Shown in pieces: positions 1 to 64,000 of a stretch of DNA of 64,000 nt. The DNA is taken from assembly GCA_963843145.1 (NCBI GenBank), contig CAWJJC010000025.1:32001-96000 (forward strand), written 5' to 3'. The first letter of the stretch is position 1. Each line of letters begins with the position of its first letter. Below the pieces are notes generated by a model. The model made no database searches. It had not been told where the DNA came from and saw nothing but the letters and a program-made list of their open reading frames with translations. Origin of the DNA: an uncultured delta proteobacterium. GTDB taxonomy: Bacteria > Desulfobacterota > RBG-13-43-22. The translations under genes were made by a program, and so were the position numbers.

Positions 1-1199
1 TTCCCCAAAAATCCGGCGGGCAAACTCAAGAATTCAAAGACGTCCACCACCCCGGGGTTTACCAGATGCTCTCCGCTGCTTCCATAACCCAGGGCATTCA
101 CCAAATTATCGGCCAGATTAACCACGACGGCGTCCACCGAGGGAGGATAATTCAACGGATCGTGATGACCGCCAATGGCCTGTTGCAGGCTTAAGGGAAG
201 TTTCCATTTTTCCGCCAGGGCCAATCCGACCTGGAGGTGATCAAAGCCCAAAAACGTTTGCTCCATCAGATAATGAAACGACTGGGCCCGTCCGGCCTGG
301 GTTAAGGCAGCCGAGGCCTCCCGGGGATGGTTTCTAAAAATAATGAGCTTCCCCAGGTCGTGAAGCAGTCCGGAAATAAACAGTTGTTCGATGTTAAGAA
401 AATTTTTATAGCTGGCGATCAAGCGGGCGGTTATTCCGCAAGCCAGGCTGTGTTCCCAAAACCAGCCCATATTCATGAGTGCCGAAGGGATATCCCGAAA
501 TAAGGCAATAACCGAAGTCCCCAGGGTCAGGAGGTGCAACTGATCGCTGCCCACCAGGGCTACCGCTCGGGAAATGGTGTCCACCTGCTTGGGAAACCCA
601 TAGAAAGCGCTATTGACAATCCTTAACAGTTTGGCGGAAAGGTTGGGATCCTTGCTGATTACCTCGGCTATCTGAAAAGCGGAACTACGGGGGTTGTTGA
701 TGACCACCTCAATCTGGTAAAAAATCTCCGGCAGGGAGACCAGTTCCAGGTCCGGACCGATCAAGGATCGAGGATCGCCGAGAAAGGCTTGATAGGTAGG
801 AGAGGGTTCCTCCGTCGTCAAACCGGAAGGTGGCCCGCTTTCCGAGTCCGGAGCGGACCAATCTTTTTGATCGGAAAATTCCAGGTTTGCCGCGGCCAAC
901 CGATACAGCTCCTGGATGATCGGGTGGTCCGGATCGCATTTGGAAAACCTTTTTTCCCAGGGAGCTTTTTCTCCGCCATGGTGAATATCCGGAACCGCAG
1001 GCGAGGTTTCGCCGGAACCGGGCAACGGTTTAAGGGTCTCCAGAATATCGACTTCCTTCACCCCTCCAACCCTAACCAACCGTAAATGCTCAAAATCGAG
1101 GATGGTGCCTTTTTTCAGCAGCAGCCGGCCATCCGGTAGATGGATATCTTCTCCCAGGACCATCCCAGGATTGAGAGCGCCACTATTGACCTTGGTCAT
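1..1199 (-). CDS. HDOD domain signal-transduction protein (runs off the window at its 3' end)
   Basis: Not in the ORF track. ATG at 1199 (MTKVNSGALNPGMVLGEDI). Minus-strand translation gives HDOD motifs KDPNLSAKLLRIVNSAFYGF, FWEHSLACG, SGLLHDLGKL, GFDHLQVG and EKWKLP. Confidence 0.85.
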   Translation of the reverse strand, partial: MTKVNSGALNPGMVLGEDIHLPDGRLLLKKGTILDFEHLRLVRVGGVKEVDILETLKPLPGSGETSPAVPDIHHGGEKAPWEKRFSKCDPDHPIIQELYRLAAANLEFSDQKDWSAPDSESGPPSGLTTEEPSPTYQAFLGDPRSLIGPDLELVSLPEIFYQIEVVINNPRSSAFQIAEVISKDPNLSAKLLRIVNSAFYGFPKQVDTISRAVALVGSDQLHLLTLGTSVIALFRDIPSALMNMGWFWEHSLACGITARLIASYKNFLNIEQLFISGLLHDLGKLIIFRNHPREASAALTQAGRAQSFHYLMEQTFLGFDHLQVGLALAEKWKLPLSLQQAIGGHHDPLNYPPSVDAVVVNLADNLVNALGYGSSGEHLVNPGVVDVFEFLSLPAGFLG

Positions 1200-1653
1200 C
1201 GCTAAAAAAACCCCTTCTGATAGGATTCATCGAAAGAAAAGTAAAAAACTTAAAGGAAAACTCCCTAAAGATTTTGCACCAAGGGATGGTGATATTTATT
1301 ATTATCTAAATTTAATTGGTTTTTCAATTCTAATCGATCTCAGGGTGGAGGGCTGTCGGGTTTTCCCTGGTGGAGGGAACCATATCCCCCGCCTATCCGG
1401 CCGGCGGGGTCCGGCTACGGGACTCTCCTTCAACCTTTGCCTCCTCCATAGCCTGGATATTAAATAGCATTTAGATCTGGGAAAGGGGATTTACCGGGAA
1501 AAGGTGGGAAGTGGCGGTAATAATTAAAGAGATTAAGACGTGGGGTCATATTTTTCCGAGATTAAATGCTATCTTAAGATCCTCAATTAGACCGCTTTAT
1601 TGCACGTAATTTTGGAAAGAATGAACTAATTACAAGCACTGAACTTTTTTCAA

Positions 1654-1710
1654 TCACAACGTCAAAATAAGCCAGCGTTGCAGGCGATCGGCTGGATTGA
1701 TTTGTTAGGT
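1654..1710 (-). mobile_element. Solitary integron attC-like site
   Basis: Minus strand reads ACCTAAC-AAATC-AATCCAGCC-(loop)-GGCTTATT-TTGAC-GTTGTGA. R'' fits RYYYAAC, L''/L' pair imperfectly with an extra C, spacers are 5 nt, and R' is degenerate after GTT. Confidence 0.65.
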
Positions 1711-2073
1711 TGACTCAATACTTCCTCCCTGCCTAAATTTATCTTTCATCGCTATGTTCTCTGTCGGTAACGACCTATCATAGACAAGGGTCAAGAATTC
1801 GTAGATTTCCCTAAGCGTCGAGGCCAACGACTCTCTTGTGGCCACAAAGAACGAGTTGATAGGTATTAGGCGGACGAAATTTCTGTATTCCCTTCAAATT
1901 TTGGCCTATCCTGGTAAAATACGCGGGAAATGATTATGTTATGCAAAAGACGAAGTCAGGAAACCATAAATAGTCTTGAGGGGGAGTTTTAACTTTTTTG
2001 TCCATTTAAAAGTCTTATCAAAAGAACCGGAGCAAACCAGTTGCTCGCTTCAATCTAGCGGGGAGAATAAAAT

Positions 2074-2526
2074 ATGAAAAAAATCATCTGTTTGTTAAGC
2101 CTCCTTTTTTTGTTGACCATAATAGTGTCACCGAATCAGGCAGAGGCTGACCGTGGGGGTGGAGGTTTCGGTAGTCATGGAGGATTTAGCGGTGGCCACA
2201 GAGGGTTCTCTGGCGGCCACGGAGGGTTTCATAACCGAGGCCATTTCTACGGAGGTCCGCGGGTCTTTTTCGGCGGATACTTTGGCTTCCCCTACTACTA
2301 TCCATACGATTATTATCCTTACCCCTATTACTATCCTTACTCCGATCCATCTCCTTATTACCCGGATGCGGTTACCCAGCCTCCCGCCTACGCCGAACCG
2401 GAGCCAGACCCCTATTGGTACTACTGCCAGGCTCCCCCAGGGTATTACCCCTACGTTACAAGCTGTCCGGGTGGGTGGACGAGGGTGGTTCCGACTCCTC
2501 CCCCGTCGGAAAAAGAAAGGAGATAG
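2074..2526 (+). CDS. Secreted Gly/His/Tyr/Pro-rich protein
   Basis: GGAG RBS; signal peptide ending AEA; GGHxGF repeats; C-terminal YWYYCxxPxGYYPYVxxCPGGW motif. Confidence 0.8.
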   Translation: MKKIICLLSLLFLLTIIVSPNQAEADRGGGGFGSHGGFSGGHRGFSGGHGGFHNRGHFYGGPRVFFGGYFGFPYYYPYDYYPYPYYYPYSDPSPYYPDAVTQPPAYAEPEPDPYWYYCQAPPGYYPYVTSCPGGWTRVVPTPPPSEKERR

Positions 2527-2527
2527 T

Positions 2528-3172
2528 ATGAATTGGAAACCAGGTCTTCTCGTCCTCTTCCCGGTCCTGGTCCTGAGCGGATGCGCCACCATGCCGATAG
2601 GACCGACCGTCACGGTGATGCCGAACCCGGGAAAGCCCTTTGAAGTGTTCATGGCCGATGACGGCGTCTGCCGAGAGTGGGCTCAGCAGCAGATCGGGGG
2701 AACATCGCCAAGTCAAACCGCCAATGAAAACCTAGCCACCGGAGCGGCCGTTGGAACGGTGGTCGGGGCCGGTCTGGGTGCTTTGGTCGGTGCGGCCACG
2801 GGTAACGCGGGCGCCGGTGCGGCCATCGGAGCCGGTGCCGGTCTTCTCGGCGGAACCTCCATCGGAGGCAGCGCTGGCGCTTCTTCCGGGTATCAGCTCC
2901 AGAGGCGCTACGACATTGCCTATCAGCAATGCATGTATGCCAAGGGAAACCAGATCCCCGGTGTCGCCCGCCGTCCGACGCGGACCTACACACCACCCCC
3001 ACCCCCACCGGCTTATAGTGAAGGGGTATGGTTCACCGTACCGGGGCATTATATAAACGAAAAATGGGTCCCCGAACGTCGAGTCCGGGTCCCCTCGGAT
3101 TCCAAAAACCAGGTCCCGGCCCCCAGGCCACCTGCTTCACAACCGGGGCCTTCCGCACCGGCATCTCCATGA
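2528..3172 (+). CDS. Glycine-zipper lipoprotein
   Basis: ATG 2528; lipobox LSGC; GAAVGTVVGAGLGALVG zipper; RYDIAYQQCMYAKG motif; Pro-rich tail. Confidence 0.8.
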   Translation: MNWKPGLLVLFPVLVLSGCATMPIGPTVTVMPNPGKPFEVFMADDGVCREWAQQQIGGTSPSQTANENLATGAAVGTVVGAGLGALVGAATGNAGAGAAIGAGAGLLGGTSIGGSAGASSGYQLQRRYDIAYQQCMYAKGNQIPGVARRPTRTYTPPPPPPAYSEGVWFTVPGHYINEKWVPERRVRVPSDSKNQVPAPRPPASQPGPSAPASP

Positions 3173-3315
3173 AGATCCCCGCGAGAAGCAGCGGACTCAC
3201 TTTAATCCCCCGACCTTGGAGGCCAGGGGTATAAAATATATACCTGGAGATAATAAAAAATGGCTCTTATGGGCTGTCCTGTAAAGAAAACTACCTACTG
3301 GAAGGAGGCCATACA

Positions 3316-4212
3316 TTGAAAAAGTTGCTTTGGGGAACAATGCTTTTTGCGCTGCTAATTGTCCTTCCAATTTCAACGAGGGCAGCGGCAAATATTTACG
3401 TCGATATTTCTCTGCCTCCACCCATCGTCTTTCAGGCGCCTCCGCAGGTGATCGTGCTACCCGATACCCATGATGTTTACGTGGTTCCTACTATAGATGT
3501 AGATCTGTTTTTCTGGAATGGTTGGTGGTGGCGTCTATGGGAAGGTCGCTGGTACCGCTCACACTATTATGACCGGAGCTGGGGTTATTATGATAGTGTT
3601 CCCAGTTTTTATTTTGAGGTAGACCCGGGTTGGAGAGGATACTACAGAGACCATAATTGGTACGGGCACCGGTGGAATTATGAACGGATTCCTTACCACC
3701 AACTTCAACAGAACTGGAAGAGCTGGCATAATGATCGACATTGGGAAAGGCAAAGAACTTGGGACGTCCAGGGCTATCAACCCCGACCCCAACACCAGCT
3801 ACGGGAACTAAGACAAGAAAGGCAACAGCAATATCAACAGAGGCCAGAGGTTCAGCGACATCCGCCGCAGAGACCACCTCGGGTCCAGCAGCCAGGACAG
3901 GAACCTCAGGAAAGGGTTCAGCCGCTGCCAAGACGGGAGCCAAGACCGCAGGTCCAGCAACCACAGAGACCACCTCGGGTCCAGCAGCCAAGACAGGAAC
4001 CTCAGGAAAGGGTTCAGCCGCTGCCAAGACGAGAGCCAAGACCGCAGGTCCAGCAACCACAGAGACCACCTCGGGTCCAGCAGCCAAGGCAGGAACCTCG
4101 GGAAAGGGTTCAACAGCCGCCAAGACGAGAGCCAAGACCGCAGGTCCAGCAACCACAACACTCTCAGCCTCGGGGAAGACCTGAAGGAGAGGAGGGAGAC
4201 CATAGAAGGTAA
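3316..4212 (+). CDS. Secreted Trp/Tyr-rich protein with Pro/Gln/Arg tandem repeats
   Basis: GGAGG RBS and TTG start; signal peptide; LFFWNGWWWRLWEGRWYRS; three 32-aa repeats. Confidence 0.75.
   Translation: MKKLLWGTMLFALLIVLPISTRAAANIYVDISLPPPIVFQAPPQVIVLPDTHDVYVVPTIDVDLFFWNGWWWRLWEGRWYRSHYYDRSWGYYDSVPSFYFEVDPGWRGYYRDHNWYGHRWNYERIPYHQLQQNWKSWHNDRHWERQRTWDVQGYQPRPQHQLRELRQERQQQYQQRPEVQRHPPQRPPRVQQPGQEPQERVQPLPRREPRPQVQQPQRPPRVQQPRQEPQERVQPLPRREPRPQVQQPQRPPRVQQPRQEPRERVQQPPRREPRPQVQQPQHSQPRGRPEGEEGDHRR
3868..4155 (+). repeat. Coding tandem repeat, 3 x 96 bp
   Basis: Units start CAGAGACCACCTCGGGTCCAG at 3868, 3964 and 4060 and encode QRPPRVQQP(G/R)QEP(Q/R)ERVQ(PL/QP)PRREPRPQVQQP. Confidence 0.9.
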
Positions 4213-4214
4213 GC

Positions 4215-4400
4215 TGATAAAAGGGGAAACAAGAAATTCTCAATTCCCTTTTCGGAAGTCTTGGCCTTGATCCATAACCCCAACCCGGTCCGGTCCGCCC
4301 GGAGACGGACATCAACGACGGTTCTGATCCCTTTGGCCAGGAGAATTGTCAGAAAATCCTTCGGGGCCCGGCCTCCGTACCCAATGGTGTAAAATTTCAT
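4215..4400 (-). pseudogene. DUF488-family N-terminal fragment
   Basis: MKFYTIGYGGR...GIRTVVDVRL matches the DUF488 N-terminus; the frame then degenerates into the neighbouring gene. Confidence 0.55.
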
Positions 4401-4453
4401 AGATTCCACCCTTAGGTTCCTATGGCTTCGAAGTCCCTGGAATAGGGGAAATT

Positions 4454-4723
4454 CTATTTAACATTATCTTTCAGACCCTTCCCGGGGTTGAACTTTGGGA
4501 CCTTTTTTCCGTCAATACTAATTTTCTCTCCCGTTTTCGGATTCCGCCCCTTCCGGGGAGGTTTGTCGACCACGCTGAAGGTTCCAAACCCGGCCAAAGT
4601 CACCCGGTCTCCCTCCTTCAGGGCCTTGGCTATCACTCCAAAGACTGAATCCACCACCACCTCGGCTTCCTTTTTCTTTGAAACGACTTTCGCTAATTCA
4701 TTTACAAGATCCCCTTTGTTCAT
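4454..4723 (-). CDS. hup: HU family DNA-binding protein
   Basis: MNKGDLV...VTLAGFGTFSV...RKGRNPKTGEKI...VPKFNPGKGLKDNVK. Confidence 0.9.
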   Translation of the reverse strand: MNKGDLVNELAKVVSKKKEAEVVVDSVFGVIAKALKEGDRVTLAGFGTFSVVDKPPRKGRNPKTGEKISIDGKKVPKFNPGKGLKDNVK

Positions 4724-4962
4724 CAGCAGTCTCCCCTTTCCCGGCTTTTTTTGATTCCGTTGAGTTCACCCGGGAGTATTATGGAGAACTAGATGAAAAT
4801 ATAAAGGAAATAAATCAGTTGGTTTCAGGAGTACTTCCTGCTACTCAAGTCTCAACTACCCCAAAACGGCAGGATTTGTATCGGTAATCAGCTAAAGTCG
4901 CCTCCCATAGATTGATTTTCCATGGCAAAAATTTTCTCCCCGGCATCAAATTGGTGTTCGGA

Positions 4963-5553
4963 TCAAGATGACTTTAGCCTCTTCGTCCAGGCGATCAGGG
5001 CAACAAGCAATTCCCTTATTTTTTCCCTCGTTTTGTCGTCTGTAAGACGGCCATTCTGGTCAATCTTCTGCTCTACAAATGGTACCATGACCTCGGGCTT
5101 ATTTAATGGGTACATGTCCAAAAAGACAAAGCTCTGCCGGAGGTGATATTGAGCCCGTGCCGTGCCGAGCATGCCTATTGATGCGCCCATTACGGCCACT
5201 GGTTTACCGTTCCAGACGTTATCCCCGTAAGGCCGTGAAGCGGAATCGATGGCATTCTTGAGTACACCAGGGATGGAGTAGTTATATTCCGGGGTAACAA
5301 TCAAAATGGCATCGGCCGTCTTAATCTTTTCTTTGAACTCCTTGACCCTGTCTGGGGGTTGGCTTTCAAGATCCTGGTTAAAGGGCGGAATGCCATTGAG
5401 GTCAAAGACTTTAAGTCTGGCATCTTCCGGTACCAACTCTGCCGCCACCCGTAAGAGTGCCTTATTAAAAGAATTTTTTCATAAACTGCCTGCAATCCCG
5501 AGAATCGAAATGGTTTTATCCTTTATCTCTGCTGTTTCTGTGTGTTTTTCCAC
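4963..5553 (-). pseudogene. NADPH-dependent FMN reductase (ChrR/YieF-like) with an in-frame TGA at 5479-5481
   Basis: GTG at 5553 follows an AGGAG RBS. ILGIAGSL*KNSFNKALL has TGA at the conserved GSLR Arg. TPEYNYSIPGVLKNAID motif downstream. Confidence 0.75.
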
Positions 5554-5657
5554 GAATAAAGTCTCCTTTCTATGTATTCCCAGGCATATCTAAATTTTCT
5601 CTTGACAGGATTAATATAGGATGTCCCCTCTGGCCTCCACTCTTGTCGGGCAAGGGT

Positions 5658-5918
5658 TTAGCCCATCGTTGCGTCTACGTAACAGTAGCGCCAATCCTCA
5701 CCCGGCTCGGCTGACCTGATCACTTCGTGGCCGGTCTTCTGGTAGTGCTTGGTGGCGTGCTTGCCGATTGATGAGTCGCAGCAACCCACGTGACCGCACA
5801 CGAGGCACTTGCGCAGGTGCACCCACGACTGGCCGATCTTGAGGCACTCCTCGCACCCCTGGGTGGGCGCCTTGGGCTCGGGTACCGGAACGCTCTTCAT
5901 GTGTTCACATGTTGACAT
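5658..5918 (-). CDS. UBP-type zinc finger protein
   Basis: CEECL...WVHLRKCLVCGHVGCCDSSIGKHATKH...EPGEDWRYCY. Confidence 0.9.
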   Translation of the reverse strand: MSTCEHMKSVPVPEPKAPTQGCEECLKIGQSWVHLRKCLVCGHVGCCDSSIGKHATKHYQKTGHEVIRSAEPGEDWRYCYVDATMG

Positions 5919-5974
5919 TGGATTCTCCTCTCAAAGGCTGAAGCTCATCCTTCTGCCATGCGGGCGATCCTCCG

Positions 5975-6892
5975 CTATGCGCGTCGCGCGGGCACAGGTT
6001 TCTTGTAGGTGAACGCCTTCGCATCCCACCGGCCGAGGGTGGTCGCGACACCGTAGACGCCTTCGAGGAAGGCGAGGATCGCCTGACGGGGATCACGGCT
6101 GGTGCGAACAGCCTCGTAGGGCATCACCCACTCACCCATCGCCTCGACCCACCCCGCGTGCTCGGACCCGACCGGGGCGGTCTCGCACCCATCGGGCCGT
6201 GGGACGAGGTAGCCGTAGAAAGCGGGATACGGGGTATTGTCGTCGCCGGGCCAGAAACCGGCGTTCATGTGTTGGGCGTCAAGGTCGTAGCGCATTATGT
6301 AGCCGCGGTCATCTGGCGCCTTTTGATGTTCTCCCGTGAACAGCAGTACTGCGAAGTCGAAGCCGCCCCACCAGAACTGCACGCCGCTACGGCCAAAGAA
6401 CCCCGAGCGAAATTCTGCGAAGACCGAGTTGATCGAGGCGAGAACCCGGCAGAAGCGCTGGGCGTCCCCGGCAACGATCGTGCAGTCGTGTCTGTTCTGT
6501 GAGAATGGTGTGGTATCGGCGAGCTCCTGGGGCTTCTCCCAGATATCGAAGTCGAGGCCCAGGCCGGCGAGGGCATCCCGGAAACCCGACCAGATGTCGG
6601 CGACGCAGCGGCCGGGGCCGAGCGGCACGGTCGCTACGCGGCCGTCGCTCACGCGGATCCAGATGGCGCTGTCGTATACGTCGATGCCCATCGATACGAT
6701 GTCTGTGCCCCGTGGCATCGCAGCCGTGGTGAATCCCCGGCCGTCGAGATAGAGGCACGCGTGAAGCCATTCCGGCTGGGGTGGCGAAAGCGCCAGCCTC
6801 GCTTTGCCGATCATCTGCGCGCACATGTGGAGCGTCTTCTTAGTGGGCATCCACGCCTCGTACGGAAGGGCGGGCCATGCGTCGTGGTTCAT
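5975..6892 (-). CDS. DUF5996-family protein
   Basis: ATG 6892 after GGAGG; WPALPYEAW, TLHMCAQMIGKARL, VQFWWGGFD, AGFWPGD, AFYGY. Visibly more GC-rich than its flanks. Confidence 0.75.
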   Translation of the reverse strand: MNHDAWPALPYEAWMPTKKTLHMCAQMIGKARLALSPPQPEWLHACLYLDGRGFTTAAMPRGTDIVSMGIDVYDSAIWIRVSDGRVATVPLGPGRCVADIWSGFRDALAGLGLDFDIWEKPQELADTTPFSQNRHDCTIVAGDAQRFCRVLASINSVFAEFRSGFFGRSGVQFWWGGFDFAVLLFTGEHQKAPDDRGYIMRYDLDAQHMNAGFWPGDDNTPYPAFYGYLVPRPDGCETAPVGSEHAGWVEAMGEWVMPYEAVRTSRDPRQAILAFLEGVYGVATTLGRWDAKAFTYKKPVPARRA

Positions 6893-7697
6893 GATACCTC
6901 CTTGATCACCGCGGGCGATCGTACCCATCCAAACCTTTGGAGATTTATTGGGACTTAATCCCCACGGCCATGTTCTCATTACCGAAGGCTGTTTCCCCAA
7001 ACTAGGTCGCCCGGCCTGTTAAACTAAATCAATGTTCCTCTATTACGTTTTCTATTATAACCTCTTCCTCGGCTTCGTCAAAATGAAATTATGAATAACC
7101 TGGTTATCTTTCCATTTATTGAAATACTCTAGGGATGTCCCATCTGATTGTAGGGCACCCTCTTAAGTTCAACCCGTAATTGCTAATACAAAAACAAGCT
7201 AATAGTGAATAGTAGTATGTGTATTTAAGGAGCGTTGAAATATTATTAAATATCATATAGTTATGAATATCTAAAAGCTAACCTTGGAATCTTTCTTGGC
7301 CTATTTCAGGGGGCGTTTTCCATCCATTCCGGAGCCGATCTATTTTCGATTAAAATCTTCTTAGGGGGTGACAGCACCATGGCCTGTAAGTACCCAATAA
7401 TATTTATATCCTTTATGGGAAACAGACAGGTCACCTCGCTTATTACCGTTGCAAATCCGGAGGTTTTTTGGGGGTTAATAGGGGGAAATAAACATTATAT
7501 TTAAATGGTTAGGTGGTTATATGAAGAAGTGCTTCCTGAAGCCTTGTAAGTTCGATTTGTGAAAAATCCGAGGTGTACAAACAGTATCTAATGAAAATAA
7601 TTTGAGAATTATTGCCTTTATGATAATAAAGGGGAGGACCGCCTTTAAAAATAATTAACAAGTTTTCTTGTTGGCCACCTTTAATCAAGGAGTTACC

Positions 7698-10355
7698 ATG
7701 ATTGCCCGAGACATCACCGACCGCAAGAGGGCGGAGGAATCGGCAAAAGCGCGGTTTAGGATGGTGGACGCGGCCACCACCAAATCCTCCGAAGAGCTGA
7801 TGCAAATTGCCCTGGATGAGATTGAAGTTCAAACCGGCAGTTCAATTGGTTTCTTCCATTTTATCCTGCCCGACCAAGAGACTATCGCCTTGCAGACTTG
7901 GTCAACAAACACACTTAATTCTATGTGTACCGCCGAAGGCCAATACAGTCATTATCCAATCTCCCAGGGAGGGGTCTGGTCAGATTGTATCCGTCAGAGG
8001 GGTCCGGTGATTCATAATGACTATGTCTCGTTGCCCCACCGCAAGGGAATGCCGGAGGGTCATGCTCAGGTGGTTAGAGAACTGACTTTTCCTATTATTC
8101 GAAACGACCGAATCGTAGCGGCTATGGGCGTGGGGAACAAAAAGACGGATTACAATGCCACAGATGTTGAAGTTGCTTTGCTGCTCGGAGATTTTTCATG
8201 GGAACTTATTGAGCGCAAGCGGGCCGAGGAGGCGCTGCGGGAGAGCGAAGAATTGTACCGAAGTGTGTTCAAAGATCACACGGCCGTCAAGCTTCTCATC
8301 GATCCGGATGACGGGAGCATTATCGAAGCCAATGAAGCGGCCATACAATTTTACGGATGGTCACACGAACAGCTCCAGCAGATGAAGATTCAGGAGATCA
8401 ATACGCTTTCTCCTGAAGACGTCAAAAAGGAGATGGAAGATGCCCGTTCCGGAAAACGGCGGTACTTTGAATTCCGTCACCGACGGGCGGATGAATCGAT
8501 TCGGGATGTTGAAGTGTTCAGCAGCATGATCAGGGAAAAAGGGAAAGGTCTTCTTCAATCCGATATCCATGACATCACCGAGCGCAAGCTGGCCGAGAAG
8601 GTGCTGCGGGAGAGCGAGGAGCGCTTCCGCTTGCTGGTGGAAAATGCACCGGAGGCCATCTATATTCAGACCCAAGGAAATTTCGCTTATGTAAACCAGG
8701 CTGCTGTCAGGCTGTTCCGGGCGATATCCCCGGACCAACTCCTCGGCCAACCCATCTTGAGTCGAGTACACCCCGATTATCAGGAAATAGTTCGGGAGCG
8801 CATCCGGTTGATCAACGAGGAAAGAAGAGAGATCTCAATGATAGAACAGCGATGCCTCAAACTCGATGGGACCTTCTTTTATGCGGAGGTCTCAGCCGTG
8901 CCCTTTCTCTATGAGGGCCAGAAAGGTGCCCTGGTTTTTTGCCGGGACATCACCGAGCGGAAGCGGGCCGAGGAAAAGCTGCACGAACTCGCTCAACGCC
9001 TCAGCCACCATGTGGATCATTCCCCCCTGGCAGTGATCGAGTGGGGGCCGGATATGCGGTTGATTCGCTGGTCTAACGAGGCGGAGCGTATTTTTGGCTG
9101 GCGGGCGGAAGAAGTCCTCGGCAAGCGCATGGAAGATTTCCGCTGGATTTATGAAGAGGACCAGGCTGAAGTCGCCGAGGTCTCCACAGATTTGACGAAC
9201 GGGACCAACCCGCAGCGGTTTTCTTCCAATCGCAACTACTGCAAGGACGGCACGGTCATCCACTGCGAGTGGTACAACTCTTCGTTGCTGGATGAATCGG
9301 ACAAGCTCAGGTCGATCCTATCGCAGGTGCTGGACATCACCGAGCGCAAGCAGGCGGAAGAGGCTTTAAGAGGAAGCGAGGCCAATCTGGTCAGGGCCCA
9401 GTCCATCTCCCATCTGGCCAACTGGGAGTTGGACATCGAGACCGAAAAGGTGCAAGGCTCGGAGGAACTGTATCGCCTGTTCAACCTGGCAGCGGATTTC
9501 ACCTTGGGGGCTTATGTCGAGAAGTTCCATCCCGATGATCGAGCCTATGTGGTCGATTCGATCAATGCCGCTATTCACGAAGGCAAACCCTACAGCATCG
9601 ACTATCGCATCATTCCGAGAGCCGACGATATCCGCTATGTACACGCCCAAGGGGAGGCGGCCTATGATAAGGCCGGCCTTCCGATAAAGTTTTTTGGGAT
9701 TGTCCAGGACATCACCGAGCGCAAGCAGGCCGAGGAAAGAATAAAATCCCTCCTGAAAGAAAAGGAACTCCTCCTCCGGGAGGTCCACCATCGTCTTAAG
9801 AATAACATGTTAGTCATGATGGCCCTGGTGACGTTGCAATCGAAAACGCTGAAAACCCCGGAGGCCGTAGCCGCTCTGGCCGATATTAGAGGCCGTCTGC
9901 AAAGTCAGTATGTGTTGTACGACAAATTGTACCGTAAAGATAATTTAAAAGAAATGTCAACCACGGACTACATCCCGGCCCTGGTAAATAAGATCATCGA
10001 TACTTTCCCTGATCAAGCGTCAATAAAGATTGAAACTCATGTCGATGAGTTTCTGCTTGGCGTAGAAACAATTTTTCCCCTGGGAATCATCATCAACGAG
10101 CTCTTAACGAACTCCATGAAATACGCCTTCATCGGCCGGGACGAAGGATTGATTATAGTATCGGCCACAAACAAGGATCATCGCGTGACCCTCGCTATCG
10201 AGGACAATGGTATCGGTCTTCCGGAATCGATTGATTTGAAAACATCCTGTGGGTTTGGACTTAAGTTGGTTGGTATGCTGACCAGTCAACTCCGCGGGAC
10301 TATCATGATTGAACGGGAGAAAGGGACCCGGTTTATTCTTGAATTTAAAATATAG
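7698..10355 (+). CDS. GAF/multi-PAS sensor histidine kinase (HisKA_2 type)
   Basis: Repeated DITERK PAC motifs; H-box LLREVHHRLKNN; INELLTNSMKYAF; EDNGIG; GFGL. Confidence 0.9.
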   Translation: MIARDITDRKRAEESAKARFRMVDAATTKSSEELMQIALDEIEVQTGSSIGFFHFILPDQETIALQTWSTNTLNSMCTAEGQYSHYPISQGGVWSDCIRQRGPVIHNDYVSLPHRKGMPEGHAQVVRELTFPIIRNDRIVAAMGVGNKKTDYNATDVEVALLLGDFSWELIERKRAEEALRESEELYRSVFKDHTAVKLLIDPDDGSIIEANEAAIQFYGWSHEQLQQMKIQEINTLSPEDVKKEMEDARSGKRRYFEFRHRRADESIRDVEVFSSMIREKGKGLLQSDIHDITERKLAEKVLRESEERFRLLVENAPEAIYIQTQGNFAYVNQAAVRLFRAISPDQLLGQPILSRVHPDYQEIVRERIRLINEERREISMIEQRCLKLDGTFFYAEVSAVPFLYEGQKGALVFCRDITERKRAEEKLHELAQRLSHHVDHSPLAVIEWGPDMRLIRWSNEAERIFGWRAEEVLGKRMEDFRWIYEEDQAEVAEVSTDLTNGTNPQRFSSNRNYCKDGTVIHCEWYNSSLLDESDKLRSILSQVLDITERKQAEEALRGSEANLVRAQSISHLANWELDIETEKVQGSEELYRLFNLAADFTLGAYVEKFHPDDRAYVVDSINAAIHEGKPYSIDYRIIPRADDIRYVHAQGEAAYDKAGLPIKFFGIVQDITERKQAEERIKSLLKEKELLLREVHHRLKNNMLVMMALVTLQSKTLKTPEAVAALADIRGRLQSQYVLYDKLYRKDNLKEMSTTDYIPALVNKIIDTFPDQASIKIETHVDEFLLGVETIFPLGIIINELLTNSMKYAFIGRDEGLIIVSATNKDHRVTLAIEDNGIGLPESIDLKTSCGFGLKLVGMLTSQLRGTIMIEREKGTRFILEFKI

Positions 10356-10419
10356 CATTGATTCTTTGATTCTTTCAGAACCCCACAAGAAGGCGATTAT
10401 AAAATCTCAAGAAAATTCT

Positions 10420-10842
10420 TTAACCATAAAAAGCAAGATCCGCACCCTAATTGTCGATGACAATTCCATACTCCGCAAAGGATTAAAATCCGTTCTTTTC
10501 TCTTCCCCGATTTTCGATATCGTGGGTGAAGCCGCCGATGGTCTTGAGGCCGTTGATTCCGTCGAAAAATATCATCCCGACCTGGTCATGATGGATCTAT
10601 TCTTGCCCCGGATCGACGGTATAAACGCTACCCAGGAAATCAAGAAGAAGTGGCCGGGAACTAAAATCTTGGTTTTCACCGTTCATAATACCCCTGAATA
10701 CCTGACGGCTGTCTTGAAGGCCGGTGCGGACGGGTATCTTTCAAAAGATTCTTCCCACTCCGAATTGATTCAATCCATCCAAGATATCCTGGATGTAAAG
10801 CAAGGACTTCATCCGAGCCTCATGGAAGATCCCCCCCGCTAA
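10420..10842 (+). CDS. NarL-type receiver domain lacking an output HTH (start uncertain, possibly truncated)
   Basis: LIVDD...VGEAADG...PDLVMMDLFLP...GADGYLSK. Confidence 0.7.
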   Translation, partial: LTIKSKIRTLIVDDNSILRKGLKSVLFSSPIFDIVGEAADGLEAVDSVEKYHPDLVMMDLFLPRIDGINATQEIKKKWPGTKILVFTVHNTPEYLTAVLKAGADGYLSKDSSHSELIQSIQDILDVKQGLHPSLMEDPPR

Positions 10843-10930
10843 TTTTTTTCATCATCAATATTAGACAGCGAGAATAAGTTATCGGGCATTCCGGAAAAGG
10901 CTTGAGACGGGTGGAATTATTTTCCAGACC

Positions 10931-11980
10931 TCAATATCCGGTGGAACCTGCATTTATTGTGGGGAAACTTGAGGGTTGCTGGACAACTTTGACTGATTCT
11001 TTGGTCTCTGGCCGATTTATCCCGAGCTTATGCATCCTGCCCCTCAAGGTACTTGGATGGAGGCCAAGGATGTTTGCGGCTCCGTCATTTCCCTCGATGC
11101 GCCAGCGGGTTTCCGATAGGACCTTAAGGACGTGGTAGCATTCTACCTCTTCCAGGGTTTTCATGTCGACCGAAGAGGTGGAAGATGGGATCTCCAGTTT
11201 ATCTGCCAATTGCAAAACCGGCCCGGGGCACAAGATCACGGCTCGTTCAATGACACTTTCCAATTCCCGGATGTTCCCGGGCCAGGGGTAATCCTGCAGG
11301 GTCTTCATCGTTTCCTTCCGGATGGAGGTGATCGGCTTCCCCATTTTTCCGGCATAGCGCTCCGTGAAGGCCTGGGCCAGAATCGGTATGTCTTCTTTTC
11401 TCTGCCTTAGAGGAGGGACCGTGATGGGAAAGACGTTCAGCCGATAGTAAAGGTCCTGCCGAAACCGGCCTTGACGGACCTCCTCGTCAAGATTTCGGTT
11501 GGTCGTGGCTACAATCCGCACATCGGCTTTGATGGTCTGGGACGAGCCCAGGCGCTCAAACTCGTTATGCTGGATCACCCGCAGCAGTTTGGCCTGCATC
11601 TCCAGCGGCAGTTCCCCTATCTCGTCCAGGCAAAGGGTGGAACCATGGGCGACCTCGAACCGGCCTACCTGCCGGGTATCGGCCCCGGTAAAGGCCCCCT
11701 TCTCCCGGCCGAACAATTCGCTCTCTATTAAATTAGCCGGCAGGGCGGCACAGTTGACGGTGATCAGCGGCCGATCCTTGCGGGGGCTCAGGCTGTGGAT
11801 GAGGTCGGCGGTCAGTTCCTTTCCTGTACCGGTCTCCCCGAGGATGAGGACCGTTGTGTTATGAGGGGCGACCTGTTCTGCCCGATAAAGAACATACTTA
11901 AGTCCATCGCTTTGCCCGAGGATATGATTGAATTGATGTTTCATTAAATCTCTCCAGTTAACTCTTTCCATATCCGGCAA
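10931..11980 (-). CDS. Sigma-54-dependent AAA+ activator with Fis HTH and no N-terminal sensor
   Basis: GETGTGKE Walker A; [15 protein letters not shown]; [13 protein letters not shown]; WPGNIREL; C-terminal [12 protein letters not shown]. Confidence 0.88.
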
Positions 11981-12269
11981 GTCGTGTAAACCACGGGTTT
12001 TTGCTTAATCGGAGACTAAAAATAATCCATCCGATCAAGCCAAAAAGAAAGATACCTATAAAAATTGTTTCTTGTAAATTGAAATACCAATCTGGAGCGT
12101 CGTTCCCCCAACCTATTACTGTAGCCAGAAAAAAATGCCAGGAATAATTTAAAAAAACCCCTATTACGACTCCTTGGATAGTCATTACAGTGATCCTGAT
12201 AATTTTCTCTAAAATAGACATTAATGGCCTTGAGGGAAGCAATAACTTTTTAAAAGTACATTGCTTCAT
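11958..12269 (-). CDS. Hypothetical membrane protein
   Basis: AT-rich ORF with two hydrophobic segments. Confidence 0.4.
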
Positions 12270-12579
12270 ATAGGGTCAGAAAGGAATACAGGGAAGACCT
12301 TATTTTTTAGAAGAAAATGCTGTATTTTTAGGGTGAAAGATAATATCTTGCAGATTTTTAGATAAGTTCCATTCTGGCTGAACGTTCCTCTCTATGGATG
12401 AAGCAGATAGAACCAACTATCTGCTGGCTGAGTGGTTGAGTTTAAATCGTAATCGTTGAACTTTGAGCTTTATAGAAATAACCATTTGTAGGTGTACTGG
12501 GAAAATCCGGGAGAGGGAGTATTTTTCGAGGGAAATCGAGGATTTTTTTCCGAAAGATGCTAGCTAAAAAGGAGGAAAT

Positions 12580-13824
12580 GTGTCTACCAGAGAAGGTTCG
12601 ATAGTCTTCAATCCAGCACTCATTGGACATCTCGAAATTAAAAACCGTATAGTCCGTTCGGCCACGTACGAGAATGCGGCCACAAGCAAAGGTGAGGTAT
12701 CGGATTTTTTAGTGGACCTTTATCGCACTTTGGCCAAAGGGGGTGTGGGTCTGATAATCACCGGCGCTGCCGGCGTATACTCCAAGGCGCTGGCGCCCCA
12801 TCTCTTATTGCGAGCGGATAACGATTCTTTTATTCAGAGTCTCAAAAAAATCCCACAGGCAGTGCGGGAAGCTACGCCGGACTGCAGGGTGATGATCCAA
12901 TTGAATCATCCCGGAAGACAGGTCATTCACCGAGAAAACACTGCTAAAATATTTCCCCTGCTTCCGCCAGCCATGGTCGCCTATATTCAAAAGCATCCTG
13001 AGCTCATGGCACCCCCTGCGGAAGCCATCCATGAGGTAGAGCCAACCGCCCCTTCCGCGGTCTACGACGCGACCTTCGATCGGACGCCGAGGGCGTTGAC
13101 CCAAGACGAAATTGAGGAAATCATTGAGGCCTTTGCCGAAGGCGTACGGCGGGCTCAAGAGGCTGGTTTTGACGGGGTTCAGCTTCATGCTGCTCACGGC
13201 TATCTTCTGAGCTCCTTTTTATCACCGCGGACTAATCAGCGCAAGGATCAATATGGCGGTTCCACTGAGAATCGGACCAGAATCGTCAAGGACATCTACC
13301 AGCGAGCCAGAAAAAAGGTCGGCGAGCGTTTCCCCATTCTGATTAAATTCAACACCACTGATTTCCTTCCTGGGGGCCCAGACCTCAACGAAACGGTCCA
13401 GGTGGGAAAGATCTTAGGCGAGGTCGGGTTCGCGGCCATTGAGGCCAGCGGGGGTATGTGGGAATCATGCACCCGCCCGAAAGAGGAACTGGGGTGGCCT
13501 CCTGTGCTCTTGGCCGAATCTCGGACCGGCATTAAAAGTTATGATCAAGAAGCCTATTTCCTCCCGGGTGCGAAAGAACTCAAAGAAAAGACGAATGCGA
13601 CTGTCATCCTAGTGGGAGGTTTACGGTCGTTCAGTAGAATAGAAGAAGTCTTGAGTGCCAAGGCGGCGGATTTCGTCTCAATGTCCAGGCCCCTTATCCG
13701 CCAGCCGGACCTCCCCCTCCTCTGGCGATCCGGGGAGGGACCAGACAAAGCCGAGTGTATTTCCTGCAATTCCTGCCTGCCGATAAGAAGTTCTCCTTTG
13801 GCTTGTCGGGTAAAGAACCCATAG
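12580..13824 (+). CDS. NADH:flavin oxidoreductase (old yellow enzyme family)
   Basis: IKNRIVRSATYE; QLNHPGRQ; AGFDGVQLHAAHGYLLSSFLSP; RKDQYGGSTENR; C-terminal CISCNSC. Confidence 0.92.
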   Translation: MSTREGSIVFNPALIGHLEIKNRIVRSATYENAATSKGEVSDFLVDLYRTLAKGGVGLIITGAAGVYSKALAPHLLLRADNDSFIQSLKKIPQAVREATPDCRVMIQLNHPGRQVIHRENTAKIFPLLPPAMVAYIQKHPELMAPPAEAIHEVEPTAPSAVYDATFDRTPRALTQDEIEEIIEAFAEGVRRAQEAGFDGVQLHAAHGYLLSSFLSPRTNQRKDQYGGSTENRTRIVKDIYQRARKKVGERFPILIKFNTTDFLPGGPDLNETVQVGKILGEVGFAAIEASGGMWESCTRPKEELGWPPVLLAESRTGIKSYDQEAYFLPGAKELKEKTNATVILVGGLRSFSRIEEVLSAKAADFVSMSRPLIRQPDLPLLWRSGEGPDKAECISCNSCLPIRSSPLACRVKNP

Positions 13825-14503
13825 GCGTCCCTGAGAGCATTCTTCGCGAGATTTCATGCTCCTGTTCTGCCATAGGACTATGGGAGTGATCAGTATTCGA
13901 ATTGGGTCAAATTTAGTATTTTAGGATGGGGAAGGCTAAAATCACTTTCAATCGGAAAATTCCAGCCTTTTTCGTTTATTTCGGGGAAAAGGTTATAAAC
14001 TTGCAACGACTTTATTATAGGCGGAAATCATCACCTCGGCTCAGCATTGAAAGTTGCGGCTTTGTAGTTGGAGTCCGCTCGGGGGGGGGGCAATAAACTA
14101 AATCATTCCGGCACCTCCTTCCGTTAATCCACCACTAAAGAAATATAACCCGGGCTATTACCCCACCCGAAATCACGCTTCATCCAATTCTTCCAATCAG
14201 GAAGTGTTTCGCGGGCCTACCCCTTTACCCCACTTGCCCCTTATCTTGTCTTAAAGGTGCTGAATTCGTTATCAGCATAGCATCCAAATTACGTTTTAAA
14301 TCGATTGTTGGGAATATTAGGGGCCCCACCGCGCTTATTATTTTTTTAACCTTTTCCCCTCCCACAGGATCGAAAGCTATGAGGGTTAAATGAAAATAGA
14401 AATCAAAGATGGTTAAACTCGAAAAGGAAATTTGGGAACCGAAATAAAAAATTAGGCCAAAACCCCGGCAGCTTGTCATTCATCACTCAAAAGGAGACCG
14501 ATC

Positions 14504-14992
14504 ATGAAACGAATTGCTCATCCGTTCACTAATCCAAGCGCACTTCTTATTTCGGCGGTGGCCTTCCTGGTCACTATCGCTTTCGCCGGCGCAAATCTTT
14601 CCCAGGCGGCTTCGGCCGAACCGGCCCAGAAGCCCCCGGCTAGGGTCTCTAAAGTCGATCGCACCGAGGTGCGTATCAAAGACTTGCAGGCTAGACTCAA
14701 AATCACACCAGCCCAGGAAGAACTATGGAAAAAGGTCACCGAAGTGATGCGGGACAATGCCAAAACGATGGACACCCTTCGCCAGGCCAGGCTGGAAAAA
14801 GCAAAGGCCCTGACCGCCGTCGAAGATCTCAAATCCTATAGCGAAATCGCCCAGGCCCATGCGGAGGGGCTCAAGAATTTCATCCCGGCCTTCGAGGCGC
14901 TCTATGCCAGCATGTCGGACGAGCAGAAAAAAGATGCGGATACCCTGTTTCGTCGTGGAACCCAGAGGAAGGGCAAGGGCAGAAGCAAATGA
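14504..14992 (+). CDS. Spy/CpxP (LTXXQ) family periplasmic chaperone
   Basis: Signal peptide; LKITPAQEELW; LYASMSDEQKKDAD. Confidence 0.85.
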   Translation: MKRIAHPFTNPSALLISAVAFLVTIAFAGANLSQAASAEPAQKPPARVSKVDRTEVRIKDLQARLKITPAQEELWKKVTEVMRDNAKTMDTLRQARLEKAKALTAVEDLKSYSEIAQAHAEGLKNFIPAFEALYASMSDEQKKDADTLFRRGTQRKGKGRSK

Positions 14993-15033
14993 TCGCCGGC
15001 CTGACAACCACCAGTCAAGAAAGGAAGGGACCT

Positions 15034-15339
15034 ATGAGAACCTCAATAGTCGGAAAGATCATGATGGCGCTTATCTTTGTCTCTCTGATCGGCGGCATAT
15101 CCGCGGGTCCGGCGCTCGGCAGAAATGGCGATAGCGTTCAAAGGCCGCAGCAACGCGGCTGGGCCGATGACCGCGACCGGCACGACGACCGCGACCGGCG
15201 CTGGGATCGTGGACGGCGGGAGTATCGGCCCCATGGCTACTACCGTCCGGGACCCAGTTATGGTCCACCGATCTACGCTGTCCCGGCTCCGTCGCCGGGC
15301 ATCAGAATCTTCCTCCCCTTCCCGTTCGATATTCGCTAG
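15034..15339 (+). CDS. Small secreted Arg/Asp-rich protein
   Basis: RBS before ATG 15034; signal peptide; DDRDR repeats; PAPSPGIRIFLP tail. Confidence 0.65.
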   Translation: MRTSIVGKIMMALIFVSLIGGISAGPALGRNGDSVQRPQQRGWADDRDRHDDRDRRWDRGRREYRPHGYYRPGPSYGPPIYAVPAPSPGIRIFLPFPFDIR

Positions 15340-15459
15340 GGGGATCCTCACCGTCGATCGCCGATTGCTCACGCCGCCTTACACCGTGCCGTCGTGAGCA
15401 ATCGGGCTCGCTGAGGATAAACGTAAAACGATTAAATAATAAACTTAGAGGATAGAAAA

Positions 15460-15603
15460 ATGAAAAAAACTATTATGTTTTGGATTATGTTCGGGATGGT
15501 TTTAACCTCCCTGGGGGGCTGTTTCATTCCCTATTATGATGACGGTGGTGGACACCGTCGACATGGCGGGGACAGATACGACCGCTGGGACCATAGAAGA
15601 TAA
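15460..15603 (+). CDS. 47-aa lipoprotein (not in ORF track)
   Basis: GAGG RBS; MKKTIMFWIMFGMVLTSLGGCFIPYYDDGGGHRRHGGDRYDRWDHRR; lipobox LGGC. Confidence 0.7.
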   Translation: MKKTIMFWIMFGMVLTSLGGCFIPYYDDGGGHRRHGGDRYDRWDHRR

Positions 15604-15606
15604 AAA

Positions 15607-15642
15607 GGACCTAGTCCCGCTTAGAATGGCGGGACCAGGTCC
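15607..15642. terminator. Hairpin between the convergent lipoprotein gene and tRNA-Val
   Basis: GGACCTAGTCCCGC-ttagaatg-GCGGGACCAGGTCC. Confidence 0.6.
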
Positions 15643-15652
15643 TGGCTAGGCA

Positions 15653-15727
15653 TGGTAGGCACGACGAGGGTTGAACTCGTGACCCCTACCGTGTCAGGGT
15701 AGTGCTCTCCCACTGAGCTACGTGCCT
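15653..15727 (-). tRNA. tRNA-Val(GAC)
   Basis: Reverse complement AGGCACGTAGCTCAGTGGGAGAGCACTACCCTGACACGGTAGGGGTCACGAGTTCAACCCTCGTCGTGCCTACCA forms a cloverleaf with anticodon GAC and a CCA end. Confidence 0.95.
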
Positions 15728-15948
15728 ATATTTTTCATTTACGATCCTAATCAATTATCCGTGCGGCTGTCAAGAAAAATTCCGGTTATCAGGTGCTGAT
15801 GGGCTCGCCAGAAGTCCATCAGCAGCCCGAGCGCGACTAAGCGCCGGGCTGGGGTGGGGGTGGGACCATTGGAATTCACTTCCAAATGGCGGGGGAGGGA
15901 GAACCCTCCCCCGCCGAGCAGAAAGTCGTTTTTTGACTTTTTGCGAGG

Positions 15949-16476
15949 TTAAGTAATGGTCCGCAGACCGGAATAGATGTAATGCAATCCCGAGACAACC
16001 GTCAGGACCAGCGTCAAGTACACAATCCCCGGCTTCACCCAGGGCGCCCACTGGAGGTATCCGGAAGCCAGAATAATCACGATCAGCAGGGCCTGGCAGG
16101 CGGTAGTCAGTTTGCTGACGATCGAAGGCTTAATGTCCATCCGCAACTGGTTGAGGAAAAGGATGGCTACGCCGACGACGATCACCACATCCCGGCTGAT
16201 GACAATCACGGTCAGCCAGCCCGGGATCTGTTTCAAGACGGCCAGCGTGATAAAGGCCGTGGACAACAGGAGCTTATCGGCGATCGGGTCCAGGAACGAG
16301 CCCAGGCGGGTCTTCTGGGAGAACACCCGGGCCACAAACCCATCCAGGGCATCAGACACGGCCGCCGCCATAAAAACCCAGAGCGCCTGATTCAGTGCCC
16401 CGTTGATCAGCAGGATGGCAAACCAGGGGATCAGGATGATCCGGATCAGGGTGATCCAATTGGCGAACGAATTCAC
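15949..16476 (-). CDS. CDP-alcohol phosphatidyltransferase (PgsA-like)
   Basis: ANWITLIR...SDALDGFVAR...LGSFLDPIADK signature. Confidence 0.9.
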   Translation of the reverse strand: MNSFANWITLIRIILIPWFAILLINGALNQALWVFMAAAVSDALDGFVARVFSQKTRLGSFLDPIADKLLLSTAFITLAVLKQIPGWLTVIVISRDVVIVVGVAILFLNQLRMDIKPSIVSKLTTACQALLIVIILASGYLQWAPWVKPGIVYLTLVLTVVSGLHYIYSGLRTIT

Positions 16477-16480
16477 AACC

Positions 16481-17401
16481 TCAACCTTTCAGGAAAATTT
16501 TTGCCTTTTCGTGGATGGTATCAAACTCTTCCGGGAAAAACCAGTTCAAATCAGGCTCCCTGGAGAGCCAGGTGAATTGCCGCTTGGCATAGCGGCGGGT
16601 GTCTCGTTTAAGGAGTTCCAGCGCCTGACCCAGTTCCCACTCCCCTTTCACGACTTTGATCAAATGGCGGTACCCCAAGGCATTCAGTGGACGTAATTCC
16701 GGCCCGTATCCTTGAGCCAGCAATCCTTCCACCTCCTCCAGAAACCCCTGCCGGATCATTTCATCGGCCCTCCGGTTGATGCGCTCATAGAGTTTGGCCC
16801 GGTCCTCCCGCAGTCCGATCCAAAAAAAAAATCCGGGATCCTCCGGCTTCCGGTCCCACTGCTGCCATTCCGAAAGGCGACGCCCGGTCAGTTCCAGCAC
16901 TTCCAGGGCGCGGATCAATCGGACCCGGTCCCGGAAATGAATTCGCCCGGCTGCCGCCGGATCCCTTTCATTCAAACATTCCCAGAGGAAATTCTCTTCC
17001 CGCCCTGCAGCCTGATCGACCCATTTCTGCCGAATCTCCGCCTTCGGTTCCGGGCAGGGGAACAGACCCCGCTGCAGGACCCGCAAGTAAAGGCCTGTCC
17101 CGCCGATTACGATAATAGGCTTTTGCCTGGCAGCCAGCCCGGAGATGGCCTCCAGGGCCAGGTTTCTGAAATCGGCGGCCTGGAAGGACTGATCGGGATT
17201 ACGAATATCGATCAGGTGATAGGGGACTTCCGTCCGCTCTTCCGGACTTGGCTTGGCCGTTCCGATATCCAGGTGCCGGTAAACCTGCATGGAATCGGCA
17301 TTGATGATCTCCCCACCCAGGGTTTTGGCCAAGCGGTGGCCCAAGCTCGATTTACCGACAGCGGTCGGACCGGTAATGATGACCACCTTAAAGTCCTTCA
17401 T
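16481..17401 (-). CDS. miaA: tRNA dimethylallyltransferase
   Basis: GPTAVGKS; ADSMQVYRHLDIGTAKP; GGTGLY; TRRYAKRQFTW. Confidence 0.97.
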   Translation of the reverse strand: MKDFKVVIITGPTAVGKSSLGHRLAKTLGGEIINADSMQVYRHLDIGTAKPSPEERTEVPYHLIDIRNPDQSFQAADFRNLALEAISGLAARQKPIIVIGGTGLYLRVLQRGLFPCPEPKAEIRQKWVDQAAGREENFLWECLNERDPAAAGRIHFRDRVRLIRALEVLELTGRRLSEWQQWDRKPEDPGFFFWIGLREDRAKLYERINRRADEMIRQGFLEEVEGLLAQGYGPELRPLNALGYRHLIKVVKGEWELGQALELLKRDTRRYAKRQFTWLSREPDLNWFFPEEFDTIHEKAKIFLKG

Positions 17402-19185
17402 TTCCTTTTCAGCCGCCTCTCGATTTCATCCAGCGACAGCAGGAACCACAGGGGCCGACCGTGAGGGCAGTGTGAGGGTTGCTCGGTTTGATCCAAATCG
17501 CGCAGCAAACTCCGCATCTCCGCTTCCGTCAAGGATTGACCGGCTTTAATGGCCCCGTGGCAGGCCAGGCTCTTCAGAAGCCTCTCGGCCTGATCGGAGT
17601 GATCGCTTGTTTCCCGCCCGGACGTTAGGGTCAAAAAAATTTCCTGCACGGCTTCCGCCGCCTGGGCTGGCGATAATTCCTGCGGGATGGCCGTAATCCG
17701 GTACGAGGGTCCCCTGCCCGGCGCCCAATCAAAACCCAAGGCCCGAAGACTGCTTTCCAGGTCCTGGACCGTTTCCGGATCCGTCGGCGCCAGTTCGAGC
17801 ACCAGGGGCGTCAACAAAAGCTGCGAGGCCACCCCGCCCCGACGCCGGCCCTGAAGAAATTTTTCATAAAGGACCCGTTCATGGGCGGCGTGCTGATCCA
17901 CCACCAGCAGACCCGATTCTCCCACGGCCAAAAGGTACGATCGGTATACTTGCCCCAGCAGGAACAGTCCCGAAAAGGGGCCGGTTTTCCTCTCAACCGG
18001 TGTCCCGGAAAGAGTCGGCGCCGCTTCGGAAGCCCTTTCCGCTTCCGGCCGGAATCCCTGTCCGGGCCGGAAGGAGGAAAAGGCCGCCGGTGAAGCCAAG
18101 GCCGCCTGCGGTTCGCGAAGCAAGGGCAACTCTTCCGAAGCGGTTTCTCGAAAAGGCGGGAAATAGGCCATTCGAGAATTGACCTCCAGGGGCGTCAGGT
18201 TTTTTAAGGCCCGGCCCAGGGCTTTTCGACCCACCTCCAGCACCCATTCCTCGTGGCTGAAACGGACCTCCTGCTTGGCAGGATGAATGTTTACATCCAC
18301 CAATTCGGGAGGAACCTCCATCCACAAGGCGGCCAAGGGGAATCGGCCCTGGGGGAGCATGCCTTTATAAGAACTCAAAATCAGAGGATAAAGTAAAGGA
18401 CTCCGAACCCAGCGGCGGTTGACGATCAAGGCTACATAGCGGCCGGTATTGAGGTGAACCTGGGGCGGAGAAACAAATCCTTGAACCCGGACATTATATT
18501 CCTCCCCTTCCACCCCGATCAATCCCGAAGTCCGCTCTTTTCCCCAGAGCTCTTCCAGTCGAAAGACGCGCTGTTTCGTCGGCAGCAAATGAATGACCTT
18601 TTTTCCGTTATGGTGCAAGGTCATCTGGATCTCCGGGAACCCCAGGGCCACCCGCTCAAAGGCCGATTGAATCCGGCTCCATTCGGCCCGAGGGCTCTTT
18701 AGAAAGGCCAGGCGCGCCGGGGTATGGTAGAATAAATCGTTTACCTCCACGGTAGTCCCGGAGATCCCGGCGATCTCCACCAGCCCTTTTTTCTCACCAC
18801 CCCAGATCTCGAGGCGCTGGCCGCTGCCGGCGCCCCGGGGGATGGAACGTATGGACAGCCGGCTGACAGCGGCGATGCTGGGCAAGGCCTCGCCCCGAAA
18901 ACCCATGGTCTTCAAACCGTAGAGGTCGTTGAGCCCTTTAATTTTGCTGGTGGCGTGCCGTTCGACGGACAGAGAAAGATCCTCCAGAGTCATCCCCTGG
19001 CCGTTATCCGTTACCAGGATCTGGGAGGTCCCGGCTTGTTGAATTTCCACCCGGATTTCGGTGGCCCCGGCGTCTACCGCGTTTTCCAACAGTTCCTTCA
19101 CCACCGAAGCCGGCCGCTCCACCACTTCACCGGCGGCGATCTGGTTGATCAGCATTTCGGAGAGTATTTTAATTCTGTTTTCCAT
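17398..19185 (-). CDS. mutL: DNA mismatch repair endonuclease MutL
   Basis: NQIAAGEVVERP; GFRGEAL; DQHAAHER; CPHGRP. Confidence 0.97.
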   Translation of the reverse strand: MENRIKILSEMLINQIAAGEVVERPASVVKELLENAVDAGATEIRVEIQQAGTSQILVTDNGQGMTLEDLSLSVERHATSKIKGLNDLYGLKTMGFRGEALPSIAAVSRLSIRSIPRGAGSGQRLEIWGGEKKGLVEIAGISGTTVEVNDLFYHTPARLAFLKSPRAEWSRIQSAFERVALGFPEIQMTLHHNGKKVIHLLPTKQRVFRLEELWGKERTSGLIGVEGEEYNVRVQGFVSPPQVHLNTGRYVALIVNRRWVRSPLLYPLILSSYKGMLPQGRFPLAALWMEVPPELVDVNIHPAKQEVRFSHEEWVLEVGRKALGRALKNLTPLEVNSRMAYFPPFRETASEELPLLREPQAALASPAAFSSFRPGQGFRPEAERASEAAPTLSGTPVERKTGPFSGLFLLGQVYRSYLLAVGESGLLVVDQHAAHERVLYEKFLQGRRRGGVASQLLLTPLVLELAPTDPETVQDLESSLRALGFDWAPGRGPSYRITAIPQELSPAQAAEAVQEIFLTLTSGRETSDHSDQAERLLKSLACHGAIKAGQSLTEAEMRSLLRDLDQTEQPSHCPHGRPLWFLLSLDEIERRLKRK

Positions 19186-19433
19186 AGGATCATTCGGGAA
19201 GGAGGCCGGCTCTTTTTATAGCATAAACCTTTGCCCTCAGCCAAAGGAAATCCCGCTGTTCATCAATTTCGGCCATGACTTCAACCTTGCTTTTTATGGC
19301 TTTTATGCGGTATCCTTAATTCAAGGAGGGCTGCCAAGGTTCTTCTTAAAATAAAAGGCCTCTGCTTCCTGAAAACGCCTTCTTCCTGAAGTAGAGGCCT
19401 TTAGCTTATTACCTTCTGCGGAGGTTTTAGACC

Positions 19434-19586
19434 ATGAAACCGGAAGAGGAATTGATCCTGAAAGTGACCAAGGAAATCGTCATTAAATACATTGAAATCG
19501 GACGCCTGGCCATCAGCAGCTTCGATGAAGCCTTCCGGGGCATTTACCGGACTGTGGAAGAAACAGTCCAAACCAAAAAACCCTAA
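19434..19586 (+). CDS. Small 50-aa protein (not in ORF track)
   Basis: GGAGG RBS; MKPEEELILKVTKEIVIKYIEIGRLAISSFDEAFRGIYRTVEETVQTKKP. Resembles a small conserved deltaproteobacterial family (recalled, not verified). Confidence 0.75.
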   Translation: MKPEEELILKVTKEIVIKYIEIGRLAISSFDEAFRGIYRTVEETVQTKKP

Positions 19587-19598
19587 TTAATAGGCCGC

Positions 19599-19908
19599 TT
19601 CGCCCTTTTGGGTGTGTCCCCCCCTAGATCTGGTATGGCCGTGGGGTCTCGGCGAAAGGGTTTTCCAAAGGTACTCCGGACTTCGAACCCGGGCCTAACT
19701 TAATAACTTTACTTAAAGCAGGCCCATACTCAGCATATTTTGATGTCTCCTCGGCCGGCCCTGCCTTGTGGAACATTTGATAGTAAGGGGGCCGGGTTAG
19801 AACCTAAAAAGCAATAGGGAAAACCCTTTCGCCGAGACCCCACGGCCATGGAGGTCCGATTTCAGGTTAATCTATTCCATATTGCGGCCAACCACCCAAA
19901 AGGGCGAA
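19599..19908. repeat. ~310 bp nested inverted-repeat element (MITE/REPIN-like)
   Basis: Outer 16-bp IR TTCGCCCTTTTGGGTG (19599-19614 / 19893-19908). Inner perfect 32-bp IR ATGGCCGTGGGGTCTCGGCGAAAGGGTTTTCC (19635-19666 / 19818-19849). Confidence 0.85.
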
Positions 19909-19914
19909 CCACCA

Positions 19915-20658
19915 TCAATAGATCACCTTTCGTAAAAACAGCCCCTGGGCCGGGGCCATGGCCCCGGCCTGGGACCGGTCCCGAGAAGCCAAAATATCCT
20001 GCCACTGTCCCAAGCTGATCTTTTTCATTCCCAGACGAACTAAAGCCCCGACCAGATTGCGGACCATGTGCCGGAGAAACCCGTCGCCCTGGAATCGCAA
20101 ACGGACCCCTCCCCGGCGTAAACGGATCAAATCGGCCTGAAACAGGGTCTTGACCGTCTGCTTCACGTCGCTCCCGGCGGTCTGGTAGGCTGAAAAATCA
20201 TGCTCCCCTTTGAGCTCCAAAAGCCCCTGGCTCATCAGTCCAAAATCCAGCGGTTGACCGATCCACCAACTGTAACGCCGATAAAAAGGCGCCGGCCAGC
20301 CTCCATTCAAGAGATAATAATCGTAAGTCTTCAGGCGGCTGTCATAGCGGGCATGAAAGTCGGGCAGCGTTTCCTGAACCGATCGAATGCGGATATCCGG
20401 AGGCAGAAGGGCGTTAAGGGCGCTTTGCCATTTTTCCAGAGTCAGGGCCGCCAGCGTTTTAAAATGGGCCACCTGGCCCCAGGCGTGAACTCCGGCATCC
20501 GTTCGGCCGGCCCCCGTCAGGGCGATCGGCTCCCGGGTAATTTTTTGCAATACGGCTTCCAGAGTTCCCTGAATCGTGGGGGCCTGGGGCTGGCGCTGCC
20601 AGCCCTGGAAATCGGTACCGTCATAAGCGATGAGCAGGCGGATAGTACGGGAAGACAT
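19915..20658 (-). CDS. truA: tRNA pseudouridine(38-40) synthase
   Basis: YDGTDFQGWQRQ; AGRTDAGVHA; FHARY; GFLRHMVR. Confidence 0.97.
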   Translation of the reverse strand: MSSRTIRLLIAYDGTDFQGWQRQPQAPTIQGTLEAVLQKITREPIALTGAGRTDAGVHAWGQVAHFKTLAALTLEKWQSALNALLPPDIRIRSVQETLPDFHARYDSRLKTYDYYLLNGGWPAPFYRRYSWWIGQPLDFGLMSQGLLELKGEHDFSAYQTAGSDVKQTVKTLFQADLIRLRRGGVRLRFQGDGFLRHMVRNLVGALVRLGMKKISLGQWQDILASRDRSQAGAMAPAQGLFLRKVIY

Positions 20659-20659
20659 A

Positions 20660-20786
20660 TTCGTTTATTTGGTTTGTTTCGTTGATTTGGTTTGTTTGGT
20701 TTATTTATCGGAATTGGTTAATGGGTGAAATCCGCCAGATCTTCTCGAACCAGATAACGAAATAAACCAAACAAACGAGATAAACG
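20660..20786. repeat. Low-complexity imperfect inverted repeat
   Basis: TTTGGTTTGTTT-type tracts face AAACCAAACAAAC tracts between argC and truA. Confidence 0.55.
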
Positions 20787-20789
20787 CGC

Positions 20790-21842
20790 TTAGGGATAAA
20801 GCGGCAGTTGGGTCAAGCCCAGGGTCTGGTCCCAGCCCAGGAGGATATTCATATTTTGGATAGCCTGACCGGAGGCCCCCTTGACCAAATTATCGATGGC
20901 CGAGAGGACGATCACCCGCCCCGTCCTGGGATCCAGACGCCATCCGATTTCGCAGTAGTTGGAACCCCGAACCCTGAGGGTGTTAGGGAGTTCCCCCTTC
21001 TCCAGCAAGCGGACGAAGGGGGCTTCCCGGTAAAAGTCGCTATAAAGATCCTTGAGGTCCTCCCAGGTCGTTTCCTTTTGAGGATAGGCATAGAGAGTGG
21101 ATAGTATCCCCCGGGACATGGGCACCAGGTGGGGAGTAAAGGTGATAGTCAGCGACTGTTCAGCCAACCGGCTTAATTCCTGTTCAATTTCAGGGGTATG
21201 GCGGTGCTCGCCACCCACTTTATAGGCCTTGAAGCCTTCATCCACCTCGCAGTACAAGCTCCCTAAATGAACCGACCGTCCGGCACCACTGACGCCGGAT
21301 TTAGAATCCGCCACCAGTCCCTGCGGTTCAATCACCTTTTCCTTCAGCAGGGGAGCTAGTCCTAAAATAATACTGGTGGGATAGCAGCCGGGATTCCCGA
21401 TCAGCCGAGCCTGCCGAATGGCCGGGGTGTGGATCTCGGGCAGCCCGTAAACCGCTTGTTTCAGCAGGTCGGGCGCCTGATGGGGACCGTACCAGGCCTG
21501 GTAGGTTTCCGGGTCCTGAAACCGAAAATCCGCGCTCAGATCGATAATTTTCAGCCTTTGATCCGGGAAGATTCGGGCGACGATCTCCATGGCCTCTTTA
21601 TGGGGTACGGCGGTAAAAACGACTTGCGCCTCCCGGGCGATCTCCTTGGCCGCCGGATCGCTAAAAAGCAGATCCGTATAGCCCAAGGAAGGGAAAACCT
21701 GCTGGACCTTCTGGCCTTGGTGGGTCCGGGAGGTCACGCCGACCACCTCCACCCGGGGATGCCGGAGCAATAGACGCAAGAGCTCCAAACCGGTATATCC
21801 CGATCCTCCTACTATAACTGCCTTTGTTCTTGATTCTGCCAT
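20790..21842 (-). CDS. argC: N-acetyl-gamma-glutamyl-phosphate reductase
   Basis: GGSGYTG; IDLSADFR; GNPGCYPT; SGVSGAGR; DNLVKGASGQA. Confidence 0.97.
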   Translation of the reverse strand: MAESRTKAVIVGGSGYTGLELLRLLLRHPRVEVVGVTSRTHQGQKVQQVFPSLGYTDLLFSDPAAKEIAREAQVVFTAVPHKEAMEIVARIFPDQRLKIIDLSADFRFQDPETYQAWYGPHQAPDLLKQAVYGLPEIHTPAIRQARLIGNPGCYPTSIILGLAPLLKEKVIEPQGLVADSKSGVSGAGRSVHLGSLYCEVDEGFKAYKVGGEHRHTPEIEQELSRLAEQSLTITFTPHLVPMSRGILSTLYAYPQKETTWEDLKDLYSDFYREAPFVRLLEKGELPNTLRVRGSNYCEIGWRLDPRTGRVIVLSAIDNLVKGASGQAIQNMNILLGWDQTLGLTQLPLYP

Positions 21843-21916
21843 GATCCCCTCCAAAAAAAAGGGAAGCGCCCTCTCGGGCCTTCCCTTTCGAATTTTCATT
21901 TGTTTTATGGTACCTA

Positions 21917-22309
21917 TTAACGCTTCGAATATTGAAAACGGGCCCTGGCCCCTTTCTGACCGTATTTTTTCCGTTCCTTGATCCTGGAATCACGGGTTAA
22001 GAACCCCGCCTTTTTTAATACGGCCCGTAAATTAGGATCAAAGACCAGCAGGGCCTTACTGATTCCATGTTTAACGGCCCCGGCCTGGCCGGTCAATCCC
22101 CCGCCCTGCACGTTGACTAAAATATCAAATTTTCCGACCGTATCGGTCAATTCCAAAGGTTGGAGGACCACCATCTTGGCGGTTTCCCGGCTGAAGTAAT
22201 TATCCACCGGCCGGTCATTAATCACGATCTGACCGGTTCCCGGCCGTAGCCAAGTCCGGGCGATAGCGCATTTTCTTTTTCCTGTGGCGTAGTATTCCTT
22301 TTCGGCCAT
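21917..22309 (-). CDS. rpsI: 30S ribosomal protein S9
   Basis: YATGKRK...[10 protein letters not shown]...[19 protein letters not shown]. Confidence 0.98.
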
Positions 22310-22323
22310 AATTCAGTTAACCT

Positions 22324-22752
22324 CTACAGCGTTAAGGTGATGGGTTGCTGGGCTTGATGAGGGTGTTCCGGGCCCACATAAACCTTTAATTTCTTATTAA
22401 TTTTCCGGCCCAAGCTGTTCTTCGGCAACATGCCTCGAACCGCCTGACGAATCAGATCTTCGGGTCGTTTTTCCATCAATTTTTTCGCGGTAATGGATTT
22501 CAGTCCGCCGATAAATCCCGAATGATGGTAATATATCTTTTGGTCTATTTTTCTGCCCGTCAGTTTGATCTGCTCGGCATTGACTACGATTACAAAATCG
22601 CCCATATCGGCATAAGGGACAAAACGGGGATTCATTTTACCCCTCAGACGACTGGCAATTTCCGAGGCCAACCGACCCAGAACCAGGTCTTTGGCATCGA
22701 CCAGATACCATTTCCGCTCAAATTCACCTGCTTTAGGTCGAAATGTTTTCAT
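22324..22752 (-). CDS. rplM: 50S ribosomal protein L13
   Basis: WYLVDA...LGRLAS...RGMLPKN...HPHQAQQP. Confidence 0.98.
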
Positions 22753-22834
22753 CGTACCCTACCCCTATAAAGTTAAAAAAGGATAATTTACCCCAATTAA
22801 TTTAAGTTGTCAATATTTATTAGGGGGGAGGGGG

Positions 22835-25195
22835 CTAAAATTCACCCAGACCTTTTAAATTAAGGGAAAGAAGGAATCGTTTATCGCCATAGCTATCCGT
22901 GTAAGTGGCTTTAATTCCCCAACATTGATGGGCATAAGCCAGTCCCAGGTTGGTCTCATAATTTTTATTTTGATCGATGGAGTACCTATTCAGGAAATCG
23001 GCTGTCCAGGTGGGATTGATCTTCCAGAGCAAGGAAGTGTTAATCTGCCTGTACTGGTCCCCGTTGATGGTTTGATAATCCACAGTGGCCCAACTCCCCC
23101 CTGGAGTGTTCAGGCTGAGCGAATGGGTCTGGGTATCGAACTGGTTGTCGTAGGGCGACCAGCCGGCATAAGAGCGGAACCGGATAAACGGACTGGGGAT
23201 GAATTCCAGTTCAGCCGTCACATTGGAAAAAGGTCTCCGGGGACTGGTGGTTCCGGTAGTTCCGGTGGTTCCACCGATTCCGGTGACTGGTACGATTCCG
23301 GTGGTTCCGGTGATTCCGGTGATAGGAGCGGTTCCGGTGGTTCCGGTAGTCGTAGTTCCTAAAATTCTTGGGGTTTTTTCGTCCCGAGTGGCCTCATTGA
23401 TGTCATAGGTCTGGTAAATTTTAAAATAGACAAAATCCAGATAAGAATGAAGATCTTCCCCTTCTTTCCCTAACCCGATAAAGTTTTTGGCGGTCAGCGT
23501 GTTATTCAGATAATAGGTAATGGTATTGGTTTTAATCAGTGGGGAGACAAAAGTCGGCAAAGAATCGGTGGTGTTGTTATTCGTTATGTCCGGAGTAAAA
23601 TCATAAACCACCTGCGGGCGGATGCTGTGTTTGATTTTCCGGAGCGTTTTATCGGAAACATCAAAAACGCGCTGGATATCCGTAGACAAATCCAGCTTTA
23701 AACTCGGCACGGTTCGGGCGCCCCAATCCGCTACCCCGGTACCGGTTTTATTCTCCACCTGGAAAAAGGCCTGGTTGGCCCCGACAGAGGTTTCCGTGTT
23801 GAGAACGTTGAGAAATTTATAGGGGTAGGAAAGAATCGGATTAATTTCCATGAACTGGCCCCGATCCAGGCTTTTCCGCCAATAATGATTATAATCGGAA
23901 TTCAACTGGAAAAAGAAATTTTTCCCGAGTTCGTATTTTGTGCTGTCATAACGGAAATAGGGGAGCTGGTTCAAGGCATCATCGCTATTGTCCAACTCCT
24001 GGAAATATTGAAACCCGCCGGTAAAATTATAATTCCCCACGCTGCGGGTGACGATAGCCGTGTTCCGGCGATCCAAGACCGTCTCGTCATCGAAATCCCG
24101 GCCGAATTCACTCAAAAAATAGGGCCGATTGCGGTCCAGCCCGTTGCCCGCTCCTCGGAATTCCCTGAGGTAGTCCCGGTCGCTGAGCAAGTCCAGGTCC
24201 ACTTTAAGTACATACCCTTTCGGCAGATCCTGGTTGGCCTTGCCTCGGAACCAGTATCGTTCATTGTAGGCTTCACTGTTCCGCTTCGCCTTGAATTCCT
24301 CCTCGCCCAGCAGGTCCTTAGGGAGGTAGTCCGCCATGAATGCCCCTTTGGAGTTTGGGTCGGTGACATAGCGAAATTCCGCCCCCTGCATATAGCCCCG
24401 ATTGCTCATGAAATACTGGTAAAAGGTGGCGTCCAGGTTATCCGCTATGGCCCAGTAGAAGGGCGCGTTGAGCGTCAGGCCGTCCCGCTGGGAATAGCCG
24501 GGTTCCGGAAACAGCAGGCCGCTTTGTCGTTTGGTTTTGACCGGAAAGATCAGATAGGGCGTGTACAGGACGGGGATGTTGCGGGCCCGGAGGGAGGCCT
24601 GATATAACTTGCCGTACCCTTCCACGGTTACGTCAAAGTCTTTGGCGGTGATAATCCAGGGGGGATCATCCCCATCGCAGGAGGTGACGGTGCCCTCCAG
24701 GATCCGATAGGTGGATTCGCCGGTTTTCCAGATGCGGGTCCCGGTGACGTGATAGTTGTTTTTCTTCAGGAACAAGCGGCCTTTTTCCACCTCGCCGGTC
24801 TGCTTTTGTAAGTCGATCGTTAGGTGATCGCCCCGCAGTTCATCCCCCCCGGCCGTGTAGACCACGTTTCCCCGGGCTTCGGCGATCATGGTATTTCGGT
24901 CTAACCGGGCATAGTCACTCTTTAAAACCCGGTCCCCTTTCTTAATGACCACTTCCCCGATAGCCGTATATATATTCGTATCATGGTCGTAATTTAATTC
25001 CCGCGCCTCAATATCCCAGGGGGCTTTTTCGGATGGAGAACCAGCGGAAAAAAGGGTTTCCTGGGCGGCCACCCAGGGGACCCCTAAGAGAAAAAACCAG
25101 AATAGACAGGCAAAAATCTGCCGGCAGGATGGTAGCGAATTGGCCCCCATGGGCTTGATCAAACCCTTTCCATTTTTTTTCGTTTTTTTTAACAT
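22835..25195 (-). CDS. lptD: LPS-assembly protein LptD
   Basis: OstA-like N-terminus; TSCDGDDPPW; KRQSGLLFP; HQCWG; C-terminal LKGLGEF. Confidence 0.85.
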   Translation of the reverse strand: MLKKTKKNGKGLIKPMGANSLPSCRQIFACLFWFFLLGVPWVAAQETLFSAGSPSEKAPWDIEARELNYDHDTNIYTAIGEVVIKKGDRVLKSDYARLDRNTMIAEARGNVVYTAGGDELRGDHLTIDLQKQTGEVEKGRLFLKKNNYHVTGTRIWKTGESTYRILEGTVTSCDGDDPPWIITAKDFDVTVEGYGKLYQASLRARNIPVLYTPYLIFPVKTKRQSGLLFPEPGYSQRDGLTLNAPFYWAIADNLDATFYQYFMSNRGYMQGAEFRYVTDPNSKGAFMADYLPKDLLGEEEFKAKRNSEAYNERYWFRGKANQDLPKGYVLKVDLDLLSDRDYLREFRGAGNGLDRNRPYFLSEFGRDFDDETVLDRRNTAIVTRSVGNYNFTGGFQYFQELDNSDDALNQLPYFRYDSTKYELGKNFFFQLNSDYNHYWRKSLDRGQFMEINPILSYPYKFLNVLNTETSVGANQAFFQVENKTGTGVADWGARTVPSLKLDLSTDIQRVFDVSDKTLRKIKHSIRPQVVYDFTPDITNNNTTDSLPTFVSPLIKTNTITYYLNNTLTAKNFIGLGKEGEDLHSYLDFVYFKIYQTYDINEATRDEKTPRILGTTTTGTTGTAPITGITGTTGIVPVTGIGGTTGTTGTTSPRRPFSNVTAELEFIPSPFIRFRSYAGWSPYDNQFDTQTHSLSLNTPGGSWATVDYQTINGDQYRQINTSLLWKINPTWTADFLNRYSIDQNKNYETNLGLAYAHQCWGIKATYTDSYGDKRFLLSLNLKGLGEF

Positions 25196-25231
25196 AAATT
25201 GAAAATTACTACAACCTAAATTAATAAATTT

Positions 25232-26602
25232 TTATAACACCTTACCTTTTGGCAGCCACTCTGGAATTAATCCCGAGGGGGGGGCGGCGCCTTTTGAAAT
25301 TTCGATTTTTTTCTCCAGGTAGGCCCGGGCCTCGCCGACCACAAACAGCGAGCCGGTGATACAGATCAGATCGTCCCTCGACGCTTCGCTGACGGCCCGG
25401 TCAATCGCCTGGGAGAGGGCGGGAAACAAGCGGCATTTGCTTCGGTCCCGGTCTATAAAAGAGAGCAGCTTTTCCGGCTCCGCCGACCGAAGGTATTCCG
25501 CCCGAGTTAAAAAGATCCAATCCGCCAAAGGGACGATAGGCGCCAAGATGGCCGGGATGTCTTTGTCTTGCATGATCCCGATCACCAGCAACAGTCGTCG
25601 ATAGGGCAGGGCCTTGGGCAGAGTCTCGGCCAGCACCTTCATGGCCGCCGGGTTGTGGGCGCCGTCCAAAACAATCCGGGGGCTTTCAGCCCAGACTTCC
25701 ATCCGGCCCGGCCAATTCACCTGGAGCAACCCCTCCCGGATATGCTCCTCAGAAAGGATTTTACCCTCCAGCGGCCAGAGGTTGACCAGGCTTAAGGCCA
25801 GACCGGCGTTTCTAATCTGGTGGGGGCCAAGCAGTTTATTTCGCAGGCCCTTATAAACCTTTCCAAAACCGGTGTAATTGAATTGGGTGCCCGTGATTTT
25901 TCGGGTCTGGAAATCCCGGCCGGCTAAAAACAGGGGGGATCCCTGCTCTCGGCAGATTTGCCCGATGACTTCCCGGGCTACCGGCTGGGTTACCCCGGAT
26001 ACCAGGGGGATACCGGGTTTGATGATCCCCCCCTTTTCCCAGGCAATCCGCCTCAAGGTGTTCCCCAAATATTCCTGATGCTCCAGACCCAGCGTGGTGA
26101 TAACCGTCACTCGAGGCCGGATGATATTGGTAGCGTCCAAACGCCCCCCCAATCCAACCTCGATGATCGCCAGGTCCACCTTTTCCCGGGCGAAATAAAT
26201 GAGGGCCATGGCCGTCACCATCTCGAAAAAAGTGGGCGGTTCTTCAGCATTCGTCCGGTCCTTCACCTCCCGGACCAAGTCCAGGGTCACCCCTGGGGGG
26301 ATCAGGCGTCCATTGATCTGAAAACGCTCGCGAAAATCCACGAGATGGGGGGAAGTATAAAGCCCCACCCGATAACCGGCCTGTGAAAAGATGGAGGCCG
26401 CCATAGCTGCCACCGAACCCTTACCGTTCGTGCCGGCGATATGGATCAGCTTCAACTGGTCCTGGGGACGGCCAAAAGCCTGAAGGAGGTTCTCGGTCTT
26501 GGAAAGACCGAATTTCATGCCGAACTTCTGCAGACCGTACAGATAGGACAAGGCCTGATCGTAGACCGGGTCCCGGGATAAGGGTTCGAACTGCTTGTCC
26601 AT
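25232..26602 (-). CDS. folC: Folylpolyglutamate/dihydrofolate synthase
   Basis: IHIAGTNGKGS; YTSPHL; EVGLGGRLDATN; LDGAHNP; ITGSLFVVG. Confidence 0.95.
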   Translation of the reverse strand: MDKQFEPLSRDPVYDQALSYLYGLQKFGMKFGLSKTENLLQAFGRPQDQLKLIHIAGTNGKGSVAAMAASIFSQAGYRVGLYTSPHLVDFRERFQINGRLIPPGVTLDLVREVKDRTNAEEPPTFFEMVTAMALIYFAREKVDLAIIEVGLGGRLDATNIIRPRVTVITTLGLEHQEYLGNTLRRIAWEKGGIIKPGIPLVSGVTQPVAREVIGQICREQGSPLFLAGRDFQTRKITGTQFNYTGFGKVYKGLRNKLLGPHQIRNAGLALSLVNLWPLEGKILSEEHIREGLLQVNWPGRMEVWAESPRIVLDGAHNPAAMKVLAETLPKALPYRRLLLVIGIMQDKDIPAILAPIVPLADWIFLTRAEYLRSAEPEKLLSFIDRDRSKCRLFPALSQAIDRAVSEASRDDLICITGSLFVVGEARAYLEKKIEISKGAAPPSGLIPEWLPKGKVL

Positions 26603-26723
26603 AGCTTCTCTACTTTACCCAATCTTGAAATTTGTTTCCAACACTTAATCCGAGTCAATCTCTAAATCCAAAATTCGGATTTCGAGTTTGATCCAAAAAG
26701 GTTAGAATTCGGCTAGGGGTTTA

Positions 26724-28844
26724 TTATGCCTTTTCCAGACGGGCAAAATCCAAGTGCAGCACCTTGATGCCGTAGCTCCGGAATTTAACCCGAATCTTAC
26801 GGTCCTGGGGGGATTCTTCGACGATACCGGACCCGAAAAGTGGATGGTATACTTTGAGCCCCACCGGGTAGCCGCCGTCTTCCCGGACCTTACGGCGAGG
26901 GGGTTCGGCCTGAAAAACTCGCGGGACGTTTTCCCGCAGCGGGGTTTGACGGCGCAGGATCTCCTCGGGCAGCAGGGCGATAAACCGGGAGGCTTCATTG
27001 TGCTGCCAGCCTCCCCCTCTTTCAGAGCCTTGCAAGGGATAGGTCAGGAAAAGTTTTTCCTTGGCCCGGGTGATGGCCACATAGAGCAAACGACGTTCCT
27101 CCTCCAATTCCTCCTGACTTTCACGGGCATGCGTGGAAGGAAAACGTCCTTCTGTCAGCCAGATGACGAAAACTGCCTGCCATTCCAGCCCCTTGGCCGA
27201 ATGGACCGTGGAGAGCACCAGCCGTTCCTGCCCTGAATCAGCACCCCGGTCAGGGGTTTCCAGCAACAGATCTCCTAAAAATTCGTCCACCTCGGTATAG
27301 ACATTGCTGACCCGTAGCAACTCCTCAATATCCTTTTTCCTGTATTCCGGGTCTTCAAAAAGCCGGGGAAGCAGAGGCTGGTAATACGCCCAGATTATTT
27401 CCAGCGCGGCAGACGGAGAAAGGGGTTCCTGGCTCAAGAGATTCAGCATCTCCCCCAGTCGGTCGAGCTGGGGTTGGGGCCGCGGGTACTCCCGGAGAAA
27501 CCGGATTCGGGAGTCCCATTCCTCGATCTCCAATAATCCACTCACGATCTGTCCTGCCCTTTTGGGTCCCAGCCCCTCCAGGTGTCGTAGAATCCGCTCC
27601 CAGGATAAGGCCTCCTGAGGATTCTGGGATACCTTGAGGTAGGCCAGCAGGTCCTTGATATGGGCGCCCTCGGTCAGCTTGCGGCCGCCGTACTTGACGA
27701 AAGGAATTCCGCTTTTCTGCAGATGGATTTCCAGATTAAAAGAATGATGGCCGGCCCGAAAGAGGACAGCCGTTTCCGACCAGGGAAGGCCTTGTTTTTG
27801 CAAAGCCTTCAATTGGCTGACGATGAACTGGGATTGTCCTTCCTCGTGGGGCAACTCGATGCACCGAGGGAGGTCCCCGGCCGGGTTATGGGCCCGCAGG
27901 CATTTACTGTGCCGCTGGGCGGCGAAACTGATCACGGTATTGGCTAAAGTCAGGATGGCCTGGGAACTGCGGTAGTTTTCTTCCAGCTTGATAACGCGGG
28001 CCTGGGGAAAGCTCTTGGGGAACTCGAGGATGTTCTTGACCCGGGCGCCCCTAAAGCCATAGATGGATTGGGAATCATCCCCCACCACCATAAGATTCCC
28101 ATGGGCCTGAATCAGCGCGCGGACCATTTGGGCCTGCAGCAGATTGGTATCCTGGTATTCATCCACCATCACATACTGATAGTGTTCGGATAAATTTCGA
28201 GCCACCTCCGGGTGGTCGGCAAACAGCTTCAGGGTGTATAGCAGTAAGTCGTCGTAGTCGAGGAGGAAATGCTGTCTTTTGTAATCTTCGAAGGCCTGCC
28301 GTAAAAGAGTAAGCCGGGGGATCAGATTCTCCCATTGAGGGGCAAATACCCGAACCCCTTGTTCAAAATCCAGGGCCCGGTTGTTGATCCGGCTGATCAG
28401 TTCCACCAGGTCCTTGCGTCCCGGGGCCTCGGAGTGCTGGTCCAGACCTTGGGCCTTGATCAACCGCCCCATGATTTCCACCGCGTCGGAACGGTCCATG
28501 ACCGTGGGATGGCCGGACAACCCGATCAGGCCCCCCTGCCGGCGCAAAAGGCGGTAGCCCAGGGAATGGAAAGTCCCCCCGGAAATTTCCCGGCAGGAGA
28601 TGCCCAGCATCGTCTCCACCCGGTTGAGCATCTCCTGGGCCGCTTTGCGGGTAAAGGTCAGCAGCAGGATCCGACCCGGATCGATCCCCTGCTCAACCAA
28701 CCAGGCCACGCGATAGACCAGGGTCCGGGTTTTTCCGCTGCCGGCGCCGGCAATAATCAGGCTCGGCCCGTCCGGGGCTTGAACGGCTTCCAGTTGTGCG
28801 GCATTGAGATTTTTTTGGTAGATATTCGTTTTTCCGGTCATCAT
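26724..28844 (-). CDS. UvrD/PcrA-family ATP-dependent helicase
   Basis: AGAGSGKT; VDEYQDTN; VGDDSQSIYGFRGA; HSAKGLEW; EERRLLYVAITRA. Confidence 0.93.
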   Translation of the reverse strand: MMTGKTNIYQKNLNAAQLEAVQAPDGPSLIIAGAGSGKTRTLVYRVAWLVEQGIDPGRILLLTFTRKAAQEMLNRVETMLGISCREISGGTFHSLGYRLLRRQGGLIGLSGHPTVMDRSDAVEIMGRLIKAQGLDQHSEAPGRKDLVELISRINNRALDFEQGVRVFAPQWENLIPRLTLLRQAFEDYKRQHFLLDYDDLLLYTLKLFADHPEVARNLSEHYQYVMVDEYQDTNLLQAQMVRALIQAHGNLMVVGDDSQSIYGFRGARVKNILEFPKSFPQARVIKLEENYRSSQAILTLANTVISFAAQRHSKCLRAHNPAGDLPRCIELPHEEGQSQFIVSQLKALQKQGLPWSETAVLFRAGHHSFNLEIHLQKSGIPFVKYGGRKLTEGAHIKDLLAYLKVSQNPQEALSWERILRHLEGLGPKRAGQIVSGLLEIEEWDSRIRFLREYPRPQPQLDRLGEMLNLLSQEPLSPSAALEIIWAYYQPLLPRLFEDPEYRKKDIEELLRVSNVYTEVDEFLGDLLLETPDRGADSGQERLVLSTVHSAKGLEWQAVFVIWLTEGRFPSTHARESQEELEEERRLLYVAITRAKEKLFLTYPLQGSERGGGWQHNEASRFIALLPEEILRRQTPLRENVPRVFQAEPPRRKVREDGGYPVGLKVYHPLFGSGIVEESPQDRKIRVKFRSYGIKVLHLDFARLEKA

Positions 28845-28936
28845 TTATGGTCTGATCGCTAGTGGGAAAAGCCTCTATATTTAGGTTAGTATGTAAATAA
28901 AATCAATCACCGCTTTTTAGGCCTTTTTCCTAGGTA

Positions 28937-29013
28937 GTCATACCGGACTTGATCCGGTATCCAGGACTTCCCGAGCTTATCCGAGGCTGGATTCCGGATC
29001 GCGTCCGGAATGA
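28937..29013. repeat. Palindromic REP/RPE-like element
   Basis: GTCATACCGGACTTGATCCGGTATCCAG...CTGGATTCCGGATCGCGTCCGGAATGAC. Confidence 0.7.
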
Positions 29014-29227
29014 CGAATCTTGGTCAAACCTTATTTCCGTGCCCCAGGGCGCCCTCCCAGATCCGGGGGGTTTATTAGGGAGTGGTCTCGTCTTACTAAA
29101 AAAAGAGAGGCTTGTAAACCAGATTTGAAAATTTGACAATGACCGCTTTGAGCATTATAATTTCAAAAATCAAGGCCAAAATCCGAAAATCCATGATGAA
29201 TCACTAAGTTAATTGAGGAAGGAAGCC

Positions 29228-30415
29228 ATGGCCGATGAAAACGCTTTAAAAAATAAATTCAAGGAGGGCTATGCCGCCGTTTTCTACGCCCAGTGGCCGG
29301 CCCTCACCGGGGGCCTGCTCCTGGGGTTGTTCAGTATTTTGATCGTGGCCTGGTCCCGTCCCTGGGGTATCGTGGGCGGGATTAGAAATTGGGCCGACTG
29401 GCTTTTTTACGGACTCGGCCTCTATCCTACGCGGCCGGAGAACCCTATCTTGTTTTCCGGGTCCGTGATGGATATCGGATTTCTCCTAGGCACCTTCGGA
29501 TCGGCTCTGATGGCCAAGGAATTCGCCTTTCGCTGGGCCCCGCCACTGGAAATGATCAAAGGACTGGCGGGTGGAACCCTGATGGGGGTCGGCTCGGCCT
29601 TGGCCCTCGGCTGCAACGTGGGGGCCTTCTACACCCCCCTGATCAACCTTTCGGCCAGCGGGTTCCCCATGCTGATCGGCCTGATGATCGGTGCCTTTAT
29701 CGGGCTCAAGTACCTGCTCTGGGAACTGGAAAAATTCCCGTCCAAAGCCGGCTTTGTCCCCCCGGCCAAACCAGGGGAAAAAAGCTTTGACTGGAAATCC
29801 GTTCAGCCCTATCTGGGGGTGTTGGTACTCCTGGGGTTAATCCTCTGGGCTTATGGGTATGCCGGTCGGGCCTACACGGAAATCGGCGGTCTGCTCCTTT
29901 TCGGGGCGGCCTTCGGCATCATCCTGCAACGGTGCCGCTTCTGCTTTGTCCGGGCCTTTCGGGATCCCTTCATGACCGGGGAAGCCGGGATCGCCAAGGC
30001 CATCGCCTTGAGCATTATCCTGGGTTCCTTAGGCGTAGCCGTACTCAAGTGGACTGGCGTTCGTGCGGAAAGCACCTATGTCATTCCGGCCTTCTGGGGA
30101 GGTTCCCTGTTCGGAGGGCTGATATTTGGCATTGGCATGGTGATAGCCGGCGGGTGCGGAAGCGGGACCCTATGGCGGGTGGGCGAAGGCCAGCTCAAAT
30201 TATGGGCCGCCCTGCTGACCTTTGCCACTTTTAATTCCTTAAGCACCGCATTTTTACGGAGTACCGGTTGGCGGCAGAAACTGGGCCGGGCCATATTCCT
30301 GCCGGACGTTTTCGGCTGGGGTGGCAGTCTGCTCTTCATTGCAGGGATCCTTTTATTGTGGTATCTTTTAGTTACCTGGAACGAAGAAACCAATAAATTT
30401 ACAGTTGGATTGTAG
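29228..30415 (+). CDS. YeeE/YedE (TsuA-like) sulfur-compound transporter
   Basis: Multi-TM; ALGCNVGA, RCRFCFV and AGGCGSG conserved Cys motifs. Confidence 0.9.
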   Translation: MADENALKNKFKEGYAAVFYAQWPALTGGLLLGLFSILIVAWSRPWGIVGGIRNWADWLFYGLGLYPTRPENPILFSGSVMDIGFLLGTFGSALMAKEFAFRWAPPLEMIKGLAGGTLMGVGSALALGCNVGAFYTPLINLSASGFPMLIGLMIGAFIGLKYLLWELEKFPSKAGFVPPAKPGEKSFDWKSVQPYLGVLVLLGLILWAYGYAGRAYTEIGGLLLFGAAFGIILQRCRFCFVRAFRDPFMTGEAGIAKAIALSIILGSLGVAVLKWTGVRAESTYVIPAFWGGSLFGGLIFGIGMVIAGGCGSGTLWRVGEGQLKLWAALLTFATFNSLSTAFLRSTGWRQKLGRAIFLPDVFGWGGSLLFIAGILLLWYLLVTWNEETNKFTVGL

Positions 30416-30515
30416 AGAAAAGACCTGGCACGGAGCGCAGCGCGCTAAGCGTTAAGACCCAATAGACCACTTAAGTCAGACAGACCAAAATGAATATCCT
30501 AAAGGAGGAAACGTT

Positions 30516-30752
30516 ATGGAAGATGTTAAACCCGATGAAACCTTGGACGCCCGGGGGCTGAGCTGTCCCATGCCGGTCCTGAAAACCAAGAAGACCATGG
30601 ACAATTTAAAATCCGGGCAGGTTCTGGAAATCCTCAGCACCGACCCGGGAACCCGGAATGATCTCCCCAGTTGGACCAAACGTACCGGTAACGAGTTCCT
30701 GGGCGAAAAGCAGGACGAAGGCTTTGTCCGTTTCTATGTTAAAAAGAAGTAA
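30516..30752 (+). CDS. TusA/YeeD family sulfur carrier
   Basis: LDARGLSCPMP (CPxP motif). Confidence 0.92.
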   Translation: MEDVKPDETLDARGLSCPMPVLKTKKTMDNLKSGQVLEILSTDPGTRNDLPSWTKRTGNEFLGEKQDEGFVRFYVKKK

Positions 30753-30765
30753 CAAGGATGACGAT

Positions 30766-31074
30766 ATGGCTGAGAAATTAGGGATCTTTGTGAACTCCGA
30801 CCGCCATCTTCGCCACGTGATTGAGATCACCAAGGCGGCCGAACGGGCCGGGAAAGAGGTGACTCTCTTTTTCTCGCACAAAGGAGTTTTACTGACCCAG
30901 GAACCGGAATTTCAGGAATTGGTAGGCCACGCCAAATACGCGGTCTGCAATGTGGGGTTTGAAGCCCAGGGACTCAAGGGTAAAACCGTTCCCGGTATGG
31001 ATGAAACCGGTTTCGCTACTCAAGCCCGACATGGTGAAATGATCGAAGACTGCGACCGTTACTTGGTGATGTAA
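30766..31074 (+). CDS. DsrE-like protein
   Basis: KLGIFVNSD...GKEVTLFFSHKGVLL...AVC; size and gene context fit. Confidence 0.7.
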   Translation: MAEKLGIFVNSDRHLRHVIEITKAAERAGKEVTLFFSHKGVLLTQEPEFQELVGHAKYAVCNVGFEAQGLKGKTVPGMDETGFATQARHGEMIEDCDRYLVM

Positions 31075-31084
31075 AGGAGAAACT

Positions 31085-31369
31085 ATGAAAAAAGTAGCCT
31101 TTCTGGTGCGAACCAAGGATGAGCTGTGGGAAGGGATGCGCTCCAGTCTGGGTCTGGTCATTGAAAATAATTTCGTCACCATGGTGGTCCTGGATCACGA
31201 AGTGGAGATGACCGAGGCCTACCAGGAAAACCTGGACTGGTTTATTGACATGGAAGGAGAATATTATTCCAATGTCCCGGTCAATGTGGAAAAATTTGGT
31301 TTTAAGCCCATCACCATCGGGGAACTGGGGGAGAAACTAAAAGAGATGGACTTTATTGTTCCCTTCTAA
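31085..31369 (+). CDS. DsrF-like protein
   Basis: MKKVAFLVR...EGMRSSLGL...EMDFIVPF. Confidence 0.6.
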   Translation: MKKVAFLVRTKDELWEGMRSSLGLVIENNFVTMVVLDHEVEMTEAYQENLDWFIDMEGEYYSNVPVNVEKFGFKPITIGELGEKLKEMDFIVPF

Positions 31370-31383
31370 CGAAAAGGATTCTT

Positions 31384-31557
31384 ATGAAAATATTACACAT
31401 TTTCCGGTCCGAACCCACACCGGATGTGGAAAAATTAGCCACCATCCTCTCGGAAGGGCAGGAGGCCGTTCGATTTCCCCTCTACCAAAGCCCGGTGGAT
31501 TACGACCGGCTGATTGAAATGATTTTTTCCAATGATAAAGTTATTAGCTGGTGGTAA
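31384..31557 (+). CDS. Small DsrH-like protein (57 aa, not in ORF track)
   Basis: AGGA RBS; MKILHIFRSEP...VDYDRLIEMIFSNDKVISWW, with a DsrH/TusB-like C-terminus. Confidence 0.7.
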   Translation: MKILHIFRSEPTPDVEKLATILSEGQEAVRFPLYQSPVDYDRLIEMIFSNDKVISWW

Positions 31558-31669
31558 TGCCGGGAAAAATTCGTTACTGGATCCTGACTTCGGTTCGAAA
31601 TTCGGATATCGGATTAAGTGCTCCAGGCATCATTCATTAGAAACGAATTTTTAAAGGGAGGTACGTTTT

Positions 31670-32281
31670 ATGGCTGGAAAGAAATTATTCGTACTGGGGT
31701 TGGCGATCATGCTGCTCATGGGGTGGGGCCTGGAATGGGCTTATGCCCAGACTTCCGGATCCGGCCAAACGCTTCAGGTGGATCCGGAACGTTGCGCTTT
31801 GATGCTGCGCAAAGGGCAGGAATCCTTCAGCCGGTCCAAATATAATGAGGCCAAGGATTTTTTTCGGAAAGCCGTGCAGGCCGATCCTACTTCCCAGAAA
31901 GCCTGGTCATACTATGACTTGAGCCTTTTTTACACGGTAGGGGAGCAGTACAAGAATCACGGGAAAATTGTCCTCTCCAGCGCCCCCCCAGCGGAAGCGA
32001 CCCAAGAGCTGACCCCCCCGGCCGTCGACGAGTTGACCCTGACCGGGAAAATGCTCAAAGGGAAAACCGGTTCCCCCGCTAGGAAGGGAAAGCCCTATCC
32101 GGCCCCGGAGGTAAAAAAACCGGGCGCCAAAGAAAAGCCTTACCCGGCCCCCGGAATCAAAAAACCGGTGGAGCCTAAAAAACCGGCGGTAACCGCCCCG
32201 TCGGCGCCGGCGGCACCGGTGACCCCAGCCCCCACCCCGGCCCCGGGCGGGATGAAGATTTTAAAGGATGAGGGTTGTTGA
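31670..32281 (+). CDS. Exported TPR-like protein with Pro/Lys/Ala linker and C-terminal DEGC
   Basis: Signal peptide ending AYA; YNEAKDFFRKAVQADP TPR-like helix; KPYPAPxxKKP twice; ends ILKDEGC. Confidence 0.75.
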   Translation: MAGKKLFVLGLAIMLLMGWGLEWAYAQTSGSGQTLQVDPERCALMLRKGQESFSRSKYNEAKDFFRKAVQADPTSQKAWSYYDLSLFYTVGEQYKNHGKIVLSSAPPAEATQELTPPAVDELTLTGKMLKGKTGSPARKGKPYPAPEVKKPGAKEKPYPAPGIKKPVEPKKPAVTAPSAPAAPVTPAPTPAPGGMKILKDEGC

Positions 32282-32415
32282 TCGTTTAAAAATTGAATAG
32301 AAACGGAGGTGAGGACCCCGGTCAGAGAAGCAGACGAGCAAACGGTACTTCAGAATACCAGGATTGTATTCCCCGTTTTTTAAACCACCGCTACAAAACC
32401 CAAAGGAGGATATGG

Positions 32416-32958
32416 ATGAAAAAAATTATTACTTTGCTGTTGGTTGGTCTATTTGTAATCGGTATTTCCGGAATGGCTATCGCTCAGGATTTGGCCGCCG
32501 GTGAGAAAAAAGTCCATGACGAATTTGAAAAAACGGTTGCCAAGGACCGGATTTTGAATGTCGATCAATTTAAAAAGGTCTGGGAAGAGGTGCTGGCCGG
32601 GACGAAAAAGGCCTATCTGATAGATGTCCGAACCCACCCTGAATTCTACGCTTTTCACATCGAGGGCACGGATCATATCCATTCCGGCCATGTGTATACC
32701 ATCGTCAAAAAGATACCCGACCCCAACGCCGAAATTTACGTCTTTTGCCGCACCAACCATCGGGCCTTTTATGTGGCCGGTTTTCTCAACAAGTACGGCT
32801 ATAAGAACGTCCACGTGTTTGACGGCGGCGTCGTGGGCTGGGCCAAGGCGGGACTGCCCTTTGTGAACCAGTTTACCGGTCGTTTCAAGATTACCGAGTA
32901 CTCTCAGGATTTCAGGGAAGACGGAAAATACCGCGTTCGCGAATTCCATCCTTATTGA
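32416..32958 (+). CDS. Periplasmic rhodanese-domain protein
   Basis: GGAGG RBS; signal peptide; LIDVRT...FHIEG...VFCRTNHR...DGGVVGW. Confidence 0.88.
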   Translation: MKKIITLLLVGLFVIGISGMAIAQDLAAGEKKVHDEFEKTVAKDRILNVDQFKKVWEEVLAGTKKAYLIDVRTHPEFYAFHIEGTDHIHSGHVYTIVKKIPDPNAEIYVFCRTNHRAFYVAGFLNKYGYKNVHVFDGGVVGWAKAGLPFVNQFTGRFKITEYSQDFREDGKYRVREFHPY

Positions 32959-32976
32959 TAAATTGTCGCCTTCAAT

Positions 32977-33004
32977 AAAAAGGCCGCCTGGGGGCGGCCT
33001 TTTT
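32977..33004. terminator. Intrinsic terminator
   Basis: AAAAAGGCCGC-ctggg-GCGGCCTTTTT hairpin with A and T tails. Confidence 0.85.
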
Positions 33005-33093
33005 GTTTGGCAACTGCTTAGAAAAAGACTAGATGCGGTGAATTCAAACAGCATTCATTTTTCAATTGACTTCCGCTTTCTGGGGGAATATAT

Positions 33094-33109
33094 ATAACCA
33101 TATGGTTAT
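33094..33109. promoter_or_regulatory. Candidate ArsR operator 1 (perfect palindrome)
   Basis: ATAACCATATGGTTAT overlaps the arsR start; TTGACT at 33066. Confidence 0.7.
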
Positions 33110-33434
33110 GATTAAAGGGAAACAGCGTTTGTTCGAGAATCAGGCCCAGATCCTCAAGGCCTTGGGTCAACCTACCCGTTTGCAGATACTGGATCTGCTT
33201 AAAGAAGGGGAACGATGTGTCTGTGAAATCTTCCCGGCCATCGAACAGGAACAGGCGAATGTCTCCAAACACCTGACCATCCTCAAGCAAGCCGGGATCC
33301 TGGACTCCAGGAAAGAAGGCCTGCGGGTTATCTACTGGATCAAGAATAATGAAATCCTGGGTCTGATCCAAGGAGTTTCCCTGATGTTGAAGAACCAAGC
33401 CCAGGAACAGCGAGAAATTCTTTCCCACCTATAA
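33102..33434 (+). CDS. ArsR/SmtB family transcriptional repressor
   Basis: LKALGQPTRLQIL...ERCVCEI...QANVSKHLTILKQAGI...RKEG. Confidence 0.93.
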   Translation: MVMIKGKQRLFENQAQILKALGQPTRLQILDLLKEGERCVCEIFPAIEQEQANVSKHLTILKQAGILDSRKEGLRVIYWIKNNEILGLIQGVSLMLKNQAQEQREILSHL

Positions 33435-33459
33435 TTTTTTTTGTTGCTTCTATAACTTA

Positions 33460-33475
33460 TTAGACATATGGTTAT
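33460..33475. promoter_or_regulatory. Candidate ArsR operator 2
   Basis: TTAGACATATGGTTAT upstream of the thioredoxin operon. Confidence 0.6.
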
Positions 33476-33573
33476 TATTGAAATTAGGTCTTGAGAGGAA
33501 AGTTAATGAAGAAAGGACGAGTCATCGCCTGGGGGGAAAAATTATTTGGTCAAAATTTTTTGGAGGTCTGATA

Positions 33574-33807
33574 ATGGAGATAAAAATACTGGGACCCGGT
33601 TGTCCTAAATGCCAGCAAACCGAAAAGGTAGTCAAGGAAGCGGTTGCCGTGAGCGGGGTAAACGCTCAGATTGAAAAAGTCACCAACATGTTGGACATCG
33701 CCCGCTACGGCGTCTTAGGGACGCCGGCCGTGGTGGTCGACGGTCAAGTTAAATCCGTGGGAAAAATCCCGAAAAAAGAAGACGTTTTGAGCTGGATTAA
33801 ACCATAA
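33574..33807 (+). CDS. Small redox-active disulfide protein (MTH895/Thioredoxin_3 family)
   Basis: IKILGPGCPKC...YGVLGTPAVVVDG. Confidence 0.92.
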   Translation: MEIKILGPGCPKCQQTEKVVKEAVAVSGVNAQIEKVTNMLDIARYGVLGTPAVVVDGQVKSVGKIPKKEDVLSWIKP

Positions 33808-33826
33808 ATTTGGAAGGAGAGACGTT

Positions 33827-34213
33827 ATGGCTGAAGACTGTTGCACCCCTTCCGGATACATCATGATCCTGGCCTGTTCCGGAGGCTCGAATGTGGGCCA
33901 GTTGTCCAATCAGGCCGCGGTGGAATTGACTCAAGAGGGTTTTGGAAAAATGTTTTGCCTGGCCGGTATCGGAGCGCAGCTTTCGGGGTTTGTCCAGTCC
34001 GCCAAAGATGTACCGGATATGGTCGTGCTGGACGGCTGTTCGGTCGGCTGCGCCAAGGGAATCCTGGAACAGGCCGACATCCCACCCAAAAATTACCTGG
34101 TCTTAACCGAGCTGGGAATTGAAAAAAATAAGGACTTCACCCTAAGCCGGGAAGCGGTCGACCGGGTCAAGCAGGCCGCCAAGGCGACCTGCGTCCGCGT
34201 CGCCCCGGCCTGA
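33827..34213 (+). CDS. DGC-domain putative zinc-binding protein
   Basis: ACSGGSNVGQL; MFCLAGIG; LDGCSVGC. Confidence 0.9.
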   Translation: MAEDCCTPSGYIMILACSGGSNVGQLSNQAAVELTQEGFGKMFCLAGIGAQLSGFVQSAKDVPDMVVLDGCSVGCAKGILEQADIPPKNYLVLTELGIEKNKDFTLSREAVDRVKQAAKATCVRVAPA

Positions 34214-34363
34214 CGGTGGCCCCGGTCTCAGGTCCAAGAGATCATCTTTCCCCTGGCCGAAGCTGCCCATACGTCTTGCTCTGGGTAGGACGCTGCCGAA
34301 CAACGGAAACGGACCAGGCCACTCTGGATAGAATAACTCCTTTTCAGGAGGCAAAAAAACCCA

Positions 34364-34741
34364 ATGCCCCATCTTAAAAAAATAATTATTGGTCTGACCC
34401 TGGCCGTTATAGGCGCCGGGCTTATCTCCGCGGCCTGGGCCGGTCCCCCCGAAGTGCCGGTCAAAGGAATGGTAACCCTGGTGGACCTGGGAGCCGGCAC
34501 CTGTATTCCCTGTAAGATGATGGCGCCCATATTGGAAAAATTGGAAAAAGTCTATCGAGGGAAAGCAGCGGTCGTTTTCATCGATGTCTGGAAAACCCCG
34601 GATGAGGCCAAACGATTCAACCTCCAGGTAATCCCTACCCAGATTTTTTATGACCAAAAAGGGAAAGAGGTCTACCGCCATATGGGCTTTATGGCAGAAA
34701 AAGATATTGTGTCCGTCCTGAACAAATTAGGAGTTGACTAA
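34364..34741 (+). CDS. Exported thioredoxin
   Basis: Signal peptide; DLGAGTCIPCKMM; IPTQIF; RHMGF. Confidence 0.9.
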   Translation: MPHLKKIIIGLTLAVIGAGLISAAWAGPPEVPVKGMVTLVDLGAGTCIPCKMMAPILEKLEKVYRGKAAVVFIDVWKTPDEAKRFNLQVIPTQIFYDQKGKEVYRHMGFMAEKDIVSVLNKLGVD

Positions 34742-34762
34742 GGCAGGATATCCAGTCCAGGC

Positions 34763-35470
34763 ATGACGGAACAAATTTTCCTGACCATCAACGAATGGCT
34801 GGTCGGAGGAACGGTCATCGCCGCCCTGGGTTCTTTTCTCTGGGGTATGGTCAGCGTTCTCTTCAGCCCCTGCCATCTGGCCTCCATCCCTTTGATTGTG
34901 GCCTATGTGGGAGGGCAGGAGCGCATCCTCCCGCCCCGTCAGGCCGGCCTATATTCTCTGACTTTCACCAGCGGGCTTTTCATTACCATTGCCCTGATCG
35001 GAGTCATCTCCGCACTGCTCGGCCGGATGCTGGGCGATATCGGCAACTATTGGCAGATCCTGGTGGGAGTGATCCTGATCTGGGTGGCCCTGGGCATGCT
35101 GGGGGTGGAAAAGTTTTCCATGTCCGGCAGCCTGTTATACCGACTTAAGTTGAAAGGTCTCTTCGGGGCCCTGATCCTGGGATTGGCCTACGGGGTGCTT
35201 TCCGGTTCTTGCACCTTTGGTTTTATCGCCCCGATATTGGCCATTATCTCCGTGCAGAAGGAAGTGTCCTTCGGCCTGCTGCTGATCCTGCTGTTCGCCG
35301 TCGGCCATTGCCTGCCCATCGTCATTGCCGGGAGTTCCACCGCCGCCGTCCGCAAAGTGGTTGAAAACCGGTCCTGGCAGACCGGCAGCCAATGGTTCCG
35401 CCGCCTGGCCGGGGTCCTTATCGGAATGCTGGGAATTTATTTTATCATTAACCCCTTCTTTTTTTCTTAA
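34763..35470 (+). CDS. CcdA/DsbD transmembrane electron-transfer protein
   Basis: FSPCHL and SGSCT conserved Cys residues; about six TM segments. Confidence 0.88.
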   Translation: MTEQIFLTINEWLVGGTVIAALGSFLWGMVSVLFSPCHLASIPLIVAYVGGQERILPPRQAGLYSLTFTSGLFITIALIGVISALLGRMLGDIGNYWQILVGVILIWVALGMLGVEKFSMSGSLLYRLKLKGLFGALILGLAYGVLSGSCTFGFIAPILAIISVQKEVSFGLLLILLFAVGHCLPIVIAGSSTAAVRKVVENRSWQTGSQWFRRLAGVLIGMLGIYFIINPFFFS

Positions 35471-35564
35471 TGGAAGGCTATGCCCCCATGGATCTTTTGT
35501 GCAGCTTATGCGGTCGTGAGTCCCCGTTACTACTCCAAAAACAGCCATTGGAAAAGGAAAAGAA

Positions 35565-36726
35565 ATGAATGAAAATCGCCTTATTTTAATTCTGGGTCTG
35601 GCCGGTTTTGTGGTCATGGCCGACAACTGGGTGGTGTCCCCTATCCTCCCGGCTATTGCCAAGTCCTTACAGGTTTCTCCGGTTCGGGCCGGACTGTTGA
35701 TCAGCGCCTATATGATCCCTTTCGGCCTCTTCCAGTTGGTCTTTGGTCCACTGGCCGACCGCTATGGGAAAACGACCGGTGATCATCTTCTCCATGATCT
35801 TCTTCACCATCGGTACGGCCTTATGCGGGCTGGGCCTCGGCCTTTTTGACCTGGCCCTGTATCGGGCCATCACCGGCGTCTTCGCGGCCTCGGTCATGCC
35901 CATCTCGCTGGCCTTGATCGGCGATGTGATTCCGATGGAGCGGCGTCAGCAGGCCATCGGCACCTTTATGGGGATCGCCTTTTTAGGGCAAGGATTGAGC
36001 ATGGCGGTGGGGGGCTCCATTGCCTATTTCGTCAGTTGGCGGGGGGTCTTTTTCACTTATGCCGCCCTTTCCGTTATTTCCACCTTGCTGTTGATCCTCG
36101 TCGGTGGTAAAGCCCACTCCAAGAAAAACCCGGAAAGCCGGTTTTTCAAGCCCTATATTGACTTGCTGCGTAATGTGCGGAGCCTTTGGGTTTATATCGT
36201 CGTTCTCCTGGAAGGTATCCTGATCATCGGCTCTTTTTCCTACCTGGGGGCCTATACCGAATACCTCTTCAGCTATAATTATTTTGTTATCGGCTTGATC
36301 TTGACCGCCTTCGGGGCCGGGGCGGTGATTACCGGTCGCTTGGTGGGAAAAATCGCGCAACGAATCGGCCGGCTGAATACGTTGAGCCTTGGTCTGGCCT
36401 TGGCCGTAATCGCTGACGGCCTGCTCTTCTCGGTCACCACCCAACCTTGCGATATTGATCATCGCGAGTTGCCTTTTTGGGTATCGGATTCATGCTGGCC
36501 CATTCCAGCCTGCTGACTATCGCCACCGAATTCGCCCAAGATGGCGAGGGGAACGGCCATGTCCTTGGTAGCCTTCGGCTTTATGGGCGGCGGGGGTGTC
36601 GGCACGGCCATCGGAGGAAAGATAATCTCCTCCTCGGGGTATACCACCTTTTATGGTTGGTATGGACTTTTCCTGCTGCTTTTAGTAGGGCTGGCCAGAG
36701 GAGTGGTTCGAGAGGCCAAGAAATAA
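35565..36726 (+). CDS. MFS transporter split over several frames by single-base insertions (sequencing error or pseudogene)
   Basis: Pieces 35565.., 35743.., 36477.. and 36541.. join into one MFS (GPLADRYGKRPVI...). Shifts near 35770, 36440-36465 and 36536. Confidence 0.8.
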
Positions 36727-36757
36727 AGATCCTTCTCTTCCCTCACTCGGAGAAGCT

Positions 36758-37069
36758 ATGAAAAGAGCGAAAAAAATTAATCTAATTGTGCCGATAGAAG
36801 AGAAGCCGGACGCTTGGTCGTCCCGATGAACGGGTTCCCGAGGGGAAAGACAGGCCACCGATCTTATCTGTTATTGTTTTGGTTATACCAGGCGGGATAT
36901 CGAACAAGATTTCATTAAAAATGGCCGTTCCCTGCTTCTGGAAAAGATCTCCGCCGAAAAGAAAGCCGGTGGGTGTGACTGTGCCGCAAAAAACCCGAAA
37001 GGTCGCTGATGTCTGGCTGACGTCCGCCGGGTAGTGGACGAAGTCAACCGACCCAATACCCCTGTCTAA
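36758..37069 (+). CDS. BFD-like [2Fe-2S]/metallochaperone (Csac_0668-like) selenoprotein; TGA 37007-37009 (and perhaps 36827-36829) read as Sec
   Basis: GGAG RBS; ...LICYCFGYT...GGCDCAAKNPKGRUCLADVRRVVDEV. TGA occupies the first Cys of the NPxGxCC motif. Hairpin CGTCCGC-cgggta-GTGGACG at 37021-37040. Confidence 0.75.
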
Positions 37070-37101
37070 GATAGCCAAGGCTTAGAAAAGGGACATCTTG
37101 T

Positions 37102-37452
37102 ATGAAGGCCTTATATATTTCCGGAAGCCCCAGAAAAAACAGCAACACCGATTACCTGCTGAAAGAAGTTCTATCCGTGACCGGAGGAGAATTCCTCAAA
37201 ATCGCCGACTATCACCTGGAGCCGTGCCGCTCCTGTTGGACCTGTCTAAAATCAGGGAAATGCGCCATTGATGATGATATGACTCATTTGCTCAACCCCC
37301 GGGTGCTGGCCGCTGAAATCGTCGTTTTAGGCACTCCGGTCTATTTCAATACGGGAGAAATAGCGGATGGCCCTGAGGCCATAGAATCGGCTAGGAAGTT
37401 GGGCGACCGATTAATCGAACTCGGAGCGCTCCTTGGCCTTAAAAGCAGGTAG
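37102..37452 (+). CDS. Iron-sulfur flavoprotein/flavodoxin family, apparently internally deleted
   Basis: ISGSPRKNSNT; PCRSCWTC...C...DDM; GTPVYF then jumps straight to a C-terminal helix. Confidence 0.7.
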   Translation: MKALYISGSPRKNSNTDYLLKEVLSVTGGEFLKIADYHLEPCRSCWTCLKSGKCAIDDDMTHLLNPRVLAAEIVVLGTPVYFNTGEIADGPEAIESARKLGDRLIELGALLGLKSR

Positions 37453-37492
37453 CCGCCCCTCTTCGGCCCATAGGAATGCGGGTCTTGGAGAT

Positions 37493-37564
37493 CAGATCCT
37501 GGAATTTCCCGACGAGGCGACTGAAAAGGATATCCGCCAGGCCTAGCGCCGGCTGGCCATGATG
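37493..37564 (+). pseudogene. J-domain N-terminal remnant
   Basis: QILEFPDEATEKDIRQA*RRLAM parallels the J-domain at 38031. Confidence 0.55.
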
Positions 37565-37711
37565 AAAATTATGGGCCTGATGGGCGGCACCACGGACGCA
37601 TGCAAAGGCAGAGAAGATCATGTCCGGTAACCTGACCAGTAGACTCGCCGGGGAGGCGCAAACCCTTCCTGGCGGACCGGGTCGATAAAGAGACCATTAA
37701 GGAGGCGGAAT

Positions 37712-38023
37712 ATGGCGCAGTTTGAAGTGATCGGATGAGTCACCTGAGGAGAATCCGAACCGCCGGCAGTTAGTTGGCGCATGTTAACGTTTCCAGATGA
37801 TACGCAAATCCGGGTTACCGGTTTGGTTGAGATACTGGCCGACCTTTACGCTGAAGGTCGACAGGCGAATGAGGAGACCGCCGAAGAGATCCTCGATCGA
37901 TTGGAAGCCAGGAAGAACTATATCCCTTCGTCGGACCGTGTCCGTAGAGAGTATGTTTATGTCCTGCTGAAGGAGTACCGCAACTACATTAAGGATCGAG
38001 CCGAAAACAGCCCGAGACGGTGA
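37712..38023 (+). CDS. Putative di-selenoprotein with an N-terminal U-x-x-U motif (103 aa)
   Basis: AAGGAGG RBS, ATG 37712, then MAQFEVIG-TGA-VT-TGA-GESEPPAVSWR in frame with ORF 37781-38023. Hairpin CGCCGGC-agtta-GTTGGCG at 37761-37779. Confidence 0.7.
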
Positions 38024-38030
38024 AACCGAA

Positions 38031-38273
38031 GTGGATCGACCATCCCCCTATCACATCCTCAAAATCCCCGTTACCGCTACTGAACAGGAAATCCGCCAGG
38101 CCTATCGTCAAATGGCCATGAAATTTCATCCGGACCGCAATCCGGGTGAACCTGAAATGGAGGAACAGTTCAAGAAAGTTCAAAGAGCCTATGAAACGCT
38201 TTTGGACGGAATCCGGAACCCTGGAAATTGCCCGGTATGGCGTTTTTGGAACGCCTGCTGTGATCTTAGATGA
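38031..38273 (+). CDS. Short DnaJ J-domain protein or fragment
   Basis: PYHILKI...EIRQAYRQMAMKFHPDRNP...FKKVQRAYETL. Confidence 0.7.
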   Translation: MDRPSPYHILKIPVTATEQEIRQAYRQMAMKFHPDRNPGEPEMEEQFKKVQRAYETLLDGIRNPGNCPVWRFWNACCDLR

Positions 38274-38337
38274 TCAGGTCAAATTCGTAGGCAAAATCCC
38301 TGGAAAGGAAAAGATTGGGACCTGGTCCCAGAAATGA
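38218..38337 (+). pseudogene. C-terminal remnant of a second MTH895-type thioredoxin
   Basis: TLEIARYGVFGTPAVILDDQVKFVGKIP is close to the C-terminus of 33574-33807 but lacks the CxxC half. Confidence 0.7.
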
Positions 38338-38358
38338 ACGGACGGGAGAAACAGGGTC

Positions 38359-39366
38359 ATGAGACAAAACCAAGAAAAACAAAGAGCAGACCTTCCGGAG
38401 TCCACCGGCGGGGAGTTCACATCCCCTCACCAGCATGATCACTCGGGAAATGCGCATACCTTGGACAAGGGAGAGACGACCGGACCTCGGCTCCTCATAA
38501 CCCTTGCCATCAACCTGTTGATCCCTGCGGCCCAGGTCGTAGGCGGGGTCTATGCCCACAGCATGGCCCTGATCTCAGACGCTGTCCATAATTTCAGCGA
38601 CTTTACCGCCATATTGATCGCCTATTTCGCCTTTCGCATCGGGAAAAAAGGCGCCTCACCACAAAACACCTTCGGATACAAACGGGCCGAAATCCTTGGG
38701 GCGGCAATCAACGTCGCCCTTCTTGTGGCCGCGGCGGTCTTTATCTCGTACGAGGCCTTTGAGCGATTCAGGCACCCTCAACCTGTAATCGGTCAAATAG
38801 TGATTTACCTGGCGGCCGTGGGCATCCTGGGAAACGGTCTTTCAGCCTGGCTGCTCCATCGAGATTCGAAACACAGTCTCAACATGCGGGGGGCCTTTCT
38901 CCACATGGTGGGGGACATGCTGACTTCCGTTCTCGTGCTGATCAACGGCCTCATTCTGATTTTCAGGCCCTGGTACTGGCTGGACCCATTGCTGTCATTT
39001 CTCATTGTGATCTTTATCCTGAAAAACTGCTGGTCCATTCTGAGGGATGCTACCGGCATCCTGATGAACGCCACCCCGAGAAACCTCGATCTTGAAGAGA
39101 TCAAGAAGGCGTTGCAGACTATTCCGGGCGTATGCGGCGTCCATTACCTGCACGCCTGGAACGTGAGTTCCTCCAGCATCGCCTTTTCCTGCCACGTAGA
39201 GGTGACGGATCAGCTTGTAAGCAAAACCGAACCGCTTGCTGAAAAGATTCGCCATGCGCTCTTCCATCATTTCGGGATCGATCACCCCATCCTGCAGTTC
39301 GAAACAGCCCAGTGCGGCAACGGCAGCCTGCTCTGCGAGCTGTCCTGTGGGAATCAAAAGGGCTAA
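38359..39366 (+). CDS. Cation diffusion facilitator (CzcD-like)
   Basis: His-rich N-terminus; SMALISDAVHNFSD; TFGYKRAEIL; SLNMRGAFLHMVGD; Cys-rich tail. Confidence 0.92.
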   Translation: MRQNQEKQRADLPESTGGEFTSPHQHDHSGNAHTLDKGETTGPRLLITLAINLLIPAAQVVGGVYAHSMALISDAVHNFSDFTAILIAYFAFRIGKKGASPQNTFGYKRAEILGAAINVALLVAAAVFISYEAFERFRHPQPVIGQIVIYLAAVGILGNGLSAWLLHRDSKHSLNMRGAFLHMVGDMLTSVLVLINGLILIFRPWYWLDPLLSFLIVIFILKNCWSILRDATGILMNATPRNLDLEEIKKALQTIPGVCGVHYLHAWNVSSSSIAFSCHVEVTDQLVSKTEPLAEKIRHALFHHFGIDHPILQFETAQCGNGSLLCELSCGNQKG

Positions 39367-39384
39367 GTAGGAGACGAGAGTTGT

Positions 39385-40374
39385 ATGTTGCGGCAAATGC
39401 AGAAGATTTCAAAGGGTATCGAATCGAATCTGATTGTGCTCATCCTCCTTTCCATCGTCGCTGGTGTCGTCTTTGGCTGGAGGTTCCCCGATCAGGCCCA
39501 TGGGCTGAAAAGCTACTCAAGGGCCGCGCTCTTTATCATGCTCTACCCGATGATGATCGGCCTGCGCATCGAGGAGGTGGGCAAAGCCGCCGCCAACCTG
39601 AAATTGATCAGCCTTTCCATGCTTTTCAATTTTCTTTTCTCGCCGCTTTTGGCGGCAGGGCTGGCTTATGTTTTTCTTCACAACCGTCCGGATTTCGCCG
39701 TCGGTCTGATCCTGACCGGCACAGTGCCCTGCGCGGGCATGGTCGCAGGGTGGACGGGCTACGCCAGGGGCAACGTGGCGCTGGCCATGGTGGTTGTAGC
39801 GCTCAGCCTGCTGGTCAGCATCGTTATGATCCCCATCTGGATGCCCATCCTAGCCGGCGTCTATGTCCGATTGGATGCCTGGGCCATGTTCAAGGACATC
39901 CTGATTACCGTGGTCGTTCCGCTCATTCTGGGGGATCTCACCCGACGCCTGATCATCCGATGGAAAAGCCCGGAGACATTCCGGCAGATCAAACCGATCC
40001 TTCCGGGCGTATCCATGCTGGGCATGTACATCATCGTCTTTATCTCCATGGCGCTGGAGGCCGAAAACGTGATCAAGCACCCGGAGTATTTCCTGATCGT
40101 GCTGATCCCGCTGGCCTTCTTGTATGCGATCATGTTCAGCGGTTCGGTACTGTTCTCCATACTGGCGAAGTTTTCCTATGAAAACATGATTGCCTTCTCT
40201 TACGGCGTGGCGGGCAAAAACATCGCCATCGCCCTGGCGCTCGCGACTATCTTTTTCAGCCCGATGACGGTGCTGGTGTTGGCCATCAAGCCGGTCATCC
40301 AGATCACTTTCATGGTGGCCTTTCTGCATCTATCTTCCCGGCTGGAGCAGAAATTTTTTACTCGGCAAAGTTAG
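39385..40374 (+). CDS. Acr3/bile acid:Na+ symporter family protein
   Basis: MLYPMM; GLILTGTVPCAGMV..WT..A.GN; KNIAIALALA. Confidence 0.85.
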   Translation: MLRQMQKISKGIESNLIVLILLSIVAGVVFGWRFPDQAHGLKSYSRAALFIMLYPMMIGLRIEEVGKAAANLKLISLSMLFNFLFSPLLAAGLAYVFLHNRPDFAVGLILTGTVPCAGMVAGWTGYARGNVALAMVVVALSLLVSIVMIPIWMPILAGVYVRLDAWAMFKDILITVVVPLILGDLTRRLIIRWKSPETFRQIKPILPGVSMLGMYIIVFISMALEAENVIKHPEYFLIVLIPLAFLYAIMFSGSVLFSILAKFSYENMIAFSYGVAGKNIAIALALATIFFSPMTVLVLAIKPVIQITFMVAFLHLSSRLEQKFFTRQS

Positions 40375-40476
40375 AAGACTCAATTTTATACAGATTAAAA
40401 GCCGACTGCGACGAGGTTATATCCTATGAAAGTCCTGTATATTTCCGGACGCCCTTAGGTCCTCCTCAAATTCTTT

Positions 40477-40930
40477 TTACCGGCCACCCCAACCCATCCG
40501 GCCAATTCCTGGCTGAGCCCTCCCTCCGCCTTTAACCGAATTCAACCGATCCAATTGTTCGGGGGTCAGGAGGGCCCGGCATTCCATTTTATAGCGAAGC
40601 CAAATTTCTCGAATCTGTTCGTGAAGCTCCCGGACTTGATCGCGAAGCTGGGTGGTCCTGACCGTTTCTTTGTCCTTTCCGGGTTCACACATTCTCAAAT
40701 CGATCTTCTTGTCCCGAAGTTCCATTTGGAGAGGCCGGAGGCTCTTCTGAAAATCGGACTGTATCGGCTTTCATCCGGGAAGACTGTTCCGAGCTTAGAT
40801 CCAATTCCAGATCGGCGCAGGGACCCAAACCATAATTCATTCTCCTTCCCGGTCCCTGGCCCCAGGAACCGGCCCAAACCGGGCTTACGAAAGCCAGCAC
40901 CAAAACGCAAATCAATAGTTTAATGATCAT
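40477..40930 (-). pseudogene. Spy/CpxP/ZraP-like periplasmic protein, frameshifted
   Basis: The signal peptide and LDLSSEQ lie in one frame, LLTPEQ in another. Confidence 0.65.
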
Positions 40931-41307
40931 GCAAATACTCCCAAAGGAACTTTTTGAATGGAACTTTGGAGGAGATTCAAATTAACCGGTTTTAGAAAAT
41001 AGTCGTGAAGTTGGTCTTTGATTGAATCAAAGGTTTTTATTTCCCGTCTGGCAAAACCGCTGATCAGAATCACGGGAAGATGGAGATTGGTCTTCCTAAG
41101 TTGCCTGATCAACTCATCGCCACCCATAGCCGGCATCGCATAGTCGGTGATAACCAGGTCGATATCCCCTCTTTCCAAGGCTCGTAATCCTTCAAGCCCG
41201 TTTTCAGCCAGGGAGATTCGGTAATTTTTTTCGGCAAAATAATCCCCCAGGGCACTGCGGGTCATCCAATCATCCTCAACAATCAGAATATGTTGAATGC
41301 GGCTCAG
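40927..41307 (-). CDS. Single-domain response regulator (probable CTG start at 41307)
   Basis: In-frame HILIVEDD upstream of the ORF-track start; DLVITDYAMP; LKPV; GGGGAG RBS before CTG. Confidence 0.75.
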   Translation of the reverse strand: MSRIQHILIVEDDWMTRSALGDYFAEKNYRISLAENGLEGLRALERGDIDLVITDYAMPAMGGDELIRQLRKTNLHLPVILISGFARREIKTFDSIKDQLHDYFLKPVNLNLLQSSIQKVPLGVFA

Positions 41308-41368
41308 TGATCTCCCCCGGCTAAGGGGGGAGGGTTTTCAACCACCCTCCCCCGTCTAAACTTAAAGG

Positions 41369-41740
41369 CTACGGATTCAGAATCTTACGGGATTCCAGAT
41401 TGAACTGGAGCCGCTTTTCCTGCATTTTTCCCTGAAGCTCCAGCAGGTCCTTTTGCAGGGTGGAAATCATTCCCTCATCGGGGTTCGAGGCGGACCAAAG
41501 GGTTCGCATCTCCGATCTTTTGGCAAACATTTCGTCTTGCAGGGGTGAAATTTCATTCAGGAAGGTTTCCCGCAGGGTCTGCAATTGAGCGGTCTGGTCT
41601 GCCGTCAGATTGGCGGCATCATAAGAATAAGGCCCCATGCCGTATCCCTGGCCCATCCCCCGACCCCAGGGACCGGCCATTGCCGCCCCGGCAAAAATCA
41701 CCATCAGGCCCACCAACAAAACTTGAAAAATTCGTTTCAT
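41369..41740 (-). CDS. ZraP/Spy-like periplasmic protein
   Basis: GGAGG RBS; signal peptide; GPWGRGMG...NLTADQ...NPDE. Confidence 0.85.
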   Translation of the reverse strand: MKRIFQVLLVGLMVIFAGAAMAGPWGRGMGQGYGMGPYSYDAANLTADQTAQLQTLRETFLNEISPLQDEMFAKRSEMRTLWSASNPDEGMISTLQKDLLELQGKMQEKRLQFNLESRKILNP

Positions 41741-41795
41741 GCTCTTCACCTCCTTTCCTTTATTGTTATATGCGTTATCAGTTATATTTTCATGA

Positions 41796-41811
41796 AGCAA
41801 TGATTATGCCA
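41796..41811 (-). promoter_or_regulatory. Sigma-54 (-24/-12) promoter of the zraP-like operon
   Basis: Minus strand TGGCATAATCATTGCT, GG-N10-GC. Confidence 0.75.
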
Positions 41812-42020
41812 AAAAGGGTTTACTGCTAACAGTTTGATATTATGTATTTATTCAGGATGACGCGTTTCGATGGGAAAGCGTTCTCGACATTATTGTCGAA
41901 CAGGATCTATTTGAATTGAGGGATGCTGTCTGCTAACCACATGAATTCAATGTCTATTCTTATTCGACAAAAACCGTTAGGCGGGATGAGGCAGATCGGT
42001 AAAAATTGTCGAACTACTTT

Positions 42021-42183
42021 TTCATTGAACAGGCCAATAAGGCCTATTTGGCCCTCCGAGAGAATCCTGAAGTCTGGGAAACAGAACTCAAGGAACGGAG
42101 AGAATGGGAAGCCACCCTGGCCGACAACCAGAAGGTTTAGGGCTATGGGCGATCCCCTCCGAGGAGAGATTTGGCTGATAGAC
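42021..42183 (+). pseudogene. Decayed type II toxin-antitoxin remnant (antitoxin C-terminus plus MazF/PemK N-terminus)
   Basis: FIEQANKAYLALRENPEVWETELKERREWEATLAD followed closely by MGDPLRGEIWLID. Confidence 0.6.
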
Positions 42184-42229
42184 AAATTATCCGTTGACAA
42201 CCTTTTCGTTTCCCGGCATCTTGCTAATC

Positions 42230-43018
42230 ATGCTTTCCTTTCCAGCCATTGATCCGGTAATTTTTTCCATCGGACCCTTCCATGTCCGGTGGTACGGAAC
42301 CATGTATCTACTGGGGTTTCTGGCCTCCTACCTGTTGGTTCGGTTGCAACTCCGCCGTCAGAAGCCCCCGGTCCTGGCCGAAGATCGGGTGGAGGACCTC
42401 TATTTTTATCTTGTTTTGGGATTAATTGTCGGGGCCCGGCTGGGGTATGTCCTCTTTTATAATCTTAGAAATTATCTGGAGCATCCCCTGGAAGTAGTGG
42501 CGGTCTGGCAGGGGGGGATGTCTTTTCATGGCGGGTTGATCGGGGCCTTTTTAGCGGGTTGGCTCTTCTCCCGAAAATACCGGATTAATCTCTGGACGCT
42601 GGGAGATCTGATTATCGTCACCGCCCCCATCGGGTTGGGTTTAGGACGGTTGGGGAATTTTATTAACGGAGAATTATTCGGGCGCGTTACTACCCAGCCC
42701 TGGGGAATGGTTTTTCCTCAGGGCGGTCCGCTGCCCCGCCATCCTTCCCAGCTTTACGAAGCCTTTTTGGAGGGGCTGGTTCTTTTCATCTGGCTGTGGT
42801 GGAGCAAAGGGAGGAACAGGACTTCCGGCGGGATGGTGGCCCGGTTCCTGATCGGCTATGGCCTGTTTCGTATTTTCGTGGAATTTTTTCGCGACCCGGA
42901 TCCCCAGATCGGCTTCCTTTTTAATTTCCTGACCATGGGACAGCTCCTGAGCTTGGGCATGGTCCTCCTGGGCGTCCTTCTCCTTTATTCCCGGCCTTCC
43001 CGGGACTCCTCCGAATAA
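42230..43018 (+). CDS. lgt: Prolipoprotein diacylglyceryl transferase
   Basis: VRWYG; GARLGY; GGMSFHGG; GRLGNFINGELFGR; RHPSQLYE; RIFVEFFR. Confidence 0.97.
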   Translation: MLSFPAIDPVIFSIGPFHVRWYGTMYLLGFLASYLLVRLQLRRQKPPVLAEDRVEDLYFYLVLGLIVGARLGYVLFYNLRNYLEHPLEVVAVWQGGMSFHGGLIGAFLAGWLFSRKYRINLWTLGDLIIVTAPIGLGLGRLGNFINGELFGRVTTQPWGMVFPQGGPLPRHPSQLYEAFLEGLVLFIWLWWSKGRNRTSGGMVARFLIGYGLFRIFVEFFRDPDPQIGFLFNFLTMGQLLSLGMVLLGVLLLYSRPSRDSSE

Positions 43019-43028
43019 TTAAGGGGTT

Positions 43029-43106
43029 CTCCGTCCTTTGGGGTGGGTGACCACAACCTAGGGAAGATTAACTTGAGATCGAGCCCCCGTGGCCGTAGGG
43101 TCTCCG
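43029..43106 (+). repeat. Dispersed ~75 bp repeat copy
   Basis: Aligns colinearly with the reverse complements of 19831-19909 and 55373-55441. Confidence 0.75.
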
Positions 43107-45000
43107 GACCAAGGGCCGTGGGTTCAAGTCCCGCATCGCCCACAATTAAAAATAACAAAAATAATTACTTGCCTCAATTGAGTCCTCGTTCTTAATCGAT
43201 GCTGAGCTATTTTCTAACGATTTTCTAACGGGGTACTAAGATTGTCGAGTTCTGATAAAGAACTGTCAGTCCAAAAGGGCTTGAGGTGTCGCGAGCAGAT
43301 AGCGCCAGGCATCGGTCACCTGGATACCGGCCGGTGGTTTGCGCGTGGTTCGTTCGTGCGCCACCAGCACTCGCACCGCCTGCGGGAACCTGGCCCCAGA
43401 CTCCTCCAGCGCGGCGATCTCACGCGCCCAGGTTTGCGACTGTGAGACGGAGTAGGCCACGTTGATCAGTTGTTCGGGCCGCTCCCGATTTACGACCAGG
43501 TCAATCTCACGATCCCCGGCAAGGTAACCCAAGTCCTCGCGCCGGCGACGCCAGTGCAGGAAAACGGCCGTCTCCAGCTTTTTCCCGACATTAATGCTGG
43601 GTTCGGCGACGAACGGATAGGCCAGCGCCCAATCGATCGCATGGAGTTTTTTCGCGTTTACCGCCTGCTTGCGCAACGAGCGCTCGGCCACGGGTAGGGT
43701 GAAGACGACAAACGACTCCTCCAGGTACCCGACGTAACTATAAAGGGTGTCCTTCGAGAGCGCCAGCCCCTGGGAGCGGAAGTCCTGGTAGAGTTTGTGG
43801 ACGTTGAAGAGCGAGGCCGGATGGCCCAGGCAATGTCGGAGCAACCGTCGCATCAATAGCGGATTGGCCACGCCGTAGCGCTCCACCAAGTCCCGGTAAA
43901 AGACCAGGTCCACGTACTCCTTGAGGATACGCGGTCGCAACGACTCGTCGGCGAGGACCACTTCCGGCAGACCGCCCGTCTTCAGATACTCTTCCAAGGC
44001 CGAGGCCAGGCGACTTTCGGAGGTCCGCGAGTACGGCTCGTGTTCCAGACCTCGAAACTTCAGGAATTCACCAAACGAGAGAGGAAACACCTCGTAGGAT
44101 ACGCTCCGTCCCCGTAGCCCCTTGGCGAGCTCACGCGACAACAGGTGCGAGGAGGATCCGGTGACGAAAAGGGAGGCTTCCTCGGTGTCGTGAAGGCGTC
44201 GTAGATAGGTTTCCCAAGACGGGACGTCTTGCACTTCGTCGAAGAATAGGAACTTTTTCCGGCCCGACACCTCGGGATACAGCTCTTCGTGCGCTCGCAG
44301 TATCAGGTCGAGTTCGGTGATTTCGATGGGGAGTAGCCGATCGTCCTCGAAATTGAGGTAGAGCATCTGACGCCGATCTACGCCTTGGGCTTCCAGCCGC
44401 CGCATCGTCTCATAGAGCAGGTAGGTCTTTCCACTACGACGAATGCCGACAAGGGCGACTACCTTGCGTGAATCGAGAGGCAACTCCAGCGTCCGCGGTG
44501 TGGTTGGCGGCAACGGCCGCGTGGTTGACTGGGCCAGTACGTATTTTAGAGTTTCCTTGTCCATGAGGAAATATTAGAGTATTTCATTCACTCCTGTCAA
44601 GGAACTAATTATTTTCGCAGATTAGCGTTTGTGGGATTTACTATGGCTTTGCTAATAAATCCTGATTCAACCCCTGGATCGGGGTTTGGTGATGACGCCA
44701 AGAGGATGGATTGGTGAAGGTTTATTAAAGGGCAGTTCGTCTTTGTTCATTCTTAAACTAATTTTGTTAACCCCGGAGTCCCCACATTCGAGGTAGTCCC
44801 CCCCGCAGAGGCAGATTTTCTAACGGTTTTCTAACGAACCATTATCAAATAACCAAAAACAACATAAAAAAAGAGAACCCTCCCTATGGATTAAGGGGTT
44901 GAGTTCTCTTTATTTTTTGCTTGTTCCTTTATATTGTCTGATTCCTCGGGGGAGTCTCCGGAACCAAAGGCCGTGGGTTCAAGTCCCGTACTGCCCACCA
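43099..45000. mobile_element. Integrase-less mini-island bounded by two tRNA-Arg(CCG) 3'-half att-like sites
   Basis: GTCTCCGGA(A)CCAA.GGCCGTGGGTTCAAGTCCCG...GCCCAC at 43099-43145 and 44954-45000. Tandem TTTTCTAACG pairs inside both ends (43210-43230, 44816-44836). Confidence 0.7.
43266..44564 (-). CDS. AAA+ ATP-binding protein (AAA_14 + DUF4143 type)
   Basis: GIRRSGKT; YLNFEDDR; FFDEVQ; VTGSS; PLSFGEF; GGLPE; EIDLV. Confidence 0.88.
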   Translation of the reverse strand: MDKETLKYVLAQSTTRPLPPTTPRTLELPLDSRKVVALVGIRRSGKTYLLYETMRRLEAQGVDRRQMLYLNFEDDRLLPIEITELDLILRAHEELYPEVSGRKKFLFFDEVQDVPSWETYLRRLHDTEEASLFVTGSSSHLLSRELAKGLRGRSVSYEVFPLSFGEFLKFRGLEHEPYSRTSESRLASALEEYLKTGGLPEVVLADESLRPRILKEYVDLVFYRDLVERYGVANPLLMRRLLRHCLGHPASLFNVHKLYQDFRSQGLALSKDTLYSYVGYLEESFVVFTLPVAERSLRKQAVNAKKLHAIDWALAYPFVAEPSINVGKKLETAVFLHWRRRREDLGYLAGDREIDLVVNRERPEQLINVAYSVSQSQTWAREIAALEESGARFPQAVRVLVAHERTTRKPPAGIQVTDAWRYLLATPQALLD

Positions 45001-45014
45001 TATAAAAACAACTA

Positions 45015-45200
45015 GTTGCCTGCCTTAATTCTGCCCGCCTGATAGCTGGGTTTAAGTGCCTCCTGACCACATTATCGTCTGAGGAAGGCTTTCCATCCGC
45101 TCCCGGAAAAATAAGCTCAAGCTCCCCGATCGGGCATTGAAGCTTTTACTTCTTAAGCTCAGGGATAAGATGATCGGATATATCAACCCTCCGGATTCTG
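45015..45200 (-). pseudogene. Tyrosine integrase internal fragment
   Basis: Minus strand IRRVDISDHLIPELKK*KLQCPIGELELIFPGADGKP...VVRRHLNPAIRRAELRQ resembles the segment preceding the HxLRH box. It has an internal stop and ends at the att fragment. Confidence 0.6.
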
Positions 45201-45319
45201 TCCTCCAATCCCGAAGCTCTAATCAAGTGGTGCCCCTCCAACACGCCGACCATTAGAAGGGACACCCTCTCTTAGGGTTAACGGGTCAAAATTTTTCTTG
45301 ACAAGATAATCCACTATTT

Positions 45320-45335
45320 ATTACTTATTGGTTAT
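45320..45335. promoter_or_regulatory. Candidate ArsR operator 3
   Basis: ATTACTTATTGGTTAT with TTGACA at 45298. Confidence 0.55.
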
Positions 45336-45384
45336 ATTTTCATAAGGGATTACATGATTCACCGGGAAAAGGCCATAACATCTT

Positions 45385-45882
45385 ATGGAAAATGAAGAGG
45401 TCCTGCGGATTAACATCGGGGGGCACCCGGTCGGGATACTCGGGTTCAAGGGTGTCCTTGAGGAATTGGCCCCCCATCTGTCCCAAGCGACCGATGATGC
45501 CCTGGCCCAGGAATTGGTGGGTCGTCTTTCCAAACAAAATTACATTCCGGAGAAAGTCAAGGCGGAGTATGGAAAGGCCCTGGTCCGGGAATTCAGAAAA
45601 CAGTTGGGGCAGCCCATCCAGGAAGAAAAGCCCGCCGGACTGGTGATCAAAGTCCTCGGCCAGGGATGCAACAACTGCCGGGAATTGACCCAGCGGATTA
45701 TGGACCTCATGTCCGAGTTAAACCTGGCCGCCGACCTGGAGCATGTCACCGATGTCAAGGAAATTGCCCGTTATCGTGTCATGGGTATTCCGGCGCTTAT
45801 CATAAATGGAAAAATCCTTTCCGTCGGGTCTGTGCCAAGCAAAAAACAGCTCACGAATTGGCTCAAGAATGCGGGAGACTGA
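45385..45882 (+). CDS. Two-domain protein: N-terminal NYIP domain plus MTH895-type thioredoxin
   Basis: KQNYIPEKVKAEYGKALVREF; IKVLGQGCNNC...YRVMGIPALIING. Confidence 0.88.
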   Translation: MENEEVLRINIGGHPVGILGFKGVLEELAPHLSQATDDALAQELVGRLSKQNYIPEKVKAEYGKALVREFRKQLGQPIQEEKPAGLVIKVLGQGCNNCRELTQRIMDLMSELNLAADLEHVTDVKEIARYRVMGIPALIINGKILSVGSVPSKKQLTNWLKNAGD

Positions 45883-45903
45883 TCCACAGGAAGAAACCTA
45901 TTT

Positions 45904-46996
45904 ATGGTAGAACCGATTACTAAAAAACTGTCTTTCCTGGACCGGTTTTTAACCCTTTGGATCTTTCTGGCCATGCTTTTGGGCGTGGGTTCCGGTTATT
46001 TTTTCCCGGGAGTGGCTCAATTCTGGAACCTGTTCCAGTCCGGGACCACCAACATTCCCATCGCCGTCGGCCTGATCCTGATGATGTATCCCCCCCTGGC
46101 CAAGGTTAAATACGAAGAACTGGGCGGAAGTCTTTAAAAATTACAGGGTCTTGATCCTTTCGCTGATCCAGAATTGGGTCATCGGTCCCATCCTGATGTT
46201 TTTCCTGGCCATCCTCTTTCTGGCCGGCTACCCGGAATACATGGTCGGCCTGATCCTGATCGGCCTGGCCCGCTGCATCGCCATGGTCATCGTCTGGAAC
46301 GAACTGGCCTCCGGCGACACGGAATACTGCGCCGGTTTGGTGGCCTTCAACTCCATTTTTCAGGTCCTTTTCTTCTCCATCTACGCTTATATCTTCATCA
46401 CCGTCCTGCCCGGCTGGTTCGGTCTGAAAGGGACCGTGGTGGACATTTCTATCGGCCAGATCGCCGAAAGCGTATTCATCTACCTGGGCATCCCCTTTAT
46501 CGCCGGCGTCATCACCCGCTTCACCCTGATCAAGGTCAAGGACAAAACCTGGTATCATGAAAGATTCATCCCCAAGATCAGTCCCATCACGCTCATCGCC
46601 CTGCTGTTCACCATCATCGTCATGTTTTCCCTTAAGGGCGAATATATCGTTCAATTGCCGCTGGACGTGATCCGCATCGCCATCCCGCTAACTGTTTATT
46701 TCTTCATCATGTTTTTTATTTCCTTCTATATGTCGATCAAGGTTAAGGCCACCTATGAACAATCCGCCACCCTTTCCTTTACCGCCGCCTCGAATAATTT
46801 CGAACTGGCCATTGCCGTGGCGATCGCCGTATTCGGGATTCAGTCCGGCGCGGCCTTTGCCGCGGTTATCGGTCCGCTGGTGGAGGTCCCGGTGTTGATC
46901 AGCCTGGTCAATGTGGCCTTGTGGTTCAAACGAAAATATTTTCCCTTTGCCCTGGAGACCCCCACCGGGGTGTGCCATCTGACTTGTAAACCATAG
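45904..46996 (+). CDS. acr3: Acr3 arsenite efflux transporter (one +1 frameshift near 46125)
   Basis: [14 protein letters not shown]; MMYPPLAKV; GLARCIAMV; [12 protein letters not shown]; GPLVEVP. Confidence 0.92.
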
Positions 46997-47080
46997 CCAA
47001 AAATTTTCCAATTGTCGGTTATAAACTCGCAATCTAAATTCCGAAACATACTAAGAGGAGATACACAAGAGGAGTTTCCC

Positions 47081-47605
47081 ATGCTGCTTAAAGGCTATCG
47101 GAAGGAAATATTCCGCCCGGAGTGCAATCCGAGTTTTCAATCTCTACACTGCATCGCCTATCTGGACGAAGATATCGAGACCGTTCTGCCTTATTTGAAC
47201 GCCAGGTTGGGGGGCGACGAGTTTTATCGGGAACCCCCGGCCGTAACCTTTCGGCTCCAGGGAAAATTGATTACCGTCCAGTCCCGGCAGATTGCCGTCA
47301 ACGCCCTGCGGGACGCCGAAGAGGCCGATAAAATCCTGGAGTGGATCAAAAGGGAAATCAACGAAACCTGGGAAAAACGGGCGGAGATCGAGCCCAGCTA
47401 CGAAAGCGCCCCGAAACCGAAACTGTTGGAAATTCTAAAGTTGCTGCCCAAAACCAATTGTCGGGCCTGCGGGGAAGCGACTTGCCTGGTCTTCGCCGCC
47501 CGGACGGCCGAAGGGGTGAAAGGACCGGAAGATTGCCCCCCCCTGACTACTGAGGGAAAGTCCAGACTTCAAAATTATTTGAGCCGATTCCGGCTGGAAT
47601 ACTAA
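47081..47605 (+). CDS. (Fe-S)-binding protein with C-terminal FeS domain, common beside ars genes
   Basis: ECNP...LPYLNA...LPKTNCRACGEATCLVFA...CP. Confidence 0.85.
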   Translation: MLLKGYRKEIFRPECNPSFQSLHCIAYLDEDIETVLPYLNARLGGDEFYREPPAVTFRLQGKLITVQSRQIAVNALRDAEEADKILEWIKREINETWEKRAEIEPSYESAPKPKLLEILKLLPKTNCRACGEATCLVFAARTAEGVKGPEDCPPLTTEGKSRLQNYLSRFRLEY

Positions 47606-47699
47606 AGGATGACGAGCTGCGATATTCGGTTGACGAGATATTTCCATTTTTTTCTTTTGCCCTCCGGGGCATGGATACCCACTAAAGAAAGGGCGGTTT

Positions 47700-48899
47700 A
47701 TGCCCAAAAAAAGATGGCCCCTTTATTTGATTTTATTTACCTCCTCAATAATTCTGCTGGCACCCCTCTATCTTTTCGGGGAAGGGAAGAAAGATGAAAT
47801 CGGGTCTTTAAAGGAATTGATTTCCCGCTATGATTCCACTCGGTGCAAGGAATGCCATGCGGAGATTTACGCCCAGTGGGAAAAATCCCATCATGCCCGG
47901 CCCTTGATGGGCATGGACGACTGGATCTTCATGTCCAAATACCTCAAAGAGGGAGTTCTGGCAGTCAAGTCGCCCGAGCAGGCCACCAAGGCCAATTTCC
48001 CCTGCGCCAAATGCCATCTGCCCCAGCTTTTCAAAGCAGCGGATAGCGTGGCCGCCGAACTGGCCGCCGCCGTCTTCCGGAACGACAAAAAAACCATCCG
48101 CCGATTGAATATCGGCTGCCTGGTCTGCCACCAGGAAAAGGCCGTGGTTCATGGCCGGCCGAAGTTATCGCTCCTCTACGGCTCTCGGGAAATCCAGGAT
48201 CATGAGGGCCTCCCGGTAGAGAAAAGCTCCCTGTTGAAATATCCCCTCTTCTGCGGACAGTGCCATGGCCTCGGGCCCAACCTCGAATTCGAAAATCCGG
48301 TCCAGTGCGCCACGTTGTATGGCAGTTATCTCCACGCCTACATTCCCAACGGCGGGGCCCAGACCTGCCAGGACTGCCACATGCCGGGCAAGGACCATAC
48401 CTGCCTGCCGAACTTCAACGACCGGGCCGGTACCTCCGCCCGTCTCCGCCAGGCCTTGCCCCTGGAGGTGGAAACCCTGGGCTATGTTTTCCAGATAGAA
48501 GAAGGAAAGCATTTACCCCTGGCCGTGGTTAAAACCCGGATAACCAATAAGGCCGGCCACCGGATTCCGGACGGCTGACCGACCCGCACCCGGGTGGTCC
48601 TGGAAGTGACCGCTACCGCTCCCAACGGTCAGAAATTCTTTGAAGGCACAAAATTTTATATGCCCCAGGCCGGCGACGGCCGGAGCCCGATCATGGTCCT
48701 GGGACCGGACAAGAAACTGGGCCTGTTGCGCGATACCAGCCTTCAGCCTTTCCGGCCTAAGGAGGAAACCTTTGAAATCCCGGTCCCCAAAGGAATCCAT
48801 GAGATTACCGTGGCGGTTCAGTTGACCTACCAGCCCCGCCCGGGGAATATTTATTCCCTCCAAACCATCAGCCGTCAGGTGCGGATAGATACCCCTTAA
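47700..48899 (+). CDS. Five-heme cytochrome c selenoprotein (ExtKL-like), Sec at TGA 48576-48578
   Basis: Signal peptide; CKECH, CAKCH, CLVCH, CGQCH, CQDCH; AGHRIPDG-TGA-PTRTRVVLEV continues in frame into ORF 48594-48899. Confidence 0.85.
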
Positions 48900-48997
48900 A
48901 TTCTTCCACTTGCCAATCCAGGCATTCGTTGATAACATTTTAACGGATAAGATCCGTAAGTCCGAAATTCGATTTTAAACCAACTAGTCAACTTTTC

Positions 48998-50950
48998 TTG
49001 GTTAGTCTTGCTCACCTTATGGGATACCGGGAACTGACCGCCTTACTGATCCTTCTCCCTTTTATCACCGCGCCGCTTTATTCTCTGTTCCAGGCGAAAA
49101 AGATTCAGTCCTTCGGGGTAATTTCCACCGGGATCCTTTTGGGACTGGGGGCACTGTTCATGATCCCCCAGGTCCCTTTTTCCTTTTCACCGGAATCTTT
49201 GGGGCCGCTGAAACCGGCGACCCTGATCGAAGCCGGTGACTTTGCCCTGCTCCTGCTCTTCCTTTATTATGGTTTTAGGCATCGCCACCGGCTGATTCAA
49301 ATGCTCTCCGGGCTTCAGATCCTGCTGCTGATTTTTATCCATCTCTATTTTCCTCAAGCGGATCCCAGTTACCCGGTCTTTCTCTGCGACCGCCTGGCAC
49401 TCCTTTTAATCTTGATCGTCTCCCTGATCGGTTCGGTGATCGTCTGGCAGGCCCTGCCCTACTTGGAGAATCACGAAAAACACCTCCAAATCAAGAAAAC
49501 GCGACGGCACCGTTTCTTCCCGGTGCTCATCCTTTTCCTGGGAGCCATGAATGGGGTCGTCCTGTCCAATGACCTCCGCTTCTTCTATTTTTTCTTCGAG
49601 ATCACCACCCTCTGTTCTTTTTGGCTGATCCTGCATGACCGGACCGCGGAGGCCCTGACCAATGCCCTCCAGGCCCTCTGGATGAACAGCCTGGCCGGAT
49701 TGGCCCTGTTAGTGGGTCTCCTGGCCTGTTTACTAGATTACGGAACGCTGGACCTCCAGGGGATCATTCAGCGGGGGTCTGCTGGCCTTTACGGAATCCT
49801 GCCCCTGACTTTTCTTTGCCTGGCCGCTTTCATCAAATCCGCCCAATTCCCTTTTCAGAACTGGTTGCTGGGGGCTATGGTGGCCCCCACCCCGGTCTCC
49901 GCCCTGCTTCATTCCAGCACCATGGTGAAAATCGGGGTTTATTTCATCCTGCGGTTAACCCCGGCTTTTCAGGGAACGTTTCTAAGCTACGGCATCGCCC
50001 TTTTCGGTTCCTTTTCCTTTTTGGCCGCCGCCGCCCTGGCGGTGGGCCAGAGCAACGGTAAAAAAGTCCTGGCCTATTCCACCATCAGCAACCTGGGTCT
50101 GATGTTCGCCATGGCCGGTCTGAACACTCCGGAGGCGCTGAGCGCCGGGCTACTGCTGATCCTCTTCCACGCCTTGACCAAGGCCCTGCTGTTTCTCTGC
50201 GTCGGGGTGATTGAACAGCACCTGGACAGTCGGAATATCGAAGATATGGCCGGCCTTTATGCCCGGATACCCCTGACGGCCCTGATTACGGTAATGGGGA
50301 TCATCATGATGATTATGCCCCCCTTCGGCTTGGTCCTGGGCAAATGGATGGCCTTCGAAGCGGCCTCCCGAAACCTATCGGTCATCGTCCTGCTCACCGC
50401 CGGCAGCGCCCTGACTGTGGTGTATTGGGCCCGCTGGGCGGGGACCTTGATGGGTCATCCCCTTTCCGGACCCCTGATCCCCGAGAAACAGCCGATCCCT
50501 ACCTGGACCGCGTTGGGGGCCCTCGGTCTCGGCGGCCTGGGCCTGGGCGTTGCCGCTCCCTGGGTTTACGAGTGGCTGCTCACCGGGACTTTTCTGCAGA
50601 ATATTCCACTTTCCTATACCATTCACCAAGGCACACTGGAAAATCGGTACGGGGCCTTTGCCGTTTTGCCCTTGTCCCTGGTCGCTTTTCTGGGCCTCTG
50701 GGTCTCGGTCTTCTTCCTTCACTGGGCGCGGAAAGGAAAAATCAGCCCCCCATACCTGAGCGGCCTGGAAACGGATTACCCCGGAATTTTTGTCGGTCCC
50801 CTGAACCTGCCGGTTAAGGCCGAAACGAAAAACTATTACTTGTCCACCCTTTTTAACGAAAAGCGGGTCACCCTTTGGGTGAATCTGGCGGCGGGCGGCC
50901 TGTTGATTTTAATCCTGGCCGGGGGAGTATCATGCGTCTGGTCCTCTTAA
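48998..50950 (+). CDS. echA: Ech hydrogenase antiporter-like subunit A
   Basis: KSAQFPF.NWL.GAMVAPTPVSALLHSSTMV; KKVLAYSTISNLG. Confidence 0.85.
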   Translation: MVSLAHLMGYRELTALLILLPFITAPLYSLFQAKKIQSFGVISTGILLGLGALFMIPQVPFSFSPESLGPLKPATLIEAGDFALLLLFLYYGFRHRHRLIQMLSGLQILLLIFIHLYFPQADPSYPVFLCDRLALLLILIVSLIGSVIVWQALPYLENHEKHLQIKKTRRHRFFPVLILFLGAMNGVVLSNDLRFFYFFFEITTLCSFWLILHDRTAEALTNALQALWMNSLAGLALLVGLLACLLDYGTLDLQGIIQRGSAGLYGILPLTFLCLAAFIKSAQFPFQNWLLGAMVAPTPVSALLHSSTMVKIGVYFILRLTPAFQGTFLSYGIALFGSFSFLAAAALAVGQSNGKKVLAYSTISNLGLMFAMAGLNTPEALSAGLLLILFHALTKALLFLCVGVIEQHLDSRNIEDMAGLYARIPLTALITVMGIIMMIMPPFGLVLGKWMAFEAASRNLSVIVLLTAGSALTVVYWARWAGTLMGHPLSGPLIPEKQPIPTWTALGALGLGGLGLGVAAPWVYEWLLTGTFLQNIPLSYTIHQGTLENRYGAFAVLPLSLVAFLGLWVSVFFLHWARKGKISPPYLSGLETDYPGIFVGPLNLPVKAETKNYYLSTLFNEKRVTLWVNLAAGGLLILILAGGVSCVWSS

Positions 50951-51780
50951 CGGCTTTCGGTCTGCTGACGGCCCCACTCCTGGGCGGCCTGATTATCGGT
51001 CTGGACCGAATCCTCACCGCCCGGCTACAGTCCCGAATCGGCCCGCCGCTTTTCCAGCCTTTTTATGACCTGGGCAAGCTCTGGCAAAAGGAAAGGACTA
51101 TCGCCAATCCTTGGCAGGCCTTTTGCGCCCACGGCTATTTGGCCGCCGCCTCCATCGCCCTGGCCCTGTTCGGGCTGCAGTCCGATCTACTGCTCATCCT
51201 CTTCGTTCAGGCCGTGGGCGCCCTGTTTTTGGTTATCGGGGCCTTTTCCTCCGGTTCTCCCTATAGCCAGGTGGGTGCCCACCGGGAGCTACTGCAGATC
51301 CTGGCCTATGAACCGCTCCTGCTGTTAGTGCCCGCCGGCTTCTATTTGGAGACCCACAGTTTTAAGATCATCGATCTCTATCAATGGAACGAACCTCTTT
51401 TGTTACGGTTACCCCTTTTGTTTCTGGTTCTCCCTTTGGTCCTGACCATAAAACTGCGCAAATCACCCTTTGACCTCTCCGCCTCTCATCAGACGCATCA
51501 GGAATTGGTGCGGGGAATCTTGACCGACTTTTCCGGTCCTTATTTGGGACTGATTGAACTAGCCCATTTTTTTGATATCGTCCTCGTTCTGGGGGTCTGT
51601 TCGCTCTTCTGGGCCAGCGGTTGGGCAGGGATGATCGCTTTACCGGGAGCCGTTTTTGCTTTTCAGATCATAATCGATACGGCCTCGGCCCGGATGAACT
51701 GGCGCTGGATGTGGGCCTGGGCCTGGGGGATCGGATTCCCGCTTTGTTTGATCAACTTGATTTGGATTGCTCGGGGATAG
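50932..51780 (+). CDS. echB: Ech hydrogenase subunit B (NuoH-like)
   Basis: DRILTARLQSRIGPP.FQPFYDL.KL; KSPFD.S.SH..HQELV.G. Confidence 0.85.
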   Translation: MRLVLLTAFGLLTAPLLGGLIIGLDRILTARLQSRIGPPLFQPFYDLGKLWQKERTIANPWQAFCAHGYLAAASIALALFGLQSDLLLILFVQAVGALFLVIGAFSSGSPYSQVGAHRELLQILAYEPLLLLVPAGFYLETHSFKIIDLYQWNEPLLLRLPLLFLVLPLVLTIKLRKSPFDLSASHQTHQELVRGILTDFSGPYLGLIELAHFFDIVLVLGVCSLFWASGWAGMIALPGAVFAFQIIIDTASARMNWRWMWAWAWGIGFPLCLINLIWIARG

Positions 51781-51787
51781 GCGGGAA

Positions 51788-52255
51788 ATGGGATCCATTC
51801 ACTCTTTTTTTCAAAAGTCCCGGATCAAATCTCCCTGGCTGCTCCATTATGACTGCGGGAGCTGCAACGGCTGCGATATCGAGGTCCTGGCCTGTCTGAC
51901 CCCGGTCTATGACCTGGAACGCTTCGGTATCATCAATGTGGGCAACCCCAAGCACGCGGATATTTTCCTGGTCACTGGGACCGTCAATCCCCGGAACCGG
52001 AAGGTCTTGCTTAATCTTTACCGGCAAATACCCGTCCCTAAGATCGTGGTGGCCCTCGGCTCTTGCGCTCTCAGCGGAGGAATTTTCCGGGAGGCGTATA
52101 ATGTCATCGGAGGTGTGGATCAGGTGATCCCGGTGGATATTTATGTGCCCGGCTGCCCCCCCAGGCCCGAATCCATTATCGACGGAGTGCTCTTGGCCCT
52201 TAACCAATGGGCTCCTCAAAATAAACCCCTTCCGGGGCAGGATAACCCCGGATAA
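51788..52255 (+). CDS. echC: Ech hydrogenase small subunit C
   Basis: GSCNGCDIE; GSCA.SGG; VPGCPPRPE. Confidence 0.9.
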   Translation: MGSIHSFFQKSRIKSPWLLHYDCGSCNGCDIEVLACLTPVYDLERFGIINVGNPKHADIFLVTGTVNPRNRKVLLNLYRQIPVPKIVVALGSCALSGGIFREAYNVIGGVDQVIPVDIYVPGCPPRPESIIDGVLLALNQWAPQNKPLPGQDNPG

Positions 52256-52267
52256 GATCGGTGCGTC

Positions 52268-52630
52268 ATGCCTGACGAAATGATTTCCGTCACGATGGAA
52301 CGATTGATCCCGGAAACCACCCGGCTGAAAAACGAAGGCCACCGCTTGGTGACCCTGACCTGTAGTGTGTTGCCGGAAGAGGGCTGGCAGATTATTTACA
52401 CCTTCGACCGGGATTATGAAATGGTGCATTTGTCCTTAAACGTTCCCCGAGGGCGGGAGGTACCCAGCCTTTCCTCCGTATTCTGGGCCGCCTTTTTGGT
52501 GGAAAACGAGATCCAGGACTTGTTCGGCCTGCGCTTTTCGGCGCTGATCATCAACTATCAGCGCACCTTTTATTTGGAGGATCAGGCCCAGGAACCTCCT
52601 TTTGGCCGGCAGCCCGGTAAAGGCGACTGA
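52268..52630 (+). CDS. echD: Ech hydrogenase subunit D (NuoC-like)
   Basis: RLVTLTC; VPSLS; ENEIQDLFG. Confidence 0.85.
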   Translation: MPDEMISVTMERLIPETTRLKNEGHRLVTLTCSVLPEEGWQIIYTFDRDYEMVHLSLNVPRGREVPSLSSVFWAAFLVENEIQDLFGLRFSALIINYQRTFYLEDQAQEPPFGRQPGKGD

Positions 52631-52633
52631 TTT

Positions 52634-53710
52634 ATGCCCCAATCCATTATTCCTTTCGGCCCACAACATCCGGTTCTTCCCGAACCAATTCACCTTACGC
52701 TGACCTTCGAAGATGAGATTGTTACCGAAGTTCAGCCGGCCCTGGGGTTTGTCCACCGGGGGTTGGAAAAGATGGTGACCATCCGAGATTTTCAGCAAAT
52801 CCAACAGGTGGTGGAACGAGTCTGCGGGATCTGCTCCATGATCCATGGGATGTGTTATGCCCAGGGGATGGAAAAAATGATGGGAGTCGACGCCCCTCCC
52901 CGAGCGCGATTTCTGAGGGTGGTCTGGTCGGAGCTACACCGCATGCAGAGCCATCTTCTCTGGTTGGGCCTGTTTGCCGACTCCTTGGGCTTCGAAAGCC
53001 TTTTCATGGAATGTTGGAAAATCCGGGAAAAGATATTGGAGGTGAACCAGGCCACCACCGGCAACCGGGTGATTATCTCGGTAAACGTCATCGGCGGGGT
53101 CCGGAGGGACCTTAGTCCCGGACAGATTGACTGGATACTCCGTACTATCCAGGAGGTGGAACAGGAGTTTAAGGCGGTTCAATCCGTCTTTCTCAAGGAC
53201 TACACCATCCGGAAGCGAACCATTGGCCAAGGGGTCCTGACCCGCGAACAGGCCTACGCCCTGGGGGCGGTTGGACCCACGCTTAGAGGCAGCGGCGTGG
53301 CCCTGGATGCCCGGAAACTGGGATATGCCGCCTTTAAAGAACTGGATCTGGAGCCGGTGGTGGAAAGCGATGGAGATTGTTTCGCCCGATTGAAAGTCCG
53401 CCTCCGGGAGGTGCTGCAGTCGGTAGACCTGGTCCGACAGGCCCTTTCGCGCCTGCCCTCGGGGGAGGTGCGGATCAAGGTGAAGGGATTTCCTTCCGGA
53501 GAAGTTTTTTCTCGGGTGGAGCAGCCCCGGGGAGAATTGTTCTATTATATCAAGGCAGGCGGCCAGAAACACTTGGACCGCCTGCGTATCCGGACCCCGA
53601 CCTTCGCCAACCTGCCGGCCCTGCTGACCATACTGCCGGGCATGGTTTTGTCCGCTGTGCCGGCGGTCGTTCTATCCATTGATCCCTGTATCAGTTGCAC
53701 GGAAAGGTAG
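52634..53710 (+). CDS. echE: Group 4 [NiFe]-hydrogenase large subunit EchE
   Basis: PFGPQHP; L1 ERVCGICS; L2 DPCISCTER with no C-terminal extension. Confidence 0.92.
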   Translation: MPQSIIPFGPQHPVLPEPIHLTLTFEDEIVTEVQPALGFVHRGLEKMVTIRDFQQIQQVVERVCGICSMIHGMCYAQGMEKMMGVDAPPRARFLRVVWSELHRMQSHLLWLGLFADSLGFESLFMECWKIREKILEVNQATTGNRVIISVNVIGGVRRDLSPGQIDWILRTIQEVEQEFKAVQSVFLKDYTIRKRTIGQGVLTREQAYALGAVGPTLRGSGVALDARKLGYAAFKELDLEPVVESDGDCFARLKVRLREVLQSVDLVRQALSRLPSGEVRIKVKGFPSGEVFSRVEQPRGELFYYIKAGGQKHLDRLRIRTPTFANLPALLTILPGMVLSAVPAVVLSIDPCISCTER

Positions 53711-53726
53711 GCCAAGGCGAAATCGA

Positions 53727-54083
53727 ATGTTTAAAATGACCCCCCTGCTCCTCCGAAACCTGTTAGCACCCAGGGCCACCCGCCCTTATCCCCGGGAGGT
53801 TAGACCGGCCCTGGAAGGGACCCGGGGAAGGCTCTTTATTCGGATTGAGGATTGTATCTTCTGCGCCCTGTGCGCCCTGAAATGCCCTTCTCAATGCCTG
53901 GCGGTCGATAAACAACAAGCCACCTGGCGTTATGATCCCTTTATCTGCGTCTATTGCGGAATCTGTGTTGAGACCTGCCCGGCCCATTGCCTCTACCAGG
54001 ATCCAAGCTTCCCGGAACCGGCCGAGAGGAAAGAGGCCATTCTTATAAAAGGGGCGCTAAAAAAAAGCCTGCCGAAAAGATGA
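53727..54083 (+). CDS. echF: Ech hydrogenase 2x[4Fe-4S] subunit F
   Basis: CIFCALCALKCP and CVYCGICVETCP. Confidence 0.88.
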   Translation: MFKMTPLLLRNLLAPRATRPYPREVRPALEGTRGRLFIRIEDCIFCALCALKCPSQCLAVDKQQATWRYDPFICVYCGICVETCPAHCLYQDPSFPEPAERKEAILIKGALKKSLPKR

Positions 54084-54200
54084 AAAAGGCCTCGAGGGCT
54101 TCGAGGGCTGGATGATCGGGTGTCCGCTCTACGATCGGGACATAATCGCCGAGATGAAGACCTTTCTTTTTCTGAATCGAGATATTATTCTTGACATTAT

Positions 54201-54216
54201 ATTCCTTAATGGTTAT
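54201..54216. promoter_or_regulatory. Candidate ArsR operator 4
   Basis: ATTCCTTAATGGTTAT next to TTGACA (54191). Confidence 0.55.
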
Positions 54217-54250
54217 ATATTGATCTAATGTAATTTGGGAGGTTCCGATC

Positions 54251-55327
54251 ATGGAAGAAAATTCAGGGTGTGCCTGTTCCATAAAAGTTGATGAGATTCC
54301 CCAGTTAAACGGTCTGAGGAGAAAAGGCATTTATCTTGGTCTGGGGTTAGTCGGGTGGTGGCTCATCTATCAGCAGTTGCTTTCGGTCGCCCAGTGGATA
54401 ACCTATAGCCTGTTCGGGCTGGACCGCGGGACCCATTTAGCTGAAGCAACCGCCTTCTTCCTCTATGATGTGCCCAAGGTATTCATGCTTTTGATATTGA
54501 TTGTTTTTGGAGTAGGCCTCCTTCGTTCCTTCTTTACCCCCGAAAAGACCCGAGACATCCTGGCCGGCAAAAGGGAATCGGCGGGCAATGTGCTGGCCGC
54601 CCTGCTGGGCATCGCCACCCCTTTTTGCACCTGCTCCGCCATACCCCTGTTTATCGGATTTGTGGAAGCGGGTATCCCTTTGGGAGTCACCTTTTCTTTC
54701 CTGATCTCGGCCCCCATGATCAACGAAATCGCCCTCGTCCTGCTCTACGGACTTTTTGGTTGGAAGGTGGCTTTCCTCTACCTGGGAACCGGCCTTTCCA
54801 TTGCCATCTTCAGCGGCTGGGTTATCGGCCGGCTCCACCTGGAGAAACAGGTGGAGGACTGGGTCTACGAAATCCGCTCCGGCCTCCGGCCGTTGGTAAT
54901 GGACACCCTGACCTGGTCGGGCCGGATCGGCTATGCCGTCCAGGCGGTCAAGGATATCGTCGGCAAAGTGTGGATATATATCGTCGGAGGGATTGCCGTG
55001 GGGGCCGCCATCCACGGCTTTGTGCCGGTGGGGTTCATGGCCTCCATTATGGGTAAGGAGGCCTGGTGGTCTGTTCCCCTGGCTGTGGTTTTAGGAGTTC
55101 CCATGTACTCCAACGCCGCCGGGATCATTCCCATTGTCCAGGCCCTGCTGGGCAAAGGGGCCGCCCTGGGTACCGTCCTGGCCTTCATGATGGCCGTCAT
55201 CGGGTTGTCACTGCCGGAGACCATTATCCTGAGAAAGGTCCTCAAGCCGGGTTTGATCGCCGCCTTTATCGGGGTGGTCTCAACCGGGATCCTCCTGGTT
55301 GGATTCCTGTTTAACGCCATTATCTAA
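54251..55327 (+). CDS. DUF318/ArsP-family permease
   Basis: TPFCTCSAIP; SFLISAPMINE; GVPMYSNAAG; LSLPE. Confidence 0.9.
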   Translation: MEENSGCACSIKVDEIPQLNGLRRKGIYLGLGLVGWWLIYQQLLSVAQWITYSLFGLDRGTHLAEATAFFLYDVPKVFMLLILIVFGVGLLRSFFTPEKTRDILAGKRESAGNVLAALLGIATPFCTCSAIPLFIGFVEAGIPLGVTFSFLISAPMINEIALVLLYGLFGWKVAFLYLGTGLSIAIFSGWVIGRLHLEKQVEDWVYEIRSGLRPLVMDTLTWSGRIGYAVQAVKDIVGKVWIYIVGGIAVGAAIHGFVPVGFMASIMGKEAWWSVPLAVVLGVPMYSNAAGIIPIVQALLGKGAALGTVLAFMMAVIGLSLPETIILRKVLKPGLIAAFIGVVSTGILLVGFLFNAII

Positions 55328-55372
55328 CGATCCGTCCTCAGGCCATTGAATCCCACTCCTGGCGCTGAGGCT

Positions 55373-55441
55373 GGCGGCCACGGAGGTTTGATTTCAAACT
55401 ATGCGGCCTTGAATTGTGGCCACCCGCCCAAAAGGACGAAC
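55373..55441 (-). repeat. Dispersed ~75 bp repeat copy
   Basis: Reverse complement GTTCGTCCTTTTGGGCGGGTGGCCACAAT...TGAAATCAAACCTCCGTGGCCG. Confidence 0.7.
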
Positions 55442-55526
55442 AACCGAAATCATTTCACCCCCCGCTCCCCCTCCTTCTCCAAGACAGCGGTTCCCTTGTC
55501 CCATCAGGCAGCGTGATCTAAATGAT

Positions 55527-55625
55527 TTAGGCTATGCGAAAGCCTTTCAACATCCGCCTGGAAATGATAAAGTAGGTAATTCGATAATCCGGATCGATAT
55601 GCATGATTTCTAATTGTTCGTTCAT
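55527..55625 (-). CDS. Putative 32-aa small protein
   Basis: AAGGAGGAGG RBS; MNEQLEIMHIDPDYRITYFIISRRMLKGFRIA; sigma-54 motif upstream. Confidence 0.55.
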   Translation of the reverse strand: MNEQLEIMHIDPDYRITYFIISRRMLKGFRIA

Positions 55626-55685
55626 GGCCTCCTCCTTAATCAGGTCTAAAGGTTGGGGATAAGTACCACGTTGTGTCAACTAGTA

Positions 55686-55701
55686 TGCAAGGTAAATGCC
55701 A
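55686..55701 (-). promoter_or_regulatory. Sigma-54 (-24/-12) promoter
   Basis: Minus strand TGGCATTTACCTTGCA, GG-N10-GC. Confidence 0.65.
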
Positions 55702-55892
55702 GCGAATACGGTCCTCTCTTCAACCTATTGAAAAAATTTACGTTTTCTAATTCTTTAACGTCCTGATTTATTCTACGCCAAGGCCTATCCTTTCGATGTG
55801 CATGGTTTATCAGCCACTATCCAGAGAACCGTGCATCATCAAGTGTTTATAAAGAGGCCGCTCGCCTTTTTGTGCCGGCGTCGTTTTTCTGC

Positions 55893-55921
55893 TTGACATA
55901 TATACCACAACGTGGTATTGT
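55893..55921 (+). promoter_or_regulatory. Sigma-70 promoter with palindromic operator
   Basis: TTGACA-N17-TATTGT overlapped by ATACCAC-aac-GTGGTAT. Confidence 0.7.
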
Positions 55922-55958
55922 TCGTCAATAAAATAATGAAAACGGTCAAACCGCCACC

Positions 55959-56354
55959 ATGCAAAGCGAAGAACTGATCAAGATCCGTCAGGAGATGGCG
56001 AGGACCCAGAAGGAGATGGCCATTCTTTTGGGAACTTCACTGAAGGCCATCCAAAGCTATGAGCAGGGCTGGCGGCCCGTACCGGATCACCTGGAAAGGC
56101 ACTTGTACTTCCTCTTGGTTCTAAAAAGAATCAAGATGATCCAACCCTGCTGGGTAATTAAAAACTGCCCCACTGAAAATAAGGAAAAATGCCCCGCCTG
56201 GGAGCTTCAAAGCGGCCACTTATGCTGGTTTATCAACGGCACCGTCTGCCAGGGGAAAATCCAGAAAAATTGGAAAACCAAGATGAATACCTGCAAGCAA
56301 TGCGAGGTTTTCAAGCCGGTGGTCTGCAAAGAAATGAGCCCCTCAATTCCTTAA
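55959..56354 (+). CDS. XRE-HTH regulator with Cys-rich two-CW domain
   Basis: TQKEMAILLGTSLKAIQSYEQG; CW..KNC......CPAW......CW..NGT.C...CKQC. Confidence 0.85.
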   Translation: MQSEELIKIRQEMARTQKEMAILLGTSLKAIQSYEQGWRPVPDHLERHLYFLLVLKRIKMIQPCWVIKNCPTENKEKCPAWELQSGHLCWFINGTVCQGKIQKNWKTKMNTCKQCEVFKPVVCKEMSPSIP

Positions 56355-56400
56355 GGAAATCCCAGACTTTTTGAGGCCCGAGCCGGGAAAGCCGACTGAA

Positions 56401-57348
56401 ATGAGATCCTCCCCAAAATGCCAACTTGAATGTTCTTTTAATGCCTCCCTGGATTCGTCTAGTCGCGCTTTTCCATTCGTAGCCCGAGATTTACTCCAGG
56501 AACCATCCCTTCCCCATCCGGAAGGGCCCGAAACCCTGATTCCCCGGCCCAGCCCGGAAGCCGTCATCCACCTGGCGGATATCCTCCGCAAGATCATCTT
56601 CCCCGGCTATCTGGAGGCCGGGCCTCCGGACCCCGACACCCTGCAAAAAAGGCTTGATCTTGACATCCAGGGCCTTTACACCATTCTGGTAGAACAAATC
56701 CGTTTATCCTCTCCCCACGAATGCAGGCTCCTTGGCCGTCTTTGCACCGCTTGCCGGGATCGCAGCCATGGCCAGGCTTCCGCTTTTATTCAAAGTCTTC
56801 CAGTGACCCAAACCCATATTTATAAAGATATTCAGGCCGCCTATGAGGGCGATCCGGCGGCCAAAAGCTGCACCGAAATTATTTTAAGCTATCCGGGACT
56901 GTTGGCCATAACTATGTACCGATTGGCCCATACACTCCATACGCTGGGCATCCCTCTGCTGCCCCGGATGATCACCGAATACGCCCACAGCCTTACGGGT
57001 ATTGACATCCATCCCGGAGCCCGGATCGGGGAGTGTTTTTTCATCGATCATGGAACCGGGGTAGTGATCGGAGAAACCACGATCATCGGCAACCGGGTGC
57101 GCCTCTACCAGGGGGTGACCCTGGGCGCCCTCTCCCTGCCGCCAAAGGCCGGGGACCTGTTCCGCAACAAAAAGCGCCATCCAACCATCGGGGATGACGT
57201 CATTATCTACGCTAATGCCACCATTCTCGGCGAAGCCGTCATCGGCGCTGGAAGTGTCATCGGCGGCAATGTCTGGTTGACGGAAAGCGTCCCGCCGGGC
57301 ACCAAGGTCATTATGAACCGGCCGGACCTCATTTATTTAAAAAATTGA
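56401..57348 (+). CDS. cysE: Serine O-acetyltransferase (EpsC type; start uncertain)
   Basis: GDPAA; YPG; [25 protein letters not shown]; YQGVTLGA; KRHPT. Confidence 0.92.
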
Positions 57349-57361
57349 AAGGAGGAGTTTC

Positions 57362-58336
57362 ATGGCCTTAAAAATTTCATCCGATCGATCCGATCCCAGC
57401 CCTCCGAAGGGATCTGCCCAGGGGAAAGGGGACCAAGATTCCAGGCAGCGCCAGACAAAATCTGCTGCGGAGGCGACGGGGGCCGACTTGGAACGCCGGA
57501 ATTTTATTGGCCGTTCGCTGGCGGCTATCGGTGGCCTGGGGATCTTGGGGTCATTGACAGCCAAGTCTGCCTTGGCCCTGGAAACCGCCCCTGAGGCCAA
57601 ACCGCTGGACCATCCGAAGAGCTTTGCCGAGGGCAGCACCCTGGAGCGGATGCGGACAGAACTTTTGAAAGCCATGAAAAAGCCCGTCCGGGAGCGCAAA
57701 TGGGTGATGGTGATTGATCAGCAGAAATGTATCGGCTGTAAGGCCTGCACCGTATCCTGCTGCACGGAGAATAATCTCCCCCCGGGCGTGGTCTACCGGG
57801 TGGTGCCCGAACAGGAGGTAGGGCAGTTCCCCCATGTGCGCAGGATCTTTACCCCCAGACCTTGCATGCAATGTGACAATCCGCCCTGTGTGCCGGTCTG
57901 CCCGGTCACGGCGACCTGGAAGAGAGAAGATGGGGTCGTCGTCATCGATTATGAGGTATGTATCGGTTGCCGCAACTGCGTGGCGGCCTGTCCGTATAAC
58001 GCCCGCACCGCCGATTTCGGAGAGTTTTATGGGGCCTCTACCCCGGCGATTATGAATTATGAAACACGGCCCAACTACGAGTACAGCAAAAAGTGGCGGA
58101 GGGATCCTCACCGGGAGGACTCCCCCATCGGAAATGCTCGGAAGTGCCATTTTTGTCTCCATCGGCTCCGCGAGGGTATGCTCCCGGCCTGCGTCACGAC
58201 CTGTGTAGGTGGGGCCACCTATTTCGGGGATTACCATGACCTTTACAGCCTGGTCCATGAGCTTATAGGTTCTTCTCGGGTCACCCGTCTGAAAGAAGAA
58301 CTGGGAACGAACCCTTCTGTTTATTACCTGGTTTAA
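57362..58336 (+). CDS. TtrB/PsrB-like 4x[4Fe-4S] subunit
   Basis: Tat motif ERRNFI; CIGCKAC; [15 protein letters not shown]; [13 protein letters not shown]; KCHFC...PACVTTC. Confidence 0.9.
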
Positions 58337-58348
58337 AGGAGAAATCTT

Positions 58349-59500
58349 ATGACTAAAACGCAAAAAAAAGTCATCGGTATTGCCTGGGTCGCCCTGATGA
58401 TCTGGGGCCTTTTCGGCGTGATGCAACGGCTGGTATATGGTCATCTGCTCGCCGATTACGGCAGCTACGTCCCCTGGGGACTTTGGGTGGCCGCAAAAAT
58501 CTATTTTATCGGCCTGGCGGAGGGGGTTTCCTTTTTTGCCTGGGTTTGTTATGCCTTTCAAATTGAGCGATTCCGTGGCCTGGTACGTCCCGCCCTCTGG
58601 CTGTCCCTGGTCAACCTGGTGGTTGGGCTTACGATCATCTCCTTCGACTTGGGGCATATGTGGCGACTGCAAGAGGTCTTTCTTCGGCCCAACTTTTCCT
58701 CTCTGTTGACCATCTCCAGTTGGCTTTCGATGGGCTACCTGGCCTATATCGCCGTGATCCTGGCCATGGAGGTAAAACCCTATCCCTTAGCAACCAAGAC
58801 CTACCGTCTCCTTGGCTGGATCGGTATGGCCATAGCCATCATTTTCTCCGGCGGCAACGGCGCTGAATTCGCCACCCTGATATCCAGTCCCTATTGGCAC
58901 ACCGCCCTGGGCCCGATCCTCTCCATCGGCTATGCTTTGTCTTCCGGCCTCGCCTTGATCTTAGCGGTCACCGCCTTTTTCTACTTCACGGATTCTTCCG
59001 AAGAGCGGGAGACCCTGGCCCTCTTGAGTCGGACGGTCGTAGGCCTGCTCTTCCTGGTAATCATCCTGGAATGGTCAGAATTTTCGGTAACCATGTGGTA
59101 TGGAAAGGATAGAACCTATACCGTGCTCTGGTCCATCCTCTTCGGTCACTATTGGTACGTCTTTTGGATCGTACACCTTCTGGCCGGAATCATTATCCCC
59201 TTAGTGATGCTGATACGGAAACCAGCGAACCGTCTGAATGCCGGATGGGCTGGCCTGCTGATTGCCGTGGCCCACTTCGCGGTTCGCCTGAACCACGTGA
59301 TCCCGGGCCAGGTAACCCCGGCCATGAAGGGACTGCAGGCGGCCTATACGGATAACCGGCTCAAGTTCGAGTACTTCCCGTCAATCAACGAATGGTCGGT
59401 CTTTGCCTTTTCCGTGGCCCTGTTTATAGCCCTCTTTTATCTGGGCATCCGGTATCTGCCAATCCTTTCAACGAAATCGGTCAATGAGGGAGGGAATTAA
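58349..59500 (+). CDS. NrfD/PsrC/TtrC membrane anchor
   Basis: VPWGLW; DLGH..R; PNFSS; multi-TM; YFPSINEW. Confidence 0.9.
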   Translation: MTKTQKKVIGIAWVALMIWGLFGVMQRLVYGHLLADYGSYVPWGLWVAAKIYFIGLAEGVSFFAWVCYAFQIERFRGLVRPALWLSLVNLVVGLTIISFDLGHMWRLQEVFLRPNFSSLLTISSWLSMGYLAYIAVILAMEVKPYPLATKTYRLLGWIGMAIAIIFSGGNGAEFATLISSPYWHTALGPILSIGYALSSGLALILAVTAFFYFTDSSEERETLALLSRTVVGLLFLVIILEWSEFSVTMWYGKDRTYTVLWSILFGHYWYVFWIVHLLAGIIIPLVMLIRKPANRLNAGWAGLLIAVAHFAVRLNHVIPGQVTPAMKGLQAAYTDNRLKFEYFPSINEWSVFAFSVALFIALFYLGIRYLPILSTKSVNEGGN

Positions 59501-59503
59501 CCC

Positions 59504-62500
59504 ATGCACGTCAAACAGGACCAGCGATCTATAGAAAAGAAGGCGACCGGGCGCAAAGGAATTACTCGTCGCCAACTGATCAAGTCAACAGCCTTTGCGG
59601 GGGATGTGCCATCCTGGCCGCTCAGGCAAACAAAATTTTTGGAGTACTGACCGAGACTAATGTGGCAGACAGCCAAGGCCCATACGTGCTGGCTCAGCCT
59701 CACAACCAGATTTATACCACCTGCCTCCAATGCCATGTATCCTGCCAGATCAAGGCAAAAATCTGGGACGGGACCCTGGCCAAGTTGACGGGCAGTCCTT
59801 ACAGCCCTCAAACTTTTCTCCCCCATATCCCTTATAAGACCCGTCCCGAAGATACGGCGACGATAGACGGGAAACTGTGCGCCAAGGGACAGGCCGGCAT
59901 TCAAACCTATTACGATCCCTACCGGATTCGTAAGGTACTTAAAAGGGCCGGCGAACGGGGGTCCAATAAATGGCGGACCATCCCTTTTAACCAATTTATC
60001 GAAGAAGTCGTCCGCGGGGGCAAGCTGTTTGCCGAGGCAGGAGACAGCCGCCCCTACCCGGGATTTGACGAGGTAGTTGCCCTGAGGGATGCCGAGGTAG
60101 CTAAAAAAATGGCCGAAGACGCCCAGAAGTGCGGCAAAGGGGAAATGAATGTCGCCGAATTTAAGAAAAAGTATCGGGACCACCTGGATAAGCTTATTGA
60201 CCCTGAACATCCGGATCTCGGACCGAAAAATAACGGCTTTGTCTTCCTGGCTGGCCGCATTCAACCCGGCCGCGGCCCAATTAATGAAATGGTTTACTGA
60301 ACTATCCCTTGGATCGAAGAATCATTATGAACATACCACTATTTGTGAGCAGTCCCACCACATCGCCTATGACCTGATGACCGGACATAAAACGAACCAC
60401 ATGAAACCGCGACCTGGCCAATGCCGAGTTTGTTATCTTCTGGGGAACCGGGGCTTTTACGGCCAACTTCAGCCTGGTGACCATGGCTGAGAAGGTCACC
60501 ACCGGAAAACTTAACCGGGGCCTGAAGACCGCGGTGGTGGATGCTCGGCTCTCCAACGATGCCGGTAAGGCCGACTGGTGGCTGCCGGTCCAACCCAATG
60601 GCCACGGGGCCTTGGCCATGGCCATGATTCGATGGATACTGGAAAATAACCGCTACGACCAACGGTACCTGGAAAACGCCAACAAGGCGGCTGCCAAGGC
60701 CGACGATGAACCGACCTGGACCAACGCCAGCCACTTGGTAAAAATCGTAGAAGGACACCCTATGGCCTTGTTGAAGGCCGATGAAGCGGGCATCGGCACA
60801 GCGGAACAGAGGGTGGTCTCCCGCGCAGGCCGGCTGATTGCCGTAGATCCGGAAGATGAAAATAAACCGATAGAAGGAGATCTCCTGGTCAAGACCCAGG
60901 TGAAAGGCCTATCCGTAAAGAGCGCCTTTCAACTCCTGACCGAACAGGCCATGGCCCGCACTTTAAAGGAGTATGCCGAAGAAAGCGGGGTGGATACCAT
61001 GACCATCATCGAGGTGGCCAGGGAGTTCACCTCTCACGGAAAAAGGTCTGTGGTGGAGATGTACCGGGGACCGGTGCAGCAGACCGACGGATATTATAAC
61101 GGTAGTCTGATTATTACTCTCAATGTCCTCATCGGCAACGCCGATTATAAGGGAGGCCTCAGTAAGGGGGGTGGCTCTTGGCATGAAGTAGGAGATAAAC
61201 CGGACAGTATCTATCCATTGGAGAAGATGCATCCCGAACCTCTTAAAGCCTTTGGGCCCAGGATTACCCGTGAGAAGAGCCGGTATGAAGATTTCACCCT
61301 TTTCAGAGAACATGGCTACCCGGCCAAGAGGCCCTGGTATCCCTTTACCGGCAATATTTACCAGGAGGTCATCCCCTCTTTCACGGGTGGATATCCCTAT
61401 GCCGGGAAAATCCTTTTTCTCCACATGGGCACCCCGGCCCTTTCTACCCCCGGCGGGACCCAGCATGTCATTGACATGCTCAAGGATCCGGCCCGGGTAC
61501 CGCTCTTCATTGCCAGTGATATTATCATCGGCGAGACCTCCATGTACGCGGACTACATTGTCCCGGATTTGACCTATCTGGAACGGTGGGGATTTCCTCA
61601 CGACACTCCGGATGTGCCCACCAAAGTGGGCAAGGTTCGACAGCCAGTGGCCATACCTTTCACCGAAGAAGTAGAAGTGAACAGTGAACGGATGCCTATC
61701 TGCATGGAAACATTTTTAATTGCCGTGGGGACCCGGATGAAGCTTTCAGGATTCGGACAGGACGCCTTTGGTAAGGGGTTACCATTTACCCGGCAGGAGG
61801 ACTGGTACCTGAAAGAAGTGGCCAACATCGCCTTTGGAGATAAGGCCGGTGAAGATGTCCCGGAAGCCGATGCCGCCGAAATGGCCCTCTTTCAAAAGGC
61901 CAGACGGCATCTGCCACTTTCTGTTTTCAACGAAAAGCGTTGGAAGCAAGCCTTGCGGTCAGAGAATGAATGGCGGAAAGTCGTCTATGTACTCAACCGC
62001 GGGGGTCGGTTTGCAGATTTCAGCCAGGCTTATGAGGGCGATAAAATGAAAAGTGCCCTGAATAGCATGTTTCACCTCTTCGTGGAGGAAGTGGCTTCCC
62101 AAAGAAACAGCCTCAGCGGGGCCTATTTCAGCGGCGTTCCGATTATCGGCGGAGAATATGATGCCGCCGGTAAACCCCTAAGGCGGAGTCAAGAATATCC
62201 GTTTAAGATCATCACTTATAAAGAGGCCTTCGGCGGTCATTCCCGGACCATCTCCAACTACTGGAGCAACATCGCCTTGAGGCCGGAGAACAAGGTCCTG
62301 ATCCATCGGCAAGACGCCTTAAGGATCGGCCTGAAACAGGACCAACGGGTACGGTTGGTATCGGCGGATAATCCCGGTGGGAAGTTAGAGTTGAAAGACG
62401 GAGAAAACCGGGTGGTGCCCATGATCGCTCGAGTGGAAATCATAGAGGGGATCCGTCCGGGTACCCTGGCCGTGTCCTGGCACTACGGCCACTGGGCTTA

Positions 62501-62681
62501 TGGATCCAATGACGTGGTGGTGGATGGCCATAAAATTTATGGAGACCGCCGTCGGGCGACGGGGATCTGTACCAATCATATCCTGGCCGTGGACCCAGTG
62601 CTGAAGGATGTTTGCCTGACCGACCCGATCGGCGGCAGCGCCTCTTTTTCCAATAGCCGGGTGAACGTGGTTCCTGTTTAA
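59504..62681 (+). CDS. TtrA/SrdA-like Mo/W-bisPGD catalytic subunit, split by three frameshifts (~59600, ~60275, ~60410)
   Basis: Tat motif TRRQLIK; CLQCHVSC...GKLCAKG; HTTICEQSHH; ETSMYADY..PD.TYLERW; GHWAYG; DPIGGSA. Confidence 0.85.
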
Positions 62682-62682
62682 C

Positions 62683-62927
62683 CGGGTTGTAGAAGGTCTC
62701 CGCCCAAACGTGATCGCTTTTTCTCAGGGCCACGGGCATGGGCCTACGGGGCTCAAACCCTACAAATTGACGGCGTGACTATCCCGGGGGATGTCCGGCG
62801 GGCCACGGGTATTCACGCCAACGCCGCCATGCGCGTCAATCCCTACCTGAAAAATACCGGTCTGGTGGATACGGTCGGTGGGAGCGCGGTTTTTTACCAG
62901 AGCCAGGCCAAGCTGGTCAAGGCCTAA
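62683..62927 (+). pseudogene. C-terminal remnant of a second, divergent TtrA-like subunit
   Basis: [19 protein letters not shown]/(fs)[61 protein letters not shown] is colinear with the last ~80 aa of the preceding gene. Confidence 0.8.
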
Positions 62928-62958
62928 ACCCTTACAGCGGGCGAAGGAGATGCCTATA

Positions 62959-63576
62959 ATGAAAAAGATAATGATTTCGGGAAAACCCGTCGAGTCCTTC
63001 ATGGAGGAAATCCGGAAATTTCACGGGTGGGTGGCCCCCGGGGTCCTACTTGGAGGATTCATGGTGGATTATGCCCAGGAACTGGTCGGGAGGGAGGTGG
63101 AGGCCGATGCCATCGTGGAAACCCGCTTCTGCCTGCCCGACGCTGTCCAGCTTTTGACCCCCTGCACCTGTGGCAACGGCTGGATGAAAATCGTGGACTG
63201 GGATAAGTTCGCCCTGAGCCTTTACGACAAAAAAACGCGGGAGGGCATTCGGGTCCGACTGGATGTGGACAAGACCGCGGCCTTCCCTAATCTCTTCAAC
63301 TGGTTCATGAAGCTGGTGGAGAAGAAGGACCTGCCGCTGGAAGTCCTTAACCAAACCATCTTGGAGGCCGGCCGAGGGGCGCTGTCGGCCGCCCCGGTTT
63401 ACATAACCAACTACTATGCCAAGATAAAGAAAGGAAAAACCGGAATCTGCCCCTCCTGCGGGGAGGCCTACACCCTCCGCCAGGGAGCAATCTGTTGCTC
63501 CTGCCAGGGGGAAGGATATTACCAACCGATCGAGAATCCCGCTGAATCCTTTTTGAAGCGGGCCGTCAGCTATTAA
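62959..63576 (+). CDS. FmdE-family protein with C-terminal zinc finger
   Basis: FHGWVAPG...ET.FCLPDAVQLLTPCTCGNG...CPSCGEAY...C.SC. Confidence 0.88.
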   Translation: MKKIMISGKPVESFMEEIRKFHGWVAPGVLLGGFMVDYAQELVGREVEADAIVETRFCLPDAVQLLTPCTCGNGWMKIVDWDKFALSLYDKKTREGIRVRLDVDKTAAFPNLFNWFMKLVEKKDLPLEVLNQTILEAGRGALSAAPVYITNYYAKIKKGKTGICPSCGEAYTLRQGAICCSCQGEGYYQPIENPAESFLKRAVSY

Positions 63577-63623
63577 AAAGGGGAAAAGAGAAGCGTCCAT
63601 TGAAAAGAAAAGGAGAAAGGGAG

Positions 63624-64000
63624 ATGAAAAAAAATGGGTGGCTGAGTTTGGTCCTGGTTTTATTTTTTCTGGCGGCCTGGGGAGGCCCGGGCCAGGTCCA
63701 GGCGGGTGAGCGGGATACGCTGTTGCTGCTCAACCTGCTGAAGAAAAAGGGGGTCATCACCGAAGAGGAGTCTCAGGAACTGATGAAAGAGGTGCAGACC
63801 CAGGCCAAGCAGGAAAAGGAGGAACGAAAGCAGGAAATCAAAGAAGTGGCCCAGAAGGGCGATTTTCTGCCGGGATACCTGAAGGGGGTCAAGTTCGGGA
63901 CCACGATCTTCGGCGAGTGGCGGATGAGGAGCGAAGATAAGGGTGGGACCACGACCAACGAGTTCCTGCTGAACCGGGGCTACCTGACCCTGTCGGGCAA
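63624..64000 (+). CDS. Putative outer-membrane porin-like protein (partial)
   Basis: RBS and signal peptide ending VQA; LLKKKGVITEEE coiled segment; beta-strand-like VKFGTTIFGEW...FLLNRGYLTL. Confidence 0.6.
   Translation, partial: MKKNGWLSLVLVLFFLAAWGGPGQVQAGERDTLLLLNLLKKKGVITEEESQELMKEVQTQAKQEKEERKQEIKEVAQKGDFLPGYLKGVKFGTTIFGEWRMRSEDKGGTTTNEFLLNRGYLTLSG

Follow-up and report, generated by a model that had tools for sequence, protein, structure and literature searches.

What function is served by a locus in which an ArsR-type repressor, arsenite pumps, thioredoxins, a hydrogenase and genes with in-frame TGA codons lie together? The question is raised by a stretch of 64,000 nucleotides (hereafter the window) from contig C25 of a metagenome-assembled genome of a sulfate-reducer-like bacterium of the Desulfobacterota. 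The locus is probably a mosaic ArsR-type arsenic/antimony resistance island. It is built of known parts, with one link that is apparently unpublished, a clade of MccSep cytochromes embedded among ars genes, and it includes one di-selenocysteine family that is without a name.

Promoter boxes and the units behind them

A preliminary description of this DNA reported four similar operator boxes, and boxes of the TGGTTAT type were indeed found at four promoters, the first of them that of arsR itself.

33102–33434 (+): arsR, an ArsR/SmtB repressor with an ERCVCE motif (Pfam HTH_5, E 2e-15; NF033788, 90 bits, cut-off 55)
33094–33109: box 1, perfect palindrome ATAACCATATGGTTAT, putative ArsR operator covering the -10 region and the arsR start
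33464–33475: box 2, ACATATGGTTAT, preceding the first long unit; a similar box in G001 and G003
45327–45337: box 3, ATTGGTTATAT (listed also as TTATTGGTTATAT near 45327), preceding the Trx-acr3-FeS-cytochrome unit; a similar box in G003
54208–54218: box 4, AATGGTTATAT (listed also as TTAATGGTTATAT near 54208), covering the permease promoter's -10 region; G001 and G003 have the identical box

The arsR start, ATG at 33102, is our choice inside the ORF 33066–33434. The pattern WWTGGTTATWW, partly circular as it was drawn from the same four sites, was counted six times in the window, where 0.47 occurrences were expected, and at least six sites were obtained in 0 of 100 shuffles. The named promoters account for four of the six sites, with the arsR palindrome counted once, and the remaining two lie at 12476 and 44847. 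Over all loci, the pattern gave 10 sites in group A and 6 in group B, so that the enrichment is not clear. Orthologous promoters have kept the boxes; a TGGTTAT inverted repeat precedes arsR in G039, and a TGGTTAT half-site lies 20 nt ahead of arsR in locus L077. Judged from the motifs, the four units form a putative ArsR regulon. Directly upstream of arsR, the window carries DsrE-like genes and a rhodanese gene.

The genes behind the boxes, the selenoprotein genes and ech being listed further below, are as follows.

33571–33807 (+): ArsE-like thioredoxin (Thioredoxin_3, GCPKC; PF13192, E 5e-28; TIGR00412, 95.8 bits, cut-off 62)
33827–34213 (+): DGC-domain protein (PF08859, E 5e-36)
34364–34741 (+): secreted thioredoxin with hydrophobic N-terminus and CIPC (PF00085, E 4.7e-13)
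34763–35470 (+): CcdA/DsbD-type membrane electron conduit (PF02683, E 9.2e-16)
35565–36726 (+): MFS transporter, frameshifted by four single extra bases (35773, 36450, 36465, 36540)
37102–37452 (+): FMN reductase-like gene, truncated or internally deleted (PF03358, profile positions 1–83 of 152)
38031–38337 (+): remnants, a J-domain ORF (38031–38273; PF00226, E 1e-21) and, overlapping it in another frame, a Thioredoxin_3 gene of which the C-terminal half is left (38146–38337)
38359–39366 (+): CDF cation efflux transporter (PF01545, E 3.8e-45; TIGR01297, 274 bits)
39385–40374 (+): SBF-family Acr3-related transporter (PF01758, E 6.7e-40)
45385–45882 (+): unnamed N-domain fused to an ArsE-like Thioredoxin_3 domain (GCNNC; PF13192, E 2.5e-24, residues 88–161)
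45904–46996 (+): acr3 arsenite efflux gene with one extra base at 46128 (TIGR00832, 362.6 bits for a 281-residue part, cut-off 282.8)
47012–47605 (+): cytoplasmic protein with a C-terminal RnfB/CdhE-type Fe-S domain (PF04060, E 6.4e-12)
54251–55327 (+): ArsP_1-family permease (PF03773, E 4.9e-72)

As far as sequence allows assignment, these units encode a cytoplasmic thiol/selenol set (ArsE-like thioredoxins, the DGC protein, a GxUC selenoprotein and a small G-U-x-x-U protein), an exporter set (Acr3, the Acr3-related SBF transporter, the CDF transporter and the ArsP-family permease) and a periplasmic branch (CcdA, the secreted thioredoxin and an MccSep-type pentahaem selenocytochrome). The gene at 39385–40374 had been described as the Acr3 of the first unit; it reaches 116.5 bits with TIGR00832, below the cut-off of 282.8, so that it is not an acr3 equivalog and is classed as Acr3-related SBF only. 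The acr3 at 45904–46996 is the only one in the genome. The permease scores 119 bits with SaoE and 90 bits with SO_0444, both under cut-off. A heavy-metal-resistance periplasmic protein is also encoded in the window.

Parts of the island may be decaying, given the frameshifts in acr3 and the MFS gene, a second TGA in the CopZ-like gene described below and the truncation of the FMN reductase gene, whose orthologue in G015 is about 186 nt longer. Alternatively, the frameshift indels may be assembly errors; each extra base in the MFS gene is absent from the short-read contigs of run X2.

Selenocysteine codons and the three selenoproteins

The preliminary description counted five in-frame TGA codons in three genes, and these were found at 36827, 37007, 37736, 37745 and 48576. 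Four of the five are well supported as selenocysteine codons. Hairpins had been described after the TGAs in general: conserved ones follow 37007, 37745 and 48576, but no conserved hairpin comes after 36827, a TGA that is itself not conserved. The TGA codons of the DGC gene, whose relatives terminate at the same place, and of the fusion gene at 45385 are ordinary stops. The Sec machinery is present, the genome encoding tRNA-Sec, selA, selB and a selD that contains a TGA of its own. The island encodes three selenoproteins: a pentahaem cytochrome, a GxUC 2Fe-2S protein and a 103-residue G-U-x-x-U protein.

36758–37069 (+): CopZ-like BFD-type 2Fe-2S GxUC selenoprotein (PF04324, E 1.8e-4), Sec codon 37007–37009
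37022–37039 (+): SECIS-like hairpin GTCCGCC-GGGT-AGTGGAC, 12 nt past the Sec codon, in 13 loci with compensatory changes
37712–38023 (+): di-selenocysteine protein, 103 residues, MAQFEVIG-U-VT-U-G..., Sec codons 37736–37738 and 37745–37747
37761–37779 (+): SECIS-like hairpin CGCCGGC-AGTTA-GTTGGCG, five consensus pairs, two with compensatory changes, in 15 sequences
47700–48899 (+): MccSep/ExtKL pentahaem selenocytochrome (NF040886, 442 bits, cut-off 250; PDB 9wt9/9wt8, E 7e-65)
48594–48613 (+): SECIS-like hairpin GTGGTC-CTGGAAGT-GACCGC, following the TGA in 12 of 12 loci examined

The TGA of the GxUC protein is present in all 31 best homologue rows. Its N-terminus and start are in doubt because of the extra, non-conserved TGA at 36827–36829, which lies 14 codons ahead of the first Cys with no canonical start thereafter.

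The di-selenocysteine protein gave no match with Pfam and NCBIfam models, and no sequence or fold match with any family. Among 301 genomes, 14 rows carry both TGAs. Both selenocysteines are situated on a disordered or flexible N-terminal tail. The tail precedes a body of one beta-hairpin and three helices, which shares homology with the domain at the N-terminus of the 45385 gene product. In 7 of 19 other loci of this family, an acr3 gene lies no more than 1.5 kb away.

In the cytochrome, the Sec codon (48576–48578) specifies U293, and the protein further has five invariant CxxCH motifs and C203. C203 and U293 align with C239 and position 325 of 9wt9, where Cys239 is haem-ligating. Of 29 homologue rows, 14 retain the TGA, the most divergent of these at 29% identity.

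The neighbourhood of MccSep and alternative readings

The conservation of this setting was assessed in 80 MccSep loci from other species, split by identity rank into the 36 closest and 44 more distant loci. Of the 36 closest loci, 34 have at least one ars-type partner (Acr3, Trx_3, CcdA, secreted Trx, FeS, DGC or N-domain-Trx; arsR excluded), as against none of the 44 distant ones, although the first count overstates independence, since neighbouring genomes are kin. The partners in the closest set are Acr3 (24 loci), Trx_3 (23), CcdA (22), secreted Trx (21), FeS (19), DGC and arsR (16 each) and the N-domain-Trx fusion (15). In a quick, unrooted maximum-likelihood tree the two sets are parted by a branch with SH-aLRT 100, and the ars label requires three changes, compared with a mean of 26.5 in shuffles, a value as low being reached in 0 of 500 shuffles. 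Together with the Sec machinery, this wide co-occurrence bears out the earlier view that the units make up one metalloid locus of the ArsR type, rich in selenoproteins.

It might be supposed that the cytochrome is an ordinary MccSep of sulfur respiration, with Trx-CcdA as its maturation helpers and an ars setting that is functionally meaningless. In the available part of the source, Geobacter MccSep reduces polysulfide and selenite via U325 and C239 and is without activity on arsenite (bioRxiv 10.1101/2025.11.18.688581), and the family is known as a polysulfide reductase. The DsrE-like and rhodanese genes ahead of arsR would suit this view, and the DsrE-like pair also lies near MccSep in non-ars loci (both genes in L101 and L130, one in L118, L122 and L139). 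This supposition is nevertheless unlikely to be right: the closest loci, spread over Desulfomonilaceae, Syntrophobacteraceae, Desulfarculaceae and Desulfobacteraceae, almost all retain ars-type partners despite a shuffled gene order, MccSep lies within the ars gene run in many of them, and the cytochrome gene shares the unit behind box 3 with acr3 and the FeS gene. As for Trx-CcdA, the pair may be merely cytochrome-maturation helpers.

An island devoted chiefly to oxyanions of selenium or tellurium, or to soft metals, in which MccSep would reduce selenite, the selenoproteins, CopZ-like protein and CDF transporter would handle Se, Cu or Zn, and ArsR would have another ligand, seems about equally improbable. 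Its attraction lies in the selenite reduction by Geobacter MccSep cited above and in the ext cluster, which the accessible part of another report implicates in selenite and tellurite reduction (PMC5877670). The CDF, CopZ-like and heavy-metal-resistance periplasmic proteins and the sub-threshold scores of the permease against the Cu/Zn efflux models SaoE and SO_0444 also fit. On the other hand, the commonest partner of MccSep in the 36 closest loci is a bona fide acr3 equivalog, arsC accompanies it in nine, and ArsR carries a CVC pair, as is typical of As(III) sensors. Moreover, the available part of a report on Pseudodesulfovibrio mercurii ND132 describes an arsR-arsP-arsE-DGC operon that goes up with arsenic (bioRxiv 10.1101/2022.10.17.512643).

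Arsenic resistance, the preferred reading, leaves the hydrogenase to be placed.

48998–54083 (+): echABCDEF, a complete group-4 [NiFe] hydrogenase, all six subunits in their expected Pfam families

Its six subunits were confirmed where they had been reported, between the last two units. The large subunit has RVCGICSMIH and DPCISCTER, the Ni-Fe ligand motifs. Also as reported, arsC, arsA and arsM are absent from the window, a whole-genome search with their models giving no match on C25. Nine of the 36 equivalent clusters include an LMW-PTP arsC, however, as do those of G001 and G037, and an orthologue (126.6 bits, 72% identical to the cluster-borne G001 copy) is encoded on contig C9, which speaks against an ArsC-independent pathway. 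The proposal of such a pathway, with Ech feeding low-potential H2/ferredoxin electrons to the selenoproteins and seleno-cytochrome and As, Se or metals being reduced or bound, is very improbable, because the lack of arsC in the window and the position of ech, on the same strand between the cytochrome gene and arsP, 98 nt past the former and with equal adjacency in G004, are outweighed by the arsC genes just named, by an adjacency found in 1 of 36 close loci (the cytochrome gene is directly followed by arsP in G001 and G003), by the closest relative G002, whose EchE orthologue (97% identical) lies 46 kb from MccSep, by G005 and G011, in which Ech orthologues but no MccSep match were found, and by echA, which has no box ahead of it and its own promoter-like site. 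Ech is a chance neighbour, not a member of the system.

Proposed mechanism and relation to known systems

In the arsenic resistance island, ArsR would leave its boxes upon binding of As(III), which would be bound by the di-selenol and dithiol proteins and passed to the pumps. Reducing power would flow from CcdA to the secreted thioredoxin, which could keep both the cysteines and the selenocysteine reduced in MccSep or its apo-form during arsenite export to the periplasm. By analogy with the Geobacter enzyme, MccSep may use its Cys-ligated haem and selenocysteine to split S-S or Se-S bonds in polysulfide, selenite-type or As-S species; our guess is that polysulfide or a thioarsenic species would be converted to sulfide, which would complex arsenite. 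Arsenate would be reduced by the LMW-PTP ArsC encoded on the other contig, and Ech would be an independent operon, brought here by rearrangement.

The claim that the system is undescribed is not supported, since the cytochrome is MccSep/ExtKL, the GxUC protein is catalogued and the arsR-arsP-arsE-DGC operon of ND132 is reported to respond to arsenic. The GxUC protein shares with its catalogued counterpart the BFD-like domain with CxC...CxC, the G-R-U-C motif and the conserved hairpin, but the window copy is below the model cut-offs (NF047645, 55 vs 100 bits; NF045877, 21.7 vs 190) and carries the extra TGA. The di-selenocysteine protein can be likened to the arsenic metallochaperone ArsD by functional analogy only: both are small and cytoplasmic, with closely spaced soft-ligand residues and a gene beside an arsenite pump, whereas the former lies outside the ArsD family and its predicted ligands would be two selenocysteines. 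Ech matches the Ech-type group 4 [NiFe] hydrogenases in its six subunits, but its linkage to ars and MccSep genes is not conserved.

With Geobacter sulfurreducens MccSep the cytochrome shares five CxxCH motifs, Sec in GHRxPDGU, the Cys203/Cys239 match, a SECIS-like hairpin after the TGA and a hydrophobic N-terminus. The Geobacter gene, in the available part of its description, belongs to an extHIJKL porin and rhodanese cluster, whereas the window gene stands among arsR, acr3, arsE-like, DGC, Trx-CcdA and FeS genes. As far as the available part of its report goes, the ND132 operon and the island both encode ArsR, a thioredoxin-like ArsE (PF13192), a DGC protein (PF08859) and a permease of PF03773. 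The island's permease forms a separate unit, 20 kb off and with its own box, and Trx-CcdA, CDF, Acr3, the FeS protein and three selenoproteins are added in the window.

Layout and putative operators of the arsenic island

The locus is best read as an ArsR-controlled arsenic island of known modules with a selenium-based extension. In the genome studied (5.35 Mb in 32 contigs, completeness 97.9%, contamination 6.9%), ORF lists and family scans place three same-strand units in the window, with ech between the last two:

33102-40374, unit 1, first half: arsR, ArsE-like Thioredoxin_3, DGC protein, secreted thioredoxin, CcdA, MFS gene
Unit 1, second half: BFD/CopZ-like small ORF, truncated FMN reductase, small family-less ORF, J-domain remnant, Thioredoxin_3 remnant, CDF, SBF/Acr3-related transporter
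Interval between units 1 and 2: response regulator and heavy-metal-resistance periplasmic protein on the opposite strand, then lgt and AAA ATPase
45385-48899, unit 2: N-domain-Thioredoxin_3 fusion, acr3, Fe-S (PF04060) protein, multihaem cytochrome
48998-54083, after unit 2: echABCDEF
54251-55327, unit 3: ArsP_1-family permease

The ArsR/SmtB repressor scores above cut-off against HTH_5 and NF033788, and a palindrome, the putative operator, lies over its own promoter. The acr3 gene of unit 2 is the sole copy in the genome and matches the equivalog TIGR00832 with 362.6 bits (cut-off 282.8) on the residues from 46151-46996. For the adjacent Fe-S protein, an Atlas search returned only clusters labelled 'putative Fe-S cluster protein' with PF04060. 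TGA codons ending two other genes were considered as selenocysteine (Sec) codons and rejected: relatives of the DGC gene stop at the same point (34211), and relatives of the N-domain-thioredoxin fusion gene share its endpoint (45880), the gap to acr3 varying by up to ~600 nt.

The four boxes of the preliminary description, putative operators, were confirmed in the sequence. The arsR promoter and start carry the first, which is 16 nt long and perfectly palindromic, and those of unit 1, unit 2 and arsP share T(A/T)(A/T)TGGTTAT(A/T)(A/T). The pattern WWTGGTTATWW occurs 6 times in the 64 kb against 0.47 expected, and none of 100 shuffles reaches 6, in a test that is partly circular because the pattern was derived from the very sites counted. 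The arsP box is identical in the related genomes G001 and G003, where the remaining boxes are similar. Before arsR the half-site is present again in G039, a genome of a different family, there as an inverted repeat, and 20 nt ahead of the gene in a Desulfarculus locus. Counted over 80 foreign loci, the pattern gives a weak signal, with 10 sites falling in 583 kb and 6 in 622 kb, and is not taken as support. In the G039 locus, the segment from the -35 element to the start of arsR holds a long inverted repeat without mismatches, TTGGTTATTTGG-N8-CCAAATAACCAA, with the TGGTTAT half-site. Extra matches in the window fall at 12476-12486 and 44847-44857, the former about 100 nt upstream of an ORF (12580-13824) named by sequence inspection alone as an Old-Yellow-Enzyme-like flavin oxidoreductase.

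Compared with intact relatives, the MFS gene has four single extra bases (35773, 36450, 36465 and 36540) and acr3 has one (46128), which break the reading frames of both genes. Each is missing from single low-depth short-read contigs of sequencing run X2, the only contigs that cover the sites; run X1, the best DNA match to the stretch, does not cover these five sites. The extra bases may be assembly consensus errors, or real or strain-specific decay. The FMN reductase-like gene (37102-37452) covers only positions 1-83 of the 152 of the profile, and its orthologue in the genome G015 is about 186 nt longer in mid-gene. Within 38031-38337, a J-domain ORF (PF00226, E 1e-21) overlaps the C-terminal half of a Thioredoxin_3 gene out of frame; it was not found at the equivalent place in G001-G003, and the overlap looks like a recombination scar. 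Next to the AAA/DUF4143 ATPase, 44960-45012 resembles a tRNA 3' end (...GGTTCAAGTCCCGTACTGCCCACCA) and may be an integration-site remnant; neither ARAGORN nor Rfam called a tRNA there.

The genes just before arsR (30658-32958) code for a weakly DsrE-like protein and its small partner, a TPR protein and a secreted rhodanese. In non-ars loci of other genomes, homologues of the DsrE-like gene and its partner occur 5-6 kb from the gene of MccSep, the selenocytochrome treated below: L101 and L130 have the pair, whereas L118, L122 and L139 have a single one. This is a hint that MccSep may be tied to a sulfur relay. After arsP, an HTH protein with two CW domains is encoded at 55959-56354; a homologue comes after MccSep or arsP at 4 of the 36 close loci, and likewise in the genome G051.

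Selenocysteine codons and hairpins in three genes

Five in-frame TGA codons had been reported in three genes, and all were found: 36827 and 37007 in the CopZ-like ORF, 37736 and 37745 in a small ORF without a family, and 48576 in the cytochrome gene. The genome encodes the machinery to read them, as selB, selA, tRNA-Sec and selD are all present, the last with a TGA of its own (contig C27, 447576-448499). An ArsM-like methyltransferase with one TGA on contig C14 (22776-23432; 177.7 bits, under cut-off) is likely a selenoprotein as well.

The CopZ-like ORF combines a BFD-like domain, a GxUC motif and a SECIS-like hairpin, the combination that defines form 1 of the CopZ-family 2Fe-2S selenoprotein. 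PF04324 matches with E 1.8e-4, under the gathering score, and the NCBIfam models of the CopZ N-terminus stay under cut-off (NF047645, 55.3 versus 100; NF045877, 21.7 versus 190). Among 301 genomes of the phylum, all 31 best CopZ-like matches carry the TGA, in translations reading ...NPKGR-U-CLADV... with GRUC at residues 82-85. After the codon comes the hairpin GTCCGCC-GGGT-AGTGGAC, which shows compensatory changes in a set of 13 loci. The first TGA of this ORF, at 36827, was rejected as a Sec codon: none of the 12 homologues read contains it, no family hairpin accompanies it, and there is no ATG, GTG or TTG from this TGA to the CxC. The copy in the window may be damaged; in G001 the C-terminal third of the gene alone remains. 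A second GxUC CopZ-like gene, likely also a selenoprotein gene, lies on contig C8 (20826-21029). A locus from G003 (L048, contig C55) has the GxUC domain fused, on its upstream side, to an open-frame region that is presumably HMA-like.

The small family-less ORF encodes a protein with two selenocysteines near its N-terminus. Gene callers start it at ATG 37781 and obtain 80 residues; the actual frame opens at ATG 37712 and yields 103 residues, beginning MAQFEVIG-TGA-VT-TGA-GESEPP.... In 301 genomes, the G-U-x-x-U head with both TGAs was found in 14 matches, down to 40% identity, alongside a Cys-Cys form and U-x4-U forms. The family hairpin is GCCGRC-AGUUA-GUYGGC, with compensatory changes in 2 of 5 consensus pairs. 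The family accounts for 719 protein database clusters, mostly of 77-85 residues and labelled 'hypothetical', two of them translated with W at both TGAs; it is mis-annotated, with called starts that fall downstream of the two selenocysteine codons. No match was obtained in NCBIfam (E up to 1) or Pfam (E up to 0.1). The catalogued UxxU selenoproteins, the metal-binding protein of NF041115 and the FmdB family of TIGR02605, were tried and discarded, as neither model matched. An AlphaFold model (pLDDT 81.6) predicts a disordered tail bearing both Sec residues, followed by a β-hairpin and three helices. Foldseek returned nothing from the PDB at E ≤ 0.001, and the top hits of a wide VIA-align search, homeodomain-like three-helix bundles (Z up to 5.8), are inside the tool's stated noise range. 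In its body the di-Sec protein shares homology with the N-terminal domain of the Thioredoxin_3 fusion at 45385, and Acr3 is encoded within 1.5 kb of the di-Sec gene in 7 of 19 other loci.

The cytochrome had been described as a periplasmic seleno-cytochrome in a candidate undescribed system. The seleno-cytochrome is real, and it is a member of a known family of pentahaem selenocytochromes, MccSep/ExtKL. Residues 28-396 match the NCBIfam equivalog NF040886, 'multiheme c-type cytochrome (seleno)protein ExtKL', with 442 bits (cut-off 250), and the MccSep structures 9wt8 and 9wt9 are matched at E 7e-65. Five CxxCH motifs are invariant in eight sequences (C49/C52/H53, C102/C105/H106, C140/C143/H144, C185/C188/H189 and C223/C226/H227). 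In the alignment with the U325A chain 9wt9, the TGA at 48576-48578 falls on residue 325, and C203 (VQCATLY) on the haem-ligating C239 of the Geobacter sulfurreducens enzyme; both positions are kept in the eight aligned sequences. Of 29 cytochrome homologues from 61 related genomes, 14 retain one TGA, down to 29% identity, and GHRxPDG-TGA is followed by the hairpin GTGGTC-CTGGAAGT-GACCGC in 12 of 12 loci examined.

Conserved neighbourhood of the seleno-cytochrome

The association of these units was examined in 80 MccSep loci of other species, each taken with as much as 10 kb to either side; 36 encode MccSep at 52% identity or more and 44 at 50% or less. Of the 36 close loci, 34 have at least one partner, arsR excluded; none of the 44 distant ones does. 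The units do co-occur in other genomes, as the preliminary description required. Within the close group the partners are Acr3 (24 loci), Thioredoxin_3 (23), CcdA (22), secreted thioredoxin (21), the FeS protein (19), DGC (16), arsR (16) and the N-domain-thioredoxin fusion (15). In a quick, unrooted maximum-likelihood tree, to which the Geobacter sequence does not belong, a branch with SH-aLRT 100 separates 37 sequences, 35 with ars context, from 44 with none. In G015 the genes form a single run, arsR-permease-Trx-DGC-fusion-acr3-FeS-MccSep. Among the papers searched, none joined Acr3, multihaem and selenocysteine, and related searches led to reviews only; the text of the MccSep preprint, as far as available, does not discuss gene neighbourhoods, and its supplementary datasets may contain such data (bioRxiv 10.1101/2025.11.18.688581).

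The proposal that Ech is a member of this system did not survive the comparison. The hydrogenase itself is a group 4 [NiFe] enzyme of six subunits (PF00361, PF00146, PF01058, PF00329, PF00346/PF00374 and Fer4), whose large subunit carries the Ni-Fe cysteine motifs. It adjoins MccSep in 1 of the 36 loci, and in G001 and G003 the cytochrome gene leads directly to arsP. The EchE of G002, 97% identical, is encoded 46 kb from the MccSep of that genome, and G005 and G011 have an Ech orthologue, no MccSep match being found in either. Moreover, echA has its own promoter-like site, without a box.

The label 'ArsC-independent' likewise has to be dropped. The window does lack arsC, arsM and arsA, as had been stated: whole-genome model searches gave no match to any of them on contig C25, and thus no arsC within the operon. 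An arsC homologue of the LMW-PTP type is located on contig C9 (126.6 bits, under the cut-off of 174.3), so that arsC is encoded away from the cluster in this genome. LMW-PTP arsC genes homologous to it form part of the cluster in G001, in G037 and at 9 of the 36 loci, which shows that the cluster type is not ArsC-independent.

Proposed role and comparison with known systems

Arsenic in the habitats of sulfate reducers and related anaerobes is largely present as thio-species, and the arsenic resistance of these organisms is little understood. Cultures of Pseudodesulfovibrio mercurii ND132 formed unidentified thioarsenicals, according to a preprint (bioRxiv 10.1101/2022.10.17.512643). The MccSep preprint describes the Geobacter enzyme as a polysulfide reductase, a tetramer of the periplasm, with selenite as a further substrate and no activity on arsenite, and counts 637 homologues, chiefly from Desulfobacterota and Nitrospirota (bioRxiv 10.1101/2025.11.18.688581).

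From gene content and motifs, As(III) would derepress the ArsR-controlled units, the di-selenol tail may bind As(III), the CcdA-thioredoxin relay could protect or mature MccSep, and periplasmic MccSep might act on S-S, Se-S or As-S species. A more specific scheme is offered as speculation that we consider rather unlikely as a whole: the MccSep clade would have been recruited to arsenic resistance as a periplasmic haem-plus-selenocysteine reductase of As-S/As-Se species (thioarsenates, As-polysulfides), backed by a dedicated CcdA-thioredoxin relay, while G-U-x-x-U di-selenol arsenite chaperones would supply the pumps, together making an undescribed selenium-dependent layer of detoxification specific to sulfidic habitats.

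The neighbourhood result provides a concrete candidate enzyme, MccSep, for which structures are solved and an assay works, and one clade of which is embedded in ars clusters at 34 of the 36 closest loci. If the link is true, the selenium supply of anoxic soils and aquifers would bear on arsenic tolerance and speciation there. Compared with known systems, the individual parts of the island are of known kinds; its apparently new elements are a MccSep clade set among ars genes and a di-Sec family that has no name.
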